Position numbers and translations under genes: made by a program | The notes under the pieces: generated by a model | The model's database searches: none | What the model saw: only the letters and a program-made list of their open reading frames with translations | What the model was told of the DNA's origin: nothing | Shown: one piece after another, positions 1-64,000 of the stretch | How positions within the stretch are numbered: position 1 is the stretch's first letter | Layout: each line of letters starts with the position of its first letter | NCBI GenBank assembly: GCA_937877455.1 | Contig: CALFIU010000189.1 | Span: 28,852 to 92,851 of the forward strand | Source of the DNA: an uncultured Bacteroidales bacterium | Lineage (GTDB): Bacteria; Bacteroidota; Bacteroidia; Bacteroidales; UBA3824 | DNA length: 64,000 nucleotides | Reading direction: 5' to 3'

Positions 1-2
1 AA

Positions 3-653
3 CTTACCTTCCGGGAATTCTCCCTCGAACTTCTTTTGACAGAAGCAAGGGGCCGTAATGAACGACGCAGGAAGAGGAACTATGCTGCAGCACACTTTCC
101 ACCAGATATCCGTTCCATCGATGAATTCGATATCTCCGAACTGGAATCCGGCATAACAGAGGGACAAATCAAGCGCCTTAAAGAACTGAACTGGATCGAC
201 ACCCATGGAAACATCATCTTCGCTGGTCCTCCCGGTCTTGGGAAGACCATGCTTGCCTGCGGGCTTGGGCTGGAGGCTATCAATAACGGCTATACCGTCT
301 GCTTTGAACGCATGGCCAACTTTGTGTCAATCATGGATAAAGCCGCTGCGGGCGACCGATCCTCCGGTTTCCGCTTGAAGAATATCCTGAAAGCCCAGCT
401 GGTTCTGATAGACGAGATTGGGTATACACCCATCTCCCGCAGCCAGGCCAACCGCTTCTTTACATTCATCAGCAACTGCTACCGTACCACCTCCGTGATC
501 TTCACTACCAACAAACAGGTTTCTGAATGGGCAGAGGTTATGGGCGACGCGGACTTGACAGGCGCTATGCTTGACCGGATCCTCAGCCATGCGGCGTGCT
601 TTTCACTGAAGGGCGATTCCTACCGACTAAAGCACCCTGAACTCTTCATTTAA
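3..653 (+). CDS. istB: IS21-family helper ATPase IstB (5' end outside window)
   Basis: Frame open from position 3. Walker A GPPGLGKT, Walker B LVLIDEIGY, and TTNK...EW...DRIL motifs typical of IstB/DnaC-like ATPases. Confidence 0.9.
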   Translation, partial: LTFREFSLELLLTEARGRNERRRKRNYAAAHFPPDIRSIDEFDISELESGITEGQIKRLKELNWIDTHGNIIFAGPPGLGKTMLACGLGLEAINNGYTVCFERMANFVSIMDKAAAGDRSSGFRLKNILKAQLVLIDEIGYTPISRSQANRFFTFISNCYRTTSVIFTTNKQVSEWAEVMGDADLTGAMLDRILSHAACFSLKGDSYRLKHPELFI

Positions 654-680
654 GCTATCTATAACCACTCGGTTGTGAAT

Positions 681-840
681 GGAAAATCTTCTTACCGTAA
701 ACCAGGAAAAAGTCCTTACCGAGATAGTGGAAAAAGTCCTTACCGTGTAATAGGAAAATTTGCTTACCAGGATTATGGAAAACTCCTTACCGGACAAATA
801 GAAAAACTCCTTACCTTACCACTGGAAAAAGTGCTTGACA
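681..840 (+). repeat. Seven direct repeats GGAAAAnnnCTTACC at ~24-bp phasing (IS21-type multiple transposase-binding sites)
   Basis: Copies start at 681, 705, 729, 753, 777, ~800 and 825. The last copy runs into the terminal ...TGACA. Confidence 0.8.
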
Positions 841-1873
841 TTCACAAGAAATAACCATATATGAACGAGGAAAGCCACGGATTATAACGCCAATCCATAT
901 TAAAGACAGGGTTATTCAAAAAGTATTATGCGACTATGCGCTTGTGCCAATATTATCTAAAACTTTGATATATGATAATGGAGCAAGTCTTGAAGGAAAA
1001 GGTGTTTTATTTTCAAGAAATCGAATGCTTCAACACCTTAGAAATGCGGTGAAAGAATATGGAACTGATTTTTATGTTCTCTCGTTTGATTTCAAAAGTT
1101 TCTTTGACAGCATACCGCATAAAACATGCAGAATGATGCTTAATAGATATATCTGCGATCAAGAAATAATTGCTTTGACAATGGATATTATCAAAGCGCC
1201 ATATCGTGTAAAAATAAATAAAATAAAAGATAAAGAAGAAAAACAAAAACAACTTAAACTTCTTGATAATGATGAGTTATGCGGAATTTGTCTTGGCAGT
1301 CAGGTATCTCAAATAATGGCTCTTGTTATTGCTAACGACATTGACCACTACATCAAAGATATTAAGAAATGTAAATATTATACAAGATATATGGATGATG
1401 GAAATATTTTCCTTAAAACTAAAGAGGAATTGAATGATCTTCTTTGCGGCATGAAAGAGATAGCAGAAAATCTCGGATTACACTTCAACTTGACTAAAAC
1501 TCATATTACGAAGATTAGTAAAGGATTTACATTTTTAAAGGTACACTATTCTGTCACGGACACGGGAAAAATAGTCAAAGTATTAGTACGATCTGGAACT
1601 GTAAGAATGAGAAGAAAGTTAAAGAAGTTTGAAAATAAAATTCAAGATGGGAAAATGACGATTGATAATGTCTATGATTCAATTCAATCATGGGTCGCGC
1701 ATTCAAAAGTTGCCAATTCTTATACGACAGTTAGAAGTATGTTGAAATTATATAATGAAAAGTATAATGGATACAAAATTACAAAGAAATGGGAACATGT
1801 TAAAGGAGGAAAGAACAGTGAGTTATTACAAACTGATAAGTGGGCAGAATATCGTTGGGGTCGTGTCACTTGA
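839..1873 (+). pseudogene. Reverse transcriptase, 5'-truncated by the IS21 insertion (DGR-like or retron-like RT core)
   Basis: Frame reads HSQEITIYERGKPRIITPIHIKDRVIQKVL from 839 and is closed by TGA at 836-838 at the IS end. RT motifs present: SFDFKSFFDSIPH, LGSQVSQ, YTRYMDDG. Confidence 0.75.
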
Positions 1874-2573
1874 CAACTTTAGGCGATATCAGGCTAAACA
1901 CGGTATAGTTCTGTTCTCAGATATAGACACGGCGCAATACGTGGAATTTAGGGGAGTCTATTATAGGGATGACTGGCTGAAGGCTACAACAACTGACAGA
2001 ATCCAATATGAAGATGTCTCTATAATATCTATTGACGAGACAGAATATAATGCGCTAATTGAAGCGTTTGAAACAAATGATGAAATTGAAATCGAGCCAA
2101 CTGAAGAGCCGATTGACAATACAATACCACAAGATGAAAACGAGCAAGTAACTTTAGAATTTGTTCGCGATGCAAAAATTGCTCAAATGAGCAAAATATG
2201 TCATGATACGATAGTAAACGGAATAGACGTTGTTTTGAGTGATGGTGAAAGCCATCATTTTTCTTTGGAAATCGAAGATCAAATTAAAATACAGGCATTG
2301 GCTCTGAAGGCGCAGAATGGAGAAAGTACGCTTTTCTGGCACGAAGATGATATGCCGTGTAAATTTTATTCTGCAAATGATATTTTAGCTATATACACAG
2401 CGCTTGAGAAAATACAGACTATAGAAACGACATGGTTTAATTCATTAAAGATGTATATCATGTCTATGGAAACAATCGAACAAATAAGCGCAGTTACATA
2501 TAGAACAGAAATACCAGAGGAATATCAAAGTGAGGTTTTAAAATATTTACTTAGCCAACAGGATGGTGAGTAA
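1818..2573 (+). CDS. Phage tail-fibre-associated protein (DUF4376-like C-terminal region)
   Basis: GTG start 8 nt after AAAGGAGGAAAG. The C-terminal half resembles DUF4376 proteins of prophage tail modules (recalled similarity only). Confidence 0.5.
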   Translation: MSYYKLISGQNIVGVVSLDNFRRYQAKHGIVLFSDIDTAQYVEFRGVYYRDDWLKATTTDRIQYEDVSIISIDETEYNALIEAFETNDEIEIEPTEEPIDNTIPQDENEQVTLEFVRDAKIAQMSKICHDTIVNGIDVVLSDGESHHFSLEIEDQIKIQALALKAQNGESTLFWHEDDMPCKFYSANDILAIYTALEKIQTIETTWFNSLKMYIMSMETIEQISAVTYRTEIPEEYQSEVLKYLLSQQDGE

Positions 2574-3063
2574 CATGAAAAACATGATTTTGAAAAACTT
2601 AGTTTTATTCTTATCTGGATTTTGTCTATATATGACGATAGAGTGCCTTTTTCGTGGGTACTCTTTTCCGTTGATGGGTTGTTGCGGCGGATTATGTGTT
2701 GTCATACTTGATAAGATTAACGATTACATTTCGTGGGATGTTGACTTATTTTGGCAAGCCTTATGCGGTGCTTTATTAGTGACAATAATGGAACTTGTCA
2801 TAGGAACTATTGCAAAATATACTGACTTACTTCCTGTTATGTGGGATTACTCTTCTCTTCCGTTGAATTTTAACGGAATAGTATGCGTACCATTTTTTAT
2901 AGCATGGCTATTTTTAAGTGTAGTAGCAATCTTTTTAGCTGATGCAATAAATTATTACATTTTTGAAGATACTGTTGTTCCGCACTATGTATTATTTGGT
3001 GGGTTGTTTGTAATTGTCTTTCATAAAAAGAAATGTGATATAGAGGTGAGAACAAATGAATAA
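2563..3063 (+). CDS. Multi-pass membrane protein (PF06541 / putative ABC-transporter type IV-like)
   Basis: 4-5 hydrophobic segments and a WDYSSLPLNFNG motif. Start overlaps the preceding stop. Confidence 0.5.
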   Translation: MVSNMKNMILKNLVLFLSGFCLYMTIECLFRGYSFPLMGCCGGLCVVILDKINDYISWDVDLFWQALCGALLVTIMELVIGTIAKYTDLLPVMWDYSSLPLNFNGIVCVPFFIAWLFLSVVAIFLADAINYYIFEDTVVPHYVLFGGLFVIVFHKKKCDIEVRTNE

Positions 3064-3349
3064 TGTTATTGTTGAATATAATGATTTTTCAAAAGAAAAC
3101 TCAAATGTAGAAAAGATTACTTTTGATTTGCTACCAAATGTATCTCTTACTTTTTCACAAGGAACAAGTGCGGATACAGACGGAAACGATGAAACAGAGA
3201 ACACTGATACAGAAACTAATGAAGGTGTGCTTTCAATATCAATGGTTGACAAGCAAACTGATGAAACTGAAATAACAGGGGCGATTGACATTGAAACGCT
3301 TAATGCATTAATCAGGAGCTTAATTATTTTCAGAGGGCAGATATCATAA
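3056..3349 (+). CDS. Hypothetical acidic protein
   Basis: Co-oriented ORF with start overlapping the upstream stop. D/E/T-rich. Confidence 0.4.
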   Translation: MNNVIVEYNDFSKENSNVEKITFDLLPNVSLTFSQGTSADTDGNDETENTDTETNEGVLSISMVDKQTDETEITGAIDIETLNALIRSLIIFRGQIS

Positions 3350-3801
3350 TGGCAAAGAAAGATAAGAGATTATTTGCAATCCTTATTATGACACTTGTTA
3401 TTCTTATGTGTATACTTTTATCTATTGGTTTTAAGAAATCTAATAAAAGTGGAATTTTATTGGAGAGTAAAGGTCGAGAAAAGGTGCTAAATCAGTCAAT
3501 TTCGATTTTCGGATTTTCTGAATTACACATGAAATCTGGCGAATTAGAACAATCATTCGATTTTCGCAATCCAAAAACAAATAATTGCTATATGAATATA
3601 GAATTACTATTATCAGACGGATCGCAACTATTCGAGATAAAGAGAATCGAACCCGGATATGGGATAAAGGAAGTACAATTAAATAAAGTTTTGGAAAACG
3701 GTGATTATTTGAATTGCCTTTTTAACATTAAATGCTTTTCATTGAACGATAATGCGCAGCTTAACGGTGCGTCAATGTCTGTCAATCTATATGTGAGGTA
3801 G
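3349..3801 (+). CDS. Hypothetical protein with N-terminal transmembrane anchor
   Basis: ATGA stop/start overlap with the upstream ORF. Hydrophobic N-terminus LFAILIMTLVILMCILLSIGF. Confidence 0.45.
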   Translation: MAKKDKRLFAILIMTLVILMCILLSIGFKKSNKSGILLESKGREKVLNQSISIFGFSELHMKSGELEQSFDFRNPKTNNCYMNIELLLSDGSQLFEIKRIEPGYGIKEVQLNKVLENGDYLNCLFNIKCFSLNDNAQLNGASMSVNLYVR

Positions 3802-3807
3802 AGATAG

Positions 3808-4257
3808 ATGAAGAAAATATTTTGTACAATCATATCAATTATAATGCTGATCGCTAATCCAGTTTACGCATCGGAACAAACGGCGCAAGCAACAATTACC
3901 TATACTTGTGATGATAGTTTTTATATTGAAATACCATCGACAATAAATGTCGGCGAAGAATGTTATATCAATGCCGTAGAAGTAAATATATCTCCAACAA
4001 AAAATGTATATGTGGATTTAGGACATCCAGAAGGATACGTCAGGTTATATAACGAAGGAAATGAAAACGAATATATAGATACATATTTTCAAGATGGCAG
4101 CGGAAATACATTAACCGTTACAAACCTAAACCTTGCAATGTTTTCTTCTGGTTCTTCTGGTTCAAGCCAATCATTCACAACATATGTAGAAGATACAACT
4201 GGAAAAACTGCTGGTCAGTATACTGGCGTTGCTATGTTTTGGATTCATTGTGATTAA
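3808..4257 (+). CDS. Secreted hypothetical protein (signal peptide)
   Basis: MKKIFCTIISIIMLIANPVYA/SEQ signal-like N-terminus. GAGG-type RBS upstream. Confidence 0.5.
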   Translation: MKKIFCTIISIIMLIANPVYASEQTAQATITYTCDDSFYIEIPSTINVGEECYINAVEVNISPTKNVYVDLGHPEGYVRLYNEGNENEYIDTYFQDGSGNTLTVTNLNLAMFSSGSSGSSQSFTTYVEDTTGKTAGQYTGVAMFWIHCD

Positions 4258-4262
4258 AAATA

Positions 4263-4299
4263 AGGGTATAAGATGCTACGTCTTATACCCTAATCTTTT
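4263..4299 (+). terminator. Rho-independent terminator closing the plus-strand gene block
   Basis: 11-bp stem AGGGTATAAGA/TCTTATACCCT with a 7-nt loop, followed by AATCTTTT. Confidence 0.7.
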
Positions 4300-4311
4300 C
4301 CTTCCTCTTTT

Positions 4312-4345
4312 CTTGAGATACTATACGTGTGTAAATTGAATACTG
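4312..4345. repeat. Left copy of the 34-bp inverted repeat bracketing the integrase/attP segment
   Basis: CTTGAGATACTATACGTGTGTAAATTGAATACTG matches the reverse complement of 5967-6000 at 31 of 34 positions. Confidence 0.9.
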
Positions 4346-4349
4346 TTAA

Positions 4350-4710
4350 GGTATTTGCGTAAACTTAGCCGAAGGAAATCGGTTTTTATTTTACGCATTT
4401 TTATACGCAAATCTTACGCATAACTTGCTGATAATTTGCGATAAAACACGATAGTTTATGATACTTTACTCAACAGCGTCAATTGACTTCTCAATGTGCT
4501 GAAACCCTTATAAATCAAGGCTATACAGGACTTCTTGATTAAGACTTAGCCGAGGTACTTAGCGCCCCATCTGAAATGCTACCTTTGTTCCAAAACAGGC
4601 TTAAATACTGCATTCCCAAAACGCTCTACGCAACTTTTACGCAACATCACGCAGATTTCAAAATCACATTTGCAAGATATTGTTACGCATCGCCTTAATT
4701 CTACGCACTT
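4350..4710. other. attP-like region: two clusters of TACGCA arm-type repeats flanking a ~200-bp central segment
   Basis: TACGCA at 4404, 4415, 4627, 4638, 4684, 4702, within TTACGCA at 4391, and inverted at 4356. CACGCA at 4648. ACTTAGCCGARG appears twice (about 4364 and 4543). Confidence 0.55.
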
Positions 4711-4735
4711 TTAAAATAATGTCAATCTTCAATTT

Positions 4736-5935
4736 TCAAAGAAACTTGCCGACTTTCGTGACCTCTTCTTTGGTTTTATCTTCTAATATATGTGTGTAAG
4801 AGAGTGTGGTGCTGTAATTCGCATGTCCCATGATACTCTGAACAACAACAGGGTCTAACCCTTTTTCAAAACACCTTGTCGCAAATGTGTGTCTAAAACA
4901 ATGTGGATGAAGATGCCCGAATTCACGAGGTTTTCTTCCTTCACGATAAGCACGATTGCTTTCTTTCAGGATGATATTTGTCTCAACCTTCTTCAAATCA
5001 TGCACTATATTATATCTCGTGATAGGTGATCCCATCGTGGTTGTGAAAACCAAATCACCAAACTTTTCATCTGAACGCCAACGACTGCCGAGCTTCTGCC
5101 TGTATAAATCCTGCTTATTCTTCCATACTTTGAAGAGGTTTTCCGTATCATCAAAGAACGGAATAGAACGATACGAATTTGCTGTCTTTGGCGTAGTAAG
5201 CTCCATTATCTTTTTGCCATCCAGATAGGCAGTCATCATTGATCGTCTAATGTGAATGACTTTCTTTTCAAAATCTATATCATCCCACTGTAAACCAGAA
5301 AACTCACCAATCCTCATGCCAGTAACCAGAAGTATTCTATAAGGTTCATTATAATAACTGTCATTTACTTCTTCAAGAAAAACATCCTGTTCCCAATGGT
5401 TAAGAACTCTCCGCTCTTTCGCCATTTCGTTTCCTTCATGAACAGTAACGCCTCTGCATGGATTTACAGAAAGAATTTTGTTCACAATGGCAATGTCGAG
5501 ACACTCTCTGAGAACACTTAATGCTTCTTTTATACTTCTTGCATTATAATGTTCTACTTCATATAATTGAGTGGCAGCATCTTGAATATTCATCTGCGTG
5601 ACTTCTTCAATCCGCTTATCGCCCAATATCCTTATAAACGTGTTTCTGAGTTTCCTGTCATATGTTTTTCTGCTGACATCTGATTTCAGCTGCGGTGATT
5701 TACATTTTTCAAACCATTCATTGTACCATTCTTTTAGTTTTAAGTTTGGTCTAATACCCTTTTCATCTCTTAACACTCTTGCCTTTTCCATTTCAAAAGT
5801 TTTCTTTAGATTTGGAAGAGACATATCATAGATGTCGATTTTAACGCCGTTGATTTTCGCCCTTGCTTCATACCTCCCATCCGGGCGCTGACTAAATCCT
5901 TTTCCTAATTCTTTTCCTTTTAAGTCTTTTCCCAT
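4736..5935 (-). CDS. int: Tyrosine recombinase / phage integrase
   Basis: N-terminal SAM-like domain. Catalytic region contains LLVTGMRIGE ... HCFRHTFATRCFEKG ... MGHANYSTTLSYTH (R..HxxR..Y). AAGGAG RBS. Confidence 0.9.
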   Translation of the reverse strand: MGKDLKGKELGKGFSQRPDGRYEARAKINGVKIDIYDMSLPNLKKTFEMEKARVLRDEKGIRPNLKLKEWYNEWFEKCKSPQLKSDVSRKTYDRKLRNTFIRILGDKRIEEVTQMNIQDAATQLYEVEHYNARSIKEALSVLRECLDIAIVNKILSVNPCRGVTVHEGNEMAKERRVLNHWEQDVFLEEVNDSYYNEPYRILLVTGMRIGEFSGLQWDDIDFEKKVIHIRRSMMTAYLDGKKIMELTTPKTANSYRSIPFFDDTENLFKVWKNKQDLYRQKLGSRWRSDEKFGDLVFTTTMGSPITRYNIVHDLKKVETNIILKESNRAYREGRKPREFGHLHPHCFRHTFATRCFEKGLDPVVVQSIMGHANYSTTLSYTHILEDKTKEEVTKVGKFL

Positions 5936-5966
5936 AATTCATATCTCCTTTCGGGGAAACAAATTA

Positions 5967-6000
5967 CAGTATTCAACTTACACACATATAGTAACTCAAG
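5967..6000. repeat. Right copy of the 34-bp inverted repeat bracketing the integrase/attP segment
   Basis: Its reverse complement CTTGAGTTACTATATGTGTGTAAGTTGAATACTG pairs with 4312-4345. Confidence 0.9.
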
Positions 6001-6016
6001 TACAAATAAATGTCAA
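5988..6016 (-). promoter_or_regulatory. Sigma-A type promoter for int (TTGACA-N17-TACTAT), with its -10 inside the inverted repeat
   Basis: The minus strand reads TTGACATTTATTTGTACTTGAGTTACTAT. Confidence 0.6.
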
Positions 6017-6036
6017 TAAAAGATTAAACAAAATAA

Positions 6037-6423
6037 TTATTGATTACCGTTTATAATATCGTTTAGGCTTGCTATTCTTTCTATTGTTTGATCTGGCGTA
6101 TGACCATCCCATTCAGGTGCATTTGTTAATTCTGTAACATCAAATAAATCCCAACAATCAAGATGATAATGATATGTAGCCTGACCTTTTGGCGTTTGAA
6201 TTCCGACAATAAACATATCGTCATACATTGGTTCTTTTTCTTCATCATGATGTCTCTTTGATTTCCAAGCTACTGCCTTAAACATATTAAAAACCACGGA
6301 TGATAAAATAGCTCTGTGATGATATAATTCTTCAAATGTATGATTGCCATCAGAAAAATTTTTAAAAGAACCTTCCGATACACACTTATTAAATAATGCG
6401 AGTTTTTCAAAATAATTATCCAT
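6037..6423 (-). CDS. Hypothetical protein (conserved EWDGH motif)
   Basis: Co-oriented ORF, 8-nt overlap with the upstream gene. Confidence 0.5.
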   Translation of the reverse strand: MDNYFEKLALFNKCVSEGSFKNFSDGNHTFEELYHHRAILSSVVFNMFKAVAWKSKRHHDEEKEPMYDDMFIVGIQTPKGQATYHYHLDCWDLFDVTELTNAPEWDGHTPDQTIERIASLNDIINGNQ

Positions 6424-6871
6424 CGTTTTCTATTCCTTTGTTATTATTGAATGTGGCAATTTCTAACATGGCTATCATATTACCAGCTATCGTCCTGATA
6501 GTTTCATTTTGCTCCATTCCATTTTTATACGCATATGCACATATCTCATGGATGATATGTTTCAAAAATTCAGTGTCAGCCTCAAAATCTTCTGTAGAAA
6601 TATCTACAGGCGGTTCGTCTATTGTACTCGATATTTTATGTGTATCGTTATCAAACAGACAAAGTGTTATATTTCCACCATCTTTTTTATTATAAACATA
6701 ACCAGCAAAACCATTATTTTTCTGATAGTCCGGCATACTCATAATGTGTTGAATCACAGCATTCAGCGCGTCATCAGTCATTTCAACTCTGCCAGACAAA
6801 GACATCTTTCCATCTTTAAGTATATTCGCATAATAAATATTGCCAAAACTTCCACAAACTAATTTCTTCAT
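6416..6871 (-). CDS. Hypothetical protein
   Basis: Co-oriented ORF in a tightly packed operon. Confidence 0.5.
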   Translation of the reverse strand: MKKLVCGSFGNIYYANILKDGKMSLSGRVEMTDDALNAVIQHIMSMPDYQKNNGFAGYVYNKKDGGNITLCLFDNDTHKISSTIDEPPVDISTEDFEADTEFLKHIIHEICAYAYKNGMEQNETIRTIAGNMIAMLEIATFNNNKGIENDG

Positions 6872-6872
6872 T

Positions 6873-7061
6873 TTATATACCTATTTGATATTTTATGCAG
6901 CTGTCGAGATAATCATCAAATTTCTTTTTATCTATGTAGTACCTGTTTCCCATTTTTACCGTGAACACACTGTCTTTTCTTTTTACGATTTCCCTTACTT
7001 TCGTTTCTCCCCATCCTGTATATTCACAGATTTCTTTAATTGTTAAAAATTTCTTATCCAT
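6873..7061 (-). CDS. xis: Excisionase-family helix-turn-helix DNA-binding protein
   Basis: 62 aa. LTIKEICEYTGWGETKVREIV is a typical Xis/MerR-like HTH, and the gene lies close to int. Confidence 0.6.
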   Translation of the reverse strand: MDKKFLTIKEICEYTGWGETKVREIVKRKDSVFTVKMGNRYYIDKKKFDDYLDSCIKYQIGI

Positions 7062-7068
7062 ATTTCCA

Positions 7069-7359
7069 CTAATAATTCATTAGCTCTCGCGTTGTTATTT
7101 CAAGTGCTTGTATACCGCCGCAAGAATCAACTATATACCCAAGGCTAAAATGATCGCGGAGCTTTTCTACACATTTTGCAACTCTTTCATGTAAAGTTCC
7201 GTAATAAGGATCGTCTTTCATAGAAATAATTTTTGTTTTTGCTACCTCATAGATGCAATGGTCAACAGGTCTTTCAATTTTTACATCGCCATTTCTTTCT
7301 ATTTTTATAAAACAGTCTTTTAAATTCCAATCATCAGGTACATCAAATATATACTTCAT
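7069..7359 (-). CDS. Hypothetical protein
   Basis: Co-oriented ORF with stop/start overlap to its neighbour. Confidence 0.45.
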   Translation of the reverse strand: MKYIFDVPDDWNLKDCFIKIERNGDVKIERPVDHCIYEVAKTKIISMKDDPYYGTLHERVAKCVEKLRDHFSLGYIVDSCGGIQALEITTRELMNY

Positions 7360-7670
7360 CTTAATTCTATCTCCCCATAATCAAGGGTTGGATCAGAAAA
7401 TACTTTGTATCCTTTATATTTACCAACCATACCAGTACAGTTATTTCTCGTGCTTTGCCCTATAAAACGTTCACATTCATTTAGTCTTGGCATACGCGCA
7501 AGTGTCTCTGGCGACATCAAGATAACTGGATCATATGATATGTCGGGATTATAGAAACTACTATGAAAACTATCTAAACCATTATCAAGTTTTTGTAAAT
7601 CAAGAGCTTGCGCAATATTAAATTTTTTCATCATATCAATATTCGACCTCGACAAAATTTTTATGACCAA
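7356..7670 (-). CDS. Hypothetical protein
   Basis: Co-oriented ORF with overlapping junctions. Confidence 0.45.
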   Translation of the reverse strand: MVIKILSRSNIDMMKKFNIAQALDLQKLDNGLDSFHSSFYNPDISYDPVILMSPETLARMPRLNECERFIGQSTRNNCTGMVGKYKGYKVFSDPTLDYGEIELR

Positions 7671-7971
7671 TAAGAGGTCTTATCACAGCATTAATTATTT
7701 CATCGCCGACTGCCGATTCGACGAATGCTTTATCAATACAAATTCCTCTTGCCTTTTCATTGGCATCATAAGCAGTAATTCTTGTTCCGTCTTTGAGTTC
7801 TATCATAAATGGATGAACACCATTCTTTACAAATCTTAGAATGCACGAATGGTCTATTTTGCTGATAAAATCATTAAACCATTGTTCAGCCCATTCCCTA
7901 TGTTTAAAGAAAACACCTACCATCAGTCCGTTATATTTCATTTGTATATTCCTATTATAAGTAGCAAACAA
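7636..7971 (-). CDS. Hypothetical protein
   Basis: Co-oriented ORF. Confidence 0.45.
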   Translation of the reverse strand: MFATYNRNIQMKYNGLMVGVFFKHREWAEQWFNDFISKIDHSCILRFVKNGVHPFMIELKDGTRITAYDANEKARGICIDKAFVESAVGDEIINAVIRPLIGHKNFVEVEY

Positions 7972-8407
7972 CTATGTTAATCTGTGTATCTTTGAACACA
8001 TCTTTAATAAGCGTGCTTACATCTAACCAGTCCAACTTATCAAGTCCGCATCCTATTTTTGGCATAGCAACTTTTTTAATATTATATTTTTCACATCCAT
8101 TTTTCATTTTCTCTAATGCTCTTCTCATAGAATATAAAGTTGGTTTATGCCAATATCTTGTTTTAGTTATCAAGTCAATTATTCTTTTCTTACCATGTAA
8201 AAAAGCATCACCCGGAAGTTTCTCATCATATTCCAAATACCATTTAGAACCAAAAGCATATAGCAAATCTTCACGCAAATTAAATCTTCTTTCAAATTCT
8301 CTGGCTATTCCAGCGCCAAGTTTGAAGTCGGCGCTAATGCAATGAACCAGATGATAGCCTTTATCATGGTATTTAAAAAGATCGTCATTTATCTCTAAGT
8401 AATTCAT
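7955..8407 (-). CDS. Macrodomain protein, TARG1/OARD1/DarG-like ADP-ribose hydrolase
   Basis: HCISADFKLGAGIA, LITKTRYWHKPT and MPKIGCGLDKLDW..V motifs align with the TARG1-type macrodomain signature. Confidence 0.85.
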   Translation of the reverse strand: MNYLEINDDLFKYHDKGYHLVHCISADFKLGAGIAREFERRFNLREDLLYAFGSKWYLEYDEKLPGDAFLHGKKRIIDLITKTRYWHKPTLYSMRRALEKMKNGCEKYNIKKVAMPKIGCGLDKLDWLDVSTLIKDVFKDTQINIVVCYL

Positions 8408-8630
8408 TATCTATTGCCTTATTAAATAATGTAACCGTGTCATCACAACTTACAGGAATTGTCTCTCCCAATCCTCTATATGTAATAGATGGTATCTTAG
8501 GCTCATTCTTTCCTTTTTCGTATCCTTCGTTATATCCGCTATAATAAGCATCACTAATATATTTCTTAAAATCTTCTGTTTTTAAAGTGATCGTTTCTTT
8601 CTCTTCAGGAATAATAATAATTGGACTCAT
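8385..8630 (-). CDS. Hypothetical protein
   Basis: Co-oriented ORF. Confidence 0.4.
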   Translation of the reverse strand: MSPIIIIPEEKETITLKTEDFKKYISDAYYSGYNEGYEKGKNEPKIPSITYRGLGETIPVSCDDTVTLFNKAIDNELLRDK

Positions 8631-8809
8631 TTACCATCATCCTCCGCACGCTTTTGAAAATCTAATAATTCAGTTGCCTTTGCCGTATCCACAATAGAAA
8701 GACCTTCTTTCTTTAATGTTTCAACAATGTTTTCGCAATCTTTAGAAAACCATTTTGTTCTTTTATATAAATCATTTTTGTTAAAAATCTTCATATTTTT
8801 AAATCCCAT
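8627..8809 (-). CDS. Hypothetical protein
   Basis: First ORF downstream of the 8.8-9.07 kb regulatory region. Confidence 0.4.
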   Translation of the reverse strand: MGFKNMKIFNKNDLYKRTKWFSKDCENIVETLKKEGLSIVDTAKATELLDFQKRAEDDGK

Positions 8810-8828
8810 TATTTATGGCAAATGCACA

Positions 8829-8873
8829 CACCATCTATAAATAGACAATGGATTTCTCACCAACTATAAATAG
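8829..8873. repeat. Two direct repeats CACCAnCTATAAATAG spaced 29 bp (candidate operator pair)
   Basis: Copies at 8829-8844 and 8858-8873, in the leader of the leftward operon. Confidence 0.6.
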
Positions 8874-8942
8874 CCAACGTGCATTCACCAGATGTTTATA
8901 TTACTTTACCCATTATAGAATATGTGAATATTATATTTATAA

Positions 8943-9064
8943 CAAGGGCAACTATATGTTGTATTATCAGTTCATGTATTATTTTGTAACGCTTATTATA
9001 TATTTGTTTTAAATTGCATTGTCAATAGCTACACTTAATCTATTCAAAAATATAGTTGCCCTTG
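8943..9064. repeat. Perfect 15-bp inverted repeat (CAAGGGCAACTATAT) enclosing a 92-bp promoter-bearing spacer
   Basis: 8943-8957 is the exact reverse complement of 9050-9064. Confidence 0.85.
8997..9025 (-). promoter_or_regulatory. Sigma-A type promoter TTGACA-N17-TATATA(AT)
   Basis: The minus strand reads TTGACAATGCAATTTAAAACAAATATATAAT. Confidence 0.6.
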
Positions 9065-9069
9065 GAATT

Positions 9070-9450
9070 TTATATTGCGATTGCTTTTTCTGCCTGTTCT
9101 TTATTAAAGAAAACACGCTCTCTTAATCCTTTTTCGCTCGCTAAAACTAAATCTGGAGTTGGCGTATTAAAACGATTTGCGTTCAAATTTCGGCTGAAAC
9201 AATATGATTTTCTTGTCTTGATTGTTATTTTATAAAGGCGCATTTCTTCTATATATGGAAGATATTTATCGCCGTTATGATACATGACTACGAAATAATT
9301 GTTACCAACAATAATTAAATCATCTATTCCTTCTTGAACAATATCTATTGCTTCTAATATTCCCGCAATATAACCTTCTTTCCATTCTTTAGTTTTTCCG
9401 AGAGGATTGATTAGTAGTTTTCTGTTAAGTTTATCTATAGCTTCTCTCAT
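9070..9450 (-). CDS. Hypothetical protein
   Basis: Co-oriented ORF, 4-nt overlap with dut. Confidence 0.45.
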   Translation of the reverse strand: MREAIDKLNRKLLINPLGKTKEWKEGYIAGILEAIDIVQEGIDDLIIVGNNYFVVMYHNGDKYLPYIEEMRLYKITIKTRKSYCFSRNLNANRFNTPTPDLVLASEKGLRERVFFNKEQAEKAIAI

Positions 9451-10016
9451 TTAGTTGTACTTCCAAATCCACCGTTTCTTATTCCTTCTGCTTTATCATC
9501 TATTGTGATACCATACTGTACAAAAATCCCTTGCATATAGCCATCACCAGATTTAATGTCTATCGTCTTTTCTTCCGTTCCATCATTCGTCAGCTTCGCC
9601 ATGATATGTCCTTCATTATCGCTGTTATAATAATCGCTGTCGATGATGCCAACAGTATTATCTAACTGCATACGATATTTAAATCCAAGACCAGATCGAG
9701 GATAACACTGAAGCACCCATCCATCATCAATCTTTACACGAATGCCTGTAGGCATTTTAATTGTTTTTCCGGGTTCAAGATGAATTTTAAACGACGCATA
9801 AAAATCGTATCCTGCGCTGCCAATAGTGGCTCTTTCAGGTATTTTGATATTGTCGTAAATCTCTCTAATTTTTGTTTCTACAACAGAACCGTCTGGATCG
9901 TTGAAACTAAAAGGAAGTTCATCTATATAGACAAGAAACCAACTGCCTAATGTATTCATAAAATCTTTTTTGAATTGCTCAAATGATACCTTTTCAAATT
10001 TCGCTATCTTTTGCAT
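9447..10016 (-). CDS. dut: dUTP diphosphatase (trimeric dUTPase) with N-terminal extension
   Basis: Motifs GSAGYDF, PRSGLG, IDSDY and GGFGSTTK. Confidence 0.9.
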   Translation of the reverse strand: MQKIAKFEKVSFEQFKKDFMNTLGSWFLVYIDELPFSFNDPDGSVVETKIREIYDNIKIPERATIGSAGYDFYASFKIHLEPGKTIKMPTGIRVKIDDGWVLQCYPRSGLGFKYRMQLDNTVGIIDSDYYNSDNEGHIMAKLTNDGTEEKTIDIKSGDGYMQGIFVQYGITIDDKAEGIRNGGFGSTTK

Positions 10017-10554
10017 ATAAAACTATCTGCTCCTTTTCTAAAGATTTCTTTGCGTCAATAACCTTCTGATTTGAACTTCCTCTAAGAGGAAGAGTAATAT
10101 TACGAAGTTCCTTGACAAACTTGCCATCAATAAGAATATCTGTGTTACTAATTATCTTGTATAATTTATCACAATCGGTAACGCTGAGAACGTTGTTTTC
10201 GGCATTCACAGAATACATTAAATCTTCCCATGAATAGCCAGTCCAGATAAAAATCTTGATATTTGGATACTTCTCTTTTACTTTCATAATTAAACCAAAA
10301 GTAAATGCAAGATTTTGATTGCATAACGGTTCGCCACCAAGAATAGATAAATTTCTTTGAATACCATTTTTATGTATCATATCTATAATGTGGTTTACAA
10401 CTTCCTGATCGTCACCGTCTATACCGCCTTTGTAGTCCCATGTGTTTGGATTATGGCATCCGGGGCATCTGTGAGGACACCCCTGACTCCAAAAGCTAAC
10501 ACATACTCCCTGACCATTTACAACATCATTGTTGATTATTCCTGCATATTTCAT
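9994..10554 (-). CDS. nrdG: Anaerobic ribonucleotide reductase activating protein (radical SAM)
   Basis: GCPHRCPGCHN cluster. Lies immediately downstream of nrdD. Confidence 0.9.
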   Translation of the reverse strand: MKYAGIINNDVVNGQGVCVSFWSQGCPHRCPGCHNPNTWDYKGGIDGDDQEVVNHIIDMIHKNGIQRNLSILGGEPLCNQNLAFTFGLIMKVKEKYPNIKIFIWTGYSWEDLMYSVNAENNVLSVTDCDKLYKIISNTDILIDGKFVKELRNITLPLRGSSNQKVIDAKKSLEKEQIVLYAKDSEI

Positions 10555-12788
10555 TGATGCTTCACCCTCATCTCGACTTCCTGTTGTTTACCTTTATTAA
10601 ATGCGGTAGTGTAATTACCTGTTAAATATCCAGTCACACGGCGCAAACGCTGAATGTTATCACTTCCACATACAGGGCAAACATCATTGAATTCACCAGT
10701 AAAGCCACAATCCATACAAGTATCATTCGGAACATTAACGGCAAAATATGGTATATCTTTGTCCATTGCATAATTGACGATTTGTTCAAGTGCGTCAATG
10801 TTATGCTTTACGCCGCCTTCAAGCTCAACATAAGTGATGCATCCTGCACTACTATATCCTGTAAGTTGTGACTCAATATCAATCTTATCAAAAGGTGAAA
10901 TTTCTTCCCAAACAGGAACATGCATACTATTCGTAAAGAAATCTCTGTCAGAAACATTAGGAATAATACCAAACCGATCCTTGAATTTCTGCATAGCTGT
11001 ATAGCAAAGATTTTCAGCTGGCGTATAATAGACACCAAAGTTTAACTTATATTCCTGTTTAAATTCTGCGCATCTTTTCTTAAACAGTCCCTCGATTTTC
11101 TTTGCAAGCTCCATTCCTTTTTCTGTAGTATGATTGCAACCTATAAGAATTTGAAGCGCTTCTGCAAGTCCAAGCTGACCAATTACTATAGTTCCATGTT
11201 TTAATGCAGATGAAATATCTTTACCATCGTATCCAGCCATCACATTGTTTTCATACATGAATTTTGCCGAGTCTGCCGATTGCGAACAAATGAATTCAAA
11301 CCGTTCAAGAAGCATATCTTTTGCTTCGTGAATCTTTTCATCCAACAAATCCATAAAAGCATCAAGTAAAACTTCTTCTCCGTTTTCACCGTCAATCAAA
11401 TGATGACTTTCGCCATACTTTCTGCACATCATAGCAAGAGTAGGAAGTATAATAGTAACAGGACAAATATTTCCTCTGCCATCTTTCAACTGACCAAAAC
11501 CATTTACATCCCATCCATTCGCTGTCCGACATCCCATTGTCGAGAAGTATGTGCGCGGATCGTTAATGTCGTATCCTTCATTACCAGACCAATCCACATT
11601 AGCATAATTTGGATAGAGCCTTGTTGCCGTTGACTGTAATGCTAATCTAAATAAGTCATAATTTGGTTCGCCCTTCTTTCTGTTTACGCCTTTCATACAT
11701 TGGAAAATACCGCAAGGGAAAATAGGAGTCTTATGCAACTTCCCGATACCTTTTATAGATACATCAAGTACAGCTTTTGTAACCATTCTTCCTTCTGGTG
11801 TTGTACAAGTACCATAGTTAATTGATGTAAAAGGAAGTTGATTCCCGGATCGTGACTGCAATGTGTTAAGATTATGGTACATTCCTTCGACTGCCTGATA
11901 TACTTCTTTCACAGTCATATCAAACGCATATTTATATGCTTTTGGAAAACAATCTTTATACCAATCATCTTCTATAGATAACTCTTCTGGTTTGCAATCA
12001 ATATGTAATTCTTCTGTAGCGCCCTCAATATACTTTGCGCCATCTTTGTAATGTTTCCAAAAACTTTTCCTGATATATGGCATCATTGTCCAGTCAAGAT
12101 GCGTTGCACTTACGCCGCCGAATTGCTGAAGGCTTTGAAGCTGAAACAAAACAGCAAGAAGCTGAAACGCCGTATTAACTGATTGCGCTGGTCTAACATC
12201 TGTTTGTCTCGTATTGAAACCATTTGCAAGTAAATCATCAAAAGGAATTGACATGCAGTTATGATCTCCGACAGGATAATGGTCTAAATCATGAACATAA
12301 ATCATATTCTCTTTGTGGTTTTTAACTGCCATTTCGGACATGCAATAATTCATTGCATAATCCTTCATTACCTCGCTTGTTGCAGCTCCAATTCTTCCAC
12401 CAAAAGATTTCTCGTCAACATTTGCGTTCTGGTTTTGCACATTGGATGCTTCAAGTTTTTCAGATATGCTTTTTATTAATTTTGCGTTTCTTTCTCTTAC
12501 CTTTGTTCTTTCATTACGGTATAAGATATATAGTTTTGCAACATCTTTTCGTTTGCTGTTCATCAACTTTTTCTCAACAATATCCTGAATTTCTTCTACA
12601 TTCATCTCGGACTTATTGAGATTTGATATTTCTTCTACAATGCGATTTATGCACTCATAGTCATTCTGCTTTAAATTTCCTGTTTCATTAAATGCTTTCA
12701 AGATAGCGTTATATATTTTGTTGCTGTCAAATTCCACGATGCGCCCATCGCGTTTAATAATTTTATCAATCAAATTGCCAACCTCCAC
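10551..12788 (-). CDS. nrdD: Anaerobic ribonucleoside-triphosphate reductase
   Basis: N-terminal ATP-cone, C-terminal Zn ribbon CMDCG...CPVCG, and glycyl-radical motif RRVTGYL. Confidence 0.95.
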   Translation of the reverse strand: MEVGNLIDKIIKRDGRIVEFDSNKIYNAILKAFNETGNLKQNDYECINRIVEEISNLNKSEMNVEEIQDIVEKKLMNSKRKDVAKLYILYRNERTKVRERNAKLIKSISEKLEASNVQNQNANVDEKSFGGRIGAATSEVMKDYAMNYCMSEMAVKNHKENMIYVHDLDHYPVGDHNCMSIPFDDLLANGFNTRQTDVRPAQSVNTAFQLLAVLFQLQSLQQFGGVSATHLDWTMMPYIRKSFWKHYKDGAKYIEGATEELHIDCKPEELSIEDDWYKDCFPKAYKYAFDMTVKEVYQAVEGMYHNLNTLQSRSGNQLPFTSINYGTCTTPEGRMVTKAVLDVSIKGIGKLHKTPIFPCGIFQCMKGVNRKKGEPNYDLFRLALQSTATRLYPNYANVDWSGNEGYDINDPRTYFSTMGCRTANGWDVNGFGQLKDGRGNICPVTIILPTLAMMCRKYGESHHLIDGENGEEVLLDAFMDLLDEKIHEAKDMLLERFEFICSQSADSAKFMYENNVMAGYDGKDISSALKHGTIVIGQLGLAEALQILIGCNHTTEKGMELAKKIEGLFKKRCAEFKQEYKLNFGVYYTPAENLCYTAMQKFKDRFGIIPNVSDRDFFTNSMHVPVWEEISPFDKIDIESQLTGYSSAGCITYVELEGGVKHNIDALEQIVNYAMDKDIPYFAVNVPNDTCMDCGFTGEFNDVCPVCGSDNIQRLRRVTGYLTGNYTTAFNKGKQQEVEMRVKHQ

Positions 12789-13231
12789 TATATAAGTAGA
12801 TATTCAATTATATATTGTGAAGCATCAGAATAATTATCTTCTATTCTGTTGCAAGTTTCTTTAATCCAAGGATGAAGATTATTTTCTTCCCCAATACCAA
12901 CGACATATATGTATTTATCGCCAAAACGATTTATACCTTGAACAGCACCAAGTTCCATATGCGATCCAATAGTTGAATCAATACCTTTAAGATTAACAAC
13001 AACGATGTCGCAGTCATGCAGTTGCATCATTTCCCAATCAAGGATTTCGCGCTCCGTCTTATGCATCATGTGTTCATAATTAAAGTAAAGTGGGGGATGA
13101 ATGAATTTAATTTTGTCAGAACCATCGTATTTATCTCGAACAAATGTTTCTAATGTTTTTCTCCATTGCATCTGCTGTTCGAATGGTATCCCGCTCATTT
13201 TGCCACAAGTATAAATTTTGTATTCCTTCAT
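12788..13231 (-). CDS. Nucleoside 2-deoxyribosyltransferase-like protein
   Basis: The pattern KIYTCGKMSG ... DIVVVNL ... STIGSHMELG resembles the NDT-like fold family (recalled). Confidence 0.5.
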   Translation of the reverse strand: MKEYKIYTCGKMSGIPFEQQMQWRKTLETFVRDKYDGSDKIKFIHPPLYFNYEHMMHKTEREILDWEMMQLHDCDIVVVNLKGIDSTIGSHMELGAVQGINRFGDKYIYVVGIGEENNLHPWIKETCNRIEDNYSDASQYIIEYLLI

Positions 13232-13755
13232 GAATTCATTTCCTCGATAATCGCGTCTGCAATTACTTCAACACCGCACAGATATTTATCATTTTTAACA
13301 ACCAAATCTACTTCGTCAGAAATCCCATCAAACTGTCCAACATCACTTAGGCTTCTTCGATATGCTTCTTCTATGTTGTCGCCTCGTTCTAAACACTTGA
13401 TAAGCCTATCTCTCCTCGGAACATCAATATAAACAGCGAAGATATTGTCAATTCCAGATCTTTTAATAGACCTTAATCCTCTTGGCGTAAGGACGATAAC
13501 ACAATCATCTTTATAATCTTCTTTTGCACTTCCATAGCTCCATCCATTATATGTTGCTGTTTCAGCGAAGAAACCTTGATCTTCGAGTGTTTTAAAATGT
13601 TGCTGATTTATATAGAAATAATCAACGCCATCCTGCTCTCCTTCTCTTGGTTGTCTTGTGGTATAAGTCACAATTCGTTTATATCCGTAATGCTCCATTA
13701 GATATTTTGCAACAGAGCTTTTACCGCAAGCACTCTCACCAACGATTACAATCAT
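13228..13755 (-). CDS. Guanylate kinase-like nucleoside monophosphate kinase
   Basis: P-loop GESACGKSS and TTRQPREGEQDGVDYFY, typical of Gmk. Confidence 0.75.
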   Translation of the reverse strand: MIVIVGESACGKSSVAKYLMEHYGYKRIVTYTTRQPREGEQDGVDYFYINQQHFKTLEDQGFFAETATYNGWSYGSAKEDYKDDCVIVLTPRGLRSIKRSGIDNIFAVYIDVPRRDRLIKCLERGDNIEEAYRRSLSDVGQFDGISDEVDLVVKNDKYLCGVEVIADAIIEEMNS

Positions 13756-13767
13756 TCTTATCTCCTA

Positions 13768-14163
13768 TCAAATTTCTAAAATCCCATCGTCTATCATTTT
13801 ATTAAGCCATCGAATAGTATTGACTTGAATATTCATGTCGTATTTGTTTTCAATGTCACAAGCTTTATAGAATTCATTGAAACGATAGTGACACATTCCA
13901 CCATATGATGTGAAGTGACAATCTATCTTGTTATTGGCTTCATTAAATCCAATCCAGAATTCATCTTCGTCATCATAATCGCCGTTAAGATTACTTCCTT
14001 CAAGGTGACACCACCAATTACCAGACAGCATTGCATCGTTATGCCATGTTCTCTTCTTTAATCTTTCCCAATCAAGTATTTTTAATTTCTTGATATTCTT
14101 TGGCGTTAGATTGTATTTATTCGGGTACTTTTTTATTAAATCAAAATCAATATATTTGTTCAT
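13768..14163 (-). CDS. Hypothetical protein
   Basis: Co-oriented ORF, 4-nt overlap with the upstream gene. Confidence 0.45.
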   Translation of the reverse strand: MNKYIDFDLIKKYPNKYNLTPKNIKKLKILDWERLKKRTWHNDAMLSGNWWCHLEGSNLNGDYDDEDEFWIGFNEANNKIDCHFTSYGGMCHYRFNEFYKACDIENKYDMNIQVNTIRWLNKMIDDGILEI

Positions 14164-14951
14164 TTTTTTACAACCGATTGTATTAGTTCCCTAACTTTTA
14201 CTTTCGATGGATATATGCCACACGACATCCTTCCTTCTGGACACCACATCAGATGGACGCAATGGGGAACAAGTTCATTTGCAAAATCTTCATTTATTTC
14301 TTTCACGGCTTGTTTCATTGCGATTGCAAGTTTCTGAATTTCTGGCTGCGCACGATTGCATAGCCTCTTATGCATAAACCGTATCAATGCCTCTGGCGTA
14401 AAACCAATTGTCAATGTTGAATTTGTTGCCCTTGGCAAAACAAAATTAATACATTCATTAACACGTTTAGTATCAACATCATTATTGTCAAGAATATCTT
14501 TTAATTCACTTCTTGCCGTATTTATAGAACACATTAACGTGTCGTAAATAAGTTTGGCTCTTTGGTTATTTTCAATCTCTTTTGGGGTTGTATATGTGAA
14601 ACCATCTTTATCAATGTAGCGAAAACTCCCCATGTTCTTAACGATTTGGTCAGGGCTTACATCAATAACCTTCTCTGAATATTCATCAAACGTATAATTA
14701 TCCATGTCCTCGAACGGAAATGAAACTCCGATTTCATGTCTCATACACTGTTCTGCTGTACCGCGATCAACATCTGTAATTCTAAACTTGATGTATTCAC
14801 ATCTACTTCCGCTCATGTGTCCACTTTTTTCACATGACTTTCCTACTCTTTCTGCATACTTTTCAGGCGTGTCATAACATGTACATGCAAATACACCATG
14901 ATTTTTGTACAGATTTTTTAATTCTTCTGGATTGATAATCTCGACTTTCAT
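14160..14951 (-). CDS. thyX: ThyX-like flavin-dependent thymidylate synthase
   Basis: Size and the R..CNRAQPEIQ motif fit ThyX. The RHR motif is divergent (MRHE). RBS is GGAGAG. Confidence 0.65.
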   Translation of the reverse strand: MKVEIINPEELKNLYKNHGVFACTCYDTPEKYAERVGKSCEKSGHMSGSRCEYIKFRITDVDRGTAEQCMRHEIGVSFPFEDMDNYTFDEYSEKVIDVSPDQIVKNMGSFRYIDKDGFTYTTPKEIENNQRAKLIYDTLMCSINTARSELKDILDNNDVDTKRVNECINFVLPRATNSTLTIGFTPEALIRFMHKRLCNRAQPEIQKLAIAMKQAVKEINEDFANELVPHCVHLMWCPEGRMSCGIYPSKVKVRELIQSVVKK

Positions 14952-15025
14952 TCACTCTCCGAATTATCTTGCATTATTTATCTGTCAATATTGATGTGAT
15001 AGCCTTCTCGAACTACCACACCAAT

Positions 15026-15054
15026 ATAGTACCATATATAATCCGCATTGTCAA
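15026..15054 (-). promoter_or_regulatory. Sigma-A type promoter TTGACA-N17-TACTAT (TG-extended)
   Basis: The minus strand reads TTGACAATGCGGATTATATATGGTACTAT, preceded by GCAAAATAATAA. Confidence 0.55.
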
Positions 15055-15305
15055 TTATTATTTTGCAATGCTTTTAAATTTGTGAGCATCCATACCAACG
15101 GCTGAACGGATTCGCTAATAGAATATTCTTTGCCTCTTAATTCAATGGCAAATCCACCATCGCCAAATACATTATCAGATGTGAAAGAGCCAATAAATCT
15201 TGTTGTTCCTAATAATAATGTCAATGCACATTCAGCGCTTTCCGCTTCAGATATATATATAAACACTTCATGTTCACTGAACTTAATGACAATGTACTTT
15301 TTCAT
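15051..15305 (-). CDS. Hypothetical protein
   Basis: Co-oriented ORF. Confidence 0.4.
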   Translation of the reverse strand: MKKYIVIKFSEHEVFIYISEAESAECALTLLLGTTRFIGSFTSDNVFGDGGFAIELRGKEYSISESVQPLVWMLTNLKALQNNN

Positions 15306-15306
15306 C

Positions 15307-15516
15307 TTATCCCCTTGTGTACCTTACTTTACTGCCATCATCAAATTCGACTATCACATTGTCAGGTATGCCATCTTTTGCCGATGTATAAGGTCTGTAT
15401 TTCGCCGAAATCGTCTTGATAATTTTTCTATGTGCATGTTCACATTCTTTTGCTTTCTTTTCATCGTTAAACGAAGTACCGCATACCTCACATTGATATA
15501 ATTTTAATTCTTTCAT
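15307..15516 (-). CDS. Small zinc-ribbon protein
   Basis: CEVCG ... CEHAH metal-binding pattern, 69 aa. Confidence 0.45.
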   Translation of the reverse strand: MKELKLYQCEVCGTSFNDEKKAKECEHAHRKIIKTISAKYRPYTSAKDGIPDNVIVEFDDGSKVRYTRG

Positions 15517-18500
15517 ATGTTGTTAATCCTTTTATATGATGTGATCCAGAGTTCGCTTGTGCCTTCAACTGGAACGAATTCGCCATCTTCATTCCTTTTC
15601 ATCTTTGGTTTATTACGACATCCCGAAATCATAACAATGTCGCCCTCTTTGAGTTTATTCTTATTGAATGTTTTCCTGTCGATTTTGCAATCAAGTGTAT
15701 TGCCATGTTTTAAAGAATACATTTTTAACTTCGGAGCATATTTGGTGTCAAGTGATACCACGCAAGCCATACCACTATATCTATCGTCAATGATATCGAC
15801 ATATCCAAGATGGTCTATCTGCGCTTGAACTTTATCTTTTAATGTTCTCTTCGGACAATGAATTTCGTTTGCAACCAACTGTAATAGTTTTCTGCTATTT
15901 AGTTTTGTGAACATCTTTAGTGATTCTTTTTCTGCACAGCTTCTAATTAAATCCATATTAAATCCTTCTCTTTCGAGAATATCTTTTTTAATTTGAAGTC
16001 TGCCATTAAAATAATCAAAGTATTCATATAGTTTCATCAAGTAATTGGCATCACCAAATTCATTGAAGAAATCAAGCTCAATAAGGATTTTTAATTGTCT
16101 CGAATTCAAAGTTGTCTTGTTAGTCAAATCGTAAAGCAAATCAATAAATGAATTATATTTATTATTTCTAAGTTCATACATTTCATCTGCTACTTGCGTA
16201 TTCATATATTTGATAGAAGATATACCTTTGAATATTTCATTGGTTTCTTTTGAAATGCTATATTTCGCCGAAGAATGCCTAAACTTAATTGGCTTTAATG
16301 CAATTTTGAAAAACTTTAATTCATTGGTTAATTTTAGTGTTCTTTCATTATCGTCTGCGTAATAGTTAAGGACAGTTGTATAATACTCAAGCGGATAATG
16401 CGATTTCAAATACGCACCATATAAACTATCATATGCATAAGATAGCGAATGCGATGCATTGAAAGAATATCGTGCAGCCTGTTCAACAACAGTCCACGTT
16501 TCAATAAATCCGTCCTCTGTGCCTACACGTTTCATCCACCCATGTAATAGTCTATCTTTCAGGTCTGCAAGTTCCTTTTCTTTAAATTTCTTTTTAGCTA
16601 TCTTCTTAATGATATCGTATGATCCTGTTTCCTCTATACCAAGCCAAATCAAATATTTCATAATTAGTTCCTGATAAATCATTCTGTGTTTCCCTTCGAC
16701 AAGAATGTTATCAAGCTCCTCAATGCCTGTAGTGTATGGCTTTCTGTCTATGAAATCATCAAGCAAGCTTGCGCATCCGGGGCGAATAATGGCTACAAAT
16801 GCAGACATTTCAGATACGCTTTGCGGTTTATATTTTTTCACAAGCCCTGTCGCAAAATCACTATCAGCCTGATTGATTGTACATGTTAATCCGTTCGCAT
16901 AGATATCGAATGTTTTGTCATCAAGAAGTTTATCAATCTCTCGGATAGTAGGAATTGGTATCCCAGCAAGCTCACAGGTATCTTTTATTATCGCCCATAC
17001 AGTGACTGATAAATAATCGTTCTTTAAATATTTATATTTATCACAGTTGTATCCATCTAAAAGACAGCATATTTTTTCTTTCGTATGTATGAGTCCAAGT
17101 TCTTTTCGAATTGGTTTGTTATATAACAACATGCTACATGGACTCTCGGATATGCTTTCAACAACGCCGACAAATCTTTGACTTTCCTCGATGAGTTTCT
17201 TCCATTTTGGATTATCACGATAACTATCTAAGTCTTTGGCTACATCGTCATATTCCGATATATTCTTGCCAATACCTTTACAATAAACCCTGAACGCAGA
17301 TGAGTCTTGTAATGGTTTCCAAGCTATCATCCATGCGCAGTTTTCAGCGCCAAGCAAATCTTCTGTGGCTTTGATAAATGGCGTTCTATCGGCGGTATTA
17401 AGATCAATGTCTGGAAGGCTGCGCGTACCAAGTATTCTTTCAACAGACATAAATCTTGTCGGAAATAATGTTATTGGAGCATCAACACGATCTATATCTG
17501 TTAATCCAAGCATCTTTGTAATATAGAAACTCGGCGCTGAACCTCTTCCAGTGTTGGTTAATTTGCCACCATACTTCTCTTGACCATCTTTTACCACGTT
17601 ATAGTCAATTAAGAAATAGTTTGCCATGTTGGTTTTCTCTACGATGTCAACCTCATATCGGATTGCATCGAGATATTTACCCCATTCATGTTTTGGAATA
17701 TTTCTTCTTTCCTCTAACCATTTATTATTGATTATGTCCTTTAAATCCTTTATCGGATTTTGTGATACAGATGGAAGTTTAATGTCATCATTTATAATTG
17801 TAATTTCAGAGCAATCGTCAAATACAAGAGTGTTGTATAGTAGTTCTTCTGCTTGCTTTCTGTTGAATATTCCTTGCTTTACATATCGGTTGATTATTGT
17901 TTTATCATCAGGATAATCCAATATCATCCCATCTTCTTCTGGATATTTTCTATCTTTTCCTTTAAGAAAAATATCTCTATATTTTGCATCATCTGGAAGA
18001 ATGTAATGGCTGTCATTAGCATGAATCATGGCAATTCCCGATGCCTTGCTGAACTCATACATTGCAGTATTTACTTGTTTTTGAAAATCCGTATTATGTG
18101 CTTGCATTTCAAGAAAGAAATGTTTTCCAAAATGCCGATTTAATGCAAGAAGAAGCTCTCTGTCCTGCCAAATTCCTGCAACACAAGCTGAAGTTACTAT
18201 GAAATTATTTGGATTAAGCGAAAATAACAGTTCATCGTCTATCCTTGGGCGATAATAAAAACCAGTATCATGAGCTTCAGACATGATATCATTCAGTTGC
18301 ATTACACCGTCATTATTCAGCGCAATAATGATGATATGTCTATTACTTCTATCCCTTCCATATACAGGATTGCCATCTTTATCTTCACCAGTTTGAATTT
18401 TAGCTATACGGTCATGAACATAATATGCTTCTGTACCATAAATCATTTTCAAGCCGTATCGTTTTGAGCAGTCAAGCCAAGTGAATATATCACCTTGCAC

Positions 18501-18635
18501 ACCATGATTTGTTGTAAAGACAGTTGTATGCCCCAATTCAACGGCTCTTTTGCAATAATCTTCTTCTTTGACTACTACATCAAGACTCCACGGATTCCCT
18601 TTATGGTCATGTTTGTGATAGTTATTATATCTCAT
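15513..18635 (-). CDS. dnaE: DNA polymerase III alpha subunit (DnaE-type, PHP domain)
   Basis: 1040 aa with an N-terminal PHP motif (HKHDHKG...TNHG). Overall C-family polymerase architecture with a C-terminal OB-like region. Confidence 0.9.
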   Translation of the reverse strand: MRYNNYHKHDHKGNPWSLDVVVKEEDYCKRAVELGHTTVFTTNHGVQGDIFTWLDCSKRYGLKMIYGTEAYYVHDRIAKIQTGEDKDGNPVYGRDRSNRHIIIIALNNDGVMQLNDIMSEAHDTGFYYRPRIDDELLFSLNPNNFIVTSACVAGIWQDRELLLALNRHFGKHFFLEMQAHNTDFQKQVNTAMYEFSKASGIAMIHANDSHYILPDDAKYRDIFLKGKDRKYPEEDGMILDYPDDKTIINRYVKQGIFNRKQAEELLYNTLVFDDCSEITIINDDIKLPSVSQNPIKDLKDIINNKWLEERRNIPKHEWGKYLDAIRYEVDIVEKTNMANYFLIDYNVVKDGQEKYGGKLTNTGRGSAPSFYITKMLGLTDIDRVDAPITLFPTRFMSVERILGTRSLPDIDLNTADRTPFIKATEDLLGAENCAWMIAWKPLQDSSAFRVYCKGIGKNISEYDDVAKDLDSYRDNPKWKKLIEESQRFVGVVESISESPCSMLLYNKPIRKELGLIHTKEKICCLLDGYNCDKYKYLKNDYLSVTVWAIIKDTCELAGIPIPTIREIDKLLDDKTFDIYANGLTCTINQADSDFATGLVKKYKPQSVSEMSAFVAIIRPGCASLLDDFIDRKPYTTGIEELDNILVEGKHRMIYQELIMKYLIWLGIEETGSYDIIKKIAKKKFKEKELADLKDRLLHGWMKRVGTEDGFIETWTVVEQAARYSFNASHSLSYAYDSLYGAYLKSHYPLEYYTTVLNYYADDNERTLKLTNELKFFKIALKPIKFRHSSAKYSISKETNEIFKGISSIKYMNTQVADEMYELRNNKYNSFIDLLYDLTNKTTLNSRQLKILIELDFFNEFGDANYLMKLYEYFDYFNGRLQIKKDILEREGFNMDLIRSCAEKESLKMFTKLNSRKLLQLVANEIHCPKRTLKDKVQAQIDHLGYVDIIDDRYSGMACVVSLDTKYAPKLKMYSLKHGNTLDCKIDRKTFNKNKLKEGDIVMISGCRNKPKMKRNEDGEFVPVEGTSELWITSYKRINNI

Positions 18636-19436
18636 TTACTCATCCTGATTTGCGTATTCGCATGACGAACGGAAATCGCACAACTGCGTGCAATAAAAGA
18701 ATTCTAAGTTCGCGTCAAAAGTTTCATCATTTTCAATCTTTTTTATTTCGTCAGAAAACCATTTTAATGCTTCATCATAATCTCTTTTCACAAAAGGTAT
18801 TCTTGCTATCTTCTGATCCTTAAAGTGATTCCATATTATCCATTTAGGATACACGCCATATTCATCAAAAACAGCTTTACAATATAGATACATCTGTTTT
18901 TTGTACTTTGAAAAATCTTCTTCCGATTTCTTTAAAACAGATTTGCCATCTTTTTTAAAAGGGTATCCAGAGCTTTTATGGTCTATTACCGATATCTCAT
19001 TGGTTTCTTTATTTCTTATAAGAAGGTCTATGTAGCCAATAAATCTATATCCGTTCAAATCGATATCAAGTTCTTTTTCAACGCCAAGTATTTCATAGTG
19101 ATTAAGCCAGTCAAAATCAACTGATGCGAAGTAATCAGCACAAGCCTCATACGCTTTGTCCATAGCACTTTGCCTTGTCGTATAAAATACATTGTCATCA
19201 AAATGATCTACATAATATTGTGACGCATCTTCCACTTTTAACTCGCCGTTAAAAATCATTTCTAATATCGAATGAACATAACTCCCGACTTCGGCATAAT
19301 AGTTTCCTTCGGCTAAATATTGTGTATCATCATCTATTATGTATTTAAGATAAAAACTATATGGACAATGGTTATAACAAGTTATTCTTGAATATGACCA
19401 CTTCATTTTGTCTATCTTGTCTTTATACTCGTTCAT
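18636..19436 (-). CDS. PD-(D/E)XK nuclease, Cas4/AddB-like with Fe-S cysteines
   Basis: N-terminal C (YNHCPY), IDLL...VIDHKS nuclease core, and C-terminal CTQLCDFRSSC. Confidence 0.75.
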   Translation of the reverse strand: MNEYKDKIDKMKWSYSRITCYNHCPYSFYLKYIIDDDTQYLAEGNYYAEVGSYVHSILEMIFNGELKVEDASQYYVDHFDDNVFYTTRQSAMDKAYEACADYFASVDFDWLNHYEILGVEKELDIDLNGYRFIGYIDLLIRNKETNEISVIDHKSSGYPFKKDGKSVLKKSEEDFSKYKKQMYLYCKAVFDEYGVYPKWIIWNHFKDQKIARIPFVKRDYDEALKWFSDEIKKIENDETFDANLEFFYCTQLCDFRSSCEYANQDE

Positions 19437-20437
19437 TACGTTACCTTTGTTTTATTAAAATATAGTTGCTCCCATATTTCTCTTGATAAATCTACGGGTG
19501 CATTTTTAGCATCCTTGCCTCCAAGTAATCCTTTCCTATCGTATATGACATATACATTTGTTATTCTTTTTAAAACATCTATAGTCTTTTTGATATCTTT
19601 GTCTGAATAGCTTATGTCTGAATCGAACGCAAAGACAATATTTACGCGCAATCTAACAAGGAGTTTTAATTGTTCATCAGTAATCGTATGCTTTTCTGCC
19701 GATGCACTATTTTTATATCCCCAACCATAAGCCTTCATTACAGATTTTACGGATTCAAATATAATCATTTCATTCTGATCTTTGATGAACGGCAACGTTA
19801 CATTTAACCCCTGAAAATAATCCATCGTTCCTATAGGATAATAGTTGATGTACTTAGGTATTCTCAATTCTTTAAAATTTTTATATCTCGTTCTTCCTTT
19901 AATATTGATTAAGTTCCCATCTATATCATAAACAGGATATACAATCCTATTGTCGCGATCATTTATTCTTACATCGAACAAATCCATAACTTCCTGAAGT
20001 ATCCCCTCATCTATCCATTCTGGAATATCTTCGTAACTATATTTATTCAATTCATTACTATTCAATATCTCATGGACTACTTGTTCTTTTTCGCGCATTA
20101 GATTTTTTGTTTTTTTTAGAAACGTTATTGTTTGCGATTTGCACATTTTAGACAAATCCATATTGCCAAGCTTCGCAGCTTTATCAACTGCATCATCAAA
20201 TCGCAAATGTTCATAGTCCATCAAGTAACCAATAATGCCACCTGATCTACCACATGAAAAACAATAATAAGAATTCTTACTTGGTGTAATCGAAAAAGAG
20301 GGAGTATTATCTATGTGTAGTGGACAATGCCCAAAGTAATCTCTCCCCTTCTTTTCCATCTCTATAGATTGGCTAACATACTCTAATAAATCAACGCTTG
20401 CATTTATTTCCTGAAGCATTTCATCATCGTATGTCAT
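19436..20437 (-). CDS. DNA primase (DnaG-like, CHC2 zinc finger plus Toprim)
   Basis: Contains CPLHIDNTPSFSI...YYCFSCGRSG. Confidence 0.85.
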   Translation of the reverse strand: MTYDDEMLQEINASVDLLEYVSQSIEMEKKGRDYFGHCPLHIDNTPSFSITPSKNSYYCFSCGRSGGIIGYLMDYEHLRFDDAVDKAAKLGNMDLSKMCKSQTITFLKKTKNLMREKEQVVHEILNSNELNKYSYEDIPEWIDEGILQEVMDLFDVRINDRDNRIVYPVYDIDGNLINIKGRTRYKNFKELRIPKYINYYPIGTMDYFQGLNVTLPFIKDQNEMIIFESVKSVMKAYGWGYKNSASAEKHTITDEQLKLLVRLRVNIVFAFDSDISYSDKDIKKTIDVLKRITNVYVIYDRKGLLGGKDAKNAPVDLSREIWEQLYFNKTKVT

Positions 20438-20449
20438 GCCTAATCCTCC

Positions 20450-21796
20450 TTAAAAGTTATTTTGTTTACTATGTTGTTTCACTTCTGAAATTGTCATTTT
20501 ATCACCATCGAAATACAAGTCGATATAATCATCCTCGTCATCTTCACGCATCTGCTTGCCAAGACGATTAACATATATCTTTGCATATGCATTTCCACAT
20601 TCAGCGCCATCTTTAACCATCTGCTCCTGTGTTTTCTGCCCATATTTAATACCAACAGAGAGATAACGATTGATCTTTATACTGTCGGCTACTTCACCTT
20701 GTCTGTTTAACTGGCAAGCTGCAAGTACAGCAAGGTTTAATTCTCCTGCGATCTTGTTTTTCAGAAAGTCACACTTCGCGCCAAGTACATTGTAGTTAGT
20801 GCCTGTTTCTGACTCATTGCTTTTCAGATAGTCAAACACAAGAAATCTGATTCCAATTTTGTTAATCCATAACTTGCAAGTAGTATATAATTCATTATCG
20901 GATATTTCTGGTTTATAGATATGTTTAAACTTTTGCTTCTTTATCCAAGCGATACTGTCTTTAATACGCTGTTCTTCTTCAGCATTGTATCTACCGTTCT
21001 TCACTTTTTCTATATCTACGGCTGATAAATGTGCAAGAAGTCTTTCGACATATAACCTTGTCTGCATTTCAGTATCAACAACCAAAACAGGAACACCATT
21101 CTTTAACTTATGTACAACTTCATTCATAAGTATGATTGATTTTCCCTCTTTGTATTTGGCTTGAACAACTACCAATTCGCCTGTTTCATATGTAAAATGC
21201 TTATTAAAACTCTTGAATTTTGATGGGATGCCGTACATTCCATCTGATGTTCTTCTACTTTCTATTTCGTGCCAGATATCATCTATCTCATCGCCAAGCA
21301 GTTTCACATCAGAACCGCAAATAAATTCTGCCGTAACATCATCTAATTCGCCATAAACATCGCCACTCAAATCATCAAGCGTAAGATTTTTATCAAAACA
21401 TTTGCCAGATAGACCAACGAGCTTTTTATAGAGATCTCTTTTAAATGCAAGCTCCGTCACATTTTTTGCAAGCATCAAATATTCTTCTAATGTATGCCGT
21501 GCAAGTTCTTTGTATAATTCAACAAACTCTTGAACAGATGGAAGGTTATATTTTTCAATTGTATGCTTCACCCCTGTATTGCTGTTGAGTTTATTTGATA
21601 AATTCAACGCATCAATATTATTGATACCTTCTTCTATCAATTCTTGAATAGCCCAATAAACGCATCCGTTTTCAACGTTATAGAAATGTCCAGCCTTTAA
21701 GAAAGTATCAGAGTGAAGTATATATTCTGGATGAAATATCAATGTGCCGATAACGCCACTCTCAGATTGGATATCTGATAATTCTGATATATCCAT
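20450..21796 (-). CDS. dnaB: Replicative DNA helicase (DnaB family)
   Basis: DnaB N-terminal domain signature SESGVIGTLIF and a RecA-like C-terminal domain. Confidence 0.85.
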   Translation of the reverse strand: MDISELSDIQSESGVIGTLIFHPEYILHSDTFLKAGHFYNVENGCVYWAIQELIEEGINNIDALNLSNKLNSNTGVKHTIEKYNLPSVQEFVELYKELARHTLEEYLMLAKNVTELAFKRDLYKKLVGLSGKCFDKNLTLDDLSGDVYGELDDVTAEFICGSDVKLLGDEIDDIWHEIESRRTSDGMYGIPSKFKSFNKHFTYETGELVVVQAKYKEGKSIILMNEVVHKLKNGVPVLVVDTEMQTRLYVERLLAHLSAVDIEKVKNGRYNAEEEQRIKDSIAWIKKQKFKHIYKPEISDNELYTTCKLWINKIGIRFLVFDYLKSNESETGTNYNVLGAKCDFLKNKIAGELNLAVLAACQLNRQGEVADSIKINRYLSVGIKYGQKTQEQMVKDGAECGNAYAKIYVNRLGKQMREDDEDDYIDLYFDGDKMTISEVKQHSKQNNF

Positions 21797-22279
21797 TTAC
21801 TTTCCCCCGAAAATATCTCCAAATTTCTTTTTACTGTCAGTTTCGTTATAAGTGAACGAAGGTTCATTGTCTGATTTGGTTTCTATCTTTGTTTTACTTT
21901 CATTAAACGCTTTAAGTTTTTTCTCAAAATCCCATTCTTTTTTAAGTTGTTTGTCTTTTGCAACATATACAAGTCCGGGTGGATGATTAAGAAATTTTGC
22001 TTTCTTTTTAAGCGCCCATAACAAGTAGTCACAATCAACAGACTCTTTATAAATCAAGCGATCAACAATCCTTACAAGCTGATTGAAGATAACATCTTCA
22101 TCAATATACTTATACCAATAGTCAATTATCTCTGCTCTTGTATCCTTCTCGTGTTTGCAGTCTGCATGATAATATCTACCGTTTTCTTCTGCGTATTTAT
22201 CAGTCTCTATAGAGATAATTTTGTCATCATGTTTACAATGGCTATATTGACATTTTCTAAAATCAGCTTTTTTTGCCAT
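21797..22279 (-). CDS. Hypothetical protein (Cys/His-rich N-terminus)
   Basis: Contains CQYSHCKH...YHADCKHE. Abuts the dnaB start. Confidence 0.45.
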   Translation of the reverse strand: MAKKADFRKCQYSHCKHDDKIISIETDKYAEENGRYYHADCKHEKDTRAEIIDYWYKYIDEDVIFNQLVRIVDRLIYKESVDCDYLLWALKKKAKFLNHPPGLVYVAKDKQLKKEWDFEKKLKAFNESKTKIETKSDNEPSFTYNETDSKKKFGDIFGGK

Positions 22280-22916
22280 TTTCCACCTCTAAAATATGTG
22301 TTGCCTCCATGTCTGCCTGATGAAGTGCAAGAGCCAATGGATACTTTTCATAAGCCTGTCCAAGCTCTGTCCACTGCGAACTATCGCAATAAGCTCCCAT
22401 ATGATAGGTAATTGCCGTGATCTCTTCCATTGACAGTTTCATGTACTGAAGAATAAAGACAACGCTTTTACTTCCATGACCAAGAGGATATTTGTTATCC
22501 ACCGTATAGCATGGTACAGTTTCCCAAATATAATCGCCTTTTGCATCGTGCTTTACTTCACGAGCGTTCGAAGAAGCAACCTTATTAGCATCATATGTCT
22601 TTTGGTTTTTGTAATCGGTCACGTAATAATATGTTTTGCAAAGATCATGCAGAAGTGAAACAATCAGAACCGTATCTCTGGAAACATCTTTGAGAACATC
22701 TTTCCAAATAGGTGCATCAAGCTTTGCATTGAGGCATTCATATACATGTAAGCTATGTTTTAATAATCCACCTTCTTCAGAAAGATGAAATCTTGTACTT
22801 GCTGGTGCAGTATAGAAATCTGACTTGCGGATAAAGCCGAGAAGGTTTTCTACGCCTTCTCGCTTTACCTCACTCAGCAGCTCTTCAAATTTAACAATGT
22901 TTGAATTTTCTGCCAT
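22263..22916 (-). CDS. HD-domain phosphohydrolase
   Basis: Contains H...LLHDLCK and a downstream D. Confidence 0.7.
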   Translation of the reverse strand: MAENSNIVKFEELLSEVKREGVENLLGFIRKSDFYTAPASTRFHLSEEGGLLKHSLHVYECLNAKLDAPIWKDVLKDVSRDTVLIVSLLHDLCKTYYYVTDYKNQKTYDANKVASSNAREVKHDAKGDYIWETVPCYTVDNKYPLGHGSKSVVFILQYMKLSMEEITAITYHMGAYCDSSQWTELGQAYEKYPLALALHQADMEATHILEVENGKKS

Positions 22917-23011
22917 GTGATAATCCTTTCAATAAAATGTCGGTTTTATTAGTTACTTTATACAATATATAGTGTTCATTATAAATTCAACATACTATAT
23001 ATTGTGTACGT

Positions 23012-23428
23012 TTAGTTAAATGGTAACTCGTCATCAACGCCATCAGGGATATTCATAAATTCATCCGAGCCGCTGTTTGTATTAGCGGAATTGACGTTAT
23101 TTCCTTTGTTATTTGTGTTTCCGTCCTGAATTTCAAGTCCGAAAATCGTATAATGAGGCGTGTATGACACTTTGCCATCTGGAGCAGTATAAACATTTGT
23201 TACTTCGCAAGATGAAATTTTAATCGACAGACCTTTCTTTTCATCAATCTGTACACTCTGAAGTGCCGTGTGCGCCTGTCCGACCAGTCTTACAAAACCA
23301 TCCTGAAAATCTGTATTGTATGTACCTGTGTTTTTGTCTTTACGACTGATTGAAACTCTGGCTGTAGAATAATTTCCTTTTTCTTCTACTGCCCATACTC
23401 TTGCATATGCGTCCTGTCTAAAACCCAT
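23012..23428 (-). CDS. ssb: Single-stranded DNA-binding protein
   Basis: OB-fold N-terminus, N/G-rich linker, and an acidic tail DDELPFN. Confidence 0.85.
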   Translation of the reverse strand: MGFRQDAYARVWAVEEKGNYSTARVSISRKDKNTGTYNTDFQDGFVRLVGQAHTALQSVQIDEKKGLSIKISSCEVTNVYTAPDGKVSYTPHYTIFGLEIQDGNTNNKGNNVNSANTNSGSDEFMNIPDGVDDELPFN

Positions 23429-23462
23429 ACTTTTCTTTTCCTTTCTTTTTATCTTGTATTAT

Positions 23463-24092
23463 TTATTTGCGAACTGTCATAAGCTGTTTCTTTAATTCCG
23501 ACAAAACTTCGATGTCCTCAATAAGTCTCGGATCTCCGTTTGCGTTTTCATCCGCAGCTTTGCAGATTTCACCAACTTTTTCTTTTGCCTTTTCAGAAAG
23601 ATTGCATTTCTTTTTAATCAATTCCATACACTCATTCTGAAGTTTAACTACGTTTGCAAGTTCATCAGGTAATTCTTCTCCTTCATAAATATAGAGTCCG
23701 ATTCCACTTGCGATTGCTAACGCCTTGCATAAACAACGCTTAATGCTTTTATTCGCATCAACAGATGTAATTTGATCTGCGCTGATTGACTGGTTTTTGA
23801 AATTCATGATTGCAAGCATTTCTTTAGCCTCACAAATCTCACCATCATCAGCTTCAATCTTTACATTAACTTCAACCCACCCACTCTTTCCATCATCATG
23901 CCAAGGTCTTGTATTGCCTTTATCATCTACGATTTGTGGAATAACCTCAAATGTTGTTTTTGGATAAATGCCCTTCACAATCTGGATTGCAGAACTCCAA
24001 GGGAGATACTTTAATCCATTTTTTTCCTTAACTTTATCTGTAGTATTGATAGAGCTTAATGTTGCAAAAATTCCTTTCTTCTTCTCTGCCAT
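23463..24092 (-). CDS. Single-strand annealing protein, Sak3/DUF1071 (Rad52-like) family
   Basis: KYLPWSSAI ... KRCLCKALAIASGIGLYIYEGEELP matches the DUF1071 signature (recalled). Confidence 0.65.
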   Translation of the reverse strand: MAEKKKGIFATLSSINTTDKVKEKNGLKYLPWSSAIQIVKGIYPKTTFEVIPQIVDDKGNTRPWHDDGKSGWVEVNVKIEADDGEICEAKEMLAIMNFKNQSISADQITSVDANKSIKRCLCKALAIASGIGLYIYEGEELPDELANVVKLQNECMELIKKKCNLSEKAKEKVGEICKAADENANGDPRLIEDIEVLSELKKQLMTVRK

Positions 24093-24110
24093 AATTCTCC
24101 TTTTGTAAAT

Positions 24111-24641
24111 TCAGACCGTATACCAGTCACGAGCCAGTAAATCAGTCTGACTTGCAAGCCACGGAATAACCGTACCATCAACAGTTTTCATAGCAATATA
24201 TGCACCATATGGAACTAACCCATCATCATTTGTACAATATTTTGCAGCCGCTTTTGTGCAAGGCGCGTAATTGCCTTTTGGAACAAAGTAAATAAACATG
24301 TTTTTCCCGTTCCATCCTTTACGCGCAACTCGTTTACCCCTCTGGATAAGCTGCAACGCCGCATCGAAACCAAATTCTAAAATCTTATCAGATGAAAATT
24401 CAGCGCCAACAATATAAATATCTTTGTTATTCTTATGTGCCAGATTTTCATCGTATGTCTTATCAACGTATTTAACTTTGGTATGACCGCGAGAATTAAA
24501 GATAATCTCAATGCTATCATCGGGCATATGAATATGTAAATTTACAGCAAGGTTTTCTGAATCCTTATATCTCTCGTACTGGTTCATAAATTCATCTTTT
24601 GTCATGCGTGGAATTTCTGGAATATTAACTGTTTTCTCCAT
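24111..24641 (-). CDS. DUF2829 (Tad2-like) domain protein with N-terminal extension
   Basis: The C-terminal half RGKRVARKGWNGKNMFIYFV ... IPWLASQTDLLARDWYTV matches the DUF2829 pattern. Confidence 0.65.
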   Translation of the reverse strand: MEKTVNIPEIPRMTKDEFMNQYERYKDSENLAVNLHIHMPDDSIEIIFNSRGHTKVKYVDKTYDENLAHKNNKDIYIVGAEFSSDKILEFGFDAALQLIQRGKRVARKGWNGKNMFIYFVPKGNYAPCTKAAAKYCTNDDGLVPYGAYIAMKTVDGTVIPWLASQTDLLARDWYTV

Positions 24642-24828
24642 TATGTAATCCTTTCTCGCAAAATTCTTTTATTTCATCTAATTTTTCTTTATCTGTCTTT
24701 TCTTTGTTGCACATATCCAATACGACACTTAATGCCGATTTCATGCCAGTAACAATAGCATCGTTTCTAACTCTGGTCATTTCTGTTTTGATTTGTTTCG
24801 TTAGTTTCTCTTCTTGCTCTTTGTTCAT
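24625..24828 (-). CDS. Hypothetical protein
   Basis: Co-oriented ORF overlapping its neighbours. Confidence 0.4.
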   Translation of the reverse strand: MNKEQEEKLTKQIKTEMTRVRNDAIVTGMKSALSVVLDMCNKEKTDKEKLDEIKEFCEKGLHNGENS

Positions 24829-25018
24829 TATCTTGTCCTTTCGGTTTTCTATCCTTACCAGTCTCGCAACGAAGAATACTTACATCAGTTTCATATGGCT
24901 GATAACCTACAAGAGGGCAATCTTCACATTGATGTGTTCTGCAAAGTTCATTCGCATATTGAAACCAATAGTTAATTCTCTCCATTTCTGGACTATTAAC
25001 ACCAAAATTTATTCTCAT
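24767..25018 (-). CDS. Hypothetical Cys-containing protein
   Basis: Co-oriented ORF whose 3' end overlaps the next ORF by 62 nt. Confidence 0.4.
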   Translation of the reverse strand: MRINFGVNSPEMERINYWFQYANELCRTHQCEDCPLVGYQPYETDVSILRCETGKDRKPKGQDNEQRARRETNETNQNRNDQS

Positions 25019-25023
25019 ATCTT

Positions 25024-25965
25024 TTAATGCGCATATTCGTCTGCTTCATGCAAAGCAACAACTTCATTAAATACTTTATCGCCAAGCTGTATCTTTAATC
25101 TCTTTTCGACACTCTTGCTCATCTTCCATTCACGATAAGGATGCATATGGAAATAAATCAAAGTCGCAACATGGATAATATCATCAACATGATAATCCAT
25201 ATTGTAAAGATAAAAGATTGAGTCATAAGCTCCTACACAATGATGTTGATAGTAATGGCAATTTCCATCTCTTTCACCTTTAGAATTTACAGCAGTCATT
25301 GTGAATATCTTTCCTTCATCGTGCAAAAGCGCCGCCAAATGAAGCAACTCATTTTTGGGATATTTCTCAAGGATATATTTTCCTGCTTTTCTACAATGCT
25401 CGCCAAGCGTTAAACTATGATGATGATTTCCCTGATCCATATAATCAATGCCTGTTGCGTGGTTATAAAGTGTTGCTAATGTATAATCGGCAAAATCTTC
25501 TCTCTGGCAACTAAACATGATATCTACATCATCCCATCCTTCAGTTTTGTGCGGAGGCTGAAAATTCATGTACATGCGCTTGATTACACTATCAGGAACT
25601 TTTCTTTCCCTTTTCTGATTATTAAGCAAACACACATAGTATGGTGCTACAACTAAAACACACGATTTATGGCAAGGAATATTTTTAAGTTCCTGAAGAA
25701 ACCCCATGCGCCTTTTTCTATTGAGATTTGTGGCATCGTAAATGACATCTTTACCATTCCTTAAATCTTCTTTGATGCGCCTATGTAATTCAGTGAAAAG
25801 CTGCGCGTTTGCTTCTTTTGAATTTTCATTTACATCACCAAACATTTCTTCACGAAGATCATCAGAAGAATGAAGCTGATAATATTTACTCAACGTTCTT
25901 GCATATGTAGACTTACCACTTCCGGGCAAACCTACAAGCATCATTAAAGTTGGTATATTGTTCAT
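25024..25965 (-). CDS. Polynucleotide kinase (P-loop) fused to an HD phosphohydrolase domain
   Basis: N-terminus LVGLPGSGKST...YDATNL (T4 Pnk / AAA_33-like kinase). C-terminus HHHS...LLHDEGK (HD). Confidence 0.75.
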   Translation of the reverse strand: MNNIPTLMMLVGLPGSGKSTYARTLSKYYQLHSSDDLREEMFGDVNENSKEANAQLFTELHRRIKEDLRNGKDVIYDATNLNRKRRMGFLQELKNIPCHKSCVLVVAPYYVCLLNNQKRERKVPDSVIKRMYMNFQPPHKTEGWDDVDIMFSCQREDFADYTLATLYNHATGIDYMDQGNHHHSLTLGEHCRKAGKYILEKYPKNELLHLAALLHDEGKIFTMTAVNSKGERDGNCHYYQHHCVGAYDSIFYLYNMDYHVDDIIHVATLIYFHMHPYREWKMSKSVEKRLKIQLGDKVFNEVVALHEADEYAH

Positions 25966-27332
25966 ATGGCATCCTCCACGATCAATTCTTCCGCTTCTTC
26001 CATGTCTGGCATGTCAGATGTATCTTTGATAATTCCTTCAAGACATTTAAAACTGAAGTTTTTATGTTTGTAAGCTGTAAAACTCGGTCTGTTATCAATT
26101 CTGATAACAACGCCTTCGCGAACATGTGTCTTACCAATCGGGTCTGCGCCATCATAGTATTTTTCGACACGCGCCATAAGATCATCCCATGTAGTAAAGA
26201 TAAACTTTTCAAATGTAGGAACACACTTAGCGCCCATCTTTTCGGCTTCAATTTGTACCTGTTCCCAAGGAAGTTCAACCATAATGCCATCTTCATTCAT
26301 CATTATCATGCGATAAACATATGCATCATTTTCTCCGACTTCACATCCGTAAGAGAACACGGTTTCTTTCCCGTACTGCTTCTGGAAATCTTTATCTTTC
26401 ACGAGCTTATTTGAACATTTGCCCATGATAGTCTGATTTCCTTCTGTATAGCCAACGACCTCATAGAACACTTCGCATCCTTTAGGAAGTTTGTCTTTGA
26501 AGAAATCATGATATTTCTGTCTGAATTTGTTACTTCCGTAGTAGCCACCGTCATACTCGCGCAATGTGGTTCTTCTTGTGCCAGTGATGTATTGATACTT
26601 TCTTGTCTGTTTATCGCGAAGTTTAAACAGTTTTTTCAGAATTGGGTTTCTTCTCTTCTTTGTAATCTGAAGTGTGTTGGCTGTCCTCTGGCTCGTGCCA
26701 TGCATCTTTAATGTGATGTAGCACGTATCGCCTTCTCTAAATGCGTTCTGATTAAATGCAAGCTGCTGTGTATCAATATGCTCAACGAATAAAGGATAAC
26801 TAACCGTTTCTTTTAATTCTTTCTTGTTTACCTTGTACTTGCTACCGCCAGAAGAATTGTTTCTCTTTCTCTTCGGAATATACTTTCTGCAAATCTCGTG
26901 ACCGTCAATTACAGAAATCATATCGCCATCTCTCAGTGTAGTTACATCGACATACTTTGAAAGCGTTTCAATCGGTAAAACTAATCCGTCAGACTTTTCG
27001 CCACGAAGTTTTAATGCCGTGATATTTCTTTTCTCGGCATCCATGTATCCACCGACATTTATAACATCAACGCCATCTTTCTGAATAATTTGCTTTCCTT
27101 CAATCTGTGCATCGTCAAGTTCGGAAACAGGAACGTATTTCTTGACAAGATTATTGTCTGTTGCAAATTCTTCACTCAGCTGCCCATCGACAGGGAAATA
27201 AATAACGCGCTGTCCTTCATGATAATTCAAATCAACAATAACATTATTCCCAAACACGCTCGTTGTGAGGAGTCTGTCTGCATTCGAGTGTTTATGTAAT
27301 TCCTTTAACGTAGTGACATATGCGAAATACAT
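25962..27332 (-). CDS. RNA ligase, DRB0094/DraRnl-like (N-terminal OB domain plus adenylyltransferase)
   Basis: N-terminus HSNADRLLTTSVFGNNVIV (OB module). Motif I is ITLKMHGTS (KxHG, as in the Rnl2/Rnl5 clade). Confidence 0.75.
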   Translation of the reverse strand: MYFAYVTTLKELHKHSNADRLLTTSVFGNNVIVDLNYHEGQRVIYFPVDGQLSEEFATDNNLVKKYVPVSELDDAQIEGKQIIQKDGVDVINVGGYMDAEKRNITALKLRGEKSDGLVLPIETLSKYVDVTTLRDGDMISVIDGHEICRKYIPKRKRNNSSGGSKYKVNKKELKETVSYPLFVEHIDTQQLAFNQNAFREGDTCYITLKMHGTSQRTANTLQITKKRRNPILKKLFKLRDKQTRKYQYITGTRRTTLREYDGGYYGSNKFRQKYHDFFKDKLPKGCEVFYEVVGYTEGNQTIMGKCSNKLVKDKDFQKQYGKETVFSYGCEVGENDAYVYRMIMMNEDGIMVELPWEQVQIEAEKMGAKCVPTFEKFIFTTWDDLMARVEKYYDGADPIGKTHVREGVVIRIDNRPSFTAYKHKNFSFKCLEGIIKDTSDMPDMEEAEELIVEDAI

Positions 27333-27589
27333 TATTTCTTCTTTCCTTTCTTCTGCTTCTTCCTATTTGGTTTCTTTTTAGGCTTTTCATTAACCTTTTT
27401 AACTTTCTCTTTCTTGTTGTGTTTCGTGTTATCTTGCATTATTTCAATATTGTCAATCTTCAGTCTTTTTGGTTTCGTTTCAAAATAACAATTCTTGCAA
27501 ATATCTAATTCGCAGTTTCTATCAGTTGTAAATCTGTAAACATGACTCATAACATTATAGCATTTTGGACAAATCATCATTTTGCACAT
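27332..27589 (-). CDS. Zinc-ribbon protein with lysine-rich tail
   Basis: CPKC...CKNC followed by a KKKPNRKKQKKGKKK tail. Confidence 0.5.
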   Translation of the reverse strand: MCKMMICPKCYNVMSHVYRFTTDRNCELDICKNCYFETKPKRLKIDNIEIMQDNTKHNKKEKVKKVNEKPKKKPNRKKQKKGKKK

Positions 27590-27604
27590 ACCTCCTTACT
27601 GAAT

Positions 27605-27653
27605 ATTATAACACATTTATGGAATTATGCAAGAGTTATTTTGTATTATTTCT
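27605..27653 (-). promoter_or_regulatory. Promoter TTGCAT-N16-TATAAT (TG-extended) preceded by the AATAATACAAAATAA motif
   Basis: The minus strand reads GAAATAATACAAAATAACTCTTGCATAATTCCATAAATGTGTTATAAT. Confidence 0.6.
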
Positions 27654-28354
27654 AAATTATCCTTATGTATGTACAGTTTTTCTGTAGACTTAAACTGATT
27701 GTTCTTATTAACATCAAGTATTCGTCTTATTTCTTTCTGCCATATACATACGAAATCATCTGGAGCATTCAGTTCTGAAATATATACCACATGATCTTTG
27801 CTTATCTGCCTCATATATTCCCAAAATTGTGCAGTATTAAAATCGCCATTAGCATATTTTGTCGTATTCTCATATGGTGGATCGGCATAAACAGCGCATC
27901 CGTCTGGAAGTAAAACATCTCTATAATCCAAACAAGTAAACTCTGCGTCCATTAGCGTCCTCATTTTGGACGCAAGCGACCGTTTACCTCTTAGTGCATA
28001 ATTAACTTGTGCCTTATCTCTTGCATAACCACCAAACCATTTACCACCAAAACTACATGCAAATCCGACAAATCCTGTTAGCGCAGGATCATCGTCTTTA
28101 TGTTCTTTTATGTAATGATATTGTTCTTCCGTAACTGTTTCAGGTAAATCATATCCGTTCTGTAATGCCTGAAATAAAGCAATCAAATACGGCTGATTAT
28201 CGTTGCATATAATCCTATCAAACCCTTTAACCTTTGCTTCTATGTTGCAAGCCCCACAAAAGAGGGAAACCAAGGTTCTACTTAGTGATACCCCCCCCTC
28301 TACGTGCAAGGCAATATCCTTTGCAATCCTTGATTTTCCACCTTGATACCTCAT
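27617..28354 (-). CDS. dam: DNA adenine methyltransferase (Dam-like, D12 class)
   Basis: N-terminal YQGGKSRIAK, FCGACN (FxGxG-like), and catalytic YADPPY. Confidence 0.85.
   Translation of the reverse strand: MRYQGGKSRIAKDIALHVEGGVSLSRTLVSLFCGACNIEAKVKGFDRIICNDNQPYLIALFQALQNGYDLPETVTEEQYHYIKEHKDDDPALTGFVGFACSFGGKWFGGYARDKAQVNYALRGKRSLASKMRTLMDAEFTCLDYRDVLLPDGCAVYADPPYENTTKYANGDFNTAQFWEYMRQISKDHVVYISELNAPDDFVCIWQKEIRRILDVNKNNQFKSTEKLYIHKDNLEIIQNNSCIIP
28291..28298 (-). repeat. G8 homopolymer (coding strand) inside dam, codons 20-22
   Basis: C8 on the plus strand. Encodes part of HVEGGVS. Confidence 0.95.
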
Positions 28355-28358
28355 TGTA

Positions 28359-28366
28359 CCCCCCCC
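28359..28366 (-). repeat. G8 homopolymer 4 nt upstream of the dam ATG (RBS position)
   Basis: The minus strand reads AGTAGGGGGGGGTACAATG. Confidence 0.95.
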
Positions 28367-28426
28367 TACTAATGATGCTTGCTATATTAGATGATATAAT
28401 GTACTTGCCACCTTGGTACTGCATAT

Positions 28427-28867
28427 TCACTCTCCGTCTATCTTTGTTTGTTTAGCTTCGCCATCTAAGCTATCATATGTTCCCATAGCTTCGCGTTGCG
28501 CCAACATTTTCCTGTTTTTCAAATCTTCAAAAAATTGTTCTTTTGGATTGATAAATACATATGCCAGTTCATTTCCAAAGAAAACGCCATAGATAACATC
28601 ATCGCAATCGCGCCATTTTCTTTTATCATCGTCTGTATAAACTCGCCAACGCATTTCAATTACGGTTGTATATTCATCCGTGAGAGCCTGTCCAGCAAAA
28701 CCACTTTTCAAATTAAATCCTGTCGCAGTATCAGCCCATGTTTGTATGAAAACATCAGCCCTGAATGTCGGGAAACAAGTATTCTTTAATATTCCCTCAC
28801 CTTCACTAAACACAAATTGTTTAAATTTATATTCAATCAATTCTAAATTAGGATACCTTGCTTTCAT
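28427..28867 (-). CDS. Hypothetical protein
   Basis: Co-oriented ORF. Confidence 0.45.
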   Translation of the reverse strand: MKARYPNLELIEYKFKQFVFSEGEGILKNTCFPTFRADVFIQTWADTATGFNLKSGFAGQALTDEYTTVIEMRWRVYTDDDKRKWRDCDDVIYGVFFGNELAYVFINPKEQFFEDLKNRKMLAQREAMGTYDSLDGEAKQTKIDGE

Positions 28868-29018
28868 CTTTGCACTCCATTTTTAAAAAGTTTCTGATTT
28901 GGTTGTAACGAATAATATTTATAACATCATCGGTTTTATAATCATCCCAAAACTGGTTGCATAGCCAATCAGCCAACTCATCATCATTCATAGTTCTTAC
29001 TTTGTCGCCGACAGTCAT
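28848..29018 (-). CDS. Small hypothetical protein (56 aa, below the ORF-track cutoff)
   Basis: TAATG stop/start overlap with the upstream ORF, and its 3' end overlaps the next start. Reads MTVGDKVRTMNDDELADWLCNQFWDDY... Confidence 0.45.
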   Translation of the reverse strand: MTVGDKVRTMNDDELADWLCNQFWDDYKTDDVINIIRYNQIRNFLKMECKDESKVS

Positions 29019-29404
29019 TATTTCATTTCCTCTACATCACCATATTTATGTATATCCCATGACCCATCGCTGTAAACCTTCATTTTGTAATTGCCTACTG
29101 CGAGTTCGTTCATTAAGGCGCTTGGTGTTCTTTCAACTTTTTCAAATAAATCACTTTTGGCAAATTGATAATGAAATATAACTGTACCTCCACAAATGTT
29201 GTTAGCGCAACTTCCATCTGGAGTCCAACAATTTTTCAGACATCCATCAGATACACTTCCATAAACATTATCATCTGGATCGTGATAGAAAATTGTACCA
29301 GCTTTCATAAAACCTAAATTTTTAGTCAACATATAATAGTCATAACATGGATTTTCAAACGCTCTTACCGCACCTACCATTTTGTTTCCTCTTCTTATAC
29401 ACAA
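29018..29404 (-). CDS. Hypothetical protein
   Basis: Co-oriented ORF. Confidence 0.45.
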   Translation of the reverse strand: MCIRRGNKMVGAVRAFENPCYDYYMLTKNLGFMKAGTIFYHDPDDNVYGSVSDGCLKNCWTPDGSCANNICGGTVIFHYQFAKSDLFEKVERTPSALMNELAVGNYKMKVYSDGSWDIHKYGDVEEMK

Positions 29405-29738
29405 GATTTAATTGTTTCTCAAAACTTTTCTTTTCCATTGGATTTTTAGAATGTTTGATTCTTTTCTTTAAGGCTTTTATATCATTTTCAAGTAAATGTT
29501 CTGGATCAGATGGTGTAACAATCTCGGCGCTTGTTGGATAATATTTGGACTTATCTATTTTTAAAATATAGCCATCTTTTGTAACCCAAGCATAATTACC
29601 CTCTTCATTATTCGCAATTAAATATCCGAGAGTTTCATCATCCTTTTTTAAATCACCATTGATTTTTTTAATTCTTTCAATTATTTCTTTCAACGCTGTT
29701 TCGTTAAAAGAATTTGTAAGCGTTGGTTCTATATTCAT
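29355..29738 (-). CDS. Hypothetical protein
   Basis: Co-oriented ORF. Confidence 0.45.
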   Translation of the reverse strand: MNIEPTLTNSFNETALKEIIERIKKINGDLKKDDETLGYLIANNEEGNYAWVTKDGYILKIDKSKYYPTSAEIVTPSDPEHLLENDIKALKKRIKHSKNPMEKKSFEKQLNLVYKKRKQNGRCGKSV

Positions 29739-29744
29739 TTTTTT

Positions 29745-29951
29745 TCACCAACAATCCTCGTCATCATCATCTTCACCATCAAAACAATCACCGTCAAAAT
29801 ATTCATCTTTGCGACTTGAATAGTATTCATCTTGTCTTGCTTCGTACTGCGTATGACTCTTATATTCTTCGTAAGTAATTGCGTCACATTTCAAACCACT
29901 ATATATACTTATATCTTCCTCTATAATCACGAAAAATACAGATGCACGCAC
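29745..29951 (-). CDS. Small highly acidic protein
   Basis: C-terminus DGDCFDGEDDDDEDCW. Confidence 0.4.
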   Translation of the reverse strand: MRASVFFVIIEEDISIYSGLKCDAITYEEYKSHTQYEARQDEYYSSRKDEYFDGDCFDGEDDDDEDCW

Positions 29952-29991
29952 TAACAGTTAAAGTCAACGTGCATCTGTTGTCAAAAGATAA

Positions 29992-30537
29992 TTAGTTCAA
30001 TTTTACCCATTCATCGACAGGTTTTCCAAGCTTTCGCTCAACGTCTGTGCAGTAAGCTACACCACCAGCCATCTGGCAATCTGCAAATACTTCTTTTGCA
30101 ATATCCTGATACAGTGTGCTTAACACGCCATGCGGATCGTTCAGGTTGTCATTAAAAAACTGAACAACACAGTTTTTGAAAACAACATATGTAAACGGCA
30201 CATACCAATAATCTTCTGTTGACACGACATAGGCAAATGCAGGATTACCACTGAAAGCAGTTTCAAATAGTTCTTTCGGATTTACAAAAGCCATGTTGCT
30301 AATAGTATGACAATCTACTCCGATTTTTAATGTGACATTTCCGAATGTCTTTTCGGAAGGAAGAAGTTTTAAAAGTGCAGCTGCTTTATCGGGGTTATTA
30401 GTTGCAAGTACGATTGACGGATTCGTGCCATCCACATTTACATTACACGCAATCTGCGGATCGCCATCAAAAAGCGCCTCGATTTCATTGATAAAAGTTG
30501 ACCAAGGTGGAAGAATTCTAAGTCTTACATCTGCCAT
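29992..30537 (-). CDS. Hypothetical protein
   Basis: Co-oriented ORF. Confidence 0.45.
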   Translation of the reverse strand: MADVRLRILPPWSTFINEIEALFDGDPQIACNVNVDGTNPSIVLATNNPDKAAALLKLLPSEKTFGNVTLKIGVDCHTISNMAFVNPKELFETAFSGNPAFAYVVSTEDYWYVPFTYVVFKNCVVQFFNDNLNDPHGVLSTLYQDIAKEVFADCQMAGGVAYCTDVERKLGKPVDEWVKLN

Positions 30538-30563
30538 AATTATTTCTCCTTTTGTGAATTGTA

Positions 30564-32066
30564 TTATTTTGGATTATTTATTTTTAATCCGATTTCGTTA
30601 TATAATTCATCTACTGCACTTTTCTTTCGCTGTAGACAATCATATATCTTCTCATCAATAGTTTCACGAGCTTGCAAAATAATGTATGTACATTTATTTG
30701 TTTGCCCTATTCTATGTATTCTGTCCTGACTCTGTTTAAATTCTTCATAGCTGAAAGACAATGAATAATAAACATTGTATGTACAGTTTACAAACGTTAA
30801 TCCTTTTCCAAGTAATTGAGGATGCGTAAATAAATATTTGATCTTACCATTCCTGAAATCTCTGATAATATCATCTCTGCCTTTGGTTTTTGATGTAAGT
30901 CCTACACCGCCAAACTGCTCGGCAAGTGAATCTATTTCATATTGGAACTGACACCAGATGATTACCTGTTTATCGCCGATTTCGTTTAACACTTCCGATA
31001 AAATTGCTGTTTTATTGGAGAGCATTTTGACTATTTCTGCCCCTTTATTGACTTTCGGATAAACGAAACCAGACACAATTTCTCGCAGTTTCATCAATTT
31101 CGCGGTAAACTCGAATTTTGACCACTCGTTGATGTGAGATTGGATGTCATTTATCATTTCATCATAGTATTTGCGCTGTTCTTTTGAAAGATCAAATCTT
31201 CTTACTTGGAAAATCTTATCTGGCAAGTCAACACAATCTTCTTTCTTTAAAAAGATAGACTGTTCACCGAGGCGCAGATTATATCTTTCTTTATCTTCGT
31301 CAGTCTGAAACCAAACATGAGGATTAGCCATATCCTGATGGAAATATCGCGCAAGAAAACCATAATAGTTATTGCCGAATATCTCGTTGTTTACGAACTT
31401 CATCTGCGGAAAAATCTCACCATTAAAATTTGGACATGGACATCCAGAAAGAACAAATCTATGCGGAATAATAGAAATCATTTCAAGTACCATACTTGTT
31501 ATCTGACTACCCATGTTCTTCATGCAAGAGCTTTCATCTACAATCATGCAATCAAATCCAGCTACACGAATTTCATTCTTCAAAATTTTGTAGCTTTCAT
31601 AATTCATAACGTAAATATCTACATCTTCATTCAGCGCATCAATGCGTCCATCGCGAGAATTTGACCAACAGTTAATGATTTTCTTTTCAGGATAAAACTT
31701 ATTGCAGTCATCAACCCACGCAGTCTCAATAACACTTAGCGGACAAAGAACAAGCGTCTTGTTATAATGCGATGCAACCTCTAACCCCATCACGGTTTTT
31801 CCTGTACCAGTATCGGCAAAGATACCATAGCATCCTGTGTTGAGTGCTTCGTTTACAATATCTTTTTGATAACCGCGAAGAAAGGATGAAAGTTCATATT
31901 CGATTTTCTTTGGTTTTTCAATACTTACATTTTCTGCGACCAGTCCATATTTCTGAAGTGTCGGAAGGGCATGGTCAGGGAAAATCCATTTGCCATCCTT
32001 AAACTTGCGTCCTTCTATCGTTCTTATGTATGGTATCTGTTCAACAGGGATTGTCAGTTCGATCAA
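30564..32066 (-). CDS. SNF2-family helicase/ATPase
   Basis: Motifs ADTGTGKT (I), DESS (II) and QSQDRIHRIGQ (VI). Confidence 0.85.
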   Translation of the reverse strand: MIELTIPVEQIPYIRTIEGRKFKDGKWIFPDHALPTLQKYGLVAENVSIEKPKKIEYELSSFLRGYQKDIVNEALNTGCYGIFADTGTGKTVMGLEVASHYNKTLVLCPLSVIETAWVDDCNKFYPEKKIINCWSNSRDGRIDALNEDVDIYVMNYESYKILKNEIRVAGFDCMIVDESSCMKNMGSQITSMVLEMISIIPHRFVLSGCPCPNFNGEIFPQMKFVNNEIFGNNYYGFLARYFHQDMANPHVWFQTDEDKERYNLRLGEQSIFLKKEDCVDLPDKIFQVRRFDLSKEQRKYYDEMINDIQSHINEWSKFEFTAKLMKLREIVSGFVYPKVNKGAEIVKMLSNKTAILSEVLNEIGDKQVIIWCQFQYEIDSLAEQFGGVGLTSKTKGRDDIIRDFRNGKIKYLFTHPQLLGKGLTFVNCTYNVYYSLSFSYEEFKQSQDRIHRIGQTNKCTYIILQARETIDEKIYDCLQRKKSAVDELYNEIGLKINNPK

Positions 32067-32238
32067 ATTCTTTCATCCTTTCTTTTATGGCTATCTCTTT
32101 TACAAGATATTTATGTTTTCTGTTTTCTTCACACCATTCACAACCGCCGTGATTTCTACAGGTTTTATCTATCGCTTTTGAACCACAATATTCTTTTCTG
32201 TGTTCTTTGCCGTGTTCTATGGCTTTATTAAGGCTCAT
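32041..32238 (-). CDS. Small Cys-rich protein
   Basis: Contains CRNHGGCEWCEENRKH. Confidence 0.4.
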   Translation of the reverse strand: MSLNKAIEHGKEHRKEYCGSKAIDKTCRNHGGCEWCEENRKHKYLVKEIAIKERMKEFDRTDNPC

Positions 32239-32576
32239 GATATCGGATCGCCATTCATATCAAAATGTGATGCCATTTCGACATTCATTTGATATTCCTG
32301 TTCTTCGTACCAGTCTGCGATTTCTTTCTCAACCAGAAAATATATTGAATGTTCTGTCGTGATAATCAATCCATCATCTGCTTGCGCAACGCCTTTGACA
32401 AAAGAAGTAATGATTGACTTGTACCATCCGGGGTCTGTACATGTCATGTACAGGCGATTGTCAATCTTTATATCTTTTATATCAAGGTCAATAATGCGTC
32501 CAATGCGAGCCACAACTTCATCATCTGTCTTATCTTTCCCATCCAAATCAGTTATTTTAACAAGTTTGTAAAGCAT
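32235..32576 (-). CDS. Hypothetical protein
   Basis: Co-oriented ORF with 4-nt overlaps. Confidence 0.45.
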   Translation of the reverse strand: MLYKLVKITDLDGKDKTDDEVVARIGRIIDLDIKDIKIDNRLYMTCTDPGWYKSIITSFVKGVAQADDGLIITTEHSIYFLVEKEIADWYEEQEYQMNVEMASHFDMNGDPIS

Positions 32577-33309
32577 CTTTTACACCTAACCTTTCTTCCG
32601 CAATGCGCAGATATTCTTTATCAAGTTCTATTCCTAAAAATCTTCTGTTTGTATTTATACACGCAACACCTGTACTTCCAGAGCCACAACAGTTATCAAG
32701 AACTAAATCTCCTTCATTTGAATATGTTTTAATCAGCCATTCAAGAAGTGCAATCGGCTTTTGTGTTGGATGTAATCTACTGCTGTCACGAGGAAACGAT
32801 AGAATACTTAAAGGATTTCTTCTGCCATCTTCACTTTCAGAAAATGCTTCGTTTCTAAATCCATAATTTGTTGATAGGCTACTATTCTTTGTTCTCTTAT
32901 ACGGCTCTGAATACCAAAATTGTTTATTATATGTAGGTTTCTTTTTGTAAAATACTGCTATATCTTCATGGCATTTTAATGGTTTAACATTTGCGTTTAG
33001 GAAATCACATCCTCTTTGTTTATCCCATACAAGATTGTATCTCCACATTTTAGGATTTGATAAAAGCAATTTCGCCGTAAACATACCATCGCAAAATAGA
33101 ATTATTGCGCCATTATCTTTGATTATTCTTTTGTAATGCACCCATAATTCATCAAACGGTATCAAACAATCCCATGTGTTTCTTGTGGAAGAATATGGTA
33201 AATCACATAAAACCAAATCAATGCTTTTATCGGGGAGATTACCCATCAGAGATAGGCAATCCCCCCCCCACAAAGATATTTGTTTATTATTATTATTATT
33301 ATCTTGCAT
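32557..33309 (-). CDS. DNA methyltransferase (N6_N4 type, beta class)
   Basis: CDLPY catalytic motif and HPTQKP...VLDNCCGSGST SAM motif. Contains a G9 tract. Confidence 0.85.
   Translation of the reverse strand: MQDNNNNNKQISLWGGDCLSLMGNLPDKSIDLVLCDLPYSSTRNTWDCLIPFDELWVHYKRIIKDNGAIILFCDGMFTAKLLLSNPKMWRYNLVWDKQRGCDFLNANVKPLKCHEDIAVFYKKKPTYNKQFWYSEPYKRTKNSSLSTNYGFRNEAFSESEDGRRNPLSILSFPRDSSRLHPTQKPIALLEWLIKTYSNEGDLVLDNCCGSGSTGVACINTNRRFLGIELDKEYLRIAEERLGVKDALQTC
33261..33269 (-). repeat. G9 homopolymer (coding strand) at codons 14-16 of methyltransferase 32557-33309
   Basis: C9 on the plus strand. Encodes SLWGGDC and follows an (AAT)n asparagine run. Confidence 0.95.
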
Positions 33310-34328
33310 TATTCATTATCCATGACTGCATTATCTTTGATTTCCTTAATTTCTTTTGCCTTCAGTCCAAGAGCTTTTAACTGTGCTTCAAGTTCTTTAA
33401 TTTCCGCACGAACATCTTTCTTCTTCTGCTGAAGCCGCTTCTGCTCTTCTTTCACAGCTTTAGCATTTGTACTCTGCTCTTTTCCTTTTTCAAGTTCGAC
33501 ATTGAAACGTTCTTTCATAGCTTCAATACCATCATCTGTTTCAAAAATACTATCGTCCCACTTGCTAAATCTTTCATTAATTGCCAAATCATAGAAATCT
33601 TTATTGAGTTCAATGCCGATTGCACTTCTATGGTTTTCGATAGCAACCTTATTTACCGTGCCAGCACCAGCGAAAGGATCAAGTATTACATCACCCGGAC
33701 AAGACCATAGTCTAATACATCTCTCAACAAGTGCTTCAGCGAACGGAGTTGTATGTCCGATGCCTGAATTTCCTATATTCCATACACCATCAGCCCAATC
33801 AGCCCATTCAGCAAGTGTAATATCAGATGCCTTAATCAGTTCGCAATCGCCAGATTTTTTATAGACATATACGAAGCCGACATTGGCAGCGAGGATTGTA
33901 TCTCTGGCTTTCATATTCCTATAATAGAGATTGCCCTGTGCTAACATTGCTCTCTGCGCGGAATACTTGCGCCAAAATGCCTTAGTCCATAACTGGAAAT
34001 TGTTTTCAAGCATAATCCTGTTAATATCGCCAGTAATAGATTCCTGCCCCATCTTGTTATCTCTGCCGAGTGTGTAATTGTAATCTTCAAACTGCATGAT
34101 AAATTTACCACCGGGTTTAAGAACACGTTCACACTCAGCGATAACAAGACCAAGCATATAATAATATTCTTCGTAGCTTTCACAATTAGATAGATCGTGT
34201 GGATCGTTCGAGTAAACTCGAAGATTGTGATAAGGGGGGCTTGTCATAATCATATCAACGCTTTCAGCGTCAAGTTTCTTTAGTTCGGTAAGACAGTCAC
34301 CATTGATCCATTTGTTTGTTAATCTCAT
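33309..34328 (-). CDS. DNA methyltransferase (N4-C/N6-A type, SPPY) with C-terminal coiled coil
   Basis: Contains TSPPY and DPFAGAGTV. K/E-rich C-terminal tail. Confidence 0.85.
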   Translation of the reverse strand: MRLTNKWINGDCLTELKKLDAESVDMIMTSPPYHNLRVYSNDPHDLSNCESYEEYYYMLGLVIAECERVLKPGGKFIMQFEDYNYTLGRDNKMGQESITGDINRIMLENNFQLWTKAFWRKYSAQRAMLAQGNLYYRNMKARDTILAANVGFVYVYKKSGDCELIKASDITLAEWADWADGVWNIGNSGIGHTTPFAEALVERCIRLWSCPGDVILDPFAGAGTVNKVAIENHRSAIGIELNKDFYDLAINERFSKWDDSIFETDDGIEAMKERFNVELEKGKEQSTNAKAVKEEQKRLQQKKKDVRAEIKELEAQLKALGLKAKEIKEIKDNAVMDNE

Positions 34329-34348
34329 GTTATGCTTTCCTTTCTTTA

Positions 34349-34414
34349 TTATCTTGCATTATCTATTATACCAAACATAAGATAGCTTGTCAATTACTAT
34401 CTTGTATTATTTCT
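34349..34414 (-). promoter_or_regulatory. Motif-bracketed promoter: AATAATACAAGATAG-N3-TTGACA-N17-TATAAT-N7-GCAAGATAA
   Basis: The minus strand reads GAAATAATACAAGATAGTAATTGACAAGCTATCTTATGTTTGGTATAATAGATAATGCAAGATAA. Confidence 0.7.
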
Positions 34415-35697
34415 TGATCTTCTTTCAGTTCTTGCGCCCAAGTTACAAGCCATTTATTTTTATTCTTGAATGGATCTCTCATCACTTCATCCAAAAGTAA
34501 ATGAAGTACATCGCCGATTTCCTTGCTTGGTTCATATCCAATTTCTATCAAATCATCGCCAGAAATATCCAACTTATCCAAGCTACAACAATCATTATTG
34601 CCGATAATGATTCCTGCGTCAACCTTCATCTGATTTATAAGTTTTAAAAACTTGAATTTATTGATTGGACTTGCGACCGTTGCTTTCGCCATCCAGTAAT
34701 CACACAGATTTTTCGTGTTTCTAAAACCTATCTCACTAATCAGTTTTCGTACTTCATATTTACGATCATCATACTTGAAGCTGATATGTTTATAATCTTC
34801 TTTATGCTTTAGAATATCGCAAATAAGTTTACTTCTTTGGTTATCCATGCGCATATCAGTCAAGATTTCTTTTGGATTATCCGTAAACTGTAGCAACAAT
34901 GCCATTCTTACAGCAAGTTCATCATCTTTATTTGTCGCCATCAAAGACTCGATAACTTCATGATGTTCAAATAAAGTTCCTGCGTTTTTCACGCTATCGT
35001 TAAAATATGGAGTAATACAGTAGAATAAATCAAGGCAATTATAAAGTGTCCTAAATGCACTCGGAAACTGTGTACTCATTATCTTACATGTTTCGGCGCA
35101 AATTCTTTCTTTGGATATGTTGCCAAGCAATTCACGATTATATTGCATAGACCAGAGAGTTTGATTTTCAATTCTAAATCCAAGTGTAATCGCAAATCTT
35201 AACCCACGCATTATGCGCAATCCATCTTCTTTAAACCTATCATCTGGATTACCAACGCACCGAATAACACCGTCTTGAATATCTTCTAATCCGTGGAATA
35301 AATCAACGATGCCTACATCTGGATTATACGCCATAGCATTGATCGTGAAGTCGCGCCTCTTCAAATCTTCTTCGAGTCTGTCAGTGAAATTTACGTCATC
35401 AGGATGCCGACCATCGCTATACGTTCCGTCTATTCTAAATGTCGTGATTTCATATGGTTTATCTTCTATCACTACAGTGACAGTACCATGTTTAATCCCT
35501 GTTTCAACTACTTTGTAATCCTGAAAAACTTTTTCTACAACTTCAGGTAATAATGCTGTGCATATATCCCAATCGTCAGGCTCTTTTCCGAGTATGTAAT
35601 CGCGAACGCAGCCACCAACCACATAGCCAATACTACCGTAGTCATTCAGTTTTTCTAATATAAATTCTACATTTTCAGGAAGGTGTATAATTCCCAT
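34390..35697 (-). CDS. cca: tRNA nucleotidyltransferase (CCA-adding enzyme / poly(A) polymerase family)
   Basis: Head-domain motif VGGCVRDYILG...DWDI and RDFTINA. Confidence 0.85.
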   Translation of the reverse strand: MGIIHLPENVEFILEKLNDYGSIGYVVGGCVRDYILGKEPDDWDICTALLPEVVEKVFQDYKVVETGIKHGTVTVVIEDKPYEITTFRIDGTYSDGRHPDDVNFTDRLEEDLKRRDFTINAMAYNPDVGIVDLFHGLEDIQDGVIRCVGNPDDRFKEDGLRIMRGLRFAITLGFRIENQTLWSMQYNRELLGNISKERICAETCKIMSTQFPSAFRTLYNCLDLFYCITPYFNDSVKNAGTLFEHHEVIESLMATNKDDELAVRMALLLQFTDNPKEILTDMRMDNQRSKLICDILKHKEDYKHISFKYDDRKYEVRKLISEIGFRNTKNLCDYWMAKATVASPINKFKFLKLINQMKVDAGIIIGNNDCCSLDKLDISGDDLIEIGYEPSKEIGDVLHLLLDEVMRDPFKNKNKWLVTWAQELKEDQEIIQDSN

Positions 35698-36721
35698 TTA
35701 ACACACTCCAATTCGCATCTGCGAGAAACTTGTTAATTCTATCGTAATCTGGATTAGGCGGTAAATCAGTATGTTCTTTTAAGTAATTCATTTTTGCTTC
35801 TAACTCATCTACCATTTCATAAAATTCTTTCGTTGGTTGTCTGTTATCATCAAGATACTTTCCGTTCCTGATATCCATAAGAAAATCGTGATCTTTAGCA
35901 CGATAAGTAATAATTTCACCACGCTCAAGAATATCGAAACACATCAAATAAAGTCGAACCAAATGCATCATGTGCTTTGATAATTTGTCGTGTTCTATAG
36001 CATGTTGATTGCGCTTTCCAAGTTTTGAATAATCCTTGACAATATTATTCATCTCAGACCACATGCATTTATAATCACGAAGCGGATAATGCTTTAATGA
36101 CACATCCATAAAAATTTCTGTATCATAGTCCTCTTGTTCTGACTTATCAATATACAGTCTAATTGCGTCCTCTGGATAATTGAAGTATTTTTCTGGATAA
36201 GAATATCGTGTGTTTTCAATACTTCCAAGAATATGTTCTTCACGTTTTGATTGTTCAACAAGTCTAACCGCCTTGTTATCGAGCCTTCGCGCTTGGGAAA
36301 CCGCATAACCTCCGAAAGAATGAACCGCCCTTTTTGAAAGAAACATATCCCTGTTATCAATCAACGCCTGACCAATATCGGAAACATACAAATACTGCCA
36401 CGGTTCTAATCCAAGGATCTCAATCGTATTGGGATTACAATTCGATAGCAAATTGATAATCTTTTCAAGAGAATATACCGTTGTATCAGTAGCTTCATTA
36501 ACAACCTGATCGAAACCTTTTCTTGTCAGAATATCTACTGCCGAATGTGTAGCGATTCCACGCACATCAAGATCGCTATTCTCGTTATTCGTGCCATATG
36601 CATGACTGCCGCCCAATCCAAGAAGAATAATATTCTCGCCTAACGGCTTTTCTCTCAGGAAACTATATTCATCCGATTCTACTTTGCGCTTAATCTCATC
36701 AATCGTCATACTTGTATTCAC
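35675..36721 (-). CDS. Pol-beta-fold nucleotidyltransferase, RlaP-like (RNA-repair-pathway family)
   Basis: LGLGGSHAYGTNNENSDLDVRG is an NTase motif, with a long helical C-terminus (recalled PF10127 pattern). Confidence 0.6.
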   Translation of the reverse strand: MNTSMTIDEIKRKVESDEYSFLREKPLGENIILLGLGGSHAYGTNNENSDLDVRGIATHSAVDILTRKGFDQVVNEATDTTVYSLEKIINLLSNCNPNTIEILGLEPWQYLYVSDIGQALIDNRDMFLSKRAVHSFGGYAVSQARRLDNKAVRLVEQSKREEHILGSIENTRYSYPEKYFNYPEDAIRLYIDKSEQEDYDTEIFMDVSLKHYPLRDYKCMWSEMNNIVKDYSKLGKRNQHAIEHDKLSKHMMHLVRLYLMCFDILERGEIITYRAKDHDFLMDIRNGKYLDDNRQPTKEFYEMVDELEAKMNYLKEHTDLPPNPDYDRINKFLADANWSVLNGNYTPS

Positions 36722-36944
36722 TCATTTCTTCATTAAATCTACGCACAACATCAATTTTATTACTGTGGATATGAACACTCAGAGGCTTAGTTAAATCAAA
36801 AGAAAATATTCCCATGATTGATTTCGCGTCAATAATATATCTACCACTACTTAAATCAATATCTTCTTCATAGTTATCGCAGATTTTTACAAATCGTTTC
36901 ACACGATCAATCGTATTAAGCTGCACAAGAAATTCATTCTTCAT
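36699..36944 (-). CDS. HPr-like small protein (start reassigned to MKNEF)
   Basis: IIDAKSIMGIFSFDLTKPLSV resembles the HPr fold signature. An AAAGGAAG RBS precedes the internal ATG. Confidence 0.45.
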   Translation of the reverse strand: MKNEFLVQLNTIDRVKRFVKICDNYEEDIDLSSGRYIIDAKSIMGIFSFDLTKPLSVHIHSNKIDVVRRFNEEMSEYKYDD

Positions 36945-37095
36945 TTTGACTTCCTTTCTTTCCTTTTGGTTTCTTATCGGCGTTCTTTTTCTGCTCGGCA
37001 GCTTGCTTTCTAAGTTCGTTATCAAGTTTTGCCATAATGCTTTCCCACTTTGCATATTCAGTTCTCTTTCCGCGCTTGCCTTTATTCTTTCCCAT
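36934..37095 (-). CDS. Small basic protein (53 aa, below the ORF-track cutoff)
   Basis: GGAG RBS. Reads MGKNKGKRGKRTEYAKWESIMAKLDNELRKQAAEQKK... and ends overlapping the next start. Confidence 0.35.
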   Translation of the reverse strand: MGKNKGKRGKRTEYAKWESIMAKLDNELRKQAAEQKKNADKKPKGKKGSQNEE

Positions 37096-37264
37096 GTTAC
37101 ACTCCGTATCTGCTTCTTATATATTGTCTAAACTCTTTTGCTGTTATGGATTGAAAAATATCTTTATAATCTTTTTCTATTTCATACATAATCCTTTCTA
37201 CAGATTCGTATATCAAGTACAATGAAATATCAATTTTATCTAATTCTGCAAAATTATTATTCAT

Positions 37265-37888
37265 CTAATCCCATCCGTACTTGTTACCGAAATCTATGAA
37301 GTCTTTATAACGCCTTACCTCGTCTGGAACATCTAACTCTTTCCACATTTCTATGAAATCATTTATAACTTCGTTCTTATTTGTAAAATCGTACTTGATT
37401 GTTGGTTGATTTCCGTATGTATGTGTAGTGATTTCTTTATGATGTCCACGAACTTGTATACCATTTGCGTTTACATCGCAGAAATCTATACCGAGAAAAT
37501 TCGGATAATCTTTCAATCCTTCATTTATAAGTTTTTCAATCCTGACCATTTCACCCTTGAATTTTTCAAGAGTTTCCCTTTTCACATATGGCTTGCGCCA
37601 AAATCCTTTTGTATATAGTTTATTGATATGCTTAACTTGCTTATCAGCTTCTTCCCATCCATCATATAAATCTTCCCATCTGGCGAAAGCGCTATATTTC
37701 TGCAAACACATTTCATCATCAAAGTAGACAACTATCGGATGTTCTTCATTCCATTCGTGAGTCTTTGACAAAACGCATGGTTTTAAATTTGGCTCTATGT
37801 TCTTACCGCCAGTTACATGATAGAAAACTCGCTGACTAAACAATTCTAATAACTGTTTTTGTGTAGCACCCTTACATGGTCTTACCAT
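37265..37888 (-). CDS. Hypothetical protein
   Basis: Co-oriented ORF. Confidence 0.45.
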   Translation of the reverse strand: MVRPCKGATQKQLLELFSQRVFYHVTGGKNIEPNLKPCVLSKTHEWNEEHPIVVYFDDEMCLQKYSAFARWEDLYDGWEEADKQVKHINKLYTKGFWRKPYVKRETLEKFKGEMVRIEKLINEGLKDYPNFLGIDFCDVNANGIQVRGHHKEITTHTYGNQPTIKYDFTNKNEVINDFIEMWKELDVPDEVRRYKDFIDFGNKYGWD

Positions 37889-38054
37889 CCTTTCTTAGCT
37901 CCTTAAATTCACAAGGTACATACTGACCGTAAATATAATCTTTGTCCTTTGCATCACAGTGGAACTTTAATGTAATATTCTTTACATCTAAGTTGCTGTG
38001 AATACATTCTGAACATTCACTCGTGCAAATCATACTTCCACTTTTACGCGCCAT
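37872..38054 (-). CDS. Small Cys-rich protein
   Basis: Contains CTSECSECIH...CDAKD...C. Confidence 0.4.
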   Translation of the reverse strand: MARKSGSMICTSECSECIHSNLDVKNITLKFHCDAKDKDYIYGQYVPCEFKELRKDGKTM

Positions 38055-38468
38055 TATGTACCTCCTGTATTAAATCTTTCCTGTATTTATATCTATGTAA
38101 AGCCTATCTAATCCTGACTCAAATGCGCCTATTCCTGAAAAGAAACTGCTCAATTTAAGGTCATCGAATAGATAAGGCATAACTTTATATAATTGTTTAT
38201 ATATATGATATAAAACATCTACTACTATACTATTTCCAGCCTGTTTATATAACTGACTGTTACTTATTCCTGCTGCTTCTGCTTTGTTAAAATCTTCATC
38301 AGAAAATCCCATTAGTCTAAAGCACTCTTTTGGAGTCAGCTTTCGTATTCTATATTCTTCTAATTCGTCACTTTCACATACTGTTATCGTATCGCTATCA
38401 TCTTCGAGATAACCTTTTGGGAAATAAATAACGCCTTCTCGTTTTTCATATTCTACCACTCGTTTCGC

Positions 38469-38476
38469 CCCCCCCG
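38469..38476 (-). repeat. G8 homopolymer in the C-terminal C5-MTase fragment (codons 29-31)
   Basis: C8 on the plus strand. Encodes IDSGGAK. Confidence 0.95.
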
Positions 38477-38675
38477 AATCGATAGTCCGTATCGCACCAA
38501 TAGTATTATCCTTAAAGGTTCTCAATCCTTCGTCATATCTTCTTTCGCACACAATCTTCATTTACCTTTTCTATCCTCAATATCATGTTTGATGTTTGAA
38601 GTGTCGGACAAGTCCATCCATTGTCTTGAACTCTTCCACGTTTTAATTTGCTTTTGGGGTAACTTGCATTAAATA

Positions 38676-38684
38676 CCCCCCCCC
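38676..38684 (-). repeat. G9 homopolymer at a frame junction between TRD-like segments
   Basis: The minus strand reads GATGCGGGGGGGGGTATTTAA. A G8 tract would read on into VFNASYPKSKLKRGRVQDNGWTCPTLQT. Confidence 0.95.
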
Positions 38685-39030
38685 GCATCACAGAGTATAT
38701 AACCCTTTTTAGTTGCCTGTCTTATTCTTATTTTGTCCATTTATTTTCACCAATACTTTTGGTTCATGCCCCCCACCTTGGCAAGTATTAAGTGTTGGAC
38801 ATAAACCATAGACGGAATAAACTCTTCCCACTTGTGGATTTTTAAAATTGTTTTCTTTTTGAATGTTTCCAAGCAAAATTATATCTTTTGTTTTATCTTG
38901 CATTATTTATATTCTATAATACCACTTTTCTCTTTTCTTCTGTTTCCGATTCCAGAATCATATCTTGCCGTAATGCAGCAAGCCACATCAACAACTCCTG
39001 CACCATTCACACACAAGTCAATACCTTGCC

Positions 39031-39075
39031 TCTTGTCTTGTCTTGTCTTGTCTTGTCTTGTCTTGTCTTGTCTTG
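39031..39075 (-). repeat. Pentanucleotide repeat (TCTTG)9, GACAA on the coding strand, inside the C5-MTase after motif VIII
   Basis: Nine perfect copies. It is translated as (DKTRQ)3 and followed by a stop in the present frame. Confidence 0.95.
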
Positions 39076-39941
39076 TCGGCTTCTAAGACACCATCGTGTA
39101 GTAAATCTCTTATAAGACTTCTTGCTTTTTCTGTGTTGATGTAATACTTTTCATCAACTTCATCTTCGAGCATGTCTAATAAACACTTCCCATCTGATAT
39201 CGGTTCTGGAAATTTAAATTGTCCGTTATCCATTTCCTTCTTGATTATGATTAGATATAATCTTTCTCTGTTTTGAGGTATGCCATAATTCTTAGCATTT
39301 AATACTTGCCAATAACAGTTATATCCATATTCGCCAAGTTCAGATATGAATAAATCAAAAGTAGGTTTAAATCTCTTGCTTACAATATTCTTTACATTCT
39401 CGTATATTCCCCAAGTAGGTTTATTTTCTTTTATGATACGCAACCATTCAACAAGTAGTGAAGATCGTGTTTTGTCAAGGTTCTGGCTACCGCAATTAGG
39501 GCATTTATTTCTTTTTGAATAATGAACTGTTAATGGATTATACTCGCATCCGCAATCGGAGCATTGCCATCTGCTGCCTTTCTGTTTTCCAGCTATTGAA
39601 AAATCCTGACATGGACTCCCACCGCAAATCATTGTAAATGGAAAAAGATTGTGTTCATCAACTTTTGTTATATCACCGAGATTTAAACTCTCATCTACTC
39701 CGTGAATTGCGCAGAAGCTTTTTGTTGCAAACTTATCAAATTCGCAGAAGTTTACAAGTTCATAACCTCGATCCGATAAAACAATCTTTTTATCGTTACT
39801 ATCTTCCATAAACTACCTATTTTAGCGCACTTTGAAAACCGTAACGCTTCACCTTTCTTGATTTTGTCGGCAAGCGAAAAATCTTTTTGACTATTTTAGC
39901 GAGTTTATTTTCACTGAAACGTTAATAAAAAGATTGTTTCT

Positions 39942-40007
39942 TTATCTTGCCTTATTTATTGTACTATATTAACACAATTTAGTCAAGTGTTATTTTGCAT
40001 TATCAAT
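39942..40007 (-). promoter_or_regulatory. Motif-bracketed promoter: GATAATGCAAAATAA-N3-TTGACT-N17-TACAAT-N7-GCAAGATAA
   Basis: The minus strand reads TTGATAATGCAAAATAACACTTGACTAAATTGTGTTAATATAGTACAATAAATAAGGCAAGATAA. Confidence 0.7.
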
Positions 40008-40404
40008 TATGTTTATTTAAAATGCCATGCAGTATGGCCTCTAAATCGACTACACTTTTATCAACCTTAGATGCTATATCATCAATTTTCAAAGTTTCGA
40101 CAAGTCCACTTGAATATATAACATGATATATTACATTATGAATTGTATCTGCTGTATCATAATCTTCTATATAAGTGATAAGACACGGCAACCCAACTTT
40201 AGTTAAAACAATATCGCCAATTTCATATACTCCGTAATAGGATAAGACAGCTTCAGTAACATCATCAAAATCCATCTTATCTAATTTTCGGCTGCTAAAA
40301 CTTTCGTCAGGAAAGAAGCATCTCCATTTTCCGTTTGTGCTTGGATAATCCTTTTTTGCCCTCTCGACTTCTTGAATAATCCATTTAGCTTCGTTATAAG
40401 TCAT
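40003..40404 (-). CDS. Hypothetical protein
   Basis: Co-oriented ORF. Confidence 0.45.
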   Translation of the reverse strand: MTYNEAKWIIQEVERAKKDYPSTNGKWRCFFPDESFSSRKLDKMDFDDVTEAVLSYYGVYEIGDIVLTKVGLPCLITYIEDYDTADTIHNVIYHVIYSSGLVETLKIDDIASKVDKSVVDLEAILHGILNKHN

Positions 40405-40742
40405 TTATATTCCTCTTTCACTGGTATGCATGTTTGTTCTTTTATTTTCCCAAGTTCCCAATCATCAAACAACATTCTTAATGCTTTCTCTACAACATCT
40501 TTTTCTGCTTGATACATAAGCATCGGACACTCAACATCACGAATAACATTCAAAACCATTTCAGCCCAATGTGCATCTTTGTCCGTTACTTCAAATCTGC
40601 TTCTGTACGGTTTTAGTTCTCTTATTCTGCTCTGCGTTGTTAGTGCGCCTGTCTCTGCTGTAATATCCAACACTTCTTTAATACTTACTGGATAATCTTG
40701 TTCAATGCCAACATAGCCCATCTTATAGTCCTTTATTTTCAA
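40401..40742 (-). CDS. Hypothetical protein
   Basis: Co-oriented ORF with 4-nt overlaps. Confidence 0.45.
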   Translation of the reverse strand: MKIKDYKMGYVGIEQDYPVSIKEVLDITAETGALTTQSRIRELKPYRSRFEVTDKDAHWAEMVLNVIRDVECPMLMYQAEKDVVEKALRMLFDDWELGKIKEQTCIPVKEEYK

Positions 40743-41167
40743 TAACTGGAATGTTCTAAAAATGCATCATTAAATATTAACCTATGTGTTCCAATCTCAT
40801 AAATAAAAGTTTCTGAAATAATTGGTTTTAAATGTTTAATAAATCTTATAACGATTTTTTTATTATCTTTAACTACAATTATCTTTTGTTTGCCTCTGTA
40901 AAAATAATGAATACCATTTTCCACATCACTAAGCTTCACATTTTTAATTTGTTTAATACTATTTGTATATTCATATTCTTTGAATGAATTTACCAAGTAT
41001 GATAAGCCATCATTTATGTTGCTTATAAACTTTTCGTACTGTTCAAGTGTTAAATAATCTAATATGATATTCTTACCATTTAATGTTAAGATATAATAAT
41101 CTCCATCAATATTCTTATCTTCGCTGTGTTTATAAAGAAGCATATTAAATAATCTTTTTATATACAT
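40739..41167 (-). CDS. Hypothetical protein
   Basis: Co-oriented ORF. Confidence 0.45.
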   Translation of the reverse strand: MYIKRLFNMLLYKHSEDKNIDGDYYILTLNGKNIILDYLTLEQYEKFISNINDGLSYLVNSFKEYEYTNSIKQIKNVKLSDVENGIHYFYRGKQKIIVVKDNKKIVIRFIKHLKPIISETFIYEIGTHRLIFNDAFLEHSSY

Positions 41168-41185
41168 ATTTAATCTAGATCACCA

Positions 41186-41986
41186 TCACACATTTTCTAA
41201 ACTCTTAAATGTTTCATATACATTGATTATATTTTCGTAGATTAGTAAGTTTGATTGAAGTTTATCTTTTTCTTTGTCGTCAAATGTAGTACAAATTGAA
41301 GTTTTTATTTCTTCTATTTTTTCTTTTATATATTTTTTAAACATATCCTCTAAATCATCCCTCAATTGTGTTCTATTCTTTAAAGCAACGGATACAAACT
41401 GATATATTTTTGTGCTTTCACTAATAGAACCACCGTGTTGACCACATTTTGTTAGTGTATCAAGATTATCAAATATCGGTATTTTAATTCCATGAACATT
41501 TCGTAAAATATCTGTTGCTTCTTTTATTATATTAATTGGTATTAACCAACCTGAATCTTTATTTGTTCTATAGTCATATATATATGAAAGAAACATTCTA
41601 TAATCCGAAATATCAGGGCTATTTTTATGGCATTGTTCGCATATTAAAAATAAGTTTTCAGGCTTATCTTCTCCTCCAAGCATTTTAGGTTTAATATGCG
41701 CTCTATTTAAGTAGTGTTTTGATGTTTTCGAATCCCAAATTCTTTTTAAACCTTTATCTGAATTGTCTGAAATCCACTCATCATATTTCTCTTCTTTTTC
41801 TACTGGAATTACTTTTCTACAACACCAACATTCTGGCTCGCCCCAATCAGTAACCACTTCAATAGTCTTGTCATAATATTCTGGAATATTAGGGTATACA
41901 TTTCCGAATTTATCTATGCATTTATCCTTCCAATAATCAAATATTTTTGAGTGTGGTATCGTAGTACCAGATTTATAATCGCTCAT
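41186..41986 (-). CDS. HNH endonuclease domain protein
   Basis: Contains CWCCRK ... NRAHIKPKMLGGEDKPENLFLICEQCH. Confidence 0.65.
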   Translation of the reverse strand: MSDYKSGTTIPHSKIFDYWKDKCIDKFGNVYPNIPEYYDKTIEVVTDWGEPECWCCRKVIPVEKEEKYDEWISDNSDKGLKRIWDSKTSKHYLNRAHIKPKMLGGEDKPENLFLICEQCHKNSPDISDYRMFLSYIYDYRTNKDSGWLIPINIIKEATDILRNVHGIKIPIFDNLDTLTKCGQHGGSISESTKIYQFVSVALKNRTQLRDDLEDMFKKYIKEKIEEIKTSICTTFDDKEKDKLQSNLLIYENIINVYETFKSLENV

Positions 41987-42047
41987 AAAGTCCTTTCTAC
42001 TTTTTTTATGCGCCGCGCCAAAACACGGCTCAATGAATTATTCTGCA

Positions 42048-43314
42048 TTATTTATTGATTGTTAAATATTTTTGTGTTTTTTCGTTGCCATACTCTTTTT
42101 CATACTTGTCATAATTCGGAATATACATTTTCGTGTTCCCATGCATATTTATGTATTGCATCACAAACCAATATCCAAGACCTTTATTTGACGGTTTCCA
42201 CAAACCATTTTCATCAAATGCGCCGCCTCTTAAAATGTAATCCTGAATCTTCGGATTTGATAATTCTTCAATTAGTTCTAACCGATTAGGACGTTTTTCT
42301 AAATGCAGTCCGAACCCACACATGCAGCATCCAGTCCTTGAACATCCTGTTGTTTTTAAGCATGGTCTATCTAATTCAAATATTCCTTTATCCTCATATC
42401 CCACAACGTCAAATTTAGAACCATCATCGGCTACAATATCACCATATACGGGGCATAATTTTATATCATGTAGAAGTGCATACAAAAGAATATCTTGCTC
42501 AAACCAGAATGACATCGGATTACTGATGGGATTTTTAGCATCAAACATATTACATCCGTGTTGAAGCCATTTCTGCGTTCTAAGCCTACTTTCACTTGCC
42601 ATTTGTGCAGTGATACCTTTTCTTCCTGTCTGCTTCGTATATGTGTGCATTGGTGATTTTTTCATTACATTGCAACACTTATTTGATATTTCAAAAGGAG
42701 CTTCAAGTAAAAACTGCCATTTTACTTGCGTAAATTGTGACTTATCTTTTTCAGGGATATTCGCCTTTATCTGTTGATCCTTCGTCAGCATCCCCAACAT
42801 TTGAGCGAGTCTCTGATTGTTGCCTCCTTTGTGGTTTTTCATTCTGTAATTTAGTATATTCGCCAATTCCTCGGAGTTTGCGATATTTGTTATCGTACCC
42901 CCCCTCGACATTGAAATCAGGCATTGTCTCTTCTTCTATCAGCTTTGTCAAATATTTTCTTGCACCAGATACACATTCCGATACTTCTTTTGATACGAAT
43001 GGATAACCATATTTTTCTATCGTTTGTTTAAATCCCATTTTAGGTTTAATCCAATCAACGTTATCAAAAGTCTTTACAAAACTTCTAATCTCTGGATATT
43101 CCAAACCAGTATCAGAATAGACTGCTTTAATATTTGGATACATTTCTCGTGCAATATGTAAAAGAACCGTACTGTCTTTGCCTCCACTGAACGAAACAAA
43201 CACACCATCTTCTCCATATTCATTTACCCATTGTCTAATTCTGTTCTGCGTCATGCGAACTTTTATATCAAGAGGTAATGCTTGCATTTGTTGTAAGTCT
43301 TGCCGTGTTCTCAT
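42048..43314 (-). pseudogene. PAPS-reductase/DndC-like PP-loop enzyme, split by a frameshift at a G7 tract
   Basis: The upstream ORF has the FSGGKDS PP-loop and the downstream ORF has the Cys-rich C-terminus (CSRTGCCMCG). The two frames overlap, and removing one G at 42898-42904 gives ...FNVEGGTITNIANSEE... Confidence 0.75.
42898..42904 (-). repeat. G7 homopolymer at the PAPS-reductase-like frame junction
   Basis: C7 on the plus strand. Confidence 0.95.
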
Positions 43315-44119
43315 ATATTTTTATTTTAACCTCACTATGATTCTTAATTTTCGAACAAATTTTTTGCAACGCTTCTTTGTCCGACATATAAAAATGATCT
43401 TCGCCTAATATATTTACAACAGCCTGACCAAATCTAATCATCGGATACTGACTATGATAATCAAGCATCGCCTGAACGATGTTATCAAAATCATCTTCCT
43501 CTACTGCGTCACGGCTATACTTTGCCTTTGGATTGTAATGATCGACAATGTATTGTAATGTTCTCGGCGCATAATCTATGTACGGATACATGCATCCAAC
43601 GTTATAAATCTCGCACGGAAATCCTTGACGATTTAACATAGCGGTGAGCCTACGTTCCATCTCGCTCTCAGCCGAATTGTGCGAATGACCATGAAGCATA
43701 ATAGCATTTCTGTAATGGTGGTTGTAAAATGGTATATAATAATGCGATAAAATTACTCTTTTATTAGCACCATTTACTTCATCATTGACCTCTTTATATG
43801 GAACAACTTCCTCGAATAGTTTTTTAAAACGATCATTTACAAATTTGTCGTGATTGCCAAGTATAAGATGCTTATTTCCATTCAGATTATTCAATAGTTC
43901 TTTGTAATAATCGAAATTCTGGTTGCTTACTTTCCACGCTATATCACCAAGGCAATACACATGATCTGCATTGGTTACGACAGCATTCCATTTCTTAGTT
44001 ATAGTATCATGCATTTCATCCAAATCTTTGAAACCACGATTATCAAAATCTTTTCCTGCTTTAGTCACGTTTATATGCCCTAAATGCAAGTCAGAAATAT
44101 ATAGTTTACGTTCACCCAT
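43268..44119 (-). CDS. Calcineurin-like metallophosphoesterase
   Basis: Motifs DLHLGH, GDIAW, GNHD and GHSH. Confidence 0.75.
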   Translation of the reverse strand: MGERKLYISDLHLGHINVTKAGKDFDNRGFKDLDEMHDTITKKWNAVVTNADHVYCLGDIAWKVSNQNFDYYKELLNNLNGNKHLILGNHDKFVNDRFKKLFEEVVPYKEVNDEVNGANKRVILSHYYIPFYNHHYRNAIMLHGHSHNSAESEMERRLTAMLNRQGFPCEIYNVGCMYPYIDYAPRTLQYIVDHYNPKAKYSRDAVEEDDFDNIVQAMLDYHSQYPMIRFGQAVVNILGEDHFYMSDKEALQKICSKIKNHSEVKIKIYENTARLTTNASITS

Positions 44120-44453
44120 TCATGTCTACCATCCCATGTGTATATTGATTCCAAACATAGTCTATAAAGATGTCCCAATTTAATCTAACTTGACTAAACA
44201 CATCGACCTTCTCTTTTTTAAACTTCTTGCTTTCAGGAAAATCTGAAAGAATAATCTCCCATTCACATTTTGACCAGAAGTAATACATCAATTCTGCGTA
44301 AACATCTTTTTCGAATTTTTCAAAATTATTTTTACACTCAATCCACGCTTTGTCGCATCCTTTTTTAAAACTTGCGTGATCGAAAATGTTATAGATTTCT
44401 ATTCGTCTACGGTTTATACTATCGACATAGACATTCCATTTTAATTCCTTCAT
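44112..44453 (-). CDS. Hypothetical protein
   Basis: Co-oriented ORF. Confidence 0.45.
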   Translation of the reverse strand: MKELKWNVYVDSINRRRIEIYNIFDHASFKKGCDKAWIECKNNFEKFEKDVYAELMYYFWSKCEWEIILSDFPESKKFKKEKVDVFSQVRLNWDIFIDYVWNQYTHGMVDMNG

Positions 44454-44701
44454 ATATCACCAACAAAACTTAATTGTTCAAGCTGTACATTATTGTTATC
44501 GTGTTTTCTTGTATTATTTCTTGGTTGGTATTTGCGACCTGTTACAACATCGCCCAAATCTGACATTACAAAATTCTTACAATGGGTTTCTCTTTTGATC
44601 TGTTCTTCAGTCCAATGTGGCTGTTTGCCTTTTGGATGATTACTACATCTATAATCGTCAGCTTCGAAACAGAACGCGCAATATCTGCAATATTGTTTCA
44701 T
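44450..44701 (-). CDS. Small Cys-rich protein
   Basis: Contains CRYCAFCFEADDYRC. Confidence 0.4.
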   Translation of the reverse strand: MKQYCRYCAFCFEADDYRCSNHPKGKQPHWTEEQIKRETHCKNFVMSDLGDVVTGRKYQPRNNTRKHDNNNVQLEQLSFVGDI

Positions 44702-44718
44702 TTTTCAAAACCCCGATT

Positions 44719-45477
44719 TTATGCTATCTGGATTATCTGTTCATATAAAAGAATGAATTTTCCCATGATTTGTTTATTATCATGATAATGCGCGAAAAAC
44801 CACTTGTTAAACTTCAACCCATCCCATAACAACTCATTAAAATACCATGTTAGTTTATCTCTATCAGTGAAACCAATTACAGAAGATACTTCTTGTGGCG
44901 CACAATGGCTAATCACAAAATCAACTTCATTATTCACGGCTTTCAATGATTGTCGCCCACGCTCCATTTCTTCATCGCTCGGCATTTCCTGTTCCCACCA
45001 TGAAACGCCTTTAACCCTGAAGAATGCTCCACGTTTTCTAAGACTTTCATATACGTTTCTGAACTCACCCGGACGATCAATATAATCATCGGGGTCTAAA
45101 ATGCCATCTTGAATGTCGTGTGAACTTGCGCCACCAAACGCAAAAAACTTTTTATCGCAAATATCAAATACATAGCCACGCATTAAATGATAGATATTAT
45201 CTGCTATCTTGTGCGCCTTGCCACCGTGAAAATCTACGACAGGATATGTATATAACAAATCAAAATTTTCGTGATTACCATCAATAAAAACTGTTGTGAA
45301 TGGTTTATCGTTTAGCCATTTCAACCAATACTTTTCCTCTTTTGAGTGCGACCATACCAGACCAAAATCTCCCAAGATAATAACGCAATCATCTTGCGTC
45401 ATTTCTTTTTGTTCTGGAAAATTATCAACACTGAATCGGCGCGGATCTCCATGTATATCACCTGTCACGAAAATCAT
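44719..45477 (-). CDS. Metallophosphoesterase (lambda-type Ser/Thr phosphatase-like)
   Basis: Motifs GDIHGD, LGDFG and GNHENF. Confidence 0.75.
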   Translation of the reverse strand: MIFVTGDIHGDPRRFSVDNFPEQKEMTQDDCVIILGDFGLVWSHSKEEKYWLKWLNDKPFTTVFIDGNHENFDLLYTYPVVDFHGGKAHKIADNIYHLMRGYVFDICDKKFFAFGGASSHDIQDGILDPDDYIDRPGEFRNVYESLRKRGAFFRVKGVSWWEQEMPSDEEMERGRQSLKAVNNEVDFVISHCAPQEVSSVIGFTDRDKLTWYFNELLWDGLKFNKWFFAHYHDNKQIMGKFILLYEQIIQIA

Positions 45478-46100
45478 TCATCATACCTCTCTAATTTCTG
45501 TTCTTTTGTTTGCAATATAAACGATCTGTAATTTTCATAATCTGCGAATGTAATATACTTACCATTGATTACATCGAAACAGTTTTCATTTCTTGCTAAT
45601 TCATATCCATTCGCGCTGATTATAAAGTAAACATCTTTATTCTCTTCTGTTTCTATAACCAATGGAATAAGACTTTCTTTTATATCAATTACATTGTCAA
45701 TACTTAATCCGCTGTCAATAGCATCAAACAAGAACCATAGTTCTTTAGCATCTGGATTTTCCTGTGACATGCGCCCCATTTTTCTGGCTATATTTTCAAG
45801 AACGTTTACAATGTTTTCGCCTTCGCTACTCATCATTGTTCTTGCTACGATATCAAAACTTCCATAAAACGCAGCCTTACTTCTTAACTCTCTCTCGCCA
45901 TTCTGCATATTGCTATGAAACAGCACAGGAATATCTTTGTTTTTCAAACTTTGATTTATTTGCTTGAGCATCGTTGTTTTTCCTGCACCATTACATCCGA
46001 CAAGAACGGTTAATCCGGGGTTTATCTTTATCTGTTTCTTTTTGAAGATGGCGCAATCATCACCATACCAGTCATTAGATAATCTAAACTGTCTGCTCAT
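45474..46100 (-). CDS. Compact ABC-type ATPase
   Basis: Walker A GCNGAGKTT, signature-like SSEGE, and Walker B LFDAIDSG. Confidence 0.6.
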   Translation of the reverse strand: MSRQFRLSNDWYGDDCAIFKKKQIKINPGLTVLVGCNGAGKTTMLKQINQSLKNKDIPVLFHSNMQNGERELRSKAAFYGSFDIVARTMMSSEGENIVNVLENIARKMGRMSQENPDAKELWFLFDAIDSGLSIDNVIDIKESLIPLVIETEENKDVYFIISANGYELARNENCFDVINGKYITFADYENYRSFILQTKEQKLERYDE

Positions 46101-46552
46101 ACCAATATACCATCAAGAATACTGCTTACAAGTTTGCCATCTGCTTTACCTTTAACCTTCGGCATAAGCTCTTTCATAATGATACCTTTACTTTTCTTTG
46201 TTGCTGGATTATCAGAAGTAAAGCCAAGAGATAACATGACCTCTTCAATAACGGCTCTGATCTGTGTTTCATCCATCAATTCAGGAGCAAACTTCTTTAG
46301 TATTTCTATCCTTCTCTTGCATTGTTCGATAATATCCGTCCTATCTTCGGGACACATGTCTAACGTTTCCTGTGTCTGTCTGATTTCCTTATAGACAACA
46401 GCATTCTCTTCATCTTCCGTAAGCTCACGTTGTTTATCAATTTCCGCATTCTTTAACGCAGAAAGAAGCAATGAAAGCGTATCTTTTGTTTCTTGGTCAT
46501 GAGCTTTCATTGCGTCAATCATGCACATTCTTACATAATCTTCTTTCTTCAT
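46097..46552 (-). CDS. GatB/YqeY-domain protein
   Basis: AMKAHDQETKDTLSLLLSALKNAEI ... KGKADGKLVSSIL matches the YqeY pattern. Confidence 0.8.
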   Translation of the reverse strand: MKKEDYVRMCMIDAMKAHDQETKDTLSLLLSALKNAEIDKQRELTEDEENAVVYKEIRQTQETLDMCPEDRTDIIEQCKRRIEILKKFAPELMDETQIRAVIEEVMLSLGFTSDNPATKKSKGIIMKELMPKVKGKADGKLVSSILDGILV

Positions 46553-46566
46553 CTGGTTTCCTTTCT

Positions 46567-46599
46567 AAAAATGGCGCAATATATTTCAACTGCGCCATT
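46567..46599 (-). terminator. Hairpin plus U-run between the conserved motif and the yqeY-like gene RBS
   Basis: The minus strand reads AATGGCGCAGTTGAAATATATTGCGCCATTTTT. Confidence 0.55.
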
Positions 46600-46611
46600 A
46601 TCTTGCATTAT

Positions 46612-47268
46612 TTATTCATCCTTCTTCTCAGCTTTTTCTAATTCATCAAGAAGTCCTTTGAAAGACGCTTCAAGTTCTGTTGATGCTTGTTTTGAAACAT
46701 CATTGATTGCACGTTTATACGCTTCTGTCATTTCACGGATACGATCTTCACGCTTTTTGTTTTCAATACGCCGTGTCTCTTGCTTAATAGATGCAAGTTT
46801 CATTCTTTCTTCTTTAACTTTCTTTAGTTCTTCTTCTCTCTTTTTCTTTGTCGCGTCAACCTTTGTAAGTGCATATTTGATAATTTTGTTGTAAACAGAT
46901 GATCCAGTTCCGATAATATCCATATCTGCAAACATCTTCTTAACAACACAAATCAGAATACCAGTTTCAAGACTGAATACATCACCTTCATTCAGATGCG
47001 CAACTTCTTTCGTTCCGTCTGCAAACTCTACGAATACTGTTTTGTCATTCGGATTAGACACGTTGATAATGTCTGGCATTAAATTTGTATGACCGATAAT
47101 GCCGTTATCCTTATTAAGATATCCAAGGAATAGATCACCATCGTCCGCGAATAGCGTGCTGCCGACAGTATTTTGTTCCATCATGTTACGGAGAAATTCA
47201 ATGAAATCATTTTCATTTTTACCGTTGTAAAGCCCACATTCAACTACACTTAGTTCATTTTCGCCCAT
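46612..47268 (-). CDS. Hypothetical protein with C-terminal coiled coil
   Basis: Co-oriented ORF with a K/E-rich tail. Confidence 0.45.
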   Translation of the reverse strand: MGENELSVVECGLYNGKNENDFIEFLRNMMEQNTVGSTLFADDGDLFLGYLNKDNGIIGHTNLMPDIINVSNPNDKTVFVEFADGTKEVAHLNEGDVFSLETGILICVVKKMFADMDIIGTGSSVYNKIIKYALTKVDATKKKREEELKKVKEERMKLASIKQETRRIENKKREDRIREMTEAYKRAINDVSKQASTELEASFKGLLDELEKAEKKDE

Positions 47269-47303
47269 GATTTTTCCTCCATGTTCTTTGTTTTTAGTGG
47301 CAG

Positions 47304-47384
47304 TGCGGATGAAGGGATTCGAACCCTTACGCCTTTCGACATTAGTTCCTAAGACTAACGTGGCTGCCGTTACACCACATCCGC
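47304..47384 (-). tRNA. tRNA-Leu (anticodon TAG), class II
   Basis: Folds by hand as GCGGATG/CATCCGC acceptor, anticodon arm TTAGT-CTTAGGA-ACTAA, a 13-nt variable arm, and T arm AAGGG-TTCGAAT-CCCTT. Confidence 0.85.
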
Positions 47385-47389
47385 ATTTA

Positions 47390-47483
47390 CAAGGCGCATT
47401 TGTTGTTTGGTGTCCTTGTCGGACAAAAAGATAATTCCCATAATCATCGCTTGTTAAACATTTACGATTGCTGTATGCGCCTT
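47390..47483 (-). ncRNA. ACAGCAA-box structured RNA, stand-alone copy (closing helix AAGGCGCAT/ATGCGCCTT)
   Basis: The 9-bp closing helix encloses AU-ACAGCAAU, an ATCG...CGAT hairpin and a GTCC-GACAA-GGAC hairpin. Confidence 0.6.
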
Positions 47484-47515
47484 TCGTGCTATAATAACAA
47501 CCCTTTACAGGGTAA

Positions 47516-47588
47516 TAGAAGGAGAAGGAGTCGAACCTTCCGCAGCTGCTTTATAAGAACAGCCCCATCGCCGCTTGGGTATCCTTCC
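47516..47588 (-). tRNA. tRNA-Ile (anticodon TAT)
   Basis: GGAAGGA/TCCTTCT acceptor (G1-U72), anticodon arm CTGTT-CTTATAA-AGCAG, and T arm GAAGG-TTCGACT-CCTTC. Confidence 0.75.
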
Positions 47589-47936
47589 AAACATAATCAA
47601 TACCAATTCTCCTCGTCAATAATTACTCAATCACCGAAACACTGTTAGTTGGTTTGCGTTGCCTTCTTCACCGAATGGCTACTTAATCCACATCCACGCC
47701 TCATTATCGGCGATTTGAATTGATATTGATTTGTCCGTATTGACTCGTCCTGTTTTCAGCCCCAACAGTCAGACCACCATCACGCACGATAGGCAGAACC
47801 AATCAACCGATACTCGTACACTGTTGCGTTTTATAGTATATTAGTAAATCTGGTGCGTCAGTCATCATAAGTGAATAAGTATATATCATTTCAACTTATT
47901 CCATCCTTGTCTACGGATGTTTTACTTATTTCTGAT
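47589..47936 (-). ncRNA. ORF-free, relatively GC-richer ~350-nt segment inside the tRNA array; candidate large structured RNA
   Basis: No minus-strand ORF. Several local and long-range complementarities, including CATCC..GGATG, GAATAAGT..ACTTATTC and CAACAGT..ACTGTTG. Confidence 0.3.
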
Positions 47937-48017
47937 TGCGGTGATTAGGATTCGAACCTATACCTCGCCCACGTTTCCCATGTCTACAGGCGTATGCTGC
48001 CTCTTACAACACACCGC
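47937..48017 (-). tRNA. Aberrant tRNA-like gene (normal acceptor and T arm, enlarged ~15-nt anticodon loop)
   Basis: GCGGTGT/TCACCGC acceptor and T arm ATAGG-TTCGAAT-CCTAA. The stem CGCC(TG)/(TG)GGCG closes the loop TAGACATGGGAAACG. Confidence 0.45.
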
Positions 48018-48151
48018 TTTTCAGTTATTCCATACCTTTGCATTTGTCCTATGGTTAGCTACACCATCGCCACCCTCACACTATTGCTAATCTTTCCCTC
48101 GATGCTATTCTTTGGATAACCTTTCTGAATTATTCGCGATATAATTCATAG

Positions 48152-48233
48152 TGCGGATAAAGGGATTTGCACCCTTACGCCATTCGGCATGGAATTTTAA
48201 GTTCCACATGTCTGCTTGTTCCATCATATCCGC
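48152..48233 (-). tRNA. tRNA-Leu (anticodon TAA), class II
   Basis: GCGGATA/TATCCGC acceptor, anticodon arm TGGAA-CTTAAAA-TTCCA, a long variable arm, and T arm AAGGG-TGCAAAT-CCCTT. Confidence 0.85.
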
Positions 48234-49004
48234 TTATATGGTGTTCCATTCATAGTCTGATATTCTTTTTATTTCAGAAGAATGATATGGCAAGTTATAT
48301 GATTTGCACCATTTTCTTATAGAATTGTCACTAACACCATAATTTTTCCCAATTTGTAAAAATGAATGATGTCTAATCATGTGCTTTAAGACATCTCTTT
48401 CTGGCTTTTTGCTTATGGCACTATATCTCTTTTTAACTTCACACGATTTACATCTTTTTGCATGTCTACTTATTTCTTTTCCACAATCGGCACAATAATT
48501 TTTAGAATCAATTTTATTTCCTATATGACTATCATGATTCGTAACGACATGTTCATATTTTCTTTTTGCACGACCACGATAGTTATCTGTTAACGCGTGG
48601 CAATTTGGACACAAAACCTTTAAGTTGCTCAAATTATTATTAAAATGATTTCCGTCTACATGATGGAGTTCAAGAGGAATCTGAACACCTTGCCAATATT
48701 CTAAACCGCAATTTTCACATTTCATATTTTTGATACCTTCTTTAATCAATCTATTTTTTAATGAAAGTGATTTAATTGGTTTTTCGTTATTCAAGAAAAT
48801 TTCAATTGGCAATTGTTTCCTATTACAACTATAACCTTTATGTGATTTATTTCCTTCATAATTAATACCAAGCACATTTAAATACTTGTTTAATGTCGTT
48901 GATTTACATGAAAGCTCTCTGCAAATATATTGTTTAGACCTATTTTCTGAAATCCATTTTAAAATATCATCTTTTCTTTCTAATATATCCTTTCTTTGTT
49001 TCAT
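48234..49004 (-). CDS. HNH homing endonuclease embedded in the tRNA array
   Basis: CENCG...LELHHVDGNHFNNNLSNLKVLCPNCH plus C-terminal HTH-like repeats. Its stop codon abuts the tRNA-Leu(TAA) 5' end. Confidence 0.8.
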   Translation of the reverse strand: MKQRKDILERKDDILKWISENRSKQYICRELSCKSTTLNKYLNVLGINYEGNKSHKGYSCNRKQLPIEIFLNNEKPIKSLSLKNRLIKEGIKNMKCENCGLEYWQGVQIPLELHHVDGNHFNNNLSNLKVLCPNCHALTDNYRGRAKRKYEHVVTNHDSHIGNKIDSKNYCADCGKEISRHAKRCKSCEVKKRYSAISKKPERDVLKHMIRHHSFLQIGKNYGVSDNSIRKWCKSYNLPYHSSEIKRISDYEWNTI

Positions 49005-49194
49005 TAAATATTCACTGACGAGTTAATATATTTTTTTTTAAAGTGTAAAGACCTTTACAATAAACTTTACACGTATTTTGTTTAGCGCTTAAAAGTAAAC
49101 CAAATGACAACATACACACTGAAACACAAAGCACAAATCTATCTTTAGGAGGAGATACACCATGTAGCGCTAAATCAGGTTTTAGAAGTTTGAA

Positions 49195-49320
49195 CGGCGA
49201 GGACAGGACTCGAACCTGCGACCTACGGCGTTTAAGGCATAATATTAAAATTGCTGTGTGTATCTTAACAAGATACGTTGTTTGTTTTTACGTTGCTCTA
49301 ACCGACTGGGCTACCTCGCC
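49195..49320 (-). tRNA. tRNA body (Asn-like GTT stem-loop) with extra sequence on both sides of the anticodon hairpin
   Basis: Has the GGCGAGG/CCTCGCC acceptor, U8A9, D arm GCCC-AGTCGGTTA-GAGC and T arm GCAGG-TTCGAGT-CCTGT. The centre is A/C-rich linker, then GTATC-TTGTTAA-GATAC, then ACACAGCAAU plus 26 nt. Confidence 0.6.
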
Positions 49321-49387
49321 GACATAGTGGATATGGCATGGAATAATCCAAGGTAAGAACCCATATCCACTTTACATATGAGTGTTC

Positions 49388-49438
49388 TAAGCGCTTATAC
49401 CCTTATCTGCTAATGGTTATAATTGCTGTTGGCGCTTA
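49388..49438 (-). ncRNA. ACAGCAA-box structured RNA, stand-alone copy (helix TAAGCGC/GCGCTTA)
   Basis: The closing helix, the CA-ACAGCAA box and a second helix TTATAACC/GGGTATAA with a 12-nt loop. Confidence 0.55.
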
Positions 49439-49447
49439 AATTTATAT

Positions 49448-50947
49448 TTACAGTAATCCTTCTACAGCTTCTCTTACTTTCGCATAGCGTTCTCCATTCA
49501 GCGTTTCAAGAAGAACTTTGTAAGGATCGACCTGATTGCTCATGAACATCTTCAGAATTTGAACCGAAAATCCACTGCAAAGAATAAGTCCCATGTCATT
49601 CTGTTGCATCGGAATTGTTCCGTTTAATCTACCACTTAAATTCCAGAAACAAATCCTCGGAAGTTTATATCCTGCATCCTCAAACTCCTGCGCAATTTCG
49701 TCAAACAGGCTCTTGTTAAGATTATGAGAATGACCGTCAAACTGCATGTCAGAACAAATCACAATCATCTTTGGCATATCTTCCGCAGAAGTATGATTTC
49801 TTTTTGCTGTTTTCAGGATTAGCATCATAGTCTTATAGATGTCTGTATTTGAACAATCTGACTCGCGCAAGGAAAGATCGATTTTATCTGCAAGCGAATA
49901 ACAATTCGACAGATCGACAATCTTCGGATTGGACGAAAAAGTGACGAACTTATTTTTCCAATCACCTGTATTATGTTCGGACATATAGATTGCAAGCGCG
50001 GTTGCTACATCCAAAGGTGTACCACTTCCTGCAAAACTTCCCCATGTCATAGAACCAGAACCATCACGAACAATCAGTGTGTTCTCTACAGACAAGTCAG
50101 GAAGAGCTTTCCATAGTGCTTCGAGCGTTGCGTCATTTCTGCATCTATTCTGGCGATACTTCAGGCAGATCTCGTGAGGATTAAGTGTACTTGCGTTAAT
50201 CTTTACAGTTCCTTTTTCAAGTGATGCAAGATATTCGCGTCTACGATCTTCATCGTTACGGAGAAACGCGCCGTTGTATATCAGATTAGCCTTAGAAGGC
50301 ACAGACTCGTAATTGATTTTATCCCACTTTTTAGCACTCATCTTGACTTCGACAACATCAAGATATTTTCTAAGTTTGGACAAAGTCTTTCTGTACTTCT
50401 TTTCTGTCCATCCAAGTTCACGGCAAATCAGTTTTGCTCTATCAACTGTTATCTTGGATGATGCATTAACACTCGGCATCCACTTCGCGCACAACGAAAT
50501 CGACTTGCCTTCTTTCATGTTCGCTTTATCTTCTTTCAGCTGCGCCTTGATTAAAGCGATTGCCTTTCCTCTCGTTCTTTCATCATCGAGCATAACCATG
50601 ACGCTATCCCAACGATTATAGAACGGAATAAGATCAACAATAGCTTTTGCAATTTTCGGCTGTTTCTCTGCAAGATAACTTAAACCAGCTCTGAAAGCTT
50701 TTCTCTCGCCAAGCCCTTCACGGACATCGCCAAGATAGAAAAGATATTCAAGTGCAGTCAGCTTATCCTCGAAGAAAACCTTCATGAAATCTTCCTTGAT
50801 TGCTTCGGGAAATCTGTTTCGCATAGCGGATACGCCAAAGTTGAAATCAAGAAGTTTCTTTCCTGCTGTCGCATAAGCGATCGCGCCGTTTGTGGTTACT
50901 GATTTTTGAGTGTTCAATTCATTTTGCATTTCATCGAAGAAACTCAT
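49448..50947 (-). CDS. Ro60-like TROVE/vWA protein (DUF2828-type)
   Basis: N-terminus TTNGAIAYATAG..LLDF...LFYLGDVREGLGERKAF (TROVE/DUF2828-like). C-terminal vWA MIDAS motif RDGSGSM. Confidence 0.65.
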   Translation of the reverse strand: MSFFDEMQNELNTQKSVTTNGAIAYATAGKKLLDFNFGVSAMRNRFPEAIKEDFMKVFFEDKLTALEYLFYLGDVREGLGERKAFRAGLSYLAEKQPKIAKAIVDLIPFYNRWDSVMVMLDDERTRGKAIALIKAQLKEDKANMKEGKSISLCAKWMPSVNASSKITVDRAKLICRELGWTEKKYRKTLSKLRKYLDVVEVKMSAKKWDKINYESVPSKANLIYNGAFLRNDEDRRREYLASLEKGTVKINASTLNPHEICLKYRQNRCRNDATLEALWKALPDLSVENTLIVRDGSGSMTWGSFAGSGTPLDVATALAIYMSEHNTGDWKNKFVTFSSNPKIVDLSNCYSLADKIDLSLRESDCSNTDIYKTMMLILKTAKRNHTSAEDMPKMIVICSDMQFDGHSHNLNKSLFDEIAQEFEDAGYKLPRICFWNLSGRLNGTIPMQQNDMGLILCSGFSVQILKMFMSNQVDPYKVLLETLNGERYAKVREAVEGLL

Positions 50948-50987
50948 AATTGCTTTACCTCTCTCTTCTTAGTTTGTGGTTGCAATT

Positions 50988-51053
50988 CAAGGCACTGGTT
51001 TTGGTTGTAAGATTAAAAGTCTTATCCATAATTGTGGTTGCTGTATGTGCCTT
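50988..51053 (-). ncRNA. T-arm-less mini tRNA-like RNA displaying a Lys(UUU) anticodon stem-loop (ACAGCAA-box family)
   Basis: Reads AAGGCAC-AU-ACAGCAACCACAATTATGGA-[TAAGA-CTTTTAA-TCTTA]-CAACCAAAACCA-GTGCCTT-G. Confidence 0.6.
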
Positions 51054-51061
51054 AAATATAT

Positions 51062-51178
51062 AGCGCACGATTGGATTCGAACCAATGACACGATTTTTTG
51101 TTTGTTTAATTGCTGATTGCGATTATCACTAACCACGTTTAACAAGTTAAATTGCACTACCAACTGTGCTACGTGCGC
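51062..51178 (-). tRNA. tRNA body with ~50-nt insertion in the anticodon loop region
   Basis: Has the GCGCACG/CGTGCGC acceptor, U8A9, D arm GCAC-AGTTGGTA-GTGC and T arm ATTGG-TTCGAAT-CCAAT. The insert carries AU-CAGCAAU. Confidence 0.6.
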
Positions 51179-51193
51179 CATCCCTTTCGGGAA

Positions 51194-51349
51194 AAGCAGC
51201 GACAGGAATCGAACCTATGACTGCGGCTTGCCTCGGTAAATTTGCTGTATGTTTCTTTAATTCCCCAACTCTAACTCGTCTGTGCGGTTACTCTTGGTGG
51301 TAACAAGAAACATTTTTATGCCGCCGTGATCCCACTTCACTACGCCACT
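51194..51349 (-). tRNA. tRNA body with ~85-nt insertion inside the anticodon loop
   Basis: Reads AGTGGCG-UA-GTGA-AGTGGGA-TCAC-G-GCGGC[92 nt]GCCGC-AGTC-ATAGG-TTCGATT-CCTGT-CGCTGCT-T. The insert holds the GTTTCTT...AAGAAAC helix and AU-ACAGCAA. Confidence 0.7.
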
Positions 51350-51352
51350 TCG

Positions 51353-51476
51353 CCCATCGTGAAGGATTCGAACCTTCCCCTCAAGTTTTCCAGACTTGTA
51401 ATTGATATGTAATATTGCTGCAAGCGCTTCACTAAACGCACAATCAAAAGATGTGCTACCGCTACACCAACGATGG
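51353..51476 (-). tRNA. tRNA body with ~53-nt insertion between the D arm and the anticodon arm
   Basis: Has the CCATCGT/ACGATGG acceptor, D arm GTGT-AGCGGTA-GCAC, anticodon arm CAAGT-CTGGAAA-ACTTG and T arm GAAGG-TTCGAAT-CCTTC. The insert holds the hairpin GCGTTT-AGTG-AAGCGC followed by UU-GCAGCAAU. Confidence 0.6.
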
Positions 51477-51491
51477 GATATTTAATTTTTA

Positions 51492-51558
51492 CAAGACACT
51501 GAAATGGTAATATAAGTTAACAGCTTATTCCTCTTTCATTTATTGCTGTTTGTGTCTT
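51492..51558 (-). ncRNA. T-arm-less mini tRNA-like RNA displaying an Asn(GUU) anticodon stem-loop (ACAGCAA-box family)
   Basis: Reads AAGACAC-AA-ACAGCAATAAATGAAAGAGGA-[ATAAG-CTGTTAA-CTTAT]-ATTACCATTTCA-GTGTCTT-G. Confidence 0.6.
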
Positions 51559-51570
51559 TCATTTTTAACA

Positions 51571-51661
51571 CAAGGCACTTTATTTTGATGGACTTGAACC
51601 ATCTCGCAAAGACTTACAATGTATTTACTTTATCCGATGTTAAGTTTGCTGTATGTGCCTT
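51571..51661 (-). ncRNA. ACAGCAA-box RNA with a canonical T arm (Y-RNA/tRNA-like hybrid)
   Basis: Reads AAGGCAC-AU-ACAGCAA..., then TAAAG[16-nt loop]CTTTG, then GATGG-TTCAAGT-CCATC, then AAAATAAA-GTGCCTT-G. Confidence 0.55.
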
Positions 51662-51666
51662 TCTTG

Positions 51667-51732
51667 TTATCTTGCAATACCTATTATAGCATGCCGTTTA
51701 TGGTTTTGCAAGTGTTATTTTGTATTATTTCT
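51667..51732 (-). promoter_or_regulatory. Motif-bracketed promoter inside the RNA array: AATAATACAAAATAA-N3-TTGCAA-N17-TATAAT-N7-GCAAGATAA
   Basis: The minus strand reads GAAATAATACAAAATAACACTTGCAAAACCATAAACGGCATGCTATAATAGGTATTGCAAGATAA. Confidence 0.7.
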
Positions 51733-51765
51733 AATACTTTTTGAATGTCAACAACAACGGCAACG

Positions 51766-51838
51766 TGCGCCAGATGGGATTTGAACCCATGACTTTTCGA
51801 TTAAAAGTCGAATACTCTACCATCTGAGTTACTGGCGC
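51766..51838 (-). tRNA. tRNA-Lys (anticodon TTT)
   Basis: GCGCCAG/CTGGCGC acceptor, D arm ACTC-AGATGGTA-GAGT, anticodon arm TTCGA-CTTTTAA-TCGAA, and T arm ATGGG-TTCAAAT-CCCAT. Confidence 0.9.
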
Positions 51839-51842
51839 TTAA

Positions 51843-51913
51843 CAACCCCTGATGGAGTCGAACCATCACATACAGGGTCAAAGCCTGTTTCGCTACCGTT
51901 ACGATAAGGGGCT
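51843..51913 (-). tRNA. tRNA-Gln (anticodon TTG)
   Basis: AGCCCCT/AGGGGTT acceptor, anticodon arm ACAGG-CTTTGAC-CCTGT, and T arm GATGG-TTCGACT-CCATC. Confidence 0.8.
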
Positions 51914-52042
51914 AAAAAGTATTGCGTTTGTCGAAAGTTTATGTTATCATATATGAGCCATCATTAGTTTGATGTGCTTTGTGTATGTGGTAGGGAGTTG
52001 GCTTTAAGCCTTCTCCCTATCTTTATTTCCTTCAACTCTTAT

Positions 52043-52092
52043 AGTGTACCACACGCGCAAATATTCGTCAAGCGTTTTTTTGCATTATTTTT
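52043..52092 (-). promoter_or_regulatory. Promoter of the tRNA/RNA array: AATAATGCAAAAAAA-N3-TTGACG-N17-TACACT (TG-extended)
   Basis: The minus strand reads AAAAATAATGCAAAAAAACGCTTGACGAATATTTGCGCGTGTGGTACACT. Confidence 0.65.
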
Positions 52093-52095
52093 AAT

Positions 52096-52470
52096 TTAAT
52101 CACAGTACCCTGTTATAAGCTCGATCCCATATTTATTAAGAACCTTTTCAACTGCATCCCAATAGTATCTTCCACAATCTTCGTTATCTATAACGAATAC
52201 GTTCTCATATTTCTTATCATTTGTATTAACAGTCCAATAACACACTTCGTAAGGTTCATCTACATATTCTTTAATTCTGAAGTGACCGATTCCGTCGCCG
52301 CTAACATCAGACCAGTCATATTCATCATAATCGTCATCGCGCCAATGTTTAGCTTCTTCGTTCGCCATTTCCAGAAGAATATCGAGTAACCGTCCGTGTG
52401 TCACTTTATCTCTGGAAATAATGAAACTACTTGAGCTACTATTCGTCACAAAATCTTTTCTAATTTTCAT
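52096..52470 (-). CDS. Ser-tract family paralog C (start reassigned to MKIRKDFVTNSSSSSF)
   Basis: Shares the invariant N-terminus with 53096-53563 and 53560-53991. Confidence 0.55.
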   Translation of the reverse strand: MKIRKDFVTNSSSSSFIISRDKVTHGRLLDILLEMANEEAKHWRDDDYDEYDWSDVSGDGIGHFRIKEYVDEPYEVCYWTVNTNDKKYENVFVIDNEDCGRYYWDAVEKVLNKYGIELITGYCD

Positions 52471-53083
52471 TCTTTTCCACCATAGTATCAATAATATAAT
52501 AAAACGATTGATATATAAGTATCCCCCCAATAGCATTAAATAAAATATTTAACAGTAAATATCTAAGTACATTCAAATTGAATAATCCAGCAACAGAAAA
52601 ATAAAACACGTTTGCTATGCAATGTTCAAATCCGCAAAATACGAAGATAGAAGTTGCCATCCATAGAATAATTGTTCTAAATATATGCGAAACATTCTCG
52701 TTCTTAAATGTATCAACGGCAATAAAGAGCAAGACATTACACATAATAGCAAGAGGAATAATTTCCCATCCCTCGGTGAGTTTGCTTCTGCAAATTTCCA
52801 TCGCACTAACAATTAGTGTTGGCTTGGCATATCCGAAAACAATTCCCATAAGTGTTGCACCAACAATATTTCCAAAAAGAATTAAAATCAATTTTGGTAT
52901 GCCAGATATCCCGGCGATATATGGCGCTTTTCCTGTAAACAAATTTAAATGATACGCGCAAACAATCAGTAATCCTATAGGGAATAATAAAGCTTGTTTA
53001 GTACACAGGTAAGCTATTGCTCCGATAGATATTGCCACTCCTGCCCATATAGAACTTATAAATATTTCTAGTTTATCTTTCAT
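52460..53083 (-). CDS. Formate/nitrite transporter (FNT)-like membrane protein
   Basis: Six hydrophobic segments. CGFEHCIANVFYF resembles the FNT signature GFEHSIANM. Confidence 0.5.
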   Translation of the reverse strand: MKDKLEIFISSIWAGVAISIGAIAYLCTKQALLFPIGLLIVCAYHLNLFTGKAPYIAGISGIPKLILILFGNIVGATLMGIVFGYAKPTLIVSAMEICRSKLTEGWEIIPLAIMCNVLLFIAVDTFKNENVSHIFRTIILWMATSIFVFCGFEHCIANVFYFSVAGLFNLNVLRYLLLNILFNAIGGILIYQSFYYIIDTMVEKNEN

Positions 53084-53095
53084 TAAACCCCTCCA

Positions 53096-53563
53096 TTAAT
53101 GATGGCTGAACCGTTGGATAGTGCAATCAAGCCTCGGCATAACTTCATGCTCAAGATCTCCGTCTACATGATCGCTATATTCAACCAAAGAAAGATATTC
53201 TAAACCTTCTATCTTCTGTTTAAATTCCGAAAACCATACATTTACCCTTTCTTTCACAGCGTTTTCAAATGCGGTTTTGTTTTCTGGCGCTTCAATCCAA
53301 TTATAAAATTCGCGCCATCCGAGTTTTCTTTCATATTCACGTTCAATAATAAATCGCGCATCCCAATACATTTCATCCTTAAATATATGCAGCGCTTCAT
53401 CTTTTGAAATATGGTTTTTCAAAATATCTTTAAGAACACGGTCGAAATTTCTACCGATATATAATTCGTTGCCGAGTTGTTCTTTTACATCATCTTTTGA
53501 TTTAAACCCTACGATGAAGCTACTGCTGCTTGAATTGGTCACATAATCCGTTCTGATTCTCAT
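53096..53563 (-). CDS. Ser-tract family paralog B (MRIRTDYVTNSSSSSF...)
   Basis: Conserved N-terminal 16-mer. 4-nt overlap with paralog A. Confidence 0.55.
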   Translation of the reverse strand: MRIRTDYVTNSSSSSFIVGFKSKDDVKEQLGNELYIGRNFDRVLKDILKNHISKDEALHIFKDEMYWDARFIIEREYERKLGWREFYNWIEAPENKTAFENAVKERVNVWFSEFKQKIEGLEYLSLVEYSDHVDGDLEHEVMPRLDCTIQRFSHH

Positions 53564-53991
53564 TCATGTTCTCCTAACAATACGACAAAATCATCTGACT
53601 CTAACTCATAAAATAAATCTTCTCGATAGTCACCATATCCCACATTTTTAGTTAAAATTTTATATCCTTCTTCCATCTTTTTAACGCACTTTTTGTAAAT
53701 ACTTCTAACCCAAGAATCCTCTTTGCATAATTCTTCAAATGTTCTGTAGCCATATCCATAACTCTCGAATAAATGTCGGCGCAAATCTATCAAGTTTTCA
53801 AAAACTTCTGTTTCTGTTGTTTCATATGACGCGCTATTATTTCCAAAAATTGCATCCTTCACAATTTTCTGATAAGATTCAAGAAATGGATATTTTGTTA
53901 TTGTGTCCTCATCAATATTAGGTAATCCTTTGAACGCAATAACAAAACTGCTACTACTCGAATTAGTTACAAAGTCATTTCTGATTTTCAT
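53560..53991 (-). CDS. Ser-tract family paralog A (MKIRNDFVTNSSSSSF...)
   Basis: Conserved N-terminal 16-mer. Confidence 0.55.
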   Translation of the reverse strand: MKIRNDFVTNSSSSSFVIAFKGLPNIDEDTITKYPFLESYQKIVKDAIFGNNSASYETTETEVFENLIDLRRHLFESYGYGYRTFEELCKEDSWVRSIYKKCVKKMEEGYKILTKNVGYGDYREDLFYELESDDFVVLLGEHE

Positions 53992-54089
53992 CTAAATTCC
54001 TCCATTATCTCATGTGCTGTTAAAACTAACATCACGGCATTAACGCATAAAACACATCCGCAGACTATTATTAAAATCAAAGCAATCAT
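53988..54089 (-). CDS. Small hydrophobic peptide (33 aa, below the ORF-track cutoff)
   Basis: Reads MIALILIIVCGCVLCVNAVMLVLTAHEIMEEFR. Its stop overlaps the next ATG. Confidence 0.3.
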   Translation of the reverse strand: MIALILIIVCGCVLCVNAVMLVLTAHEIMEEFR

Positions 54090-54094
54090 ACAAA

Positions 54095-54379
54095 TCACCT
54101 TTTTATAATATGTTTTCCATTACTATTTCTATATACTTTGTATCCCATTTGTTTGATATTATTTAATAAACTATAATATGCCTGAACATTTCCATGCACC
54201 CAATAATCATCAAGTTTTTTAACCTGTGTTTCTGGCATATTCATACTAAACACATTTCCGAATAATTCATCTAATGTATCATCTCCAAACATTCCCATGT
54301 CAGATACCTTCGTATGGCTCTGGCAAATATCGCCAAGCAACCACGCATAATCCTTTATTTTTGTTAATCGAAAACCCAA
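54095..54379 (-). CDS. Hypothetical protein (TTG start; possibly the 3' part of a frameshifted gene)
   Basis: Overlaps 54300-54626 by 80 nt in another frame. Confidence 0.35.
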   Translation of the reverse strand: MGFRLTKIKDYAWLLGDICQSHTKVSDMGMFGDDTLDELFGNVFSMNMPETQVKKLDDYWVHGNVQAYYSLLNNIKQMGYKVYRNSNGKHIIKR

Positions 54380-54626
54380 ATATATCTTTTGGATTATATG
54401 TGTCTTGCGTTACATATCTATGATTTGTTGTTTTATCGTTCACTGTTACTTCATAAACATTTTCATATCTCGGATCTCCATCTGTTTCAACGGATCTCCA
54501 TTCATTATCCTCGTATTTTCCAAGTTTATTTCGTAAAGCATATATTTCTTGCCATTCATTTTCCCAATCTACAGCAGAACCATAATCACCCATACTGCTT
54601 CTGTATGTATATCTTTTGTTAGCCAA
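54300..54626 (-). CDS. Hypothetical protein
   Basis: TTG start after a GAGGTGG RBS. Confidence 0.45.
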   Translation of the reverse strand: MANKRYTYRSSMGDYGSAVDWENEWQEIYALRNKLGKYEDNEWRSVETDGDPRYENVYEVTVNDKTTNHRYVTQDTYNPKDIFGFSINKNKGLCVVAWRYLPEPYEGI

Positions 54627-54640
54627 TATTCCACCTCAAT

Positions 54641-54778
54641 TTACCCTCTAAGGAATAACCATTTCAACCAATTTGGAAGATCGCTACCCACTATCAAATC
54701 AAAATACCATTTATTCAACGCAATAACTGCCACGAGTATGACAGCTACCGCAATAACAATTAAAATTTTCTTTCCCAT
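54641..54778 (-). CDS. Small membrane protein (45 aa, below the ORF-track cutoff)
   Basis: Reads MGKKILIVIAVAVILVAVIALNKWYFDLIVG... Confidence 0.35.
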   Translation of the reverse strand: MGKKILIVIAVAVILVAVIALNKWYFDLIVGSDLPNWLKWLFLRG

Positions 54779-54781
54779 CAA

Positions 54782-55114
54782 CTAATCCCACACATAAAGA
54801 AATTCATGTTCATTTGGTTTACTATACTTTACAAAATCTTTTTCATCTTCTTCCATCTTTGCGAACCGCTTCTTATCGCTATGTTTATAATTATTTTTTC
54901 CGTACCAGTTACTATTAGTTTTGTCATTGTCTGTTCTGGTTTCAAGATGTTTACATTTCTTAAATCGCCCAACTTCACCTACAAATTCTTCAGATGATAC
55001 TCTTGCCACCATTTCATACACTTTTGCATGTCTTTTTGCTTTATTAAACGTTTTCTTGCGTCTTTCGCCTCTATCACACATATTGACCCCCAATAAAGGT
55101 ACTAAAATAGTCAA
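54782..55114 (-). CDS. Hypothetical basic protein
   Basis: Co-oriented ORF. Confidence 0.4.
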   Translation of the reverse strand: MTILVPLLGVNMCDRGERRKKTFNKAKRHAKVYEMVARVSSEEFVGEVGRFKKCKHLETRTDNDKTNSNWYGKNNYKHSDKKRFAKMEEDEKDFVKYSKPNEHEFLYVWD

Positions 55115-55151
55115 AAACTTTCCAATAAAATCCGTCTTTTATTGGAGTTAT

Positions 55152-55886
55152 TTACTTGTCTGCGAGATAGCACATTATTCCACAATCGGGGAAGATTTCT
55201 GTATTCATATTGCCCCGATTAGGATCAAGTTCATCTAAATAACAATCTCTAAGAATAGAATATCCTACTTTTCTTTCAAGTATAGAACGAGCTTCAAACA
55301 CTTCAGGAAAATCTTTTCTAATCCTGTTCCAATATCCCATTCCACCTTTAACGCATCCGATACAATTATTATTCGGGTATCCCAAGTCATACATTAAAGG
55401 TCTTTTGAAGTCGAATGTTCGTTCAAATAGTCCATGCACTTCTTCTTTAGATAAATTCTTATCTATCAGTGGAAATTCATGTTTAGCTTGCGGATTTGCT
55501 TCAATAGTTCTTTCCGCTCTGTTCTTTTCCTTCAGGTCAAATCCCCATACATACGTAAGATCATAATCTTGATGCTCTGATTCCCACTTTTTACGCACCC
55601 TTTTCTTTAACCAATTTGTACATGGCGCGAAACTATTATAAGGATTTCTAAAACCGCCAAAACTTAATACACATTCTTCAACCGTTTTATATTGTTCAGA
55701 TCGCAGAATTTCTACATTCTTTCCTATTGCTTTTTCAATATCCTTAATAAACCTCATGCTATCTTTGTGTTGATCGTCTATGTCAATGTAAATCCATTCA
55801 TCAACATCTCCTGCAAGCCATCCAGCCATAAAGCTACTAACTCCTGCGCTTACCCAACACACTTTTAATTCTTTCATACCGACCAC
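55152..55886 (-). CDS. PAPS-reductase-like adenine nucleotide alpha-hydrolase superfamily protein
   Basis: N-terminal WVSAGVSS (PP-loop-like), APCTNWLKKR, and C-terminal NNCIGCVKGG. Confidence 0.45.
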   Translation of the reverse strand: MVGMKELKVCWVSAGVSSFMAGWLAGDVDEWIYIDIDDQHKDSMRFIKDIEKAIGKNVEILRSEQYKTVEECVLSFGGFRNPYNSFAPCTNWLKKRVRKKWESEHQDYDLTYVWGFDLKEKNRAERTIEANPQAKHEFPLIDKNLSKEEVHGLFERTFDFKRPLMYDLGYPNNNCIGCVKGGMGYWNRIRKDFPEVFEARSILERKVGYSILRDCYLDELDPNRGNMNTEIFPDCGIMCYLADK

Positions 55887-56087
55887 TTACACTATCCGTG
55901 TTCGCGGTCAATATTTATTGCCCTCCCATGCTACTCACATTATTCTGTTTTCACGCAGTTAATCAAATATTTTACTCATGTGTTAATCAGCCCCACATGA
56001 AACCCGATTTCATCGGGATAGGTATTACTCCTTTTCTTTATTTTTTAAAATTAAATTATTTTGCATTATTTATATACCAACACTTAT

Positions 56088-56396
56088 TTAGTAAAACATA
56101 GGATTGTCTTTACACAGCTTTCCGTTCTGCGCCCAAATCAAATATTTCATAGCATGATAACAATCTATAGCATGGCAAATAAGTAAATCCGTGTTTGTTT
56201 CAACCATGAACTTATCTTTATTATCTTGAAGATAAGCACTTAATTCTTTATCGTCCACTCTCCAACAAATACAAGCATACAAAGCATCAAATAGATTCCC
56301 ATCTTCTTCGCAATTCATTCTTCCAGAAAACTCATGCATCCATTTGTTTAATTTATTTTTTACATCATCATTAAAAAATGAAATCATTTTAATCAA
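56088..56396 (-). CDS. Hypothetical protein
   Basis: Co-oriented ORF. Confidence 0.45.
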   Translation of the reverse strand: MIKMISFFNDDVKNKLNKWMHEFSGRMNCEEDGNLFDALYACICWRVDDKELSAYLQDNKDKFMVETNTDLLICHAIDCYHAMKYLIWAQNGKLCKDNPMFY

Positions 56397-57069
56397 CCAC
56401 CCTATAATATAAAGTATTACCTCTTGTTTTCCACGCCATTGCTACTCTATAGTTTAACATTTTTTTATCGCTTCTATTGCTATAAAATATACCGCGTGGT
56501 TCATCTGGTTTATTTGTCTCTTCTGGTCTGTTTTTAATATAAAAATCAAATCGTAAACTATCATTTACAGTATAAAGTCTTTTTCTGCAAATCATTTTTC
56601 CATCAATGTCAAACGCAAGACTGTAATAATTTATTGACTTACCATCTTTATATTCATCAAGAATTTGGTTAAAACTTTTTGGATTGTCTTTATCAAAATT
56701 ATATAAATTCTTGCACTGTTCAAGATTAGTTTCTAAAGATATATAGCTCTCTCTATTTATATTGAGTTTCTTCCAATGCAAATCACCGTCTAAACTTGGA
56801 AGTATTACACAATCGGATTTTTTATACGCTTTATTATATTTTGGTTGGTATGTATTAATCATTACTTCTTCAAACTTATTCATGTCAGATTCTTTATTAA
56901 AATCAACATAATAAATATCGGATAATGACAATTCATACCATCCATCTTCACATATATTATCTCCACTTTTAAGATGTTGGTTAATTCTATCTTCAATATC
57001 TTGAATTGTTTTCCCGACATATAAAATAGAATTATCTATTCCAAGAACATATTTATATATCCTATACAT
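56389..57069 (-). CDS. GIY-YIG nuclease domain protein
   Basis: N-terminus IYKYV...ILYVGKT...R..QH. Confidence 0.6.
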   Translation of the reverse strand: MYRIYKYVLGIDNSILYVGKTIQDIEDRINQHLKSGDNICEDGWYELSLSDIYYVDFNKESDMNKFEEVMINTYQPKYNKAYKKSDCVILPSLDGDLHWKKLNINRESYISLETNLEQCKNLYNFDKDNPKSFNQILDEYKDGKSINYYSLAFDIDGKMICRKRLYTVNDSLRFDFYIKNRPEETNKPDEPRGIFYSNRSDKKMLNYRVAMAWKTRGNTLYYRVVD

Positions 57070-58124
57070 TATTCAAACGCCTTTCCACATAAAACAATCT
57101 CGTTTCTAATTGGACATCCACCCATACATTCTCTTCTTCTTTCGCAATTCGGACACGAATTTCTAAAATGATTTCTAAAATCCTCAAACACTTTACTGTC
57201 CCATGCGTTCTGAATAGTATCATTTGAAATGTCATACGCCCATTTCATATCCTGATTGTCAAAGCTGCACGGCAGAGCTTTCATGTCTGATGTAATATAC
57301 ATCGACCATCTGCCTCCTTCACACGTATCAAAACTGTCTGGATTGATTTTTTCCGTGAAATTAATCAACGCTGGCACTGTGCAGCTATCAAATCCGATCT
57401 TATGTTTTCCGTTAAAATTATCGACTGCCCTGAAAAAATCTATCACTCTCGGATCGTTGGCGTTAATAACGTTCTCTATTCTTCCAAGTCCTACAGGCTT
57501 ATATAAAAGAAATACAATTGCATTTATTCCGTCCTTAAATCCGTCAAGCATAAGTTTAACTGTCGCATCCTGTATTGTTCTGCTACTTAATACATAATGG
57601 ATATTGGTTTTAACTCCTGCTTCAAGAAGCATATCAATTGCCCTATTTGTATAAGGCGCAAAATGTTCTGATACTGCTACAGCACCGCAATATTCTTTAC
57701 ATATTTCAGCCTTTTCTTTTGTCATGGCAATTCCAGAAGTCGTAAAGTTAGGAACAATATCATATTCTCTGCATAGACTTAAAATCTCTTCAAAGTTCTC
57801 GTGCGTGTCAACATCTCCAGCACCACCAAGAGCAAACTGAAAACACTTCCCTTTACACTCTTCAAGTATTCTTTTAAAGTTTTCCACGCTCATGTTTTCG
57901 CCAGTGCGGTCAATCGCCTTTTGATAACAATCGACATTGCACTGTTTGGCGCACACACATGTCTGCATAATTCCTACATCTATCAGTTCGGGGAATGAAC
58001 TCATGAACGGATCAACACCTGTATCTTTCCCGTGTTCGTCAAGAATACCTGTGCGCATGTAGTATCCTGTGTCTGGATTGAACATAGAAATGTATCTGTT
58101 CTTCTTGTCGTATTTGCGAATCAT
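57069..58124 (-). CDS. Radical SAM / SPASM-domain protein
   Basis: N-terminal Cys cluster CVCAKQCNVDCY, GGAGD, and C-terminal CPNCERRRECMGGCPIRN. Confidence 0.6.
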   Translation of the reverse strand: MIRKYDKKNRYISMFNPDTGYYMRTGILDEHGKDTGVDPFMSSFPELIDVGIMQTCVCAKQCNVDCYQKAIDRTGENMSVENFKRILEECKGKCFQFALGGAGDVDTHENFEEILSLCREYDIVPNFTTSGIAMTKEKAEICKEYCGAVAVSEHFAPYTNRAIDMLLEAGVKTNIHYVLSSRTIQDATVKLMLDGFKDGINAIVFLLYKPVGLGRIENVINANDPRVIDFFRAVDNFNGKHKIGFDSCTVPALINFTEKINPDSFDTCEGGRWSMYITSDMKALPCSFDNQDMKWAYDISNDTIQNAWDSKVFEDFRNHFRNSCPNCERRRECMGGCPIRNEIVLCGKAFE

Positions 58125-58139
58125 ATTTCCCTTTCTGGC

Positions 58140-58892
58140 TTAAAGTCCAGTCTGCGCCGTGATAAACTGGATCTCTTCGCCTGTATCAGTATTAACGCCT
58201 TCGCCTTCAACGCGAACTTCATAATTCCACGTATCGAATTTTATCTTATCACGTTCTTCGTCAAGACATACAATCTTAAACCTGACTTTGCCTTTAAAGT
58301 TTTTGATTATTGTTCTGCACCATTCACCGTATTCGTCTATGAAATCTGGTTTGCGTTTAAGAATATTTTCCAGCGTGTCAATACATACCATTCCTGCATC
58401 CGCGCAAAAGTTTCCGATTGGTTCTTTTGTTTTCTTATCATATGTCGTGCAACTCCAGTCTCCATAAATCGTATTTCTGCATAACGGCAACAAATCGGGC
58501 TTGAATCCTTCACACCATTTATCTGTTGTATAACACGGATCAGTGATTACAATATCGCCTTCAATGTCAACCCATTCACTGTCAAGTAATCCTTTGATGG
58601 CTGTTAGCATGGATTTACAATTTCGCAAAGTTTCAAAACCCAATTCAGAGTTAACATACTTTTCGTTGTCGAAAATATTCTCGTCCTGATTTACGCACTT
58701 TATTCCATAGATGAGCCATTGAAAATCGTTTGCAGTAGCGTCCTGACAAGTCCTGACTTTTTCAATCAGATATTTCTTATCAACGCTCTGAAAGTTATTA
58801 TCTTGTTCGATTAACTTACAAGTTAACTGAATGGCAACTCCTATATCATGGAGTGCTTCTTCTTTCTTTCGTTCATACCATTTGTTGTCCAT
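58140..58892 (-). CDS. Hypothetical protein
   Basis: Co-oriented ORF. Confidence 0.45.
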   Translation of the reverse strand: MDNKWYERKKEEALHDIGVAIQLTCKLIEQDNNFQSVDKKYLIEKVRTCQDATANDFQWLIYGIKCVNQDENIFDNEKYVNSELGFETLRNCKSMLTAIKGLLDSEWVDIEGDIVITDPCYTTDKWCEGFKPDLLPLCRNTIYGDWSCTTYDKKTKEPIGNFCADAGMVCIDTLENILKRKPDFIDEYGEWCRTIIKNFKGKVRFKIVCLDEERDKIKFDTWNYEVRVEGEGVNTDTGEEIQFITAQTGL

Positions 58893-58958
58893 CCTTAATA
58901 CCTTTTGTCTTGAATGATAGGGGCGGTCTTACGCCGCCCGATATATAGTGAGTTTTAT

Positions 58959-59684
58959 TTAGAATGTTTCACCGTTATAGATACGGATTGAGAAGCCCGG
59001 CACAACCCCAATGACGTAGCTCGCGTAGCTGTTGTTGCCCACGTTGCCGCTGTTGCCGACATAAATGAAGTACGTAGTGTTGCTCAGACTCGGAGAGCAA
59101 ATCCAATACCAGTCTGTTTCTCCTTTATAATTTTTGCATCTTTCTGCTTCTGTCTGCAAACCATCGAACAGAATATCATCTTTTCCTGAATAATAATCTG
59201 TCTTTATTAGATTAGCCAAAGAGAGGATATTTACTTTTCTGCACGACTTAAACACTTCGCCATCTACCATCGCAATATGCTCGATGAACTTCATCCTGTC
59301 AACAAGCTCAATCGGCATCTTATCAGTCAGATCATCAAGGTATTCGTCCATTTCCTTCATACTTGATTTTCCAATTATATCTTTTGCGACAAAATAAACA
59401 TCATCATATTCATTTGTATGATTGATGTGTTCAACCACAAAGGTAATAACTTTATCTCCAACAGGAATATCAAGTGTTTCCTTCAACCTGTAAGTGTCCT
59501 TGATAACATCGCCGATTTTGCGATCCTCGTATGATATGTATCCATGCTTGTATGTAAAATCTTCAGCGCCGATTTCTTCAAGTTCCAAATCATTATCATT
59601 GACAGCCTCAAGCACAATACCATTTTCAAGTTTCACATATTTCTTTCCTGTGCGCTTGTCGCAAAATCTCTTTACGCCTTCCAT
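58959..59684 (-). CDS. Hypothetical protein
   Basis: Co-oriented ORF with an AGGAGG RBS downstream of the bracketed promoter. Confidence 0.5.
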   Translation of the reverse strand: MEGVKRFCDKRTGKKYVKLENGIVLEAVNDNDLELEEIGAEDFTYKHGYISYEDRKIGDVIKDTYRLKETLDIPVGDKVITFVVEHINHTNEYDDVYFVAKDIIGKSSMKEMDEYLDDLTDKMPIELVDRMKFIEHIAMVDGEVFKSCRKVNILSLANLIKTDYYSGKDDILFDGLQTEAERCKNYKGETDWYWICSPSLSNTTYFIYVGNSGNVGNNSYASYVIGVVPGFSIRIYNGETF

Positions 59685-59705
59685 AAATATTCCTCCTATA
59701 TTGAA

Positions 59706-59773
59706 TTATCTTGCATTTCTTATATTATAACATTGTCACTTTGGTATGTCAATATTTATCTTGTATTATCTAT
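59706..59773 (-). promoter_or_regulatory. Motif-bracketed promoter: GATAATACAAGATAA-N3-TTGACA-N17-TATAAT-N9-GCAAGATAA
   Basis: The minus strand reads ATAGATAATACAAGATAAATATTGACATACCAAAGTGACAATGTTATAATATAAGAAATGCAAGATAA. Confidence 0.7.
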
Positions 59774-60027
59774 TCAATGTTATCAATTACCTTTTCCAAT
59801 GCTTCTAATGCCACTTCTGTATTTATACAGTAACCAAAATCATCATTGTAAAAAACATATGGTGCATCAATATCTAATACTTTTTCAAATTCATGTTTAA
59901 TTGCTTTCGTTAAATTCTTATCCTTTAATTTCATAAGCGATGAGCATCTCCTGTAAAAATCCAGTTTAGAAAATGCATGATTATCTGCTGTTTTTCGTTT
60001 TTTAAAATTTTTCTTTTCTGCCACCAA
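59770..60027 (-). CDS. Hypothetical protein
   Basis: Co-oriented ORF. Confidence 0.4.
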   Translation of the reverse strand: MVAEKKNFKKRKTADNHAFSKLDFYRRCSSLMKLKDKNLTKAIKHEFEKVLDIDAPYVFYNDDFGYCINTEVALEALEKVIDNIE

Positions 60028-60031
60028 TACC

Positions 60032-60253
60032 TCAATTTACACTGTTCAAATAGAACACATCATCTTCTATTTTATTATTGATCGTGACAGACACAGGATT
60101 GAAATAATGCTTTCCGAAGCGTTTCACTGTTTTCGAATTACAAATTAAACATCTTACATGTTCGTATCCTTCGCAGATCTCGCGCATATCATCATTGCAG
60201 CTCATGTCTGTCAGTATGTATCTATTCTTCTTAGTTTCATCTTTAATTATCAT
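60032..60253 (-). CDS. Small Cys-containing protein
   Basis: Co-oriented ORF. Confidence 0.4.
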   Translation of the reverse strand: MIIKDETKKNRYILTDMSCNDDMREICEGYEHVRCLICNSKTVKRFGKHYFNPVSVTINNKIEDDVFYLNSVN

Positions 60254-60353
60254 TTGTTCATCCTCGGAATTATGAACTCTCTATCCATCCATTTAACCAG
60301 AAGGACATCGCGACAAACATAAACCCTTGGTTTTATATACCATACAAACTTTT

Positions 60354-60833
60354 CTATTGCTCTCTTGACTTTTGATAACATTCTCTTACCTTCCTTACTG
60401 GCGTATCCACTGGTGGAGTATCAAGAACTTCAATCTTTTCAACAGTGATTCTTTTATCTCCATGTTTTGTTGCTACCTGAACTCGATTGCCGACAGCCAA
60501 TCTTTCAGGATGTTTTGTTTTCCTTGTCATGCGCCAGACATACGTTTTTCCGTCTGGTTTATGCTTTCCGAAAACATACTTTGTCGGCATGTTTTTATAG
60601 TGAACTTTGTTTAATATAGTGACTTCGGCGCGTTCGACACCGCGATGAACCAAAACAAGATAGCGAATATACCCATCAATAAGCTCACCAGCTGTATTAA
60701 CTACAATCTCTTTCGCAATATCTTCGCCGTTATCATAGTCGATATTAACATTCGCAATTTTATAATCGTTTGGAATTGACTGTCTGAACTTATCGGGAAT
60801 GATAATATCCTTCAGATTTAACTCTATTGTCAT
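60354..60833 (-). CDS. Hypothetical protein (possible ParB/Srx-like N-terminal domain)
   Basis: The weak pattern LKDIIIPDKF...ELIDGYIRYLV...G. Confidence 0.35.
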   Translation of the reverse strand: MTIELNLKDIIIPDKFRQSIPNDYKIANVNIDYDNGEDIAKEIVVNTAGELIDGYIRYLVLVHRGVERAEVTILNKVHYKNMPTKYVFGKHKPDGKTYVWRMTRKTKHPERLAVGNRVQVATKHGDKRITVEKIEVLDTPPVDTPVRKVRECYQKSREQ

Positions 60834-60915
60834 TTATTTCATCCTTTCTTAGTTTTCCAATATGTAGATTTTCTGTTTTTCTGATTCAAAAATTTCCAAT
60901 TCTTAAAAACTATGT

Positions 60916-61542
60916 TTAATTGAAAAGACTTGTCAGAACCCTCGGAACATATGTTTTGTTATCAAGATCGGAAATCACTGTCAATAGATCACCGAACATG
61001 GACGCATCCATCTTGCACTCGCCAAGCTGCCGAAGAACAGATAATTCATTCTTGATTTGTCTCCTATTCTTCAGGCGTGTTTTTAGCATATCATATGTAG
61101 ATGCAATATCATCACCATCAATGTCGCTAAACTCTATGTAATGCTGAATGTCGGTTATTTCCTTGTCAGTATTGCTAAGAAGATCGGATAACTCACTTCG
61201 CCTGTTTTCGGCATCGTCAATAAATTTCTTTACTCCTTCTATCTTTTTCCGAAGATCATCAATCTGCGGAGATACCGTCAGCCGTTCAGGATTTACTTCT
61301 GCTTTTGGATTTTCCAGATGATCCTGTTCTGGCTTTTTAACCACTGTGAAACCAACATCTTCCTCTACAACACGATATAACTTTCGTTTCTTTGGTGTTA
61401 AATTATTCTTCAGCACCTTCTCAGCTTTCCATTTTTCCAGAAACTCATCAGCCAAGGCTCGGCTTCTGGCAGCTACATACTTTCCGTCTATATCTCTCCT
61501 GATATAATTTTTGTTTCCATCAGTGATAACATAGAGAGCCAT
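60916..61542 (-). CDS. Hypothetical protein
   Basis: Co-oriented ORF with an AAGGAGG RBS. Confidence 0.5.
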   Translation of the reverse strand: MALYVITDGNKNYIRRDIDGKYVAARSRALADEFLEKWKAEKVLKNNLTPKKRKLYRVVEEDVGFTVVKKPEQDHLENPKAEVNPERLTVSPQIDDLRKKIEGVKKFIDDAENRRSELSDLLSNTDKEITDIQHYIEFSDIDGDDIASTYDMLKTRLKNRRQIKNELSVLRQLGECKMDASMFGDLLTVISDLDNKTYVPRVLTSLFN

Positions 61543-61637
61543 GTTGATACCTCCTTATTTTCTTGTATTATTTATTATTTATAATGGAAGTTGCGCCGTG
61601 AAACGCAACCCCATCTTGAATATGTAAATAATGTTAT

Positions 61638-61937
61638 TTATGAAATGATAGCCATGCACCCGAATCCACTGTCATATGTAGGCGTTTTTCCTTTAATTAA
61701 GTGGACGATCTTTTCTTCCGCGATCCTCTTGCATTCTGGATGCACCATCTTCTCTTCTTTCACATATTCATCTCGCTCATTTGAAGTGTCAAACACAAGA
61801 ACGGTATTTGTTCCATGATACAGCGCATAAAATTTTCTTCCCATTTGTGATACTCCTTTTAAAATTTGATGTATGCGCGAAATTCCATCCGAACGAACAT
61901 GTTTATAGTAAATAAATTTTCCGCATTTAACAATCAT
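61638..61937 (-). CDS. Hypothetical protein
   Basis: Co-oriented ORF. Confidence 0.45.
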   Translation of the reverse strand: MIVKCGKFIYYKHVRSDGISRIHQILKGVSQMGRKFYALYHGTNTVLVFDTSNERDEYVKEEKMVHPECKRIAEEKIVHLIKGKTPTYDSGFGCMAIIS

Positions 61938-61974
61938 ATTTTGTTTTATCTTGTATTAGTTATATGTAATTATC

Positions 61975-61990
61975 AAAACCGCCGAAGCGG
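61975..61990 (-). terminator. Rho-independent terminator (CCGC-TTCG-GCGG plus UUUU)
   Basis: The minus strand reads ACCGCTTCGGCGGTTTTGA, directly followed by a copy of the conserved motif. Confidence 0.65.
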
Positions 61991-62005
61991 TAATGATAAT
62001 TTAAA

Positions 62006-63001
62006 TTAAGATGCGGACACAAAAGGCATAAGAACCTTTTTCAATGTGGTTACATTCTGCTCGACAACGCCATATTGTTCCGCGAGAGCCATAATCTTTT
62101 TCGTATCTTCTGAATTCCTAACAGACATAATAAGCCTATCTGTTTCTTCCTGACCGACTTCTCTGACTACAAAATCATAAAACCCACGGAGATAAAGTGT
62201 CCTCGCGTTGATGTTAATATCAAGCTTATTCTTTATGTCACGATTAAAAATTCTACTGATATGTCCAGCCCAATACTCTGGTGGTCTTTCGTTAAATTCC
62301 TTTTCAAACTTCGCCCTTGTTGGAAATTTGAAATACGATCCACGATAGCTCATCATTAGATAACTGCCACGATGCGCAGGATATTCTTCCATGTGGTTTA
62401 TCTTGACCATCAATTCATATAATCTGTCTGATAATCGTATCTCGCGCCCTCTGACAATAGTAGTTTTCTTTTTGTGATTAACATCTCCTTCTTTAAGATT
62501 AACTATGTCTATAGCTTCAGGAAATCCCTCATAGAACATGCGGATAATCGCTTCTTGATAATCCGCGTACTCGTCTATCTGGCTATTCCTAATTCTTTCT
62601 ATGGCTTCTTCCATAGCATTTTTGTCAAATATCTGATCGCCATCAACAAATAAAGACATAACATTTCTGCCTTTAATTCTTTTATCATTACAAGGATTTT
62701 TAATCACCTCATAATTATCAATGTACCAGTTGAAAAAGTCACGAAGGATAGATAATAAAGTATCATATGTGCGATAGGAGATTTTGTATACTTTATTTGA
62801 ATAAGTTTTATTGCTGAATGTCTTTATCATTTCAGTGATCTCTTGTGATTCCATATCAACAAGAGGTTTTCCTATCTTTTGCTCGTAAGCGTATAATTCA
62901 GGTCTATCTATTTGACCGCGAATTTTTCGTGCCGTTGTTTCGGGTCTTGTCTTAAAATATTCATCCAATAATCGATCTGTATCGAATGTTCCCCTTGCCA
63001 T
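62006..63001 (-). CDS. Hypothetical protein (start reassigned to MARGTFD)
   Basis: An AAGGAGG RBS lies 9 nt upstream of the internal ATG. Confidence 0.5.
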   Translation of the reverse strand: MARGTFDTDRLLDEYFKTRPETTARKIRGQIDRPELYAYEQKIGKPLVDMESQEITEMIKTFSNKTYSNKVYKISYRTYDTLLSILRDFFNWYIDNYEVIKNPCNDKRIKGRNVMSLFVDGDQIFDKNAMEEAIERIRNSQIDEYADYQEAIIRMFYEGFPEAIDIVNLKEGDVNHKKKTTIVRGREIRLSDRLYELMVKINHMEEYPAHRGSYLMMSYRGSYFKFPTRAKFEKEFNERPPEYWAGHISRIFNRDIKNKLDININARTLYLRGFYDFVVREVGQEETDRLIMSVRNSEDTKKIMALAEQYGVVEQNVTTLKKVLMPFVSAS

Positions 63002-63022
63002 ACATAACACCTCCTTTATATA

Positions 63023-63078
63023 TATGTACCATAAATTCATGAAGATGTCAATGTATATAATTATCTTGTGTTATTTCA
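63023..63078 (-). promoter_or_regulatory. Promoter TTGACA-N17-TACATA (TG-extended) with an upstream AATAACACAAGATAA motif
   Basis: The minus strand reads GAAATAACACAAGATAATTATATACATTGACATCTTCATGAATTTATGGTACATA. Confidence 0.6.
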
Positions 63079-63546
63079 AGTGTCAAGAACAGGAAACTGC
63101 GACTGCATAGCACGACAAATTCTCATCAACATGTCAACGTCCTTAATCTCGCCCATATAATACCTTAAATTTTCCTTCTGCATTGTGGTCAATTGCTCAA
63201 TGAGTAACGTACTCGGAGCAGTTAACCCATACTTTTTATGATCCCAAATTTCCACATGGCAAGGCAGATTTCTTTTGTTCATCTTTGTTGTCATGGGAAT
63301 GACATTAAGTGTTGTGCTATACTGATTGTTCTTGTCATTAGAAATGACAAACACAGGTCTATGACCACTCTGTATACTGCCGTTTCCTTCAAGATTTGCC
63401 ATCCAGATATCACCACATTTAACAGTGCGACTTTCAGCGCCAATGAACTCGACATTGTTCTGTTCATATTTAATGAAGAATGTCATAGGCTGCGCAGATT
63501 TTCCATATTGTTTTGTCATTGTCCTTCTGCTTGTTGCCGTGTTCAT
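63076..63546 (-). CDS. MazF/PemK-family endoribonuclease toxin-like protein with N-terminal extension
   Basis: Contains GDIWMANLEGNGSIQSGHRPVFVISND...LNVIPMTTK. Confidence 0.7.
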   Translation of the reverse strand: MNTATSRRTMTKQYGKSAQPMTFFIKYEQNNVEFIGAESRTVKCGDIWMANLEGNGSIQSGHRPVFVISNDKNNQYSTTLNVIPMTTKMNKRNLPCHVEIWDHKKYGLTAPSTLLIEQLTTMQKENLRYYMGEIKDVDMLMRICRAMQSQFPVLDT

Positions 63547-63570
63547 TGAGCGCCTCCAGTCTACGTGCTA

Positions 63571-63873
63571 TTAAAAATCAGTTATCGGTTGTGTTATCCC
63601 ATCTTTAGGTTTTCTTTTCACAAAGAAATCGTATCCCGGTTTAATCAACACAAGTTTTCCGCAATTCGGGAGATCATAACCAAAATAAGGTTTATTTTTG
63701 TTTTTGTTTAGCTTAATTCTCATCATTCTGCCAACGGCATTGACGATTTCAAACGTGCGATCATCAGATTTATTAGTGTATTTGATTGTGCCATCCTTCT
63801 TCAAATCGCCAGTGCCGATAAATAAACCGTTTGTTACGTGGTTTATTCCTATATAGTATCTTTTCCAGTTCAT
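63571..63873 (-). CDS. Hypothetical protein
   Basis: Co-oriented ORF. Confidence 0.45.
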   Translation of the reverse strand: MNWKRYYIGINHVTNGLFIGTGDLKKDGTIKYTNKSDDRTFEIVNAVGRMMRIKLNKNKNKPYFGYDLPNCGKLVLIKPGYDFFVKRKPKDGITQPITDF

Positions 63874-63927
63874 TATTTACCTCTTATGAATGTGTACCAC
63901 TTTTACGGCGGTACACTTCATCTTGTA

Positions 63928-63999
63928 TTACATATCTGCTTCTTCAGGCTCGTTCATGAAGTCAGAAGGAATGCCATCATATTTTTCAATATCGGATTT
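63928..63999 (-). CDS. 3' end of an ORF entering from beyond the window
   Basis: Open frame ...KSDIEKYDGIPSDFMNEPEEADM ending at TAA (63928-63930). Confidence 0.4.
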   Translation of the reverse strand, partial: KSDIEKYDGIPSDFMNEPEEADM

Positions 64000-64000
64000 T

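Follow-up and report, generated by a model that had tools for sequence, protein, structure and literature searches.

The question raised by this locus is why a temperate phage of 35% GC, known from ruminant-gut metagenomes, carries long runs of G in its DNA-modification genes, and whether these runs serve as genetic switches. The window (the whole stretch of DNA analysed, 64,000 nucleotides) contains seven poly-G tracts across four DNA-modification genes, each of which is poly-C on the + strand and therefore poly-G on the coding (–) strand. All seven were listed in the original prediction and are confirmed in the sequence, six exactly where it had placed them and one, C5 tract C, displaced by one position (38468-38475, not 38469-38476). 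Its argument that chance is an improbable source holds, as there are five runs of at least 8 versus 0.11 (first-order Markov) to 0.19 (iid) expected, and six runs of at least 7 versus 0.56-0.91 expected. The tracts are thus non-random, and their supposed confinement to modification genes is borne out: all six runs of at least 7 fall in genes that make up 8.7% of the window (0.087^6 = 4.5e-7), and the sole remaining C run of at least 6 (52523-52528) lies towards the 3' end of an ORF resembling a formate/nitrite transporter. The tracts are built from GGG, the rarest Gly codon (8.9% usage outside the modification genes), and Gly-Gly is spelled GGGGGG in 4 of 13 cases in modification genes versus 1 of 34 elsewhere. 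The Pfam matches of these genes are MethyltransfD12, N6_N4_Mtase (twice), DNA_methylase (C5), and PAPS_reduct, and they hold more repeats than had been noticed, specifically (GACAA)9 in the C5 gene, poly-C in the second N6_N4 methyltransferase (MTase), a duplication of the dam 5' cassette and, in relatives, (GACA)n in the PAPS-reductase gene. Two tracts in the window, GGTG6 in C5 tract A and C6T in MT339, are interrupted and are therefore stabilised and non-switchable in this genome. Anti-defence genes lie nearby, Tad2-like in the window and Lar-like in relatives.

The comparison of tracts in related genomes was set beforehand as a test. In about 25 related metagenome contigs, many of which were drawn from few studies and are not independent samples, every tract lies at the same position while its length varies and frames are switched. 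Between near-identical contigs, with tract flanks 97-100% identical within groups, the lengths differ by 1, 2, or 3 units in either direction, with ON/OFF consequences for the reading frame, and protein clusters at ≥90% identity contain the expected N-terminal and C-terminal length classes. In the ON frames most dN/dS values are 0.03-0.1 (three short stretches reach 0.2-0.24) at a dS of ~0.5-1.3, and they remain low downstream of tracts assembled in an OFF state; purifying selection on the ON frames is therefore strong, including downstream of OFF tracts, and this is not decay. The length variation, the cluster length classes, and the downstream purifying selection together support the original reading of the methyltransferases as phase-variable. 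Other phage lineages carry independent tracts at other sites in homologous MTase and PAPS-reductase genes, including a G9 at a different site in an MTase and a G13 in motif I of a C5 MTase (both L002), PAPS-reductase tracts of G8/G9 in the L050 group and two in L075, and further variants in P0068/P0089 and P0055/P0066/P0115.

The D12-class (Dam-like) N6-adenine MTase ORF of 245 aa (27617..28354, – strand; Pfam MethyltransfD12, E=5e-16) starts at ATG2, and its body has a dN/dS of 0.06 against L083. Tract T2 (G8, 28291..28298, – strand) spans codons 20-22 (HVEGGV) and is predicted to be ON as G8 or G5 and OFF as G6 or G9. Relatives have G8 (L081, L083, L084, L098), G9 (L089 and L090, in which dam is called as a truncated 218 aa) or G6 (L100), and a form 3 nt shorter (G5) is suggested by a protein, P0131 (HVEGV), rather than by a tract read in DNA. 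Tract T1 (G8, 28359..28366, – strand) had been taken as the dam RBS; it does lie upstream of dam, 4 nt before ATG2, but is more aptly assigned to a duplicated, diverged 5' cassette (MQYQGGKYIISSNIASIIS..., 28367..28424, – strand), at whose end it forms codons 20-22. The cassette is kept in relatives, with substitutions of 3/0/11 at codon positions 1/2/3. Read from the sequence, a 271-aa fusion results from G7 at T1, whereas with G6 or G9 the upstream mini-ORF stops in an ATGA overlapping the start of dam, and with G8 the upstream ORF crosses this start out of frame; T1 would set the relation of the cassette to the dam start as fused, stop-start coupled, or reading across. The relatives show G7 with the fused 271-aa ORF (L081), G6 (L098), and G8 (L083, L084, L089, L090, L100). 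There is also a collapsed form (L097 and P0132) where cassette 1 joins the body directly via a single G6, which in L097 is a deletion between the two tracts.

The two N6_N4 DNA MTases adjoin each other. MT250 (250 aa, 32557..33309, – strand; Pfam N6_N4_Mtase, E=1e-31) is ON in the window with a G9 tract at codons 14-16 (LWGGD; 33261..33269, – strand), and its relatives have G9 (L081, L082, L098) or G7 (OFF, L099); N-terminally truncated calls such as P0010 are consistent with the OFF state. The calls P0009 and P0012 resemble truncated P0010. MT339 (339 aa, 33309..34328, – strand; Pfam N6_N4_Mtase, E=8e-33) has a coding-strand poly-C in its TSPPY motif (34234..34239 in + strand coordinates; gene on the – strand), recognised from relatives, which is in frame in its interrupted form here and is C7 (ON, 339 aa) or C8 (OFF) in relatives, the latter with 282-aa calls in L101-L104.

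The C5-MTase pieces had been described as fragments, which must be revised. They are not debris, and as judged from its motifs and alignments the enzyme is split and circularly permuted, with four conserved cistrons that each have their own switch. The alpha cistron (39018..39809, – strand; Pfam DNA_methylase, E=1e-45; dN/dS 0.05) contains motifs II-VIII and a Zn ribbon without motif I, aligns to M.HhaI from residue 26 onward, and is OFF in the window, ending ...QEARY*. Its pentanucleotide repeat, (GACAA)9 (39033..39077, – strand), is translated as DKTRQ repeats, and read-through requires n = 1 mod 3; relatives have n=11 (L083, L084, L089-L091) or n=5+2 (ON, 298 aa; L085-L088), and the cluster proteins suggest a range of n=3 to 17. 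The TRD-A-like read-through extension (...ACCITARYDSGIGN..., 38907..39031, – strand) is translated in the ON state only, has a dN/dS of 0.1 with substitutions of 4/0/10 by codon position, and is present inside the 298-300 aa ORFs P0138 and P0142, and the repeat would decide whether alpha carries this C-terminal recognition-like extension. The start of TRD-B-like mini-cistron S3 (64 aa, RVYSVYGLCPTLNTCQGGGHEPKVLV, 38709..38903, – strand; dN/dS 0.03) overlaps the read-through alpha stop (TAATG), and related phages have a homologue of this module as a fusion with beta (P0301, P0331, P0383). Within S3 the predicted G6 run is present (38769..38774, – strand) but is part of the interrupted tract A, GGTGGGGGG, which is locked ON; relatives have G9 (OFF, 46 aa), G8 (ON, 64 aa), or G7 (OFF, 53 aa). 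Mini-cistron S4/5 (38533..38740, – strand), TRD-C-like (IRQATKKGY...SKLKRGRV...CPTLQT) and 68 aa when ON, is OFF in the window with tract B at G9 (38676..38684, – strand; G8 = ON) and is called as a 68-aa ORF in L083; dN/dS is 0.07 for S4 and 0.21 for S5, and tract B is G8 in the L083 group and G7 in the L085 group and L101. The beta cistron (38070..38561, – strand; Pfam DNA_methylase profile positions 258-323; dN/dS 0.1) contains TRD-D, motifs IX and X, and motif I at its C-terminus. All 120 homologues listed are 107-267 aa, and every sequence inspected has the C-terminus ...GNSIV...MPYLF.DLK..S.FSGIGAFE. Beta is ON in the window with tract C (– strand) as G8 at codons 29-31, and the tract is G9 in L091 (38 + 128 aa) and G7 in L101 (35 + 128 aa), so that tracts A, B, and C each take lengths of 7, 8, and 9; OFF-type beta calls include P0290-P0294, P0296, P0300, P0311, and P0314.

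The PAPS-reductase-family gene (42048..43314, – strand; PP-loop SGGKDS) matches Pfam PAPS_reduct on both halves, while NCBIfam gave sub-threshold matches only. In the window it is split into overlapping ORFs (42751-43314 and 42048-42911), both halves having a dN/dS of 0.07 (vs L092), and removal of one G gives a 421-aa product that aligns over 98-99% of its length to homologues of 420-490 aa. The tract (G7, 42898..42904, – strand) is predicted to give the N-fragment together with a C-fragment initiated at ATG 42911, with G6 or G9 giving the fused protein and G8 the N-fragment alone. L092-L094 have G8 together with upstream (GACA)11, (GACA)9, and (GACA)11, respectively. We infer the fused ON state solely from more distant homologues.

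Since near-identical relatives have repeats of different length, which put these genes in or out of frame, it is probable that the phage changes how its own DNA is modified, a variation that would hedge against different host defences. We consider it likely that the tracts are simple-sequence-repeat (SSR) contingency loci forming a multi-locus set that controls phage DNA modification. Specifically, five putative modification genes (the Dam-like MTase, two N6/N4 MTases, the split C5-MTase, and the PAPS-reductase-family enzyme) would each be governed by at least one repeat of poly-G, poly-C, or (GACAA)n, with (GACA)n in relatives. Replication slippage would change the repeat length and so bring the coding sequence after it into frame or take it out of frame, and each gene or module would flip ON or OFF independently and reversibly. 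The tracts dam T2, MT250, MT339, and C5 A, B, and C would be ON/OFF switches within ORFs, while the PAPS tract would switch among three outcomes: one fused protein, two pieces each with its own start, or the N-fragment only. The phage population would then be a mixture of "phasotypes" with differing modification repertoires, and switching within populations may occur at a high rate. The benefit may be bet-hedging between hosts in which modification evades restriction-modification or BREX and hosts in which it draws modification-dependent (Type IV) attack, or it may lie in avoiding lysogen costs.

Any such mechanism must be weighed against other origins of the same pattern. Homopolymers are error-prone and two contigs end inside a tract (L101 in dam T2, L092 in a G11), as would be expected if miscalls in sequencing or assembly created apparent length differences and frameshifts. 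We regard such an artefact as highly improbable, however, because identical tract sets come from independent datasets and assemblers (L085 = L087 = L088; L083 = L084), the MT339 C8 recurs across four separate sequencing runs, the differences include ±2 and ±3 units, the multi-nucleotide repeats vary too ((GACAA) 5, 9, 11; (GACA) 9, 11), and the collapse between the dam tracts is a clean 76 bp; nor would it explain why the tracts are confined to modification genes. Low ON-frame dN/dS, including the ON-only segments (TRD-A extension, S3, S4/5, PAPS C-half), tract positions conserved across a dS of ~0.5-1.3, the use of the rarest Gly codon, and the independent acquisition of tracts and of three kinds of repeat by homologues in other lineages likewise make it very unlikely that dispensable MTase genes are drifting as pseudogenes, with chance poly-G from Gly-Gly codons and no adaptive switching, even though any single contig has several out-of-frame cistrons and all four contigs with the PAPS gene (the window and L092-L094) have it split. 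No build-up of stops or indels outside the tracts was observed in the relatives, nor a dN/dS near 1 downstream of the tracts.

The tracts might instead act mainly in expression, as sites of transcriptional slippage or ribosomal frameshifting where several isoforms are made constitutively and DNA variation is a by-product. The PAPS gene, out of frame in 4/4 contigs, points this way: in the 150 nt after its tract dS is 0.33 versus 1.3, both frames are conserved, the same alternative-frame stop included, and the alternative-frame peptide YDNKYRKLRGIGEY is found inside homologues P0171 and P0218. Against this, DNA-level length variation with clean ON/OFF gene calls is seen at every other tract, and RNA polymerase slips less readily on G8-9 runs than on A/T runs of at least 9. 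We find recoding very unlikely, and it is compatible with DNA-level switching rather than exclusive of it.

The multi-locus contingency switching that we favour resembles the bacterial phasevarions, namely the Type III mod genes of Haemophilus, Neisseria, and Moraxella and the Type I and Type IIG genes, e.g., cj0031, of Campylobacter and Helicobacter (PMC5909438, PMC4889913, PMC10123105). There too, SSRs inside the MTase ORF (poly-G, tetranucleotide, pentanucleotide) shift the frame ON/OFF, and several independent switches per genome are possible. Unlike those, the phage genes are orphan MTases (Dam-like, beta-class N6/N4, C5) on a temperate phage; the window shows no cognate restriction partner for them, and their expected role is anti-restriction rather than regulon control. 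Among phages, Campylobacter Fletchervirus has poly-G in receptor-binding genes (Sorensen et al. 2021, as cited in PMC12823448, PMC12633550), and T2 and T4 have homopolymer contingency loci (PMC12633550). In these, hypermutable homopolymers likewise give mixed progeny as bet-hedging, but they affect receptor binding or assorted functions, whereas the tracts described here occur in DNA-modification genes only, include 4- and 5-nt repeats, and amount to nine or more switches in one genome lineage. Bordetella phage BPP-1 also has poly-G in a methylase gene (Liu et al. 2004), a single, unstudied observation as summarised in PMC12633550. BrxP of BREX type 4 makes phosphorothioate DNA (PMC12914056). 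DndC and BrxP share the Pfam family PF01507 and the PP-loop SGGKDS with the phage PAPS-family protein; Dnd or BREX partner genes were not seen in the window.

The C5 enzyme has relatives of its own. M.AquI-type C5-methyltransferases consist of two polypeptides, a catalytic core (alpha) and a chain with motifs IX and X (beta), divided at the variable region. The phage enzyme is also split into alpha and beta, but has motif I at the beta C-terminus, two extra recognition-like mini-cistrons between alpha and beta, and an SSR per cistron. Motif X runs directly into motif I, as in the circularly permuted DRM-type enzymes (plant DRM2, NtDRM), and the beta profile aligns contiguously across this junction to DRM chains (4onq, 7l4h); DRM enzymes, however, are single chains permuted at a break between motifs V and VI, whereas the phage break lies between I and II in a split enzyme. 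The multispecific C5-MTases of Bacillus phages (SPR, phi3T, rho11s) have tandem target-recognition modules between motifs VIII and IX. The phage locus appears to have several recognition-like modules in tandem as well, but theirs are single polypeptides without SSRs, while here the modules lie in separate cistrons whose frames differ. Phase-variable MTases and phage contingency loci are already known, and the multi-switch phage modification set is a variation on known SSR switching.

All of the poly-G tracts listed in the original prediction are present in the window, where they read as poly-C on the + strand, and one of them lies a single base away from its first placement (38468–38475, not 38469–38476). 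The claim that such tracts are unlikely by chance stands, since five runs of at least 8 are observed against 0.11 (first-order Markov) or 0.19 (iid) expected from analytical calculation, and six runs of at least 7 against 0.56–0.91. Their proposed concentration in DNA-modification genes also holds, as all six runs of at least 7 lie within genes occupying 8.7% of its length. The identities of these genes are borne out by Pfam matches to the D12 family (a Dam-like methyltransferase, 27617–28354, –), the N6_N4 family (two enzymes, MT250 at 32557–33309 and MT339 at 33309–34328, both –), the C5 family (PF00145; 38070–39809, –) and the PAPS-reductase family (42048–43314, –). Codon choice at the tracts also seems to depart from randomness: among the glycine codons GGG is used least (8.9%), and Gly-Gly is encoded as GGGGGG in 4 of 13 cases inside the modification genes and in 1 of 34 outside them. 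Three further switches were absent from the original list, namely a (GACAA)n repeat in the C5 gene, a poly-C tract in MT339 and, in relatives, a (GACA)n repeat in the PAPS gene. Like known simple sequence repeat (SSR) contingency loci, the poly-G tracts and (GACAA)9 are longer than chance would give and are placed inside or just upstream of an ORF.

Comparison with related genomes, which the original prediction had proposed as a check, drew on some 25 contigs of this phage clade, taken from assemblies in ENA, Logan and JGI and located by exact look-ups for members of the protein clusters and by a single DNA pattern scan, and it turned out as expected: the tracts occupy the same positions in all of these contigs and differ in length, while the flanking DNA is 97–100% identical within groups. 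In the dam gene, the first ~20 codons are tandemly duplicated (28291–28430, –), the copies have diverged, and a poly-G tract ends each of them. The tract T1 is G8 in the window and in contigs L083, L084, L089, L090 and L100, G7 in L081 and L101 and G6 in L098, and T2 is G8 in the window, L081, L083, L084 and L098, G9 in L089 and L090, G6 in L100 and, as inferred from homologous protein P0131, G5. We propose that T2 acts as a plain in-ORF switch and that T1 has several outcomes. At G7 the upstream cassette would be fused in frame to give a 271-aa protein, as in L081; at G6 or G9 the upstream mini-ORF would stop at an ATGA overlapping the dam start, allowing stop-start coupling (L098); and at G8, the window state, ribosomes would cross the dam start in another frame and stop just past T2. 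L097 has a single collapsed cassette, the sequence between T1 and T2 being precisely deleted, a form to which recombination or slippage between the two tracts could give rise. The tracts of MT250 (G9 in the window, L081, L082 and L098; G7 in L099) and MT339 are predicted to be plain ON/OFF switches close to the N-terminus. The poly-C of MT339 lies within the TSPPY motif and takes an interrupted form, C6T, in the window (34234–34239); it is C7 in the ON form and C8 in L101–L104, from four sequencing runs, in which the gene calls are truncated at 282 aa.

The C5 methyltransferase is organized differently from a canonical single-chain enzyme. The alpha cistron contains the catalytic-core motifs IV (GGSPCQDFS), VI (YENVKN) and VIII (QNRERLY; Pfam E=1e-45) and aligns to M.HhaI residues 26–202, with motif I missing. 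The separate beta cistron has a target-recognition-domain (TRD)-like segment, motifs IX and X and then the sequence MPYLFxDLKxxSxFSGIGAFE, which hardly varies among 29 aligned beta homologues, so that motifs IX, X and I are together on beta and motif I (FSGIGAF) comes after X. In PDB profile alignments this segment pairs with motif I of M.MpeI, and the beta profile runs contiguously over the junction of motifs X and I in plant DRM enzymes, which are permuted. When the beta tail was joined to alpha, the Pfam DNA_methylase match was not extended into motif I, and the case for permutation rests on the motif conservation of the beta homologues and the PDB profile alignments rather than on Pfam with the joined construct. 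Since alpha is without motif I and beta carries it after motif X, we conclude from the motif order that the enzyme is split and circularly permuted. This layout is kept across the homologues inspected, the best 120 beta homologues are all 107–267 aa in length, and the same arrangement is seen in L083–L091 and L101. The likeness to M.AquI is that of a C5 enzyme divided into separate, conserved alpha and beta ORFs, and assembly of the present pieces into an active enzyme is putative.

Between alpha and beta lie two TRD-like mini-cistrons, S3 (64 aa) and S4/5 (68 aa). Neither gives a Pfam match when searched alone. An S3-like module is joined to beta in related phages (proteins P0301, P0331 and P0383), and with this fusion and motif resemblance we regard the four TRD-like segments as candidate target-recognition modules; that S3 and S4/5 alter the specificity of the enzyme is speculation. 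The reading of the C5 pieces as fragments of one gene broken by frameshifts was rejected, as all three frames are interrupted by stops in the stretches separating S3, S4/5 and beta, every piece begins at a start codon of its own, and the layout is identical in all relatives.

Each of the four C5 cistrons bears its own repeat. At the end of the alpha ORF is (GACAA)9 (39033–39077, –), translated as DKTRQ repeats, whose copy number would set the frame downstream of alpha; it is 9 in the window, 11 in the L083 group, 5+2 in L085–L088, and 3–17 as inferred from cluster proteins. Tract A in S3 is GGTG6 in the window and 9, 8 or 7 in relatives, tract B in S4/5 is 9 in the window and 8 or 7 in relatives, and tract C in beta is 8 in most contigs, 9 in L091 and 7 in L101. 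In the window the alpha extension is OFF, S3 is locked ON, S4/5 is OFF and beta is ON.

The PAPS-reductase-family protein has the PAPS_reduct domain and the PP-loop motif SGGKDS, and NCBIfam searches with it returned sub-threshold matches only. No dnd or brx partner genes were seen among the annotated ORFs of the window. BrxP makes phosphorothioate DNA (PMC12914056), and by analogy with DndC and BrxP, together with the SSR behavior shared with the methyltransferases, we infer a DNA-modification role for this gene. Its poly-G tract is G7 in the window and G8 in L092–L094. With one G fewer, the gene encodes a 421-aa product that aligns over 98–99% of its length to intact homologues of 420–490 aa; at G7, the window encodes an N-terminal fragment and a C-terminal fragment whose start, an ATG, precedes the tract by 5 nt. 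The relatives have in addition, in the linker some 80 nt 5' of the poly-G, a (GACA)n repeat with 11 copies in L092 (9815–9858), 9 in L093 (6058–6093) and 11 in L094 (638–681), while the window is without it and has MPDF in place of that stretch. DRQT and DRPT repeats in many more distant PAPS homologues probably reflect similar, widespread repeats.

The stretch just past the PAPS tract has an unusual pattern of conservation. Over 150 nt, dS is 0.33 vs 1.3 in the remaining gene, and both frames are conserved, including the stop of the alternative frame (42751–42897, –, in the window; 9946–10092 in L092). The alternative-frame peptide YDNKYRKLRGIGEY is found inside homologues P0171 and P0218, and it resembles the motif YFYEKLTGTGKY upstream of the tract in relatives. 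The conserved alternative frame could represent dual coding or an old frameshifted duplication, and it may also be that the peptide is a chance ORF.

Gene calls on the contigs of the relatives show the ON and OFF products predicted from their tract lengths, and protein clusters at 90% identity hold the expected length classes, which for Dam are 245, 258, 218–222 and 270–271 aa plus the collapsed form of 245 aa. Between the window and the L083 and L085 groups the C5 region differs at ~13% of nucleotides. Calculated by the Nei-Gojobori method in the ON frames, where dS is ~0.5 to 1.3, dN/dS ranges from 0.03 to 0.24: it is 0.05 for C5 alpha, 0.10 for its read-through extension (translated only at n = 1 mod 3), 0.03 for S3, 0.07 for S4, 0.21 for S5, 0.10 for beta, 0.06 for the dam body and 0.07 for both the N-half and the C-half of the PAPS protein. 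The two wrong frames give dN/dS >1 for most segments, and the upstream dam cassette has accumulated 3, 0 and 11 substitutions at codon positions 1, 2 and 3. Given the low ON-frame values, the coding capacity past OFF tracts has been preserved over long divergence, and such preservation is, as read from these alignments, the signature of reversible switching and not of pseudogene decay. Tract length varies within conserved flanks, and changes in length switch the frame while the ON frame appears to be kept functional. The only hints of high-frequency switching within populations come from two contigs whose ends fall within tracts and from the difference in tract A (G7 vs G8) between L086 and L087, whose record names share a BioSample id. 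Between independent datasets, identical sets of tracts are reproduced (L085 = L087 = L088 and L083 = L084).

We consider it quite probable that the tracts are genuine DNA-level switches, that is, that they mediate phase variation as the original prediction had it, a reading that the comparative evidence of tract lengths, ON/OFF calls and dN/dS supports. Pfam assignment, length variation and conservation of the ON frame together identify putative phase-variable DNA methyltransferases. We do not apply the label phasevarion, which is reserved for phase-variable regulons. The most plausible purpose of the switching would be bet-hedging, as originally suggested, here against both restriction and modification-dependent defenses.

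Tracts of this kind extend beyond this phage. Within its own clade (L081–L105), G/C runs of at least 6 are all in modification genes with one exception family (L081 5034–5042, G9, and probably L092 13368–13378, G11). The ORF concerned is just downstream of a 243-aa N6_N4 methyltransferase, which takes the place of the C5 gene in some relatives, and itself has a weak N6_N4_Mtase match (E=1.5e-4). Other lineages were sampled as IMG/VR contigs carrying MT250 homologues. L002 has a G9 in the methyltransferase at a different site (OFF), where the related proteins P0068 and P0089 are one glycine apart, and a G13 inside C5 methyltransferase motif I (7687–7699); the C5-like methyltransferase of another lineage is likewise tract-bearing. 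G9 or C8 tracts occur in NPPY-type methyltransferases of L002, L006 and L073, and L003 and L055 differ (C7 vs C9) just upstream of a methyltransferase gene. The PAPS reductase has G8 or G9 in the L039–L074 group (e.g., L050 12236), variation of this kind being seen over eight contigs, and two tracts in L075 (4680 and 5360), a radical-SAM gene has G10 in L073 (12976) vs G9 in L076 (9640), and poly-G is also found at L069 1307.

The window (GC 35.4%) has a strong strand bias, with nearly every gene on the – strand, and it encodes a tyrosine integrase (4736–5935), a DnaE-type DNA polymerase, a DnaB helicase, NrdD and a Sak recombinase; it belongs to a phage that is very probably temperate. A Tad2-like (anti-Thoeris) domain protein (24111–24641, –, Pfam E=2e-23) and, in relatives, Lar-like restriction-alleviation genes provide an anti-defense context for the modification genes. 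The MT250 protein of the window is on record from a contig of 101,241 bp. Syntenic relatives are found on contigs of 50–154 kb, several of which bear record names indicative of bovine or ruminant metagenomes. The best match in the GenBank phage collection was 181 bp at 74%, and in IMG/VR the best identity to MT250 was 75% and the dam double-tract pattern gave no matches. A Dam query against GTDB genomes returned matches of only 47–58%, in MAGs labelled Bacilli and Anaeroplasma, and no host gene was found in the left flank, where there are mobile elements only. At this left end (36–1873, +), adjoining the integrase, are an IstB helper ATPase of the IS21 type and a reverse transcriptase whose similarity to group II intron enzymes and to Drt3a is sub-threshold. 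The window also carries five tRNA genes (47303–51914) and an apparent RNA/tRNA repair set (25024–27332, 34390–36721 and 49448–50947, all –) comprising an RNA ligase, a KTI12/AAA_33 kinase-like protein, a CCA-adding tRNA nucleotidyltransferase, an RlaP-type nucleotidyltransferase and a DUF2828/DUF7788/VWA protein. A phage-borne gene of the formate/nitrite transporter family is present at 52460–53083 (–, Pfam E=3e-21), near the 3' end of which is the only other G6 run (52523–52528), overlapping an ORF at 52096–52536. Between the PAPS-reductase and C5 methyltransferase genes is an HNH endonuclease gene (41186–41986, –) in a stretch of varying content among relatives (GIY-YIG, HNH, NMN transporter), suggestive of a site where cassettes are frequently exchanged.

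We now put forward a joint reading, which is tentative and on balance doubtful as a whole, in which a clade of temperate ruminant-gut phages has a switchable “epigenetic coat,” C5 targets set by slippage and a choice of PAPS isoforms. The coat would be combinatorial, with at least nine independent repeat switches over five modification genes. The C5 system would consist of alpha, beta and two recognition modules encoded as mini-proteins in their own right, such that slippage alters the sequences methylated and goes beyond turning activity on or off, and the PAPS tract would choose between alternative dual-coded protein isoforms. 

A lineage in which all of the modification genes and essentially nothing else are under repeat switching would imply that phages may hedge between opposite defenses, those directed at unmodified DNA (restriction-modification, BREX) and those directed at modified DNA (Type IV). 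It would also imply that one metagenomic phage “genome” is a cloud of epigenetic variants, and that a frameshift in a methyltransferase gene of a viral contig should not be taken for an error or the mark of a pseudogene. The C5 locus is also a clonable system in which to ask whether C5 methyltransferase specificity can be built up from recognition modules that are encoded separately.

Phase variation of methyltransferases is a textbook strategy of bacteria. The SSR-driven phase variation of bacterial methyltransferases is well established (PMC5909438, PMC4889913, PMC10123105). Our full-text literature search found no description of a phage with its whole set of DNA-modification genes under SSR control, nor of a split, permuted and SSR-bearing C5 enzyme. 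Contingency loci in phages have been recognized recently, in receptor-binding genes in 2021 and in T-even phages in 2025. Campylobacter phages are described as having poly-G in their receptor-binding genes (Sorensen 2021, as cited in PMC12823448 and PMC12633550), and T2 and T4 have homopolymer contingency loci (PMC12633550). A methylase gene of Bordetella phage BPP-1 also carries a poly-G tract, mentioned in PMC12633550 as unstudied.

Follow-up and report, generated by a model that had tools for sequence, protein, structure and literature searches.

The dam gene in the stretch of DNA analysed here (64,000 nt, hereafter the window) begins with two start cassettes in tandem, each of them closed by a run of eight G residues. 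This organization raises the question of what the first cassette and the two G runs are for: the first cassette might be the remnant of a duplication, a leader acting on the second start, or an alternative beginning of the same enzyme. We consider it probable that the dam 5' end is a slipped-strand contingency locus in which two starts, placed in two frames, give short, long, double and OFF states.

Organization and reading states of the dam 5' end

On the minus strand the order of the elements is Shine-Dalgarno (SD) sequence, ATG, cassette 1 (58 nt), G8, TACA, ATG, cassette 2 (56 nt), G8 and Dam body. This is the tandem layout given in the preliminary description of this DNA, and every element of it was located on that strand:

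28435-28430 (-): SD-like GGAGAG, read from the sequence, 5 nt 5' of ATG1
28424-28422 (-): ATG1, start codon of cassette 1
28367..28424 (-): cassette 1 (M1), ATG and motif-X module MQYQGGKYIISSNIASIIS, 58 nt, from the sequence; kept in the relatives L008 and L170-L183, and likewise in 39 of the 61 loci of the family
28359..28366 (-): tract 1, G8, which sets the two cassettes in or out of frame with each other
28355..28358 (-): spacer TACA, from tract 1 to ATG2, defined by alignment with relatives and frame enumeration
28354-28352 (-): ATG2, start codon of cassette 2
28299..28354 (-): cassette 2 (M2), ATG and motif-X module MRYQGGKSRIAKDIALHVE, 56 nt, from the sequence and frame enumeration
28291..28298 (-): tract 2, G8, encoding a Gly-Gly loop that links the motif-X helix to the motif-I strand
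27617..28290 (-): Dam body, from motif I (LVSLFCGAC) through motif IV (DPPY) as far as the C-terminus, stop codon included (PF02086, TIGR00571)
28278..28424 (-): ORF1 as assembled, 48 aa and no enzyme, made of cassette 1, out-of-frame cassette 2, ..GGGITK and a stop

Each cassette is composed of its own start codon and a motif-X segment, namely M-x-YQGGK plus a helix. ATG1 and ATG2 are separated by 70 nt (1 mod 3) and consequently lie in different frames upstream of tract 2. The product of ATG1 has 48 aa and terminates at 28278, as had been claimed for the first start; it has 50 aa if begun at an upstream GTG. It had also been claimed that the ribosome-binding site of ATG1 is the same string as that of thyX, and this fails at the length of the 14-mer GGAGAGTGAATATG, which occurs a single time in the window even when one mismatch is allowed.

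The SD sequence of ATG1 is the stronger one, and the ATG1 ORF as assembled overlaps ATG2 by 76 nt. Tract 1, at only 4 nt from ATG2, is the sole SD-like element upstream of it, and because nothing else there resembles an SD sequence it is plausible that tract 1 acts as the Shine-Dalgarno element of ATG2. These same features agree with a different explanation, in which cassette 1 is a leader that tunes initiation at ATG2 by occlusion or coupling, the length of tract 1 shifts the stop of the leader and the worth of the G run as an SD sequence, ON and OFF are decided at tract 2, and an enzyme beginning with cassette 1 is never used.

Runs of G of this length exceed chance in this DNA. G7 matches in the window number 13, making up six tracts, all on the coding strand, where dinucleotide shuffles give an expectation of 0.75 and a maximum of 3; moreover, these six tracts are the only ones on the whole 101-kb contig, which has 36% GC. 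The dam gene has, in its 5' coding region, an over-chance repeat whose length sets the reading frame. The states obtained by enumerating in silico the switch of the window, with tract 1 (n1) ranging over 6-10 and tract 2 (n2) over 5-10, are the following:

n2 = 5 or 8: ATG2 is read into the body, and only at these values; short enzyme, 245 aa at the assembled G8
n1 = 8 with n2 = 7 or 10: ATG1 is read into the body through the +2 frame of cassette 2; long enzyme, 268-269 aa
n1 = 7 or 10 with n2 = 5 or 8: the two cassettes are fused in frame; double-headed enzyme, 267-269 aa
n1 = 6 or 9: the ATG1 frame ends after 23-24 codons
remaining combinations: peptides of 23-49 aa and no enzyme (OFF)
deletion between the tracts: in-frame cassette-1 enzyme when G6 or G9 is left

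The assembled state of the window, (8,8), is short ON. In the long enzyme motif X is supplied by cassette 1, and the +2 frame of cassette 2 (..EVSRWKIKDCKGY..), which is open, serves as a linker of about 25 residues. The long form reached with tract 1 at G8 and tract 2 at G7 (268 aa) was overlooked in the preliminary description.

According to the mechanism that we propose, the poly-G tract ending each cassette would slip by 1 nt during replication. The length of tract 2 would determine which start, if any, is read into the Dam body and, in the clade of the window, tract 1 would additionally set the frame relation between the cassettes. Slippage between both G tracts would eliminate cassette 2 for good, leaving the cassette-1 enzyme. 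Switching would presumably be frequent and reversible within one phage population, and the long and double forms of the enzyme are presumably active. Under bet-hedging, progeny carrying the methylation would escape enzymes that cleave sites lacking it, and progeny without the methylation would withstand methyl-dependent restriction.

Tract lengths and cassettes in relatives

The gene order of the window (147-aa gene, Dam, 82-85-aa gene, RNA ligase) is common to its close relatives. Ten relative contigs are resolved at both tracts and share the same flanks, with tract 1 ranging from G6 to G9 and tract 2 from G5 to G9. The tract lengths (tract 1, tract 2) and the states of the individual contigs are:

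L171 and L172: (7,5), double ON
L173 and L192: (6,8), short ON
L174: (8,9), with the A before the tract changed to G, so that the frame is that of G7; OFF
L175: (9,7), OFF
L176: (8,7), OFF
L177: (8,9), OFF
L179: (8,6), OFF
L170: a single G6, cassette 2 precisely deleted between the tracts; cassette-1 enzyme of 245 aa (P0130)

Repeat length is polymorphic among near-identical contigs, and both ON and OFF phases are included. The preliminary description had left room for a duplication with fixed tract lengths; the lengths differ among contigs with identical flanks. It had also predicted recombination between the tracts, and L170 (P0130) is such a case, since it fuses cassette 1 to the body through one G6. 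As a few bases of cassette 1 differ too, L170 represents its own lineage rather than a mis-join. In the closest relatives the spacer is TACAACTAACCAG, in which a TAA ends the cassette-1 frame when tract 1 is G8, and in the nearest subclade of the window the long form is blocked by this spacer TAA. Within the sister clade the state is (9,6), OFF, for L008 (72% identity); L180 is in the state (8,5), ON from a TTG start; and a Logan contig of run X16 has (6,8). For the L008 clade, Logan contigs break off precisely at tract 2 in two runs out of four, which is only a hint of switching within a population. When proteins are clustered at 90% identity, one and the same cluster can contain truncated forms next to short, long, double and cassette-1-only ones.

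The variation in tract length is variation between assemblies (L008 was followed in 24 runs as Logan contigs, the window in one run with 7% of the words), and it is a point in favour of reading the first cassette as a fossil, that is a decaying remnant of a tandem duplication of the first 20 codons of the gene, with tract lengths that differ through sequencing or assembly errors or by neutral indels and with the annotated 245-aa enzyme as the only one that counts, that none of the differences falls within one read set. The consensus of a metagenome may indeed be imperfect at repeats; it cannot account for a spread from (GA)3 to (GA)17 or for an exact deletion.

The DNA variants bear also on a third possibility, in which several isoforms are produced from one genotype by transcriptional slippage, programmed frameshifting or a GGG-to-GGG hop of the ribosome. 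Homopolymer runs are slippage sites in other systems, and the window has matching GGG codons in both tracts, 68 nt apart, with near-equal cassettes, so that at G6 or G9 a hop, just like a deletion, brings cassette 1 into frame with the body. Against this, length differences and a deletion variant exist at the DNA level and suffice, the clades with (GA)n or (AT)n are devoid of matching take-off and landing codons, and in the window the putative take-off site lacks a stop codon after it. We give hardly any credence to recoding of this kind, and both the ribosome hop and transcriptional slippage are ranked low because the DNA variants suffice and the repeat types differ by clade. A translational bypass of the T4 gene 60 type was considered separately and rejected: GGG is present in both tracts, yet tract 1 is followed by the codon TAC, where a bypass of this type has a stop.

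A protein search returned 1,940 relatives at E <= 1e-20. Their N-termini carry a simple repeat at one fixed site, the linker that joins the motif-X helix to motif I, and the repeat can be poly-G ('GGGG'), (GA)n ('ERERE') or (CA)n ('THTHT'). Many of the relative ORFs contain two cassettes, or cassette 1 followed by '..ISRWKIKNS..', which is RYQGGKSRI in a shifted frame. At the DNA level 61 loci from IMG/VR and GTDB genomes were surveyed (L045 being the same record as L008), and 39 of them have two motif-X cassettes ahead of a slippery tract. The duplicated start cassette is a common architecture of a large family of phage and prophage methylases. The hosts of the two-cassette loci are Ruminococcus, Oscillospiraceae and other Clostridia, isolates included. 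Among 50,697 GenBank phage records blastn detected nothing closely related, the only match being one of 93 nt in a Bacillus phage Dam. The spread of the two-cassette design over the family had not been noticed in the preliminary description.

Tract 1 is present in few clades only, as G7-G10. In the loci that are devoid of it the starts lie 55, 58 or 67 nt apart; every one of these distances is 1 mod 3, which by construction puts the starts in different frames. The position of tract 2 is occupied, depending on the clade, by G6-G11, (GA)7-17.5 or (AT)9-10. In one group of loci with identical cassettes the tract lengths are (8,8), (7,8), (9,9), (8,7), (7,9), (10,8) and (7,7). The 38 distinct two-cassette loci are divided into 22 ON (14 short, 5 long and 3 double) and 16 OFF. 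Natural full-length ORFs that begin with cassette 1 exist, some of them long, some double and some with cassette 1 alone. Since only 5 of the 38 loci are in the long state, and the TAA blocks it in the nearest subclade of the window, the long form may have a minor role.

Selection on the two cassettes was evaluated from pN/pS and from open frames. In their own frames cassette 1 has a pN/pS of 0.30 and cassette 2 of 0.35, compared with 1.2-2.1 in shifted frames, and the cassette-1 frame through cassette 2 is stop-free in all 29 unique loci, where synonymous reshuffling gives an expectation of 10.7, although these loci are related by descent and both figures overstate the count of independent observations. 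The third frame through cassette 2 is open in 2 of the 29 loci (3.0 expected). This evidence speaks against cassette 1 being a fossil: it is under purifying selection, and the DNA of cassette 2 is kept dual-coding; the direction of the effect is clear. An upstream YQGGK-like ORF lost in relatives, the other mark of a fossil named earlier for this locus, is not what is found: the ORF is conserved, and selected in its own frame.

A fossil duplication would be consistent with a cassette 1 that, as assembled, makes just a dead-end peptide of 48 aa, and a share of 16 OFF loci out of 38 is what can be expected of decaying genes. The bodies downstream are, however, intact in the OFF loci; the start, the YxGGK motif and the low pN/pS of cassette 1 are kept while identity between the bodies has fallen to about 55%; the starts are invariably offset by 1 mod 3, with a stop-free read-through frame in every unique locus; and poly-G, (GA)n or (AT)n occur at the same position according to the clade, in 3-17 units, which is beyond errors. 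We regard the fossil reading as very unlikely. The reading as a switch by slippage and recombination, put forward in the preliminary description, is instead supported, at the level of sequence, by the conservation of the cassettes, the variable tracts and the deletion variant.

The same data bear on the leader explanation. In the nearest subclade, where the TAA closes the read-through, cassette 1 gives mostly short peptides, as a leader would. A leader, however, has no need of a motif X conserved as strongly as that of the real enzyme, nor of 18-26 more open codons up to the tract, and full-length cassette-1 enzymes are encoded by many natural contigs.

The enzyme and the place of the motif-X cassette

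The 245-aa product matches PF02086 (D12 class) with an E-value of 5.4e-16 and 59.5 bits, the cut-off being 22. Its match to the dam subfamily profile TIGR00571 is of 45 bits, under the 115-bit cut-off of that profile, and the product is therefore a divergent member. The motifs are present in the order X-I-IV, with YQGGK at residues 3-7, LFCGAC at residues 31-36 and DPPY, which is invariant in the alignment, at residues 158-161. By profile, motif order and modelled fold, the product is predicted to be a D12-class (Dam-type, alpha-group) N6-adenine DNA methyltransferase. The nearest solved sequence is that of T4 Dam (E 3e-4). The fold and the order of motifs X, I, ... IV (DPPY) are common to T4 Dam and E. 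coli Dam (PDB 1YFL, 1Q0S, 2G1P, 4RTK), whereas identity with these enzymes is only about 20%, from which the site specificity (GATC for Dam proper) is not readable. T4 Dam and E. coli Dam also have a single N-terminus, without a repeat tract, whereas the phage enzyme described here has both cassettes and both tracts.

In the AlphaFold2 (AF2) model of the short enzyme of the window (mean pLDDT 87.6) residues 7-19 form a helix, and the glycines encoded by the tract are placed in a loop before the first strand, which fits the in-frame +/-3 tract variants found in nature. A natural long isoform (P0005, 264 aa) was modelled as well: cassette 1 becomes the helix 7-19, with a pLDDT of 61 for residues 1-10 and of 84 for residues 11-20, the out-of-frame linker at residues 22-46 has a pLDDT below 50, and the body is confident. 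The model of this isoform aligns structurally with E. coli Dam (EcoDam; Z 15) and T4 Dam (Z 14.5) over about 200 residues. The structural alignment starts at residue 3 of the model, equivalent to residue 10 of EcoDam and residue 7 of T4 Dam, which we take to be the beginnings of their motif-X segments. The motif-X segment of D12 enzymes, which precedes motif I, contributes to the AdoMet pocket. With moderate confidence, given that the alignment behind the model includes 21 sequences only, the models suggest that cassette 1 occupies the motif-X position and that the out-of-frame stretch is a floppy loop.

The placement of cassette 1 at the motif-X site is a further point against a role as leader only. 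On the whole we judge it unlikely that cassette 1 acts solely on initiation at ATG2; the control of initiation and the production of isoforms can coexist.

Comparison with known switches and genomic context

Phase-variable methylases are textbook material for a few bacterial pathogens. They include the Type III mod and Type I hsd genes of the 'phasevarions' (PMC5909438, PMC7383803). In those genes, as in the dam gene of the window, a simple repeat close to the 5' end of the gene for an N6-adenine methyltransferase changes the reading frame, with ON and OFF states as the result. Phasevarion genes are chromosomal, derived from restriction-modification (R-M) systems, belong to host-adapted pathogens and have one start codon, whereas the enzyme described here is an orphan D12 methyltransferase of phages and prophages of gut or rumen Clostridia, with a duplicated and dual-coding start module. 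Multiple initiation codons upstream of a repeat are said to have been described by Dixon et al. in 2007 for lic2A and lic1 of Haemophilus influenzae. In those loci starts in different frames are likewise reported to precede one slippery repeat, with more than one phase being productive; the alternative starts of the lic genes are, reportedly, bare ATGs in a dispensable leader, whereas here a whole motif-X segment is duplicated and its second copy is read in two frames.

Slippery tracts are also found in phage genes. In phage T2 it has been shown experimentally that +/-1 slips in a homopolymer switch DNA modification off and on through agt, which encodes a DNA alpha-glucosyltransferase, and that the resulting subpopulations escape modification-dependent or modification-sensitive restriction (Gomez, Barrick & Waters, bioRxiv 10.1101/2025.10.21.683753). 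The purpose of the dam switch would probably be a bet-hedging of phage DNA methylation against restriction, for which the contingency locus of T2 agt offers an experimental precedent. The T2 locus consists of A-runs in a single ORF, gives simple ON and OFF states, acts on a glucosyltransferase and has experimental proof, whereas the dam gene of the window has two G tracts, a duplicated start cassette and at least four productive protein forms, concerns a methyltransferase and is known from comparison only. In Campylobacter Fletchervirus phages hypermutable poly-G tracts are reported to concern receptor-binding proteins (Sorensen et al. 2021, Cell Rep 35:109214). In Bordetella phage BPP-1 a poly-G tract lies in a methylase gene (Liu et al.) and, according to the preprint on T2, was noted without study (bioRxiv 10.1101/2025.10.21.683753). 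Poly-G of 7-11 nt in phage genes creates subpopulations, BPP-1 is a precedent for poly-G in a phage methylase gene, and no duplicated start cassette is known from either.

A search of the literature for a duplicated motif-X start cassette with a two-frame reading, and for the occurrence of such a cassette across the Dam genes of gut phages, found no account of either, an absence that is no proof of novelty; the main text of a preprint on 'epigenetic phase variation' in the gut (PMC11741434) mentions neither phages nor SSRs. Phase-variable methylases, phage contingency loci and multi-start switches are already known; the duplicated dual-coding start cassette is apparently new, in the sense that we found no description of it.

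Phage contingency loci have been shown experimentally only in 2025 (T2/T4), and the family described here suggests that phages and prophages of the dominant gut and rumen Firmicutes have long used a slippery switch on anti-restriction methylases of their own, in a more elaborate version whose start cassette, with its catalytic motif, is duplicated and read in two frames. If this is true, it would account for the frequent annotation of Dam as 'frameshifted' or 'truncated' in viromes and MAGs, and it would represent a natural case of a selected dual-coding sequence. The progeny of a phage would be epigenetically heterogeneous, which bears on host range and on the escape from R-M and Type IV defence, and also on the methylation-based linking of phages to hosts in metagenomes. 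Cultured lysogens of the family exist (Ruminococcus sp. YE282, Acutalibacter caecimuris M00118 and Flintibacter muris DSM 110149), and direct testing is possible.

The genomic context supports bet-hedging. The remaining G tracts of the window (G7-G9) are associated with other genes:

33261-33269, coding strand: G tract in an N6_N4 methylase
38468-38475 and 38676-38684, coding strand: G tracts in C5-methylase pieces
42898-42904, coding strand: G tract in a PAPS-reductase-domain gene, at its split

Poly-G in three other DNA-modification genes would make the methylation pattern combinatorial. A more extended possibility, which we put forward tentatively and consider rather doubtful, is that of a true epigenetic switch with three or more states, in which the short, long and double enzymes differ in amount, timing, activity or site preference; together with the tracts in the three other modification genes, one genotype would emit many methylation patterns, as a combinatorial 'methylome randomiser' widespread in phages of gut and rumen Clostridia.

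SD-like 4-mers precede 43 of the 65 long ORFs of the window, compared with a background of 10.5%. This SD usage and the hosts of the relatives point to Clostridia as the host. One relative carries a Bacteroidaceae MAG label, which is at odds with these pointers.

The spacer between the two cassettes and related N-termini

In the alignment, the spacer between tract 1 and ATG2 of the Dam gene (28355-28358) is TACA in the window versus TACAACTAACCAG in the nearest relatives with the same flanks (L171-L179). This 9-nt difference includes a TAA that is absent from the window and that, in these relatives, shuts the cassette-1 frame when tract 1 is G8. Because the spacer TAA blocks it in L171-L179, the long read-through isoform, which starts at ATG1 and reads cassette 2 out of frame as a linker, is possible only in the window and in the sister clade of L008.

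Five IMG/VR loci (L027, L028, L030, L031 and L071) have one cassette, with a cassette-1-like N-terminus followed by '..HEISGMGG..'. These N-termini resemble the long isoform minus most of cassette 2, the look of a switch that might have settled permanently into one form.

Distant Dam relatives, at 35-38% identity, occur several per genome in Xenorhabdus species (L127-L138, L156 and L166, genome contigs), and X. vietnamensis has four such loci.

Neighbouring genes and host signal

The Dam gene is bordered in all close relatives by the genes of two proteins, neither of which matched Pfam or NCBIfam in a profile search:

27332-27589, minus strand: 85-aa protein with a zinc-ribbon-like CxxC...CxxC start and a lysine-rich tail, adjoining the Dam gene
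28427-28867, minus strand: 146-aa protein, adjoining the Dam gene

Over the whole window, SD-like 4-mers precede 43 of the 65 long ORFs, against a background of 10.5% (minus-strand ORF starts), a frequency that is consistent with a Firmicutes-type host. The relative P0144 carries the label of a Bacteroidaceae MAG, and the contig of the window may be mis-binned.

Poly-G tracts in other genes

Tracts of this kind are also found in three further regions of the window:

32557-33309, minus strand: N6_N4 DNA methylase of 250 aa (ORF 33309..32557; PF01555, E 1e-31)
33261-33269, minus strand: its G9 tract, spanning codons 14-16
33309-34328: second N6_N4 methylase, directly upstream of the first and without a tract
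38070-39809, minus strand: C5 cytosine methylase broken into several ORFs (PF00145 matches at 39018-39809 and 38070-38561)
38468-38475 and 38676-38684, minus strand: G8 and G9 tracts at frame junctions between these ORFs
42048-43314, minus strand: PAPS-reductase-domain gene (PF01507) in two overlapping ORFs
42898-42904, minus strand: G7 tract at which this gene is split

The two PAPS-reductase-domain ORFs would probably be joined if the tract were G8 or G5.

Follow-up and report, generated by a model that had tools for sequence, protein, structure and literature searches.

Multispecific cytosine-5 methyltransferases (C5-MTases) of Bacillus phages and prophages, namely M.SPRI, M.Phi3TI, M.Rho11sI, M.H2I and M.phiBssHII, carry tandem TRDs between motifs VIII and IX of one core. 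These enzymes are single polypeptides with the canonical I-X motif order and no repeats, and M.phiBssHII reportedly has TRD-like modules past its last motif as well. The locus described here lies in a window of 64,000 nucleotides (the whole stretch of DNA that was analysed) and likewise combines one core with tandem TRDs, but it is permuted and split, its modules carry hypermutable tracts, and a single continuous ORF is seen instead in 27 intact relatives. Those intact homologues resemble the Bacillus enzymes in that modules have been gained and lost between close relatives. Sequence identity to the MTases of cultured Bacillus phages was 35-40%.

M.AquI and M.EcoHK31I are C5-MTases of two polypeptides, and complementation also occurs between fragments of monomeric C5-MTases (PMC3404938, PMC5944983); M.AquI is split inside the variable region into separate overlapping ORFs (PMC3404938). 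The original prediction had likened the locus to M.AquI, which is apt for the first and last pieces in the window (ORF A and S4 below) and for the related locus L027, where overlapping ORFs split in or next to the variable region jointly hold all motifs. In contrast to M.AquI and M.EcoHK31I, there are more than two pieces here, motif I lies with motifs IX-X, some ORFs consist of a TRD only and repeats set the fusion of neighbouring pieces. Natural permuted C5-MTases (M.BssHII, M.Alw26I, M2.Eco31I, M.Esp3I and M2.BsaI) have motif X before motif I, as here. In the type H enzyme M.BssHII the N-terminus falls in the variable region and IX-X stand ahead of I-VIII, whereas the present enzyme begins at motif II and motif I comes last. 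A 2018 REBASE survey found no natural topology beyond those of the listed enzymes, and the break between motifs I and II seen here was previously known from engineered permutants only, which were active (PMC5944983).

Phase-variable bacterial MTases are switched reversibly ON and OFF by a non-triplet repeat or poly-G tract within the ORF (PMC4889913, PMC6902483). In the Type III mod, Type I and IIG systems of Haemophilus, Neisseria, Helicobacter and Campylobacter one tract switches a whole enzyme, mostly an adenine MTase of a cellular genome, whereas here several tracts in a phage locus would each gate one m5C specificity module. Among phages, the T2 agt contingency locus also involves a DNA-modification gene, in a trade-off between two restriction systems (bioRxiv 10.1101/2025.10.21.683753). 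The T2/T4 agt genes and the poly-G tracts of Fletchervirus receptor-binding protein genes are likewise hypermutable homopolymers for bet-hedging against host defences, but these are single short tracts in ordinary genes with no modular switching, split or permutation. A description of a system such as the present one was not found in the literature. We consider it probable that this split multispecific phage C5-MTase works and that the locus is a hypermutable contingency form of it, switching TRDs and the C-terminal subunit. Features of a contingency locus found here included frame-shifting repeats inside ORFs, length polymorphism with both ON and OFF alleles, and repeat enrichment together with selection.

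Anatomy of the split and permuted methyltransferase

The C5-MTase coding region occupied the minus strand from 39809 to 38070, where an MTase had been predicted, and was divided into six frame-shifted pieces in the three-frame map and ORF list, with five frame breaks within 1.7 kb. ORF A (39018..39809, minus strand) is the 263 aa N-terminal catalytic piece and matched PF00145 with E = 1.2e-45. S1, or TRD module 1 (38903..39025, minus strand), reads GIDLCVNG...CCITARYDSGIGNRRKEKSGIIEYK followed by TAA, and its frame is +1 with respect to ORF A. The three further TRD-like segments that had been predicted in different frames were found as S2, S3 and S4, all on the minus strand. S2 is a TRD mini-ORF of 64 aa (38709..38903; MQDKTKDIILLGN...GRVYSVYGLCPTLNTCQGGGHEPKVLVKI...) with an in-frame G6 at 38769-38774, and S3 (38533..38740) is a TRD module interrupted by G9 at 38676-38684 into S3a (MDKIRIRQATKKGYILCDAGG) and S3b (VFNASYPKSKLKRGRVQDNGWTCPTLQT...VRKKI). 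The 163 aa C-terminal piece S4 (38070..38561) covered positions 258-323 of the 324 in the PF00145 profile and includes TRD module 4 (MKIVCERRYDEGLRTFKDNTIGAIRTIDSGG-AKRVVEYEKREGVIYF) with an in-frame G8 at 38468-38475. Each of the four TRD-like modules has a TL-type motif (ITAR, CPTLNT, CPTLQT and AIRTIDSGG). Absent from the original prediction were the in-frame G8 in S4 and G6 in S2, the C-terminal motif I and the repeat-free junctions.

Three of the junctions lack a repeat and each is a conserved stop/start overlap, and the enzyme is therefore genuinely split, one of the three interpretations originally offered. Stop-codon reassignment was considered and ruled out, since the module ends use all three stop codons and the pieces are in different frames; for the same reasons read-through could not join the pieces. 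Several sequencing platforms are prone to errors in long G runs, which is the point in favour of an artefact of sequencing or assembly at homopolymers in a gene that is truly one intact ORF. For the repeat-free junctions this explanation is refuted and overall it is extremely improbable, as three of the five breaks are off homopolymers and recur in the independent assemblies L161, L241 and L242, the pentanucleotide repeat described below changes in copy number by whole units, and two related loci differ by a five-base gap (G11 versus G6).

Motifs I-VIII had been predicted in ORF A and motifs IX-X after the TRDs. ORF A holds, all on the minus strand, motif II (39761-39726), motif III (39677-39660), motif IV (GGSPCQDFS, 39623-39597), a CxxC...CxxC zinc-ribbon insert (39563-39489), motif VI (ENV within YENVKN, 39404-39387) and motif VIII (QNRER within QNRERLY, 39275-39255). 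The PF00145 catalytic hallmarks are thus present, including PCQ with the nucleophilic Cys in motif IV, ENV in motif VI and QxRxR in motif VIII. Motifs IX (38354-38304) and X (38255-38211) are in S4 on the same strand, as expected. The placement of motif I did not stand, as ORF A lacks this AdoMet-binding motif (FxGxG) and it is found at the C-terminus of S4 (FFSGIGAFE, LKLSSFFSGIGAFESGLDRL; 38159..38100, minus strand). The canonical I-X order in one polypeptide was not found in the window, where the motifs are spread over several ORFs, and ORF A (II-VIII) and S4 (TRD, IX, X and I) together supply every catalytic motif.

Since the last ORF carries motif I at its C-terminus, the circular permutation of this MTase family falls between motifs I and II, and the elements run II-VIII, tandem TRDs, IX, X and I. 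The alignment of a homologue, P0001, to M.HhaI starts at residue 34, and P0001 residues 418-470 align to M.HhaI 270-318 (motifs IX-X). Shifting motif I to the front increased the PF00145 score by 8-12 bits and gave a colinear alignment with M.HhaI residues 12-92. AlphaFold modelling of the intact homologue P0001 with 14 homologues, too shallow an alignment at 83-97% identity, gave a pLDDT of 32.5 and a pTM of 0.21, values too low for the model to be used. The alignment score of an S2-type module against the M.HhaI TRD was insignificant and therefore no specificity is claimed.

Type III mod genes, invoked in the original prediction, encode an N6-adenine Mod subunit paired with a Res gene, whereas the enzyme here is a PF00145 C5-MTase. 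A large helicase-type Res-like gene was not found among the flanking ORFs (~37.2-38.05 kb and 40.0-41.2 kb), which were partly scanned against family libraries.

Repeat tracts, reading phase and initiation signals

Perfect (GACAA)9.4, G9, G8 and G6 repeats are located inside the MTase coding modules. The pentanucleotide array at the ORF A/S1 junction (39031..39077, minus strand; 100% matches in TRF) is the perfect microsatellite with the highest copy number in the window; it had been predicted as nine perfect copies at 39031-39075, a slightly smaller extent. Frame arithmetic agreed with the predicted effect of copy number, as the frame ends E-A-R-Y-stop with 9 copies (OFF), while 7, 10 or 13 copies allow ORF A to read on into the TRD-like segment S1 (GIDLCVNG...IIEYK). 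For S3, G8 in place of G9 would restore a 68-aa ORF. The window therefore reads A/S1 OFF (9 copies), S2 ON (G6), S3 OFF (G9) and S4 ON (G8). No repeat change in the window can join S2 or S3 to a catalytic piece, and their junctions are repeat-free.

The repeats varied among related loci. The GACAA array has 7 copies in L161, where A and S1 form a fused ORF in keeping with the prediction, 10 in L162, 8 in L163 and ~2 in L242, and in most other lineages the A/S1 junction has a G5-G11 tract instead. The S2-type tract ranged from G5 to G9 with ON and OFF states both present; the S3 tract is G8 with an intact 68-aa ORF in L161 and G9 in L241; and the S4 tract is ON in L242, with G8, and OFF in L161 (G9) and L241 (G6). 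Since an open frame across the tract was too lax a criterion, ON and OFF were called by homology anchoring and read-through. Both states occurred at homologous tract sites, with ON in 24 of 65, close to the one third expected without selection on phase, and the long-reading phase was present in 37 of 75 tracts against an expected third (p = 0.005). At each tract one phase continues and two stop. A 'frame-hop design', in which another phase would enter the next module, was rejected, as the second-best phase had a median of 16 codons compared to 15 at random (75 tracts). The tracts are accordingly simple ON/OFF switches, with run lengths in the second-best phase the same as at random positions, the exception being L242, where S2N and S3 form one fused ORF of 123 aa.

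Upstream of ORF A is a predicted sigma-70-like promoter (TTGACT-17-TACAAT; 39958..39986, minus strand), the best in the region with a consensus match of 10/12, which is bracketed by two AATAATGCAAGATAA-type copies at 39990-40004 and 39942-39956. An exact AATAATGCAAGATAA copy (38893..38907, minus strand) contains the ATG (38903-38901) that starts S2 and overlaps the S1 stop (TAATG). All three frames are closed at this copy, within ~38916..38879, as had been noted. With up to 2 mismatches, AATAATGCAAGATAA was matched 26 times in the window against 1.1 expected, and 25 of the 26 matches are on the coding strand. In L161, L162, L163, L164 and L242, too, the motif directly follows A-S1 and coincides with or lies close to the start of a following module. 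AATAATGCAAGATAA appears to be a lineage-specific regulatory signal marking the start of the unit after A-S1, and not the break in the gene that the original prediction had made of a promoter-like motif.

The ATGs of the modules had an intermediate Shine-Dalgarno (SD) strength of -4.15 (genes, -6.88; random ATGs, -2.52), and a conserved GGAG precedes the ORF after S1. The mini-ORFs have ATGs of their own that are largely absent from the intact clade. Inside S4, following the G8, a conserved GTG (38459-38457, minus strand) was used in 15/15 loci; this invariant codon is 7-9 nt past an SD-like G run, and GTG use in the genome is 13%.

OFF states in relatives are often short G5 tracts conserved across diverse phages. 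Such tracts should mutate poorly, and there a fixed split or recoding would fit the sequences better than rapid switching. Under programmed recoding, the frameshifts would be a constant expression device giving one chain or longer fusions whatever the tract length in the DNA, by a ribosomal -1 shift or RNA polymerase stutter on the G runs and by a shift or re-initiation at the repeat-free overlaps. In its favour, 8 diverse phages keep G5, an OFF state one base below ON, at the S4-type site, and G5 is also the most frequent OFF state in two further site classes. As read from the sequence, the conserved ...SGGDKRV... is exactly what a -1 slip of Gly-tRNA on G5 would yield, and IX-X-I stays under selection between L013 and L015, both of which carry G5 (dN/dS 0.10). 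However, no recognisable slippery heptamer or homopolymer is present at the repeat-free junctions, tract lengths differ at the DNA level between near-identical genomes, and internal initiation at the invariant GTG is a simpler route to IX-X-I. We regard recoding as unlikely.

Related loci and selection

Close relatives were obtained from a metagenome scan and a search for S4 homologues, and the fragmented layout was common to 35 distinct related loci. The intact homologues, with which a comparison had been proposed, comprised 27 single-ORF loci with 3-5 tandem TRDs and almost no G runs, which bears out the suggested likeness to SPR/phi3T-type multispecific enzymes. S1 is homologous to in-frame modules of the intact enzymes (L023, CGIDKS...NCVTAREDRGISNRKSEG). 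Each of the 120 best S4 homologues was an ORF of its own, 107-267 aa long. A clean two-ORF enzyme is seen in L027, with A-S1 followed by MVSNIRVRRLTP...IX-X-I. The fragmented clade consisted of viral contigs of roughly 50-170 kb, and relatives in the intact clade were in assemblies of Lachnospiraceae and other Clostridia; the carrier is a large phage that infects Clostridia of the gut or rumen. One intact homologue (L085) is on a 93.6-kb contig in the assembly of Enterocloster hominis CLA-SR-H021. Exact-protein look-ups with S4 and both neighbouring genes and a megablast search against cultured phages gave no match, and the flank pattern of the GACAA array was not found in IMG/VR.

Runs of at least six G numbered 42 in 33.4 kb of fragmented loci, or 1.26 per kb, compared to 0.09 per kb in the flanks and none in 25.6 kb of intact loci. 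This 14-fold enrichment was strand-specific, with 42 G runs and 1 C run in the fragmented loci, and GGG was the rarest Gly codon (80/848). L007 and L009 differed across 6.7 kb solely by G11 versus G6, while L004, L205 and L210 differed by indels at two poly-G sites and one other site. The small coding indels among L005, L006, L008 and L010 were nearly all at G tracts, and L241 and L242 provided additional tract states. The switch controlled by slippage, another of the original interpretations, is supported in that four repeats vary in length among relatives. From these differences between assemblies we infer switching within one population.

L161 has the same layout, with 81-88% nucleotide identity over the locus and the same three repeat-free junctions. 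Frameshifting indels between the window and L161 were at repeats only (GACAA 9 versus 7, G9 versus G8 and G8 versus G9), and the sole other indel was an in-frame one of 3 nt. The dN/dS values against L161 in each piece's own frame were 0.04 for A, 0.10 for S1, 0.05 for S2, 0.12 for S3a, 0.21 for S3b and 0.09-0.11 for S4, with 0.10 for pooled S1-S3 and 0.6-5.9 for wrong-frame controls. In other fragmented pairs, true TRD modules had dN/dS of ~0.06-0.3 and off-frame segments ~1 or more. No in-frame nonsense mutation was found in any module, and every module is under purifying selection in its own frame.

These values, and the confinement of frameshifting indels to the repeats, contradict the decaying multispecific MTase that had been the third interpretation. 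The five frame breaks per 1.7 kb, the ON fraction of about one third at homologous sites and the lack of a close relative in the cultured-phage database would suit a dead multispecific MTase collecting frameshifts. Such a plain pseudogene is largely refuted and very improbable, as dN/dS was 0.04-0.21 in all pieces, no module has an in-frame nonsense mutation, the frameshifts relative to L161 are all at repeats with just the one 3 nt indel besides, 35 distinct loci keep the layout and the enriched G runs favour one strand. Of the interpretations first offered, decay thus falls away, and the split enzyme and the slippage-controlled switch are supported as applying together. The underlying observation was borne out as to layout and repeats and failed as to the placement of motif I.

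S2 and S3 have no repeat route to a catalytic piece and their peptides are clearly under selection. A silent-cassette reservoir would make the enzyme A and the last ORF only, with the internal TRD mini-ORFs as untranslated donors that recombination, between modules or with co-infecting phages, places in frame, so that selection would be intermittent. Consistent with this, no fusion of S2 or S3 to a catalytic piece is possible in the window, close relatives differ by whole-module indels (L026 versus L040) or by a 16-nt indel and module differences (L005 versus L006), flanks common to the modules (I.QLGN... and ...PKVLV) could aid recombination, and S2-type and S4-type modules are in a single frame in L002, L015 and L017. 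Yet S2 and S3 have dN/dS as low as the catalytic core between phages with the same out-of-frame junctions, which implies that selection is continuous and not occasional. The mini-ORFs also have their own ATGs, largely missing in the intact clade, and ON/OFF tracts in them would be pointless if the DNA were untranslated. A donor reservoir seems to us quite unlikely.

A model of switched specificity

In the contingency model that we favour, the gene is cut into overlapping, separately initiated ORFs comprising the catalytic ORF A, the TRD pieces, and a C-terminal TRD with IX-X-I. By analogy to M.AquI alpha and beta, A and S4 presumably assemble non-covalently, and the predicted output in the window is a core of A and S4 with the specificity of TRD4. 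The repeats at or inside TRD modules, mostly poly-G on conserved Gly-Gly codons, would slip during replication. Other tract lengths in the phage progeny would lead to single specificities being gained or lost, and a slip in the S4 tract to loss of the whole enzyme. This could hedge between hosts whose restriction enzymes are stopped by 5mC and others in which methylated DNA is attacked, and the phage population probably keeps changing its methylated sites and so escapes host restriction.

As the S2 and S3 junctions are repeat-free, the contingency model has no account of how free TRD peptides of 64-68 aa act. One tentative and rather doubtful extension is that S2 (64 aa) and S3 (68 aa at G8) are translated free and dock on the A and IX-X-I core as exchangeable, tract-switched specificity subunits. 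This would represent a C5-methyltransferase organised like Type I systems, with separate M and S functions, and one phage genome could then produce a combinatorial and stochastically varying set of m5C specificities.

If the contingency model is correct, widespread phages of gut and rumen Clostridia would have anti-restriction methylation that is stochastic, heritable and reversible instead of fixed, with separate switches for individual recognition modules. Contingency loci, so far those of surface and mod genes in bacteria and one T-even example in agt, would come to include the modular specificity of a phage enzyme, and a permutation topology that was engineered-only in the 2018 survey would be added to the natural C5-MTases. 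Natural self-assembling MTase fragments and portable TRDs would also interest developers of targeted-methylation tools. Such loci will be dropped by gene callers and by pseudogene filters, and phase-variable methylation could confound the linking of phages to hosts by methylomes.

Tracts of G7-G9 were also located near the starts of other DNA-modification genes in the window. G/C runs of at least 7 numbered six across the window, compared to 1.0 in shuffled sequences (shuffle maximum 4).

Anatomy and permutation of the methyltransferase

ORF A (39809..39018, minus strand, first-codon position mod 3 = 2), with 263 aa, was identified in a Pfam search as a cytosine-5 methyltransferase (C5-MTase) catalytic domain (PF00145, E = 1.2e-45) and carries a zinc-ribbon insert, CxxC...CxxC, after motif IV (39489-39563). 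A perfect (GACAA)9.4 array at 39031..39077 makes up its final 47 bases before the stop region. In a three-frame map, open segments tiled the locus across frames, all on the minus strand: S1 (39082..38906, mod 3 = 1), which is target-recognition domain (TRD) module 1; S2 (38903..38709, mod 3 = 2) with a G6 in frame; S3a (38740..38672, mod 3 = 1) and S3b (to 38536, mod 3 = 0) on the 5' and 3' sides of a G9 at 38676..38684; and S4 (38561..38070, mod 3 = 2) with an in-frame G8 at 38468..38475. Motifs IX-X were placed in S4 by a match to the end of the PF00145 profile. This map, with the ORF and repeat positions, showed the coordinates and frame arithmetic of the original prediction to be essentially right. 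Its assignment of motifs I-VIII to ORF A missed a permutation, as ORF A begins at motif II while motif I (...MPYLFDDLKLSSFFSGIGAFESGLDRLY...) lies at the C-terminus of S4.

The intact single-ORF homologue P0001 aligned to M.HhaI in three blocks (15-76 to 34-92, 107-228 to 91-213 and 418-470 to 270-318), and M.HhaI residues 1-33 had no P0001 counterpart in the alignment. With the C-terminal tail placed first, P0001 gained in PF00145 score (204.4 to 216.1 bits), as did ORF A (156.9 to 164.9 bits), and ORF A with the tail of S4 spliced on was colinear with M.HhaI 12-92 (60.8 bits vs 49.7 without proper splicing). A C-terminal motif I was found in all relatives examined, intact and fragmented alike. 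As of a 2018 survey, C5-MTase topologies beyond the natural ones catalogued there were known from engineered enzymes only, several of them active (PMC5944983). The zinc-ribbon between motifs IV and VI was kept family-wide, with weak Pfam matches to HypA and Zn_ribbon_8, and intein-like (Hint) insertions (CFPAGT...VVHN/C) split motif IV (GGSPC/QDFS) in the permuted homologues L089 (1614-3035) and L091 (6001-7500).

Hundreds of ORF A relatives were present across viral, genomic and metagenomic collections. The comparison with intact homologues that the original prediction had proposed covered 62 distinct loci complete at both ends, of which 27 were unbroken single ORFs with tandem TRDs and 35 were fragmented. 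Intact enzymes of ~450-540 aa are organised like the multispecific MTases of the SPR/phi3T type, with motifs VIII and IX separated by three to five TRD modules in tandem, and whole-module differences separate close intact relatives. They were very common in metagenomes and also occurred in Lachnospiraceae assemblies, including one contig of an Enterocloster hominis isolate. Loci of the fragmented clade lay on viral contigs some 50-170 kb long, and the closest relatives of the window came from JGI, ENA and GenBank metagenome assemblies. Other genes of the phage included Pol III alpha, NrdD, DnaB, an SNF2 helicase, a CCA-adding enzyme and an RNA ligase.

TRD-like modules after motif I (e.g. IIYDDYNSNVRADQNTIGTLTT; S3-type in L027) were seen in L001, L002, L003, L012, L013, L017 and L027, some joined in frame via a further G tract and with a dN/dS of 0.06 between L002 and L017; the window had no such module downstream of motif I. 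A second C5-MTase gene of conventional order (IINKKLKVLSLFDGISCG...) directly followed the fragmented locus in L005, L006 and L008 (about 7700-8300), and had its own G7 tract in L005 and L006.

Junctions and selection on the pieces

Tiling of the fragmented loci revealed two junction types. Within-module breaks were G5-G11 tracts on conserved Gly-Gly positions (CQGG/EPKV, IDSGG/DKRV, RAGG/ERKYR, GSGG/QGWIYS and CxxGG/VxDxSYP, the slash marking the break). Between-module breaks were repeat-free, and the stop overlapped the ATG of the next piece in a different frame (TAATG, ATGA, GGAATGA, up to about 60 nt). The repeat-free junctions S1/S2, S2/S3 and S3/S4 were common to the window and the related loci L161 and L242, and L241, whose contig starts within S3, shows the S3/S4 junction. 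Shine-Dalgarno strength at module ATGs was intermediate (mean duplex energy -4.15; real genes -6.88, random ATGs -2.52), the ORF after S1 was preceded in many loci by GGAG inside ...NGVIE codons, and Met at module starts was largely missing from the intact clade.

In the simplest arrangement, that of L027, A-S1 (347 aa) overlaps the ORF behind it, MVSNIRVRRLTP...IX-X-I (115 aa); M.AquI has this layout (PMC3404938). The best 120 database matches to S4 were all stand-alone ORFs of 107-267 aa. Downstream of the S4-type tract a Val codon was GTG in 15/15 fragmented loci vs 13% genomic use, 7-9 nt past the Shine-Dalgarno-like G run and usually overlapping the stop upstream of it as GTGA, and gene callers place the starts of 127-129 aa ORFs there. 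This internal GTG, we infer, can serve as the start of the IX-X-I piece regardless of tract phase, in which case the S4-type tract would decide covalent attachment of the TRD half.

Between the window and L161, own-frame dN/dS was 0.04 for A, 0.10 for S1, 0.05 for S2, 0.12 for S3a, 0.21 for S3b, 0.11 for S4a and 0.09 for S4b, with 0.10 for S1-S3 pooled (44.5 synonymous and 25.5 non-synonymous changes). Since the two loci share their out-of-frame junctions, it is in the fragmented state that selection has acted. In other fragmented pairs, true TRD modules gave about 0.06-0.3 and off-frame segments about 1 or more. A pseudogene was largely ruled out by own-frame values of 0.04-0.21 against 0.6-5.9 for wrong-frame readings of the same DNA, and the decaying enzyme among the options first proposed is contradicted by purifying selection on every piece in its own frame.

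Repeat variability and the proposed switch

A slippage-controlled switch had been proposed and was borne out in part, as repeat lengths differed between near-identical assemblies and between the window and L161, and alleles holding the module frame open (ON) or leading to an early stop (OFF) both occur. The window had nine GACAA copies (OFF), G6 in S2 (ON), G9 in S3 (OFF) and G8 in S4 (ON). L161 had seven GACAA copies with A fused to S1 (ON), as predicted for that number, G8 in S2 (ON), G8 in S3 (ON, 68-aa ORF) and G9 in S4 (OFF); across the 1.7-kb locus it differed from the window by exactly four indels, three at repeats and one an in-frame 3-nt change. L242 had about two GACAA copies, an S2 G8 in the phase fusing S2N to S3 (123-aa ORF, with S3 ON within it) and an S4 G8 (ON). 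L241 had G9 in S3 and G6 in S4 (OFF), with GACAA and S2 outside the contig, while L162 had ten GACAA copies and an S2 G6 (ON) and L163 eight copies and no S2-type tract, S3 and S4 lying outside coverage in both.

Over 6.7 kb the one difference between L007 and L009 was G11 vs G6 at the A/S1 junction. L004, L205 and L210 were 98.4-99.5% identical; apart from an A-run between genes, indels among them were confined to two poly-G sites (G8/G7/G8 and G7/G8/G6). G tracts held nearly all small coding indels in L005, L006, L008 and L010. The A/S1 junction was poly-G in most other lineages and GACAA in that of the window, so that two slippery elements were recruited to the same position. The fragmented homologue L167 has (CT)10 in its TRD region (5116-5135), a third repeat type recruited to such loci, along with six G6-G9 tracts.

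Runs of at least six G numbered 42 in 33.4 kb of fragmented loci (1.26 per kb; C runs, one), compared with 0.09 per kb in their flanks and 0 in 25.6 kb of intact loci. GGG was the rarest Gly codon in the other genes of the window (80/848), and an intact relative spelled the same Gly-Gly GGT GGA. Each tract had one long-reading phase and two stopping within about 5-20 codons, as at random positions, making the tracts binary switches. The long-reading phase was occupied at 37/75 tracts of at least six G vs 25 expected (p = 0.005), and homology-anchored sites comprised 24 ON and 41 OFF. OFF states were often G5, one base below ON, and at the S4-type site G5 was kept in eight diverse phages, a pattern unlike that of rapid switching. 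Ribosomes slipping by -1 on this G5 would yield the same protein as the ON tract, a possible alternative there.

The best-supported interpretation is a contingency locus on a split, permuted, multispecific C5-MTase, for which no description was found in the literature searched. A and S4 would form the active core in the window, the GACAA array would control attachment of TRD1, G9 would control TRD3 and G8 the fused form of the C-terminal subunit. The likely benefit would be bet-hedging between hosts with 5mC-blocked restriction and hosts restricting methylated DNA, resembling the T2 agt contingency locus (bioRxiv 10.1101/2025.10.21.683753). S2 and S3 in the window could not be joined to a catalytic piece, though they are conserved and have start codons and their own switches; they may be free TRD subunits, parts of longer chains made by recoding or a cassette reservoir for recombination.

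Other tract-bearing genes and the AATAATGCAAGATAA motif

The window held six G/C runs of at least 7 vs 1.0 in shuffles, and all G runs of this length were on the coding strand of DNA-modification genes. The remaining G7-G9 tracts were at the 5' ends of three minus-strand genes. A Dam-like (D12-class) adenine MTase (27617-28430) has two G8 tracts (28291-28298 and 28359-28366) and is a candidate second phase-variable MTase that might use alternative N-termini; two successive N-terminal 'YQGGK' segments occur in its ORFs 28278..28430 and 27617..28354. An N6/N4 MTase (32557-33313) has (TAA)6 after the start and an in-frame G9 (33261-33269), and a PAPS-reductase-domain gene (42048-42911) has a G7 at codons 3-5 (42898-42904).

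With up to 2 mismatches allowed, the AATAATGCAAGATAA motif matched the window 26 times, in 25 cases on the coding strand. Its copies either bracket sigma-70-like promoters (before -35 and just past -10) or precede ribosome-binding sites by 15-25 nt (e.g. 39942-40004, 34349-34411, 59706-59770 and 14964-14978). The sigma-70-like promoter upstream of ORF A (39986..39958) was flanked by copies on both sides. Among the fetched loci the motif was confined to the lineage of the window, save one distant match outside any MTase locus (L104), and probably serves this phage lineage as an operator or leader element. Within the lineage it recurs right after A-S1, where a following module starts or close to that start, so the copy at 38893..38907, once read as a promoter-like break, is a gene-start signal, not damage, and its ATG is the S2 start codon. 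The start ATG of the N6/N4 MTase at 32557-33313 also lies within an exact AATAATGCAAGATAA, overlapping the stop of a preceding N6/N4 MTase (33309..34328), and ATG-containing copies often open a 6-9 codon upstream ORF ending at, overlapping or a few nt before the main start.
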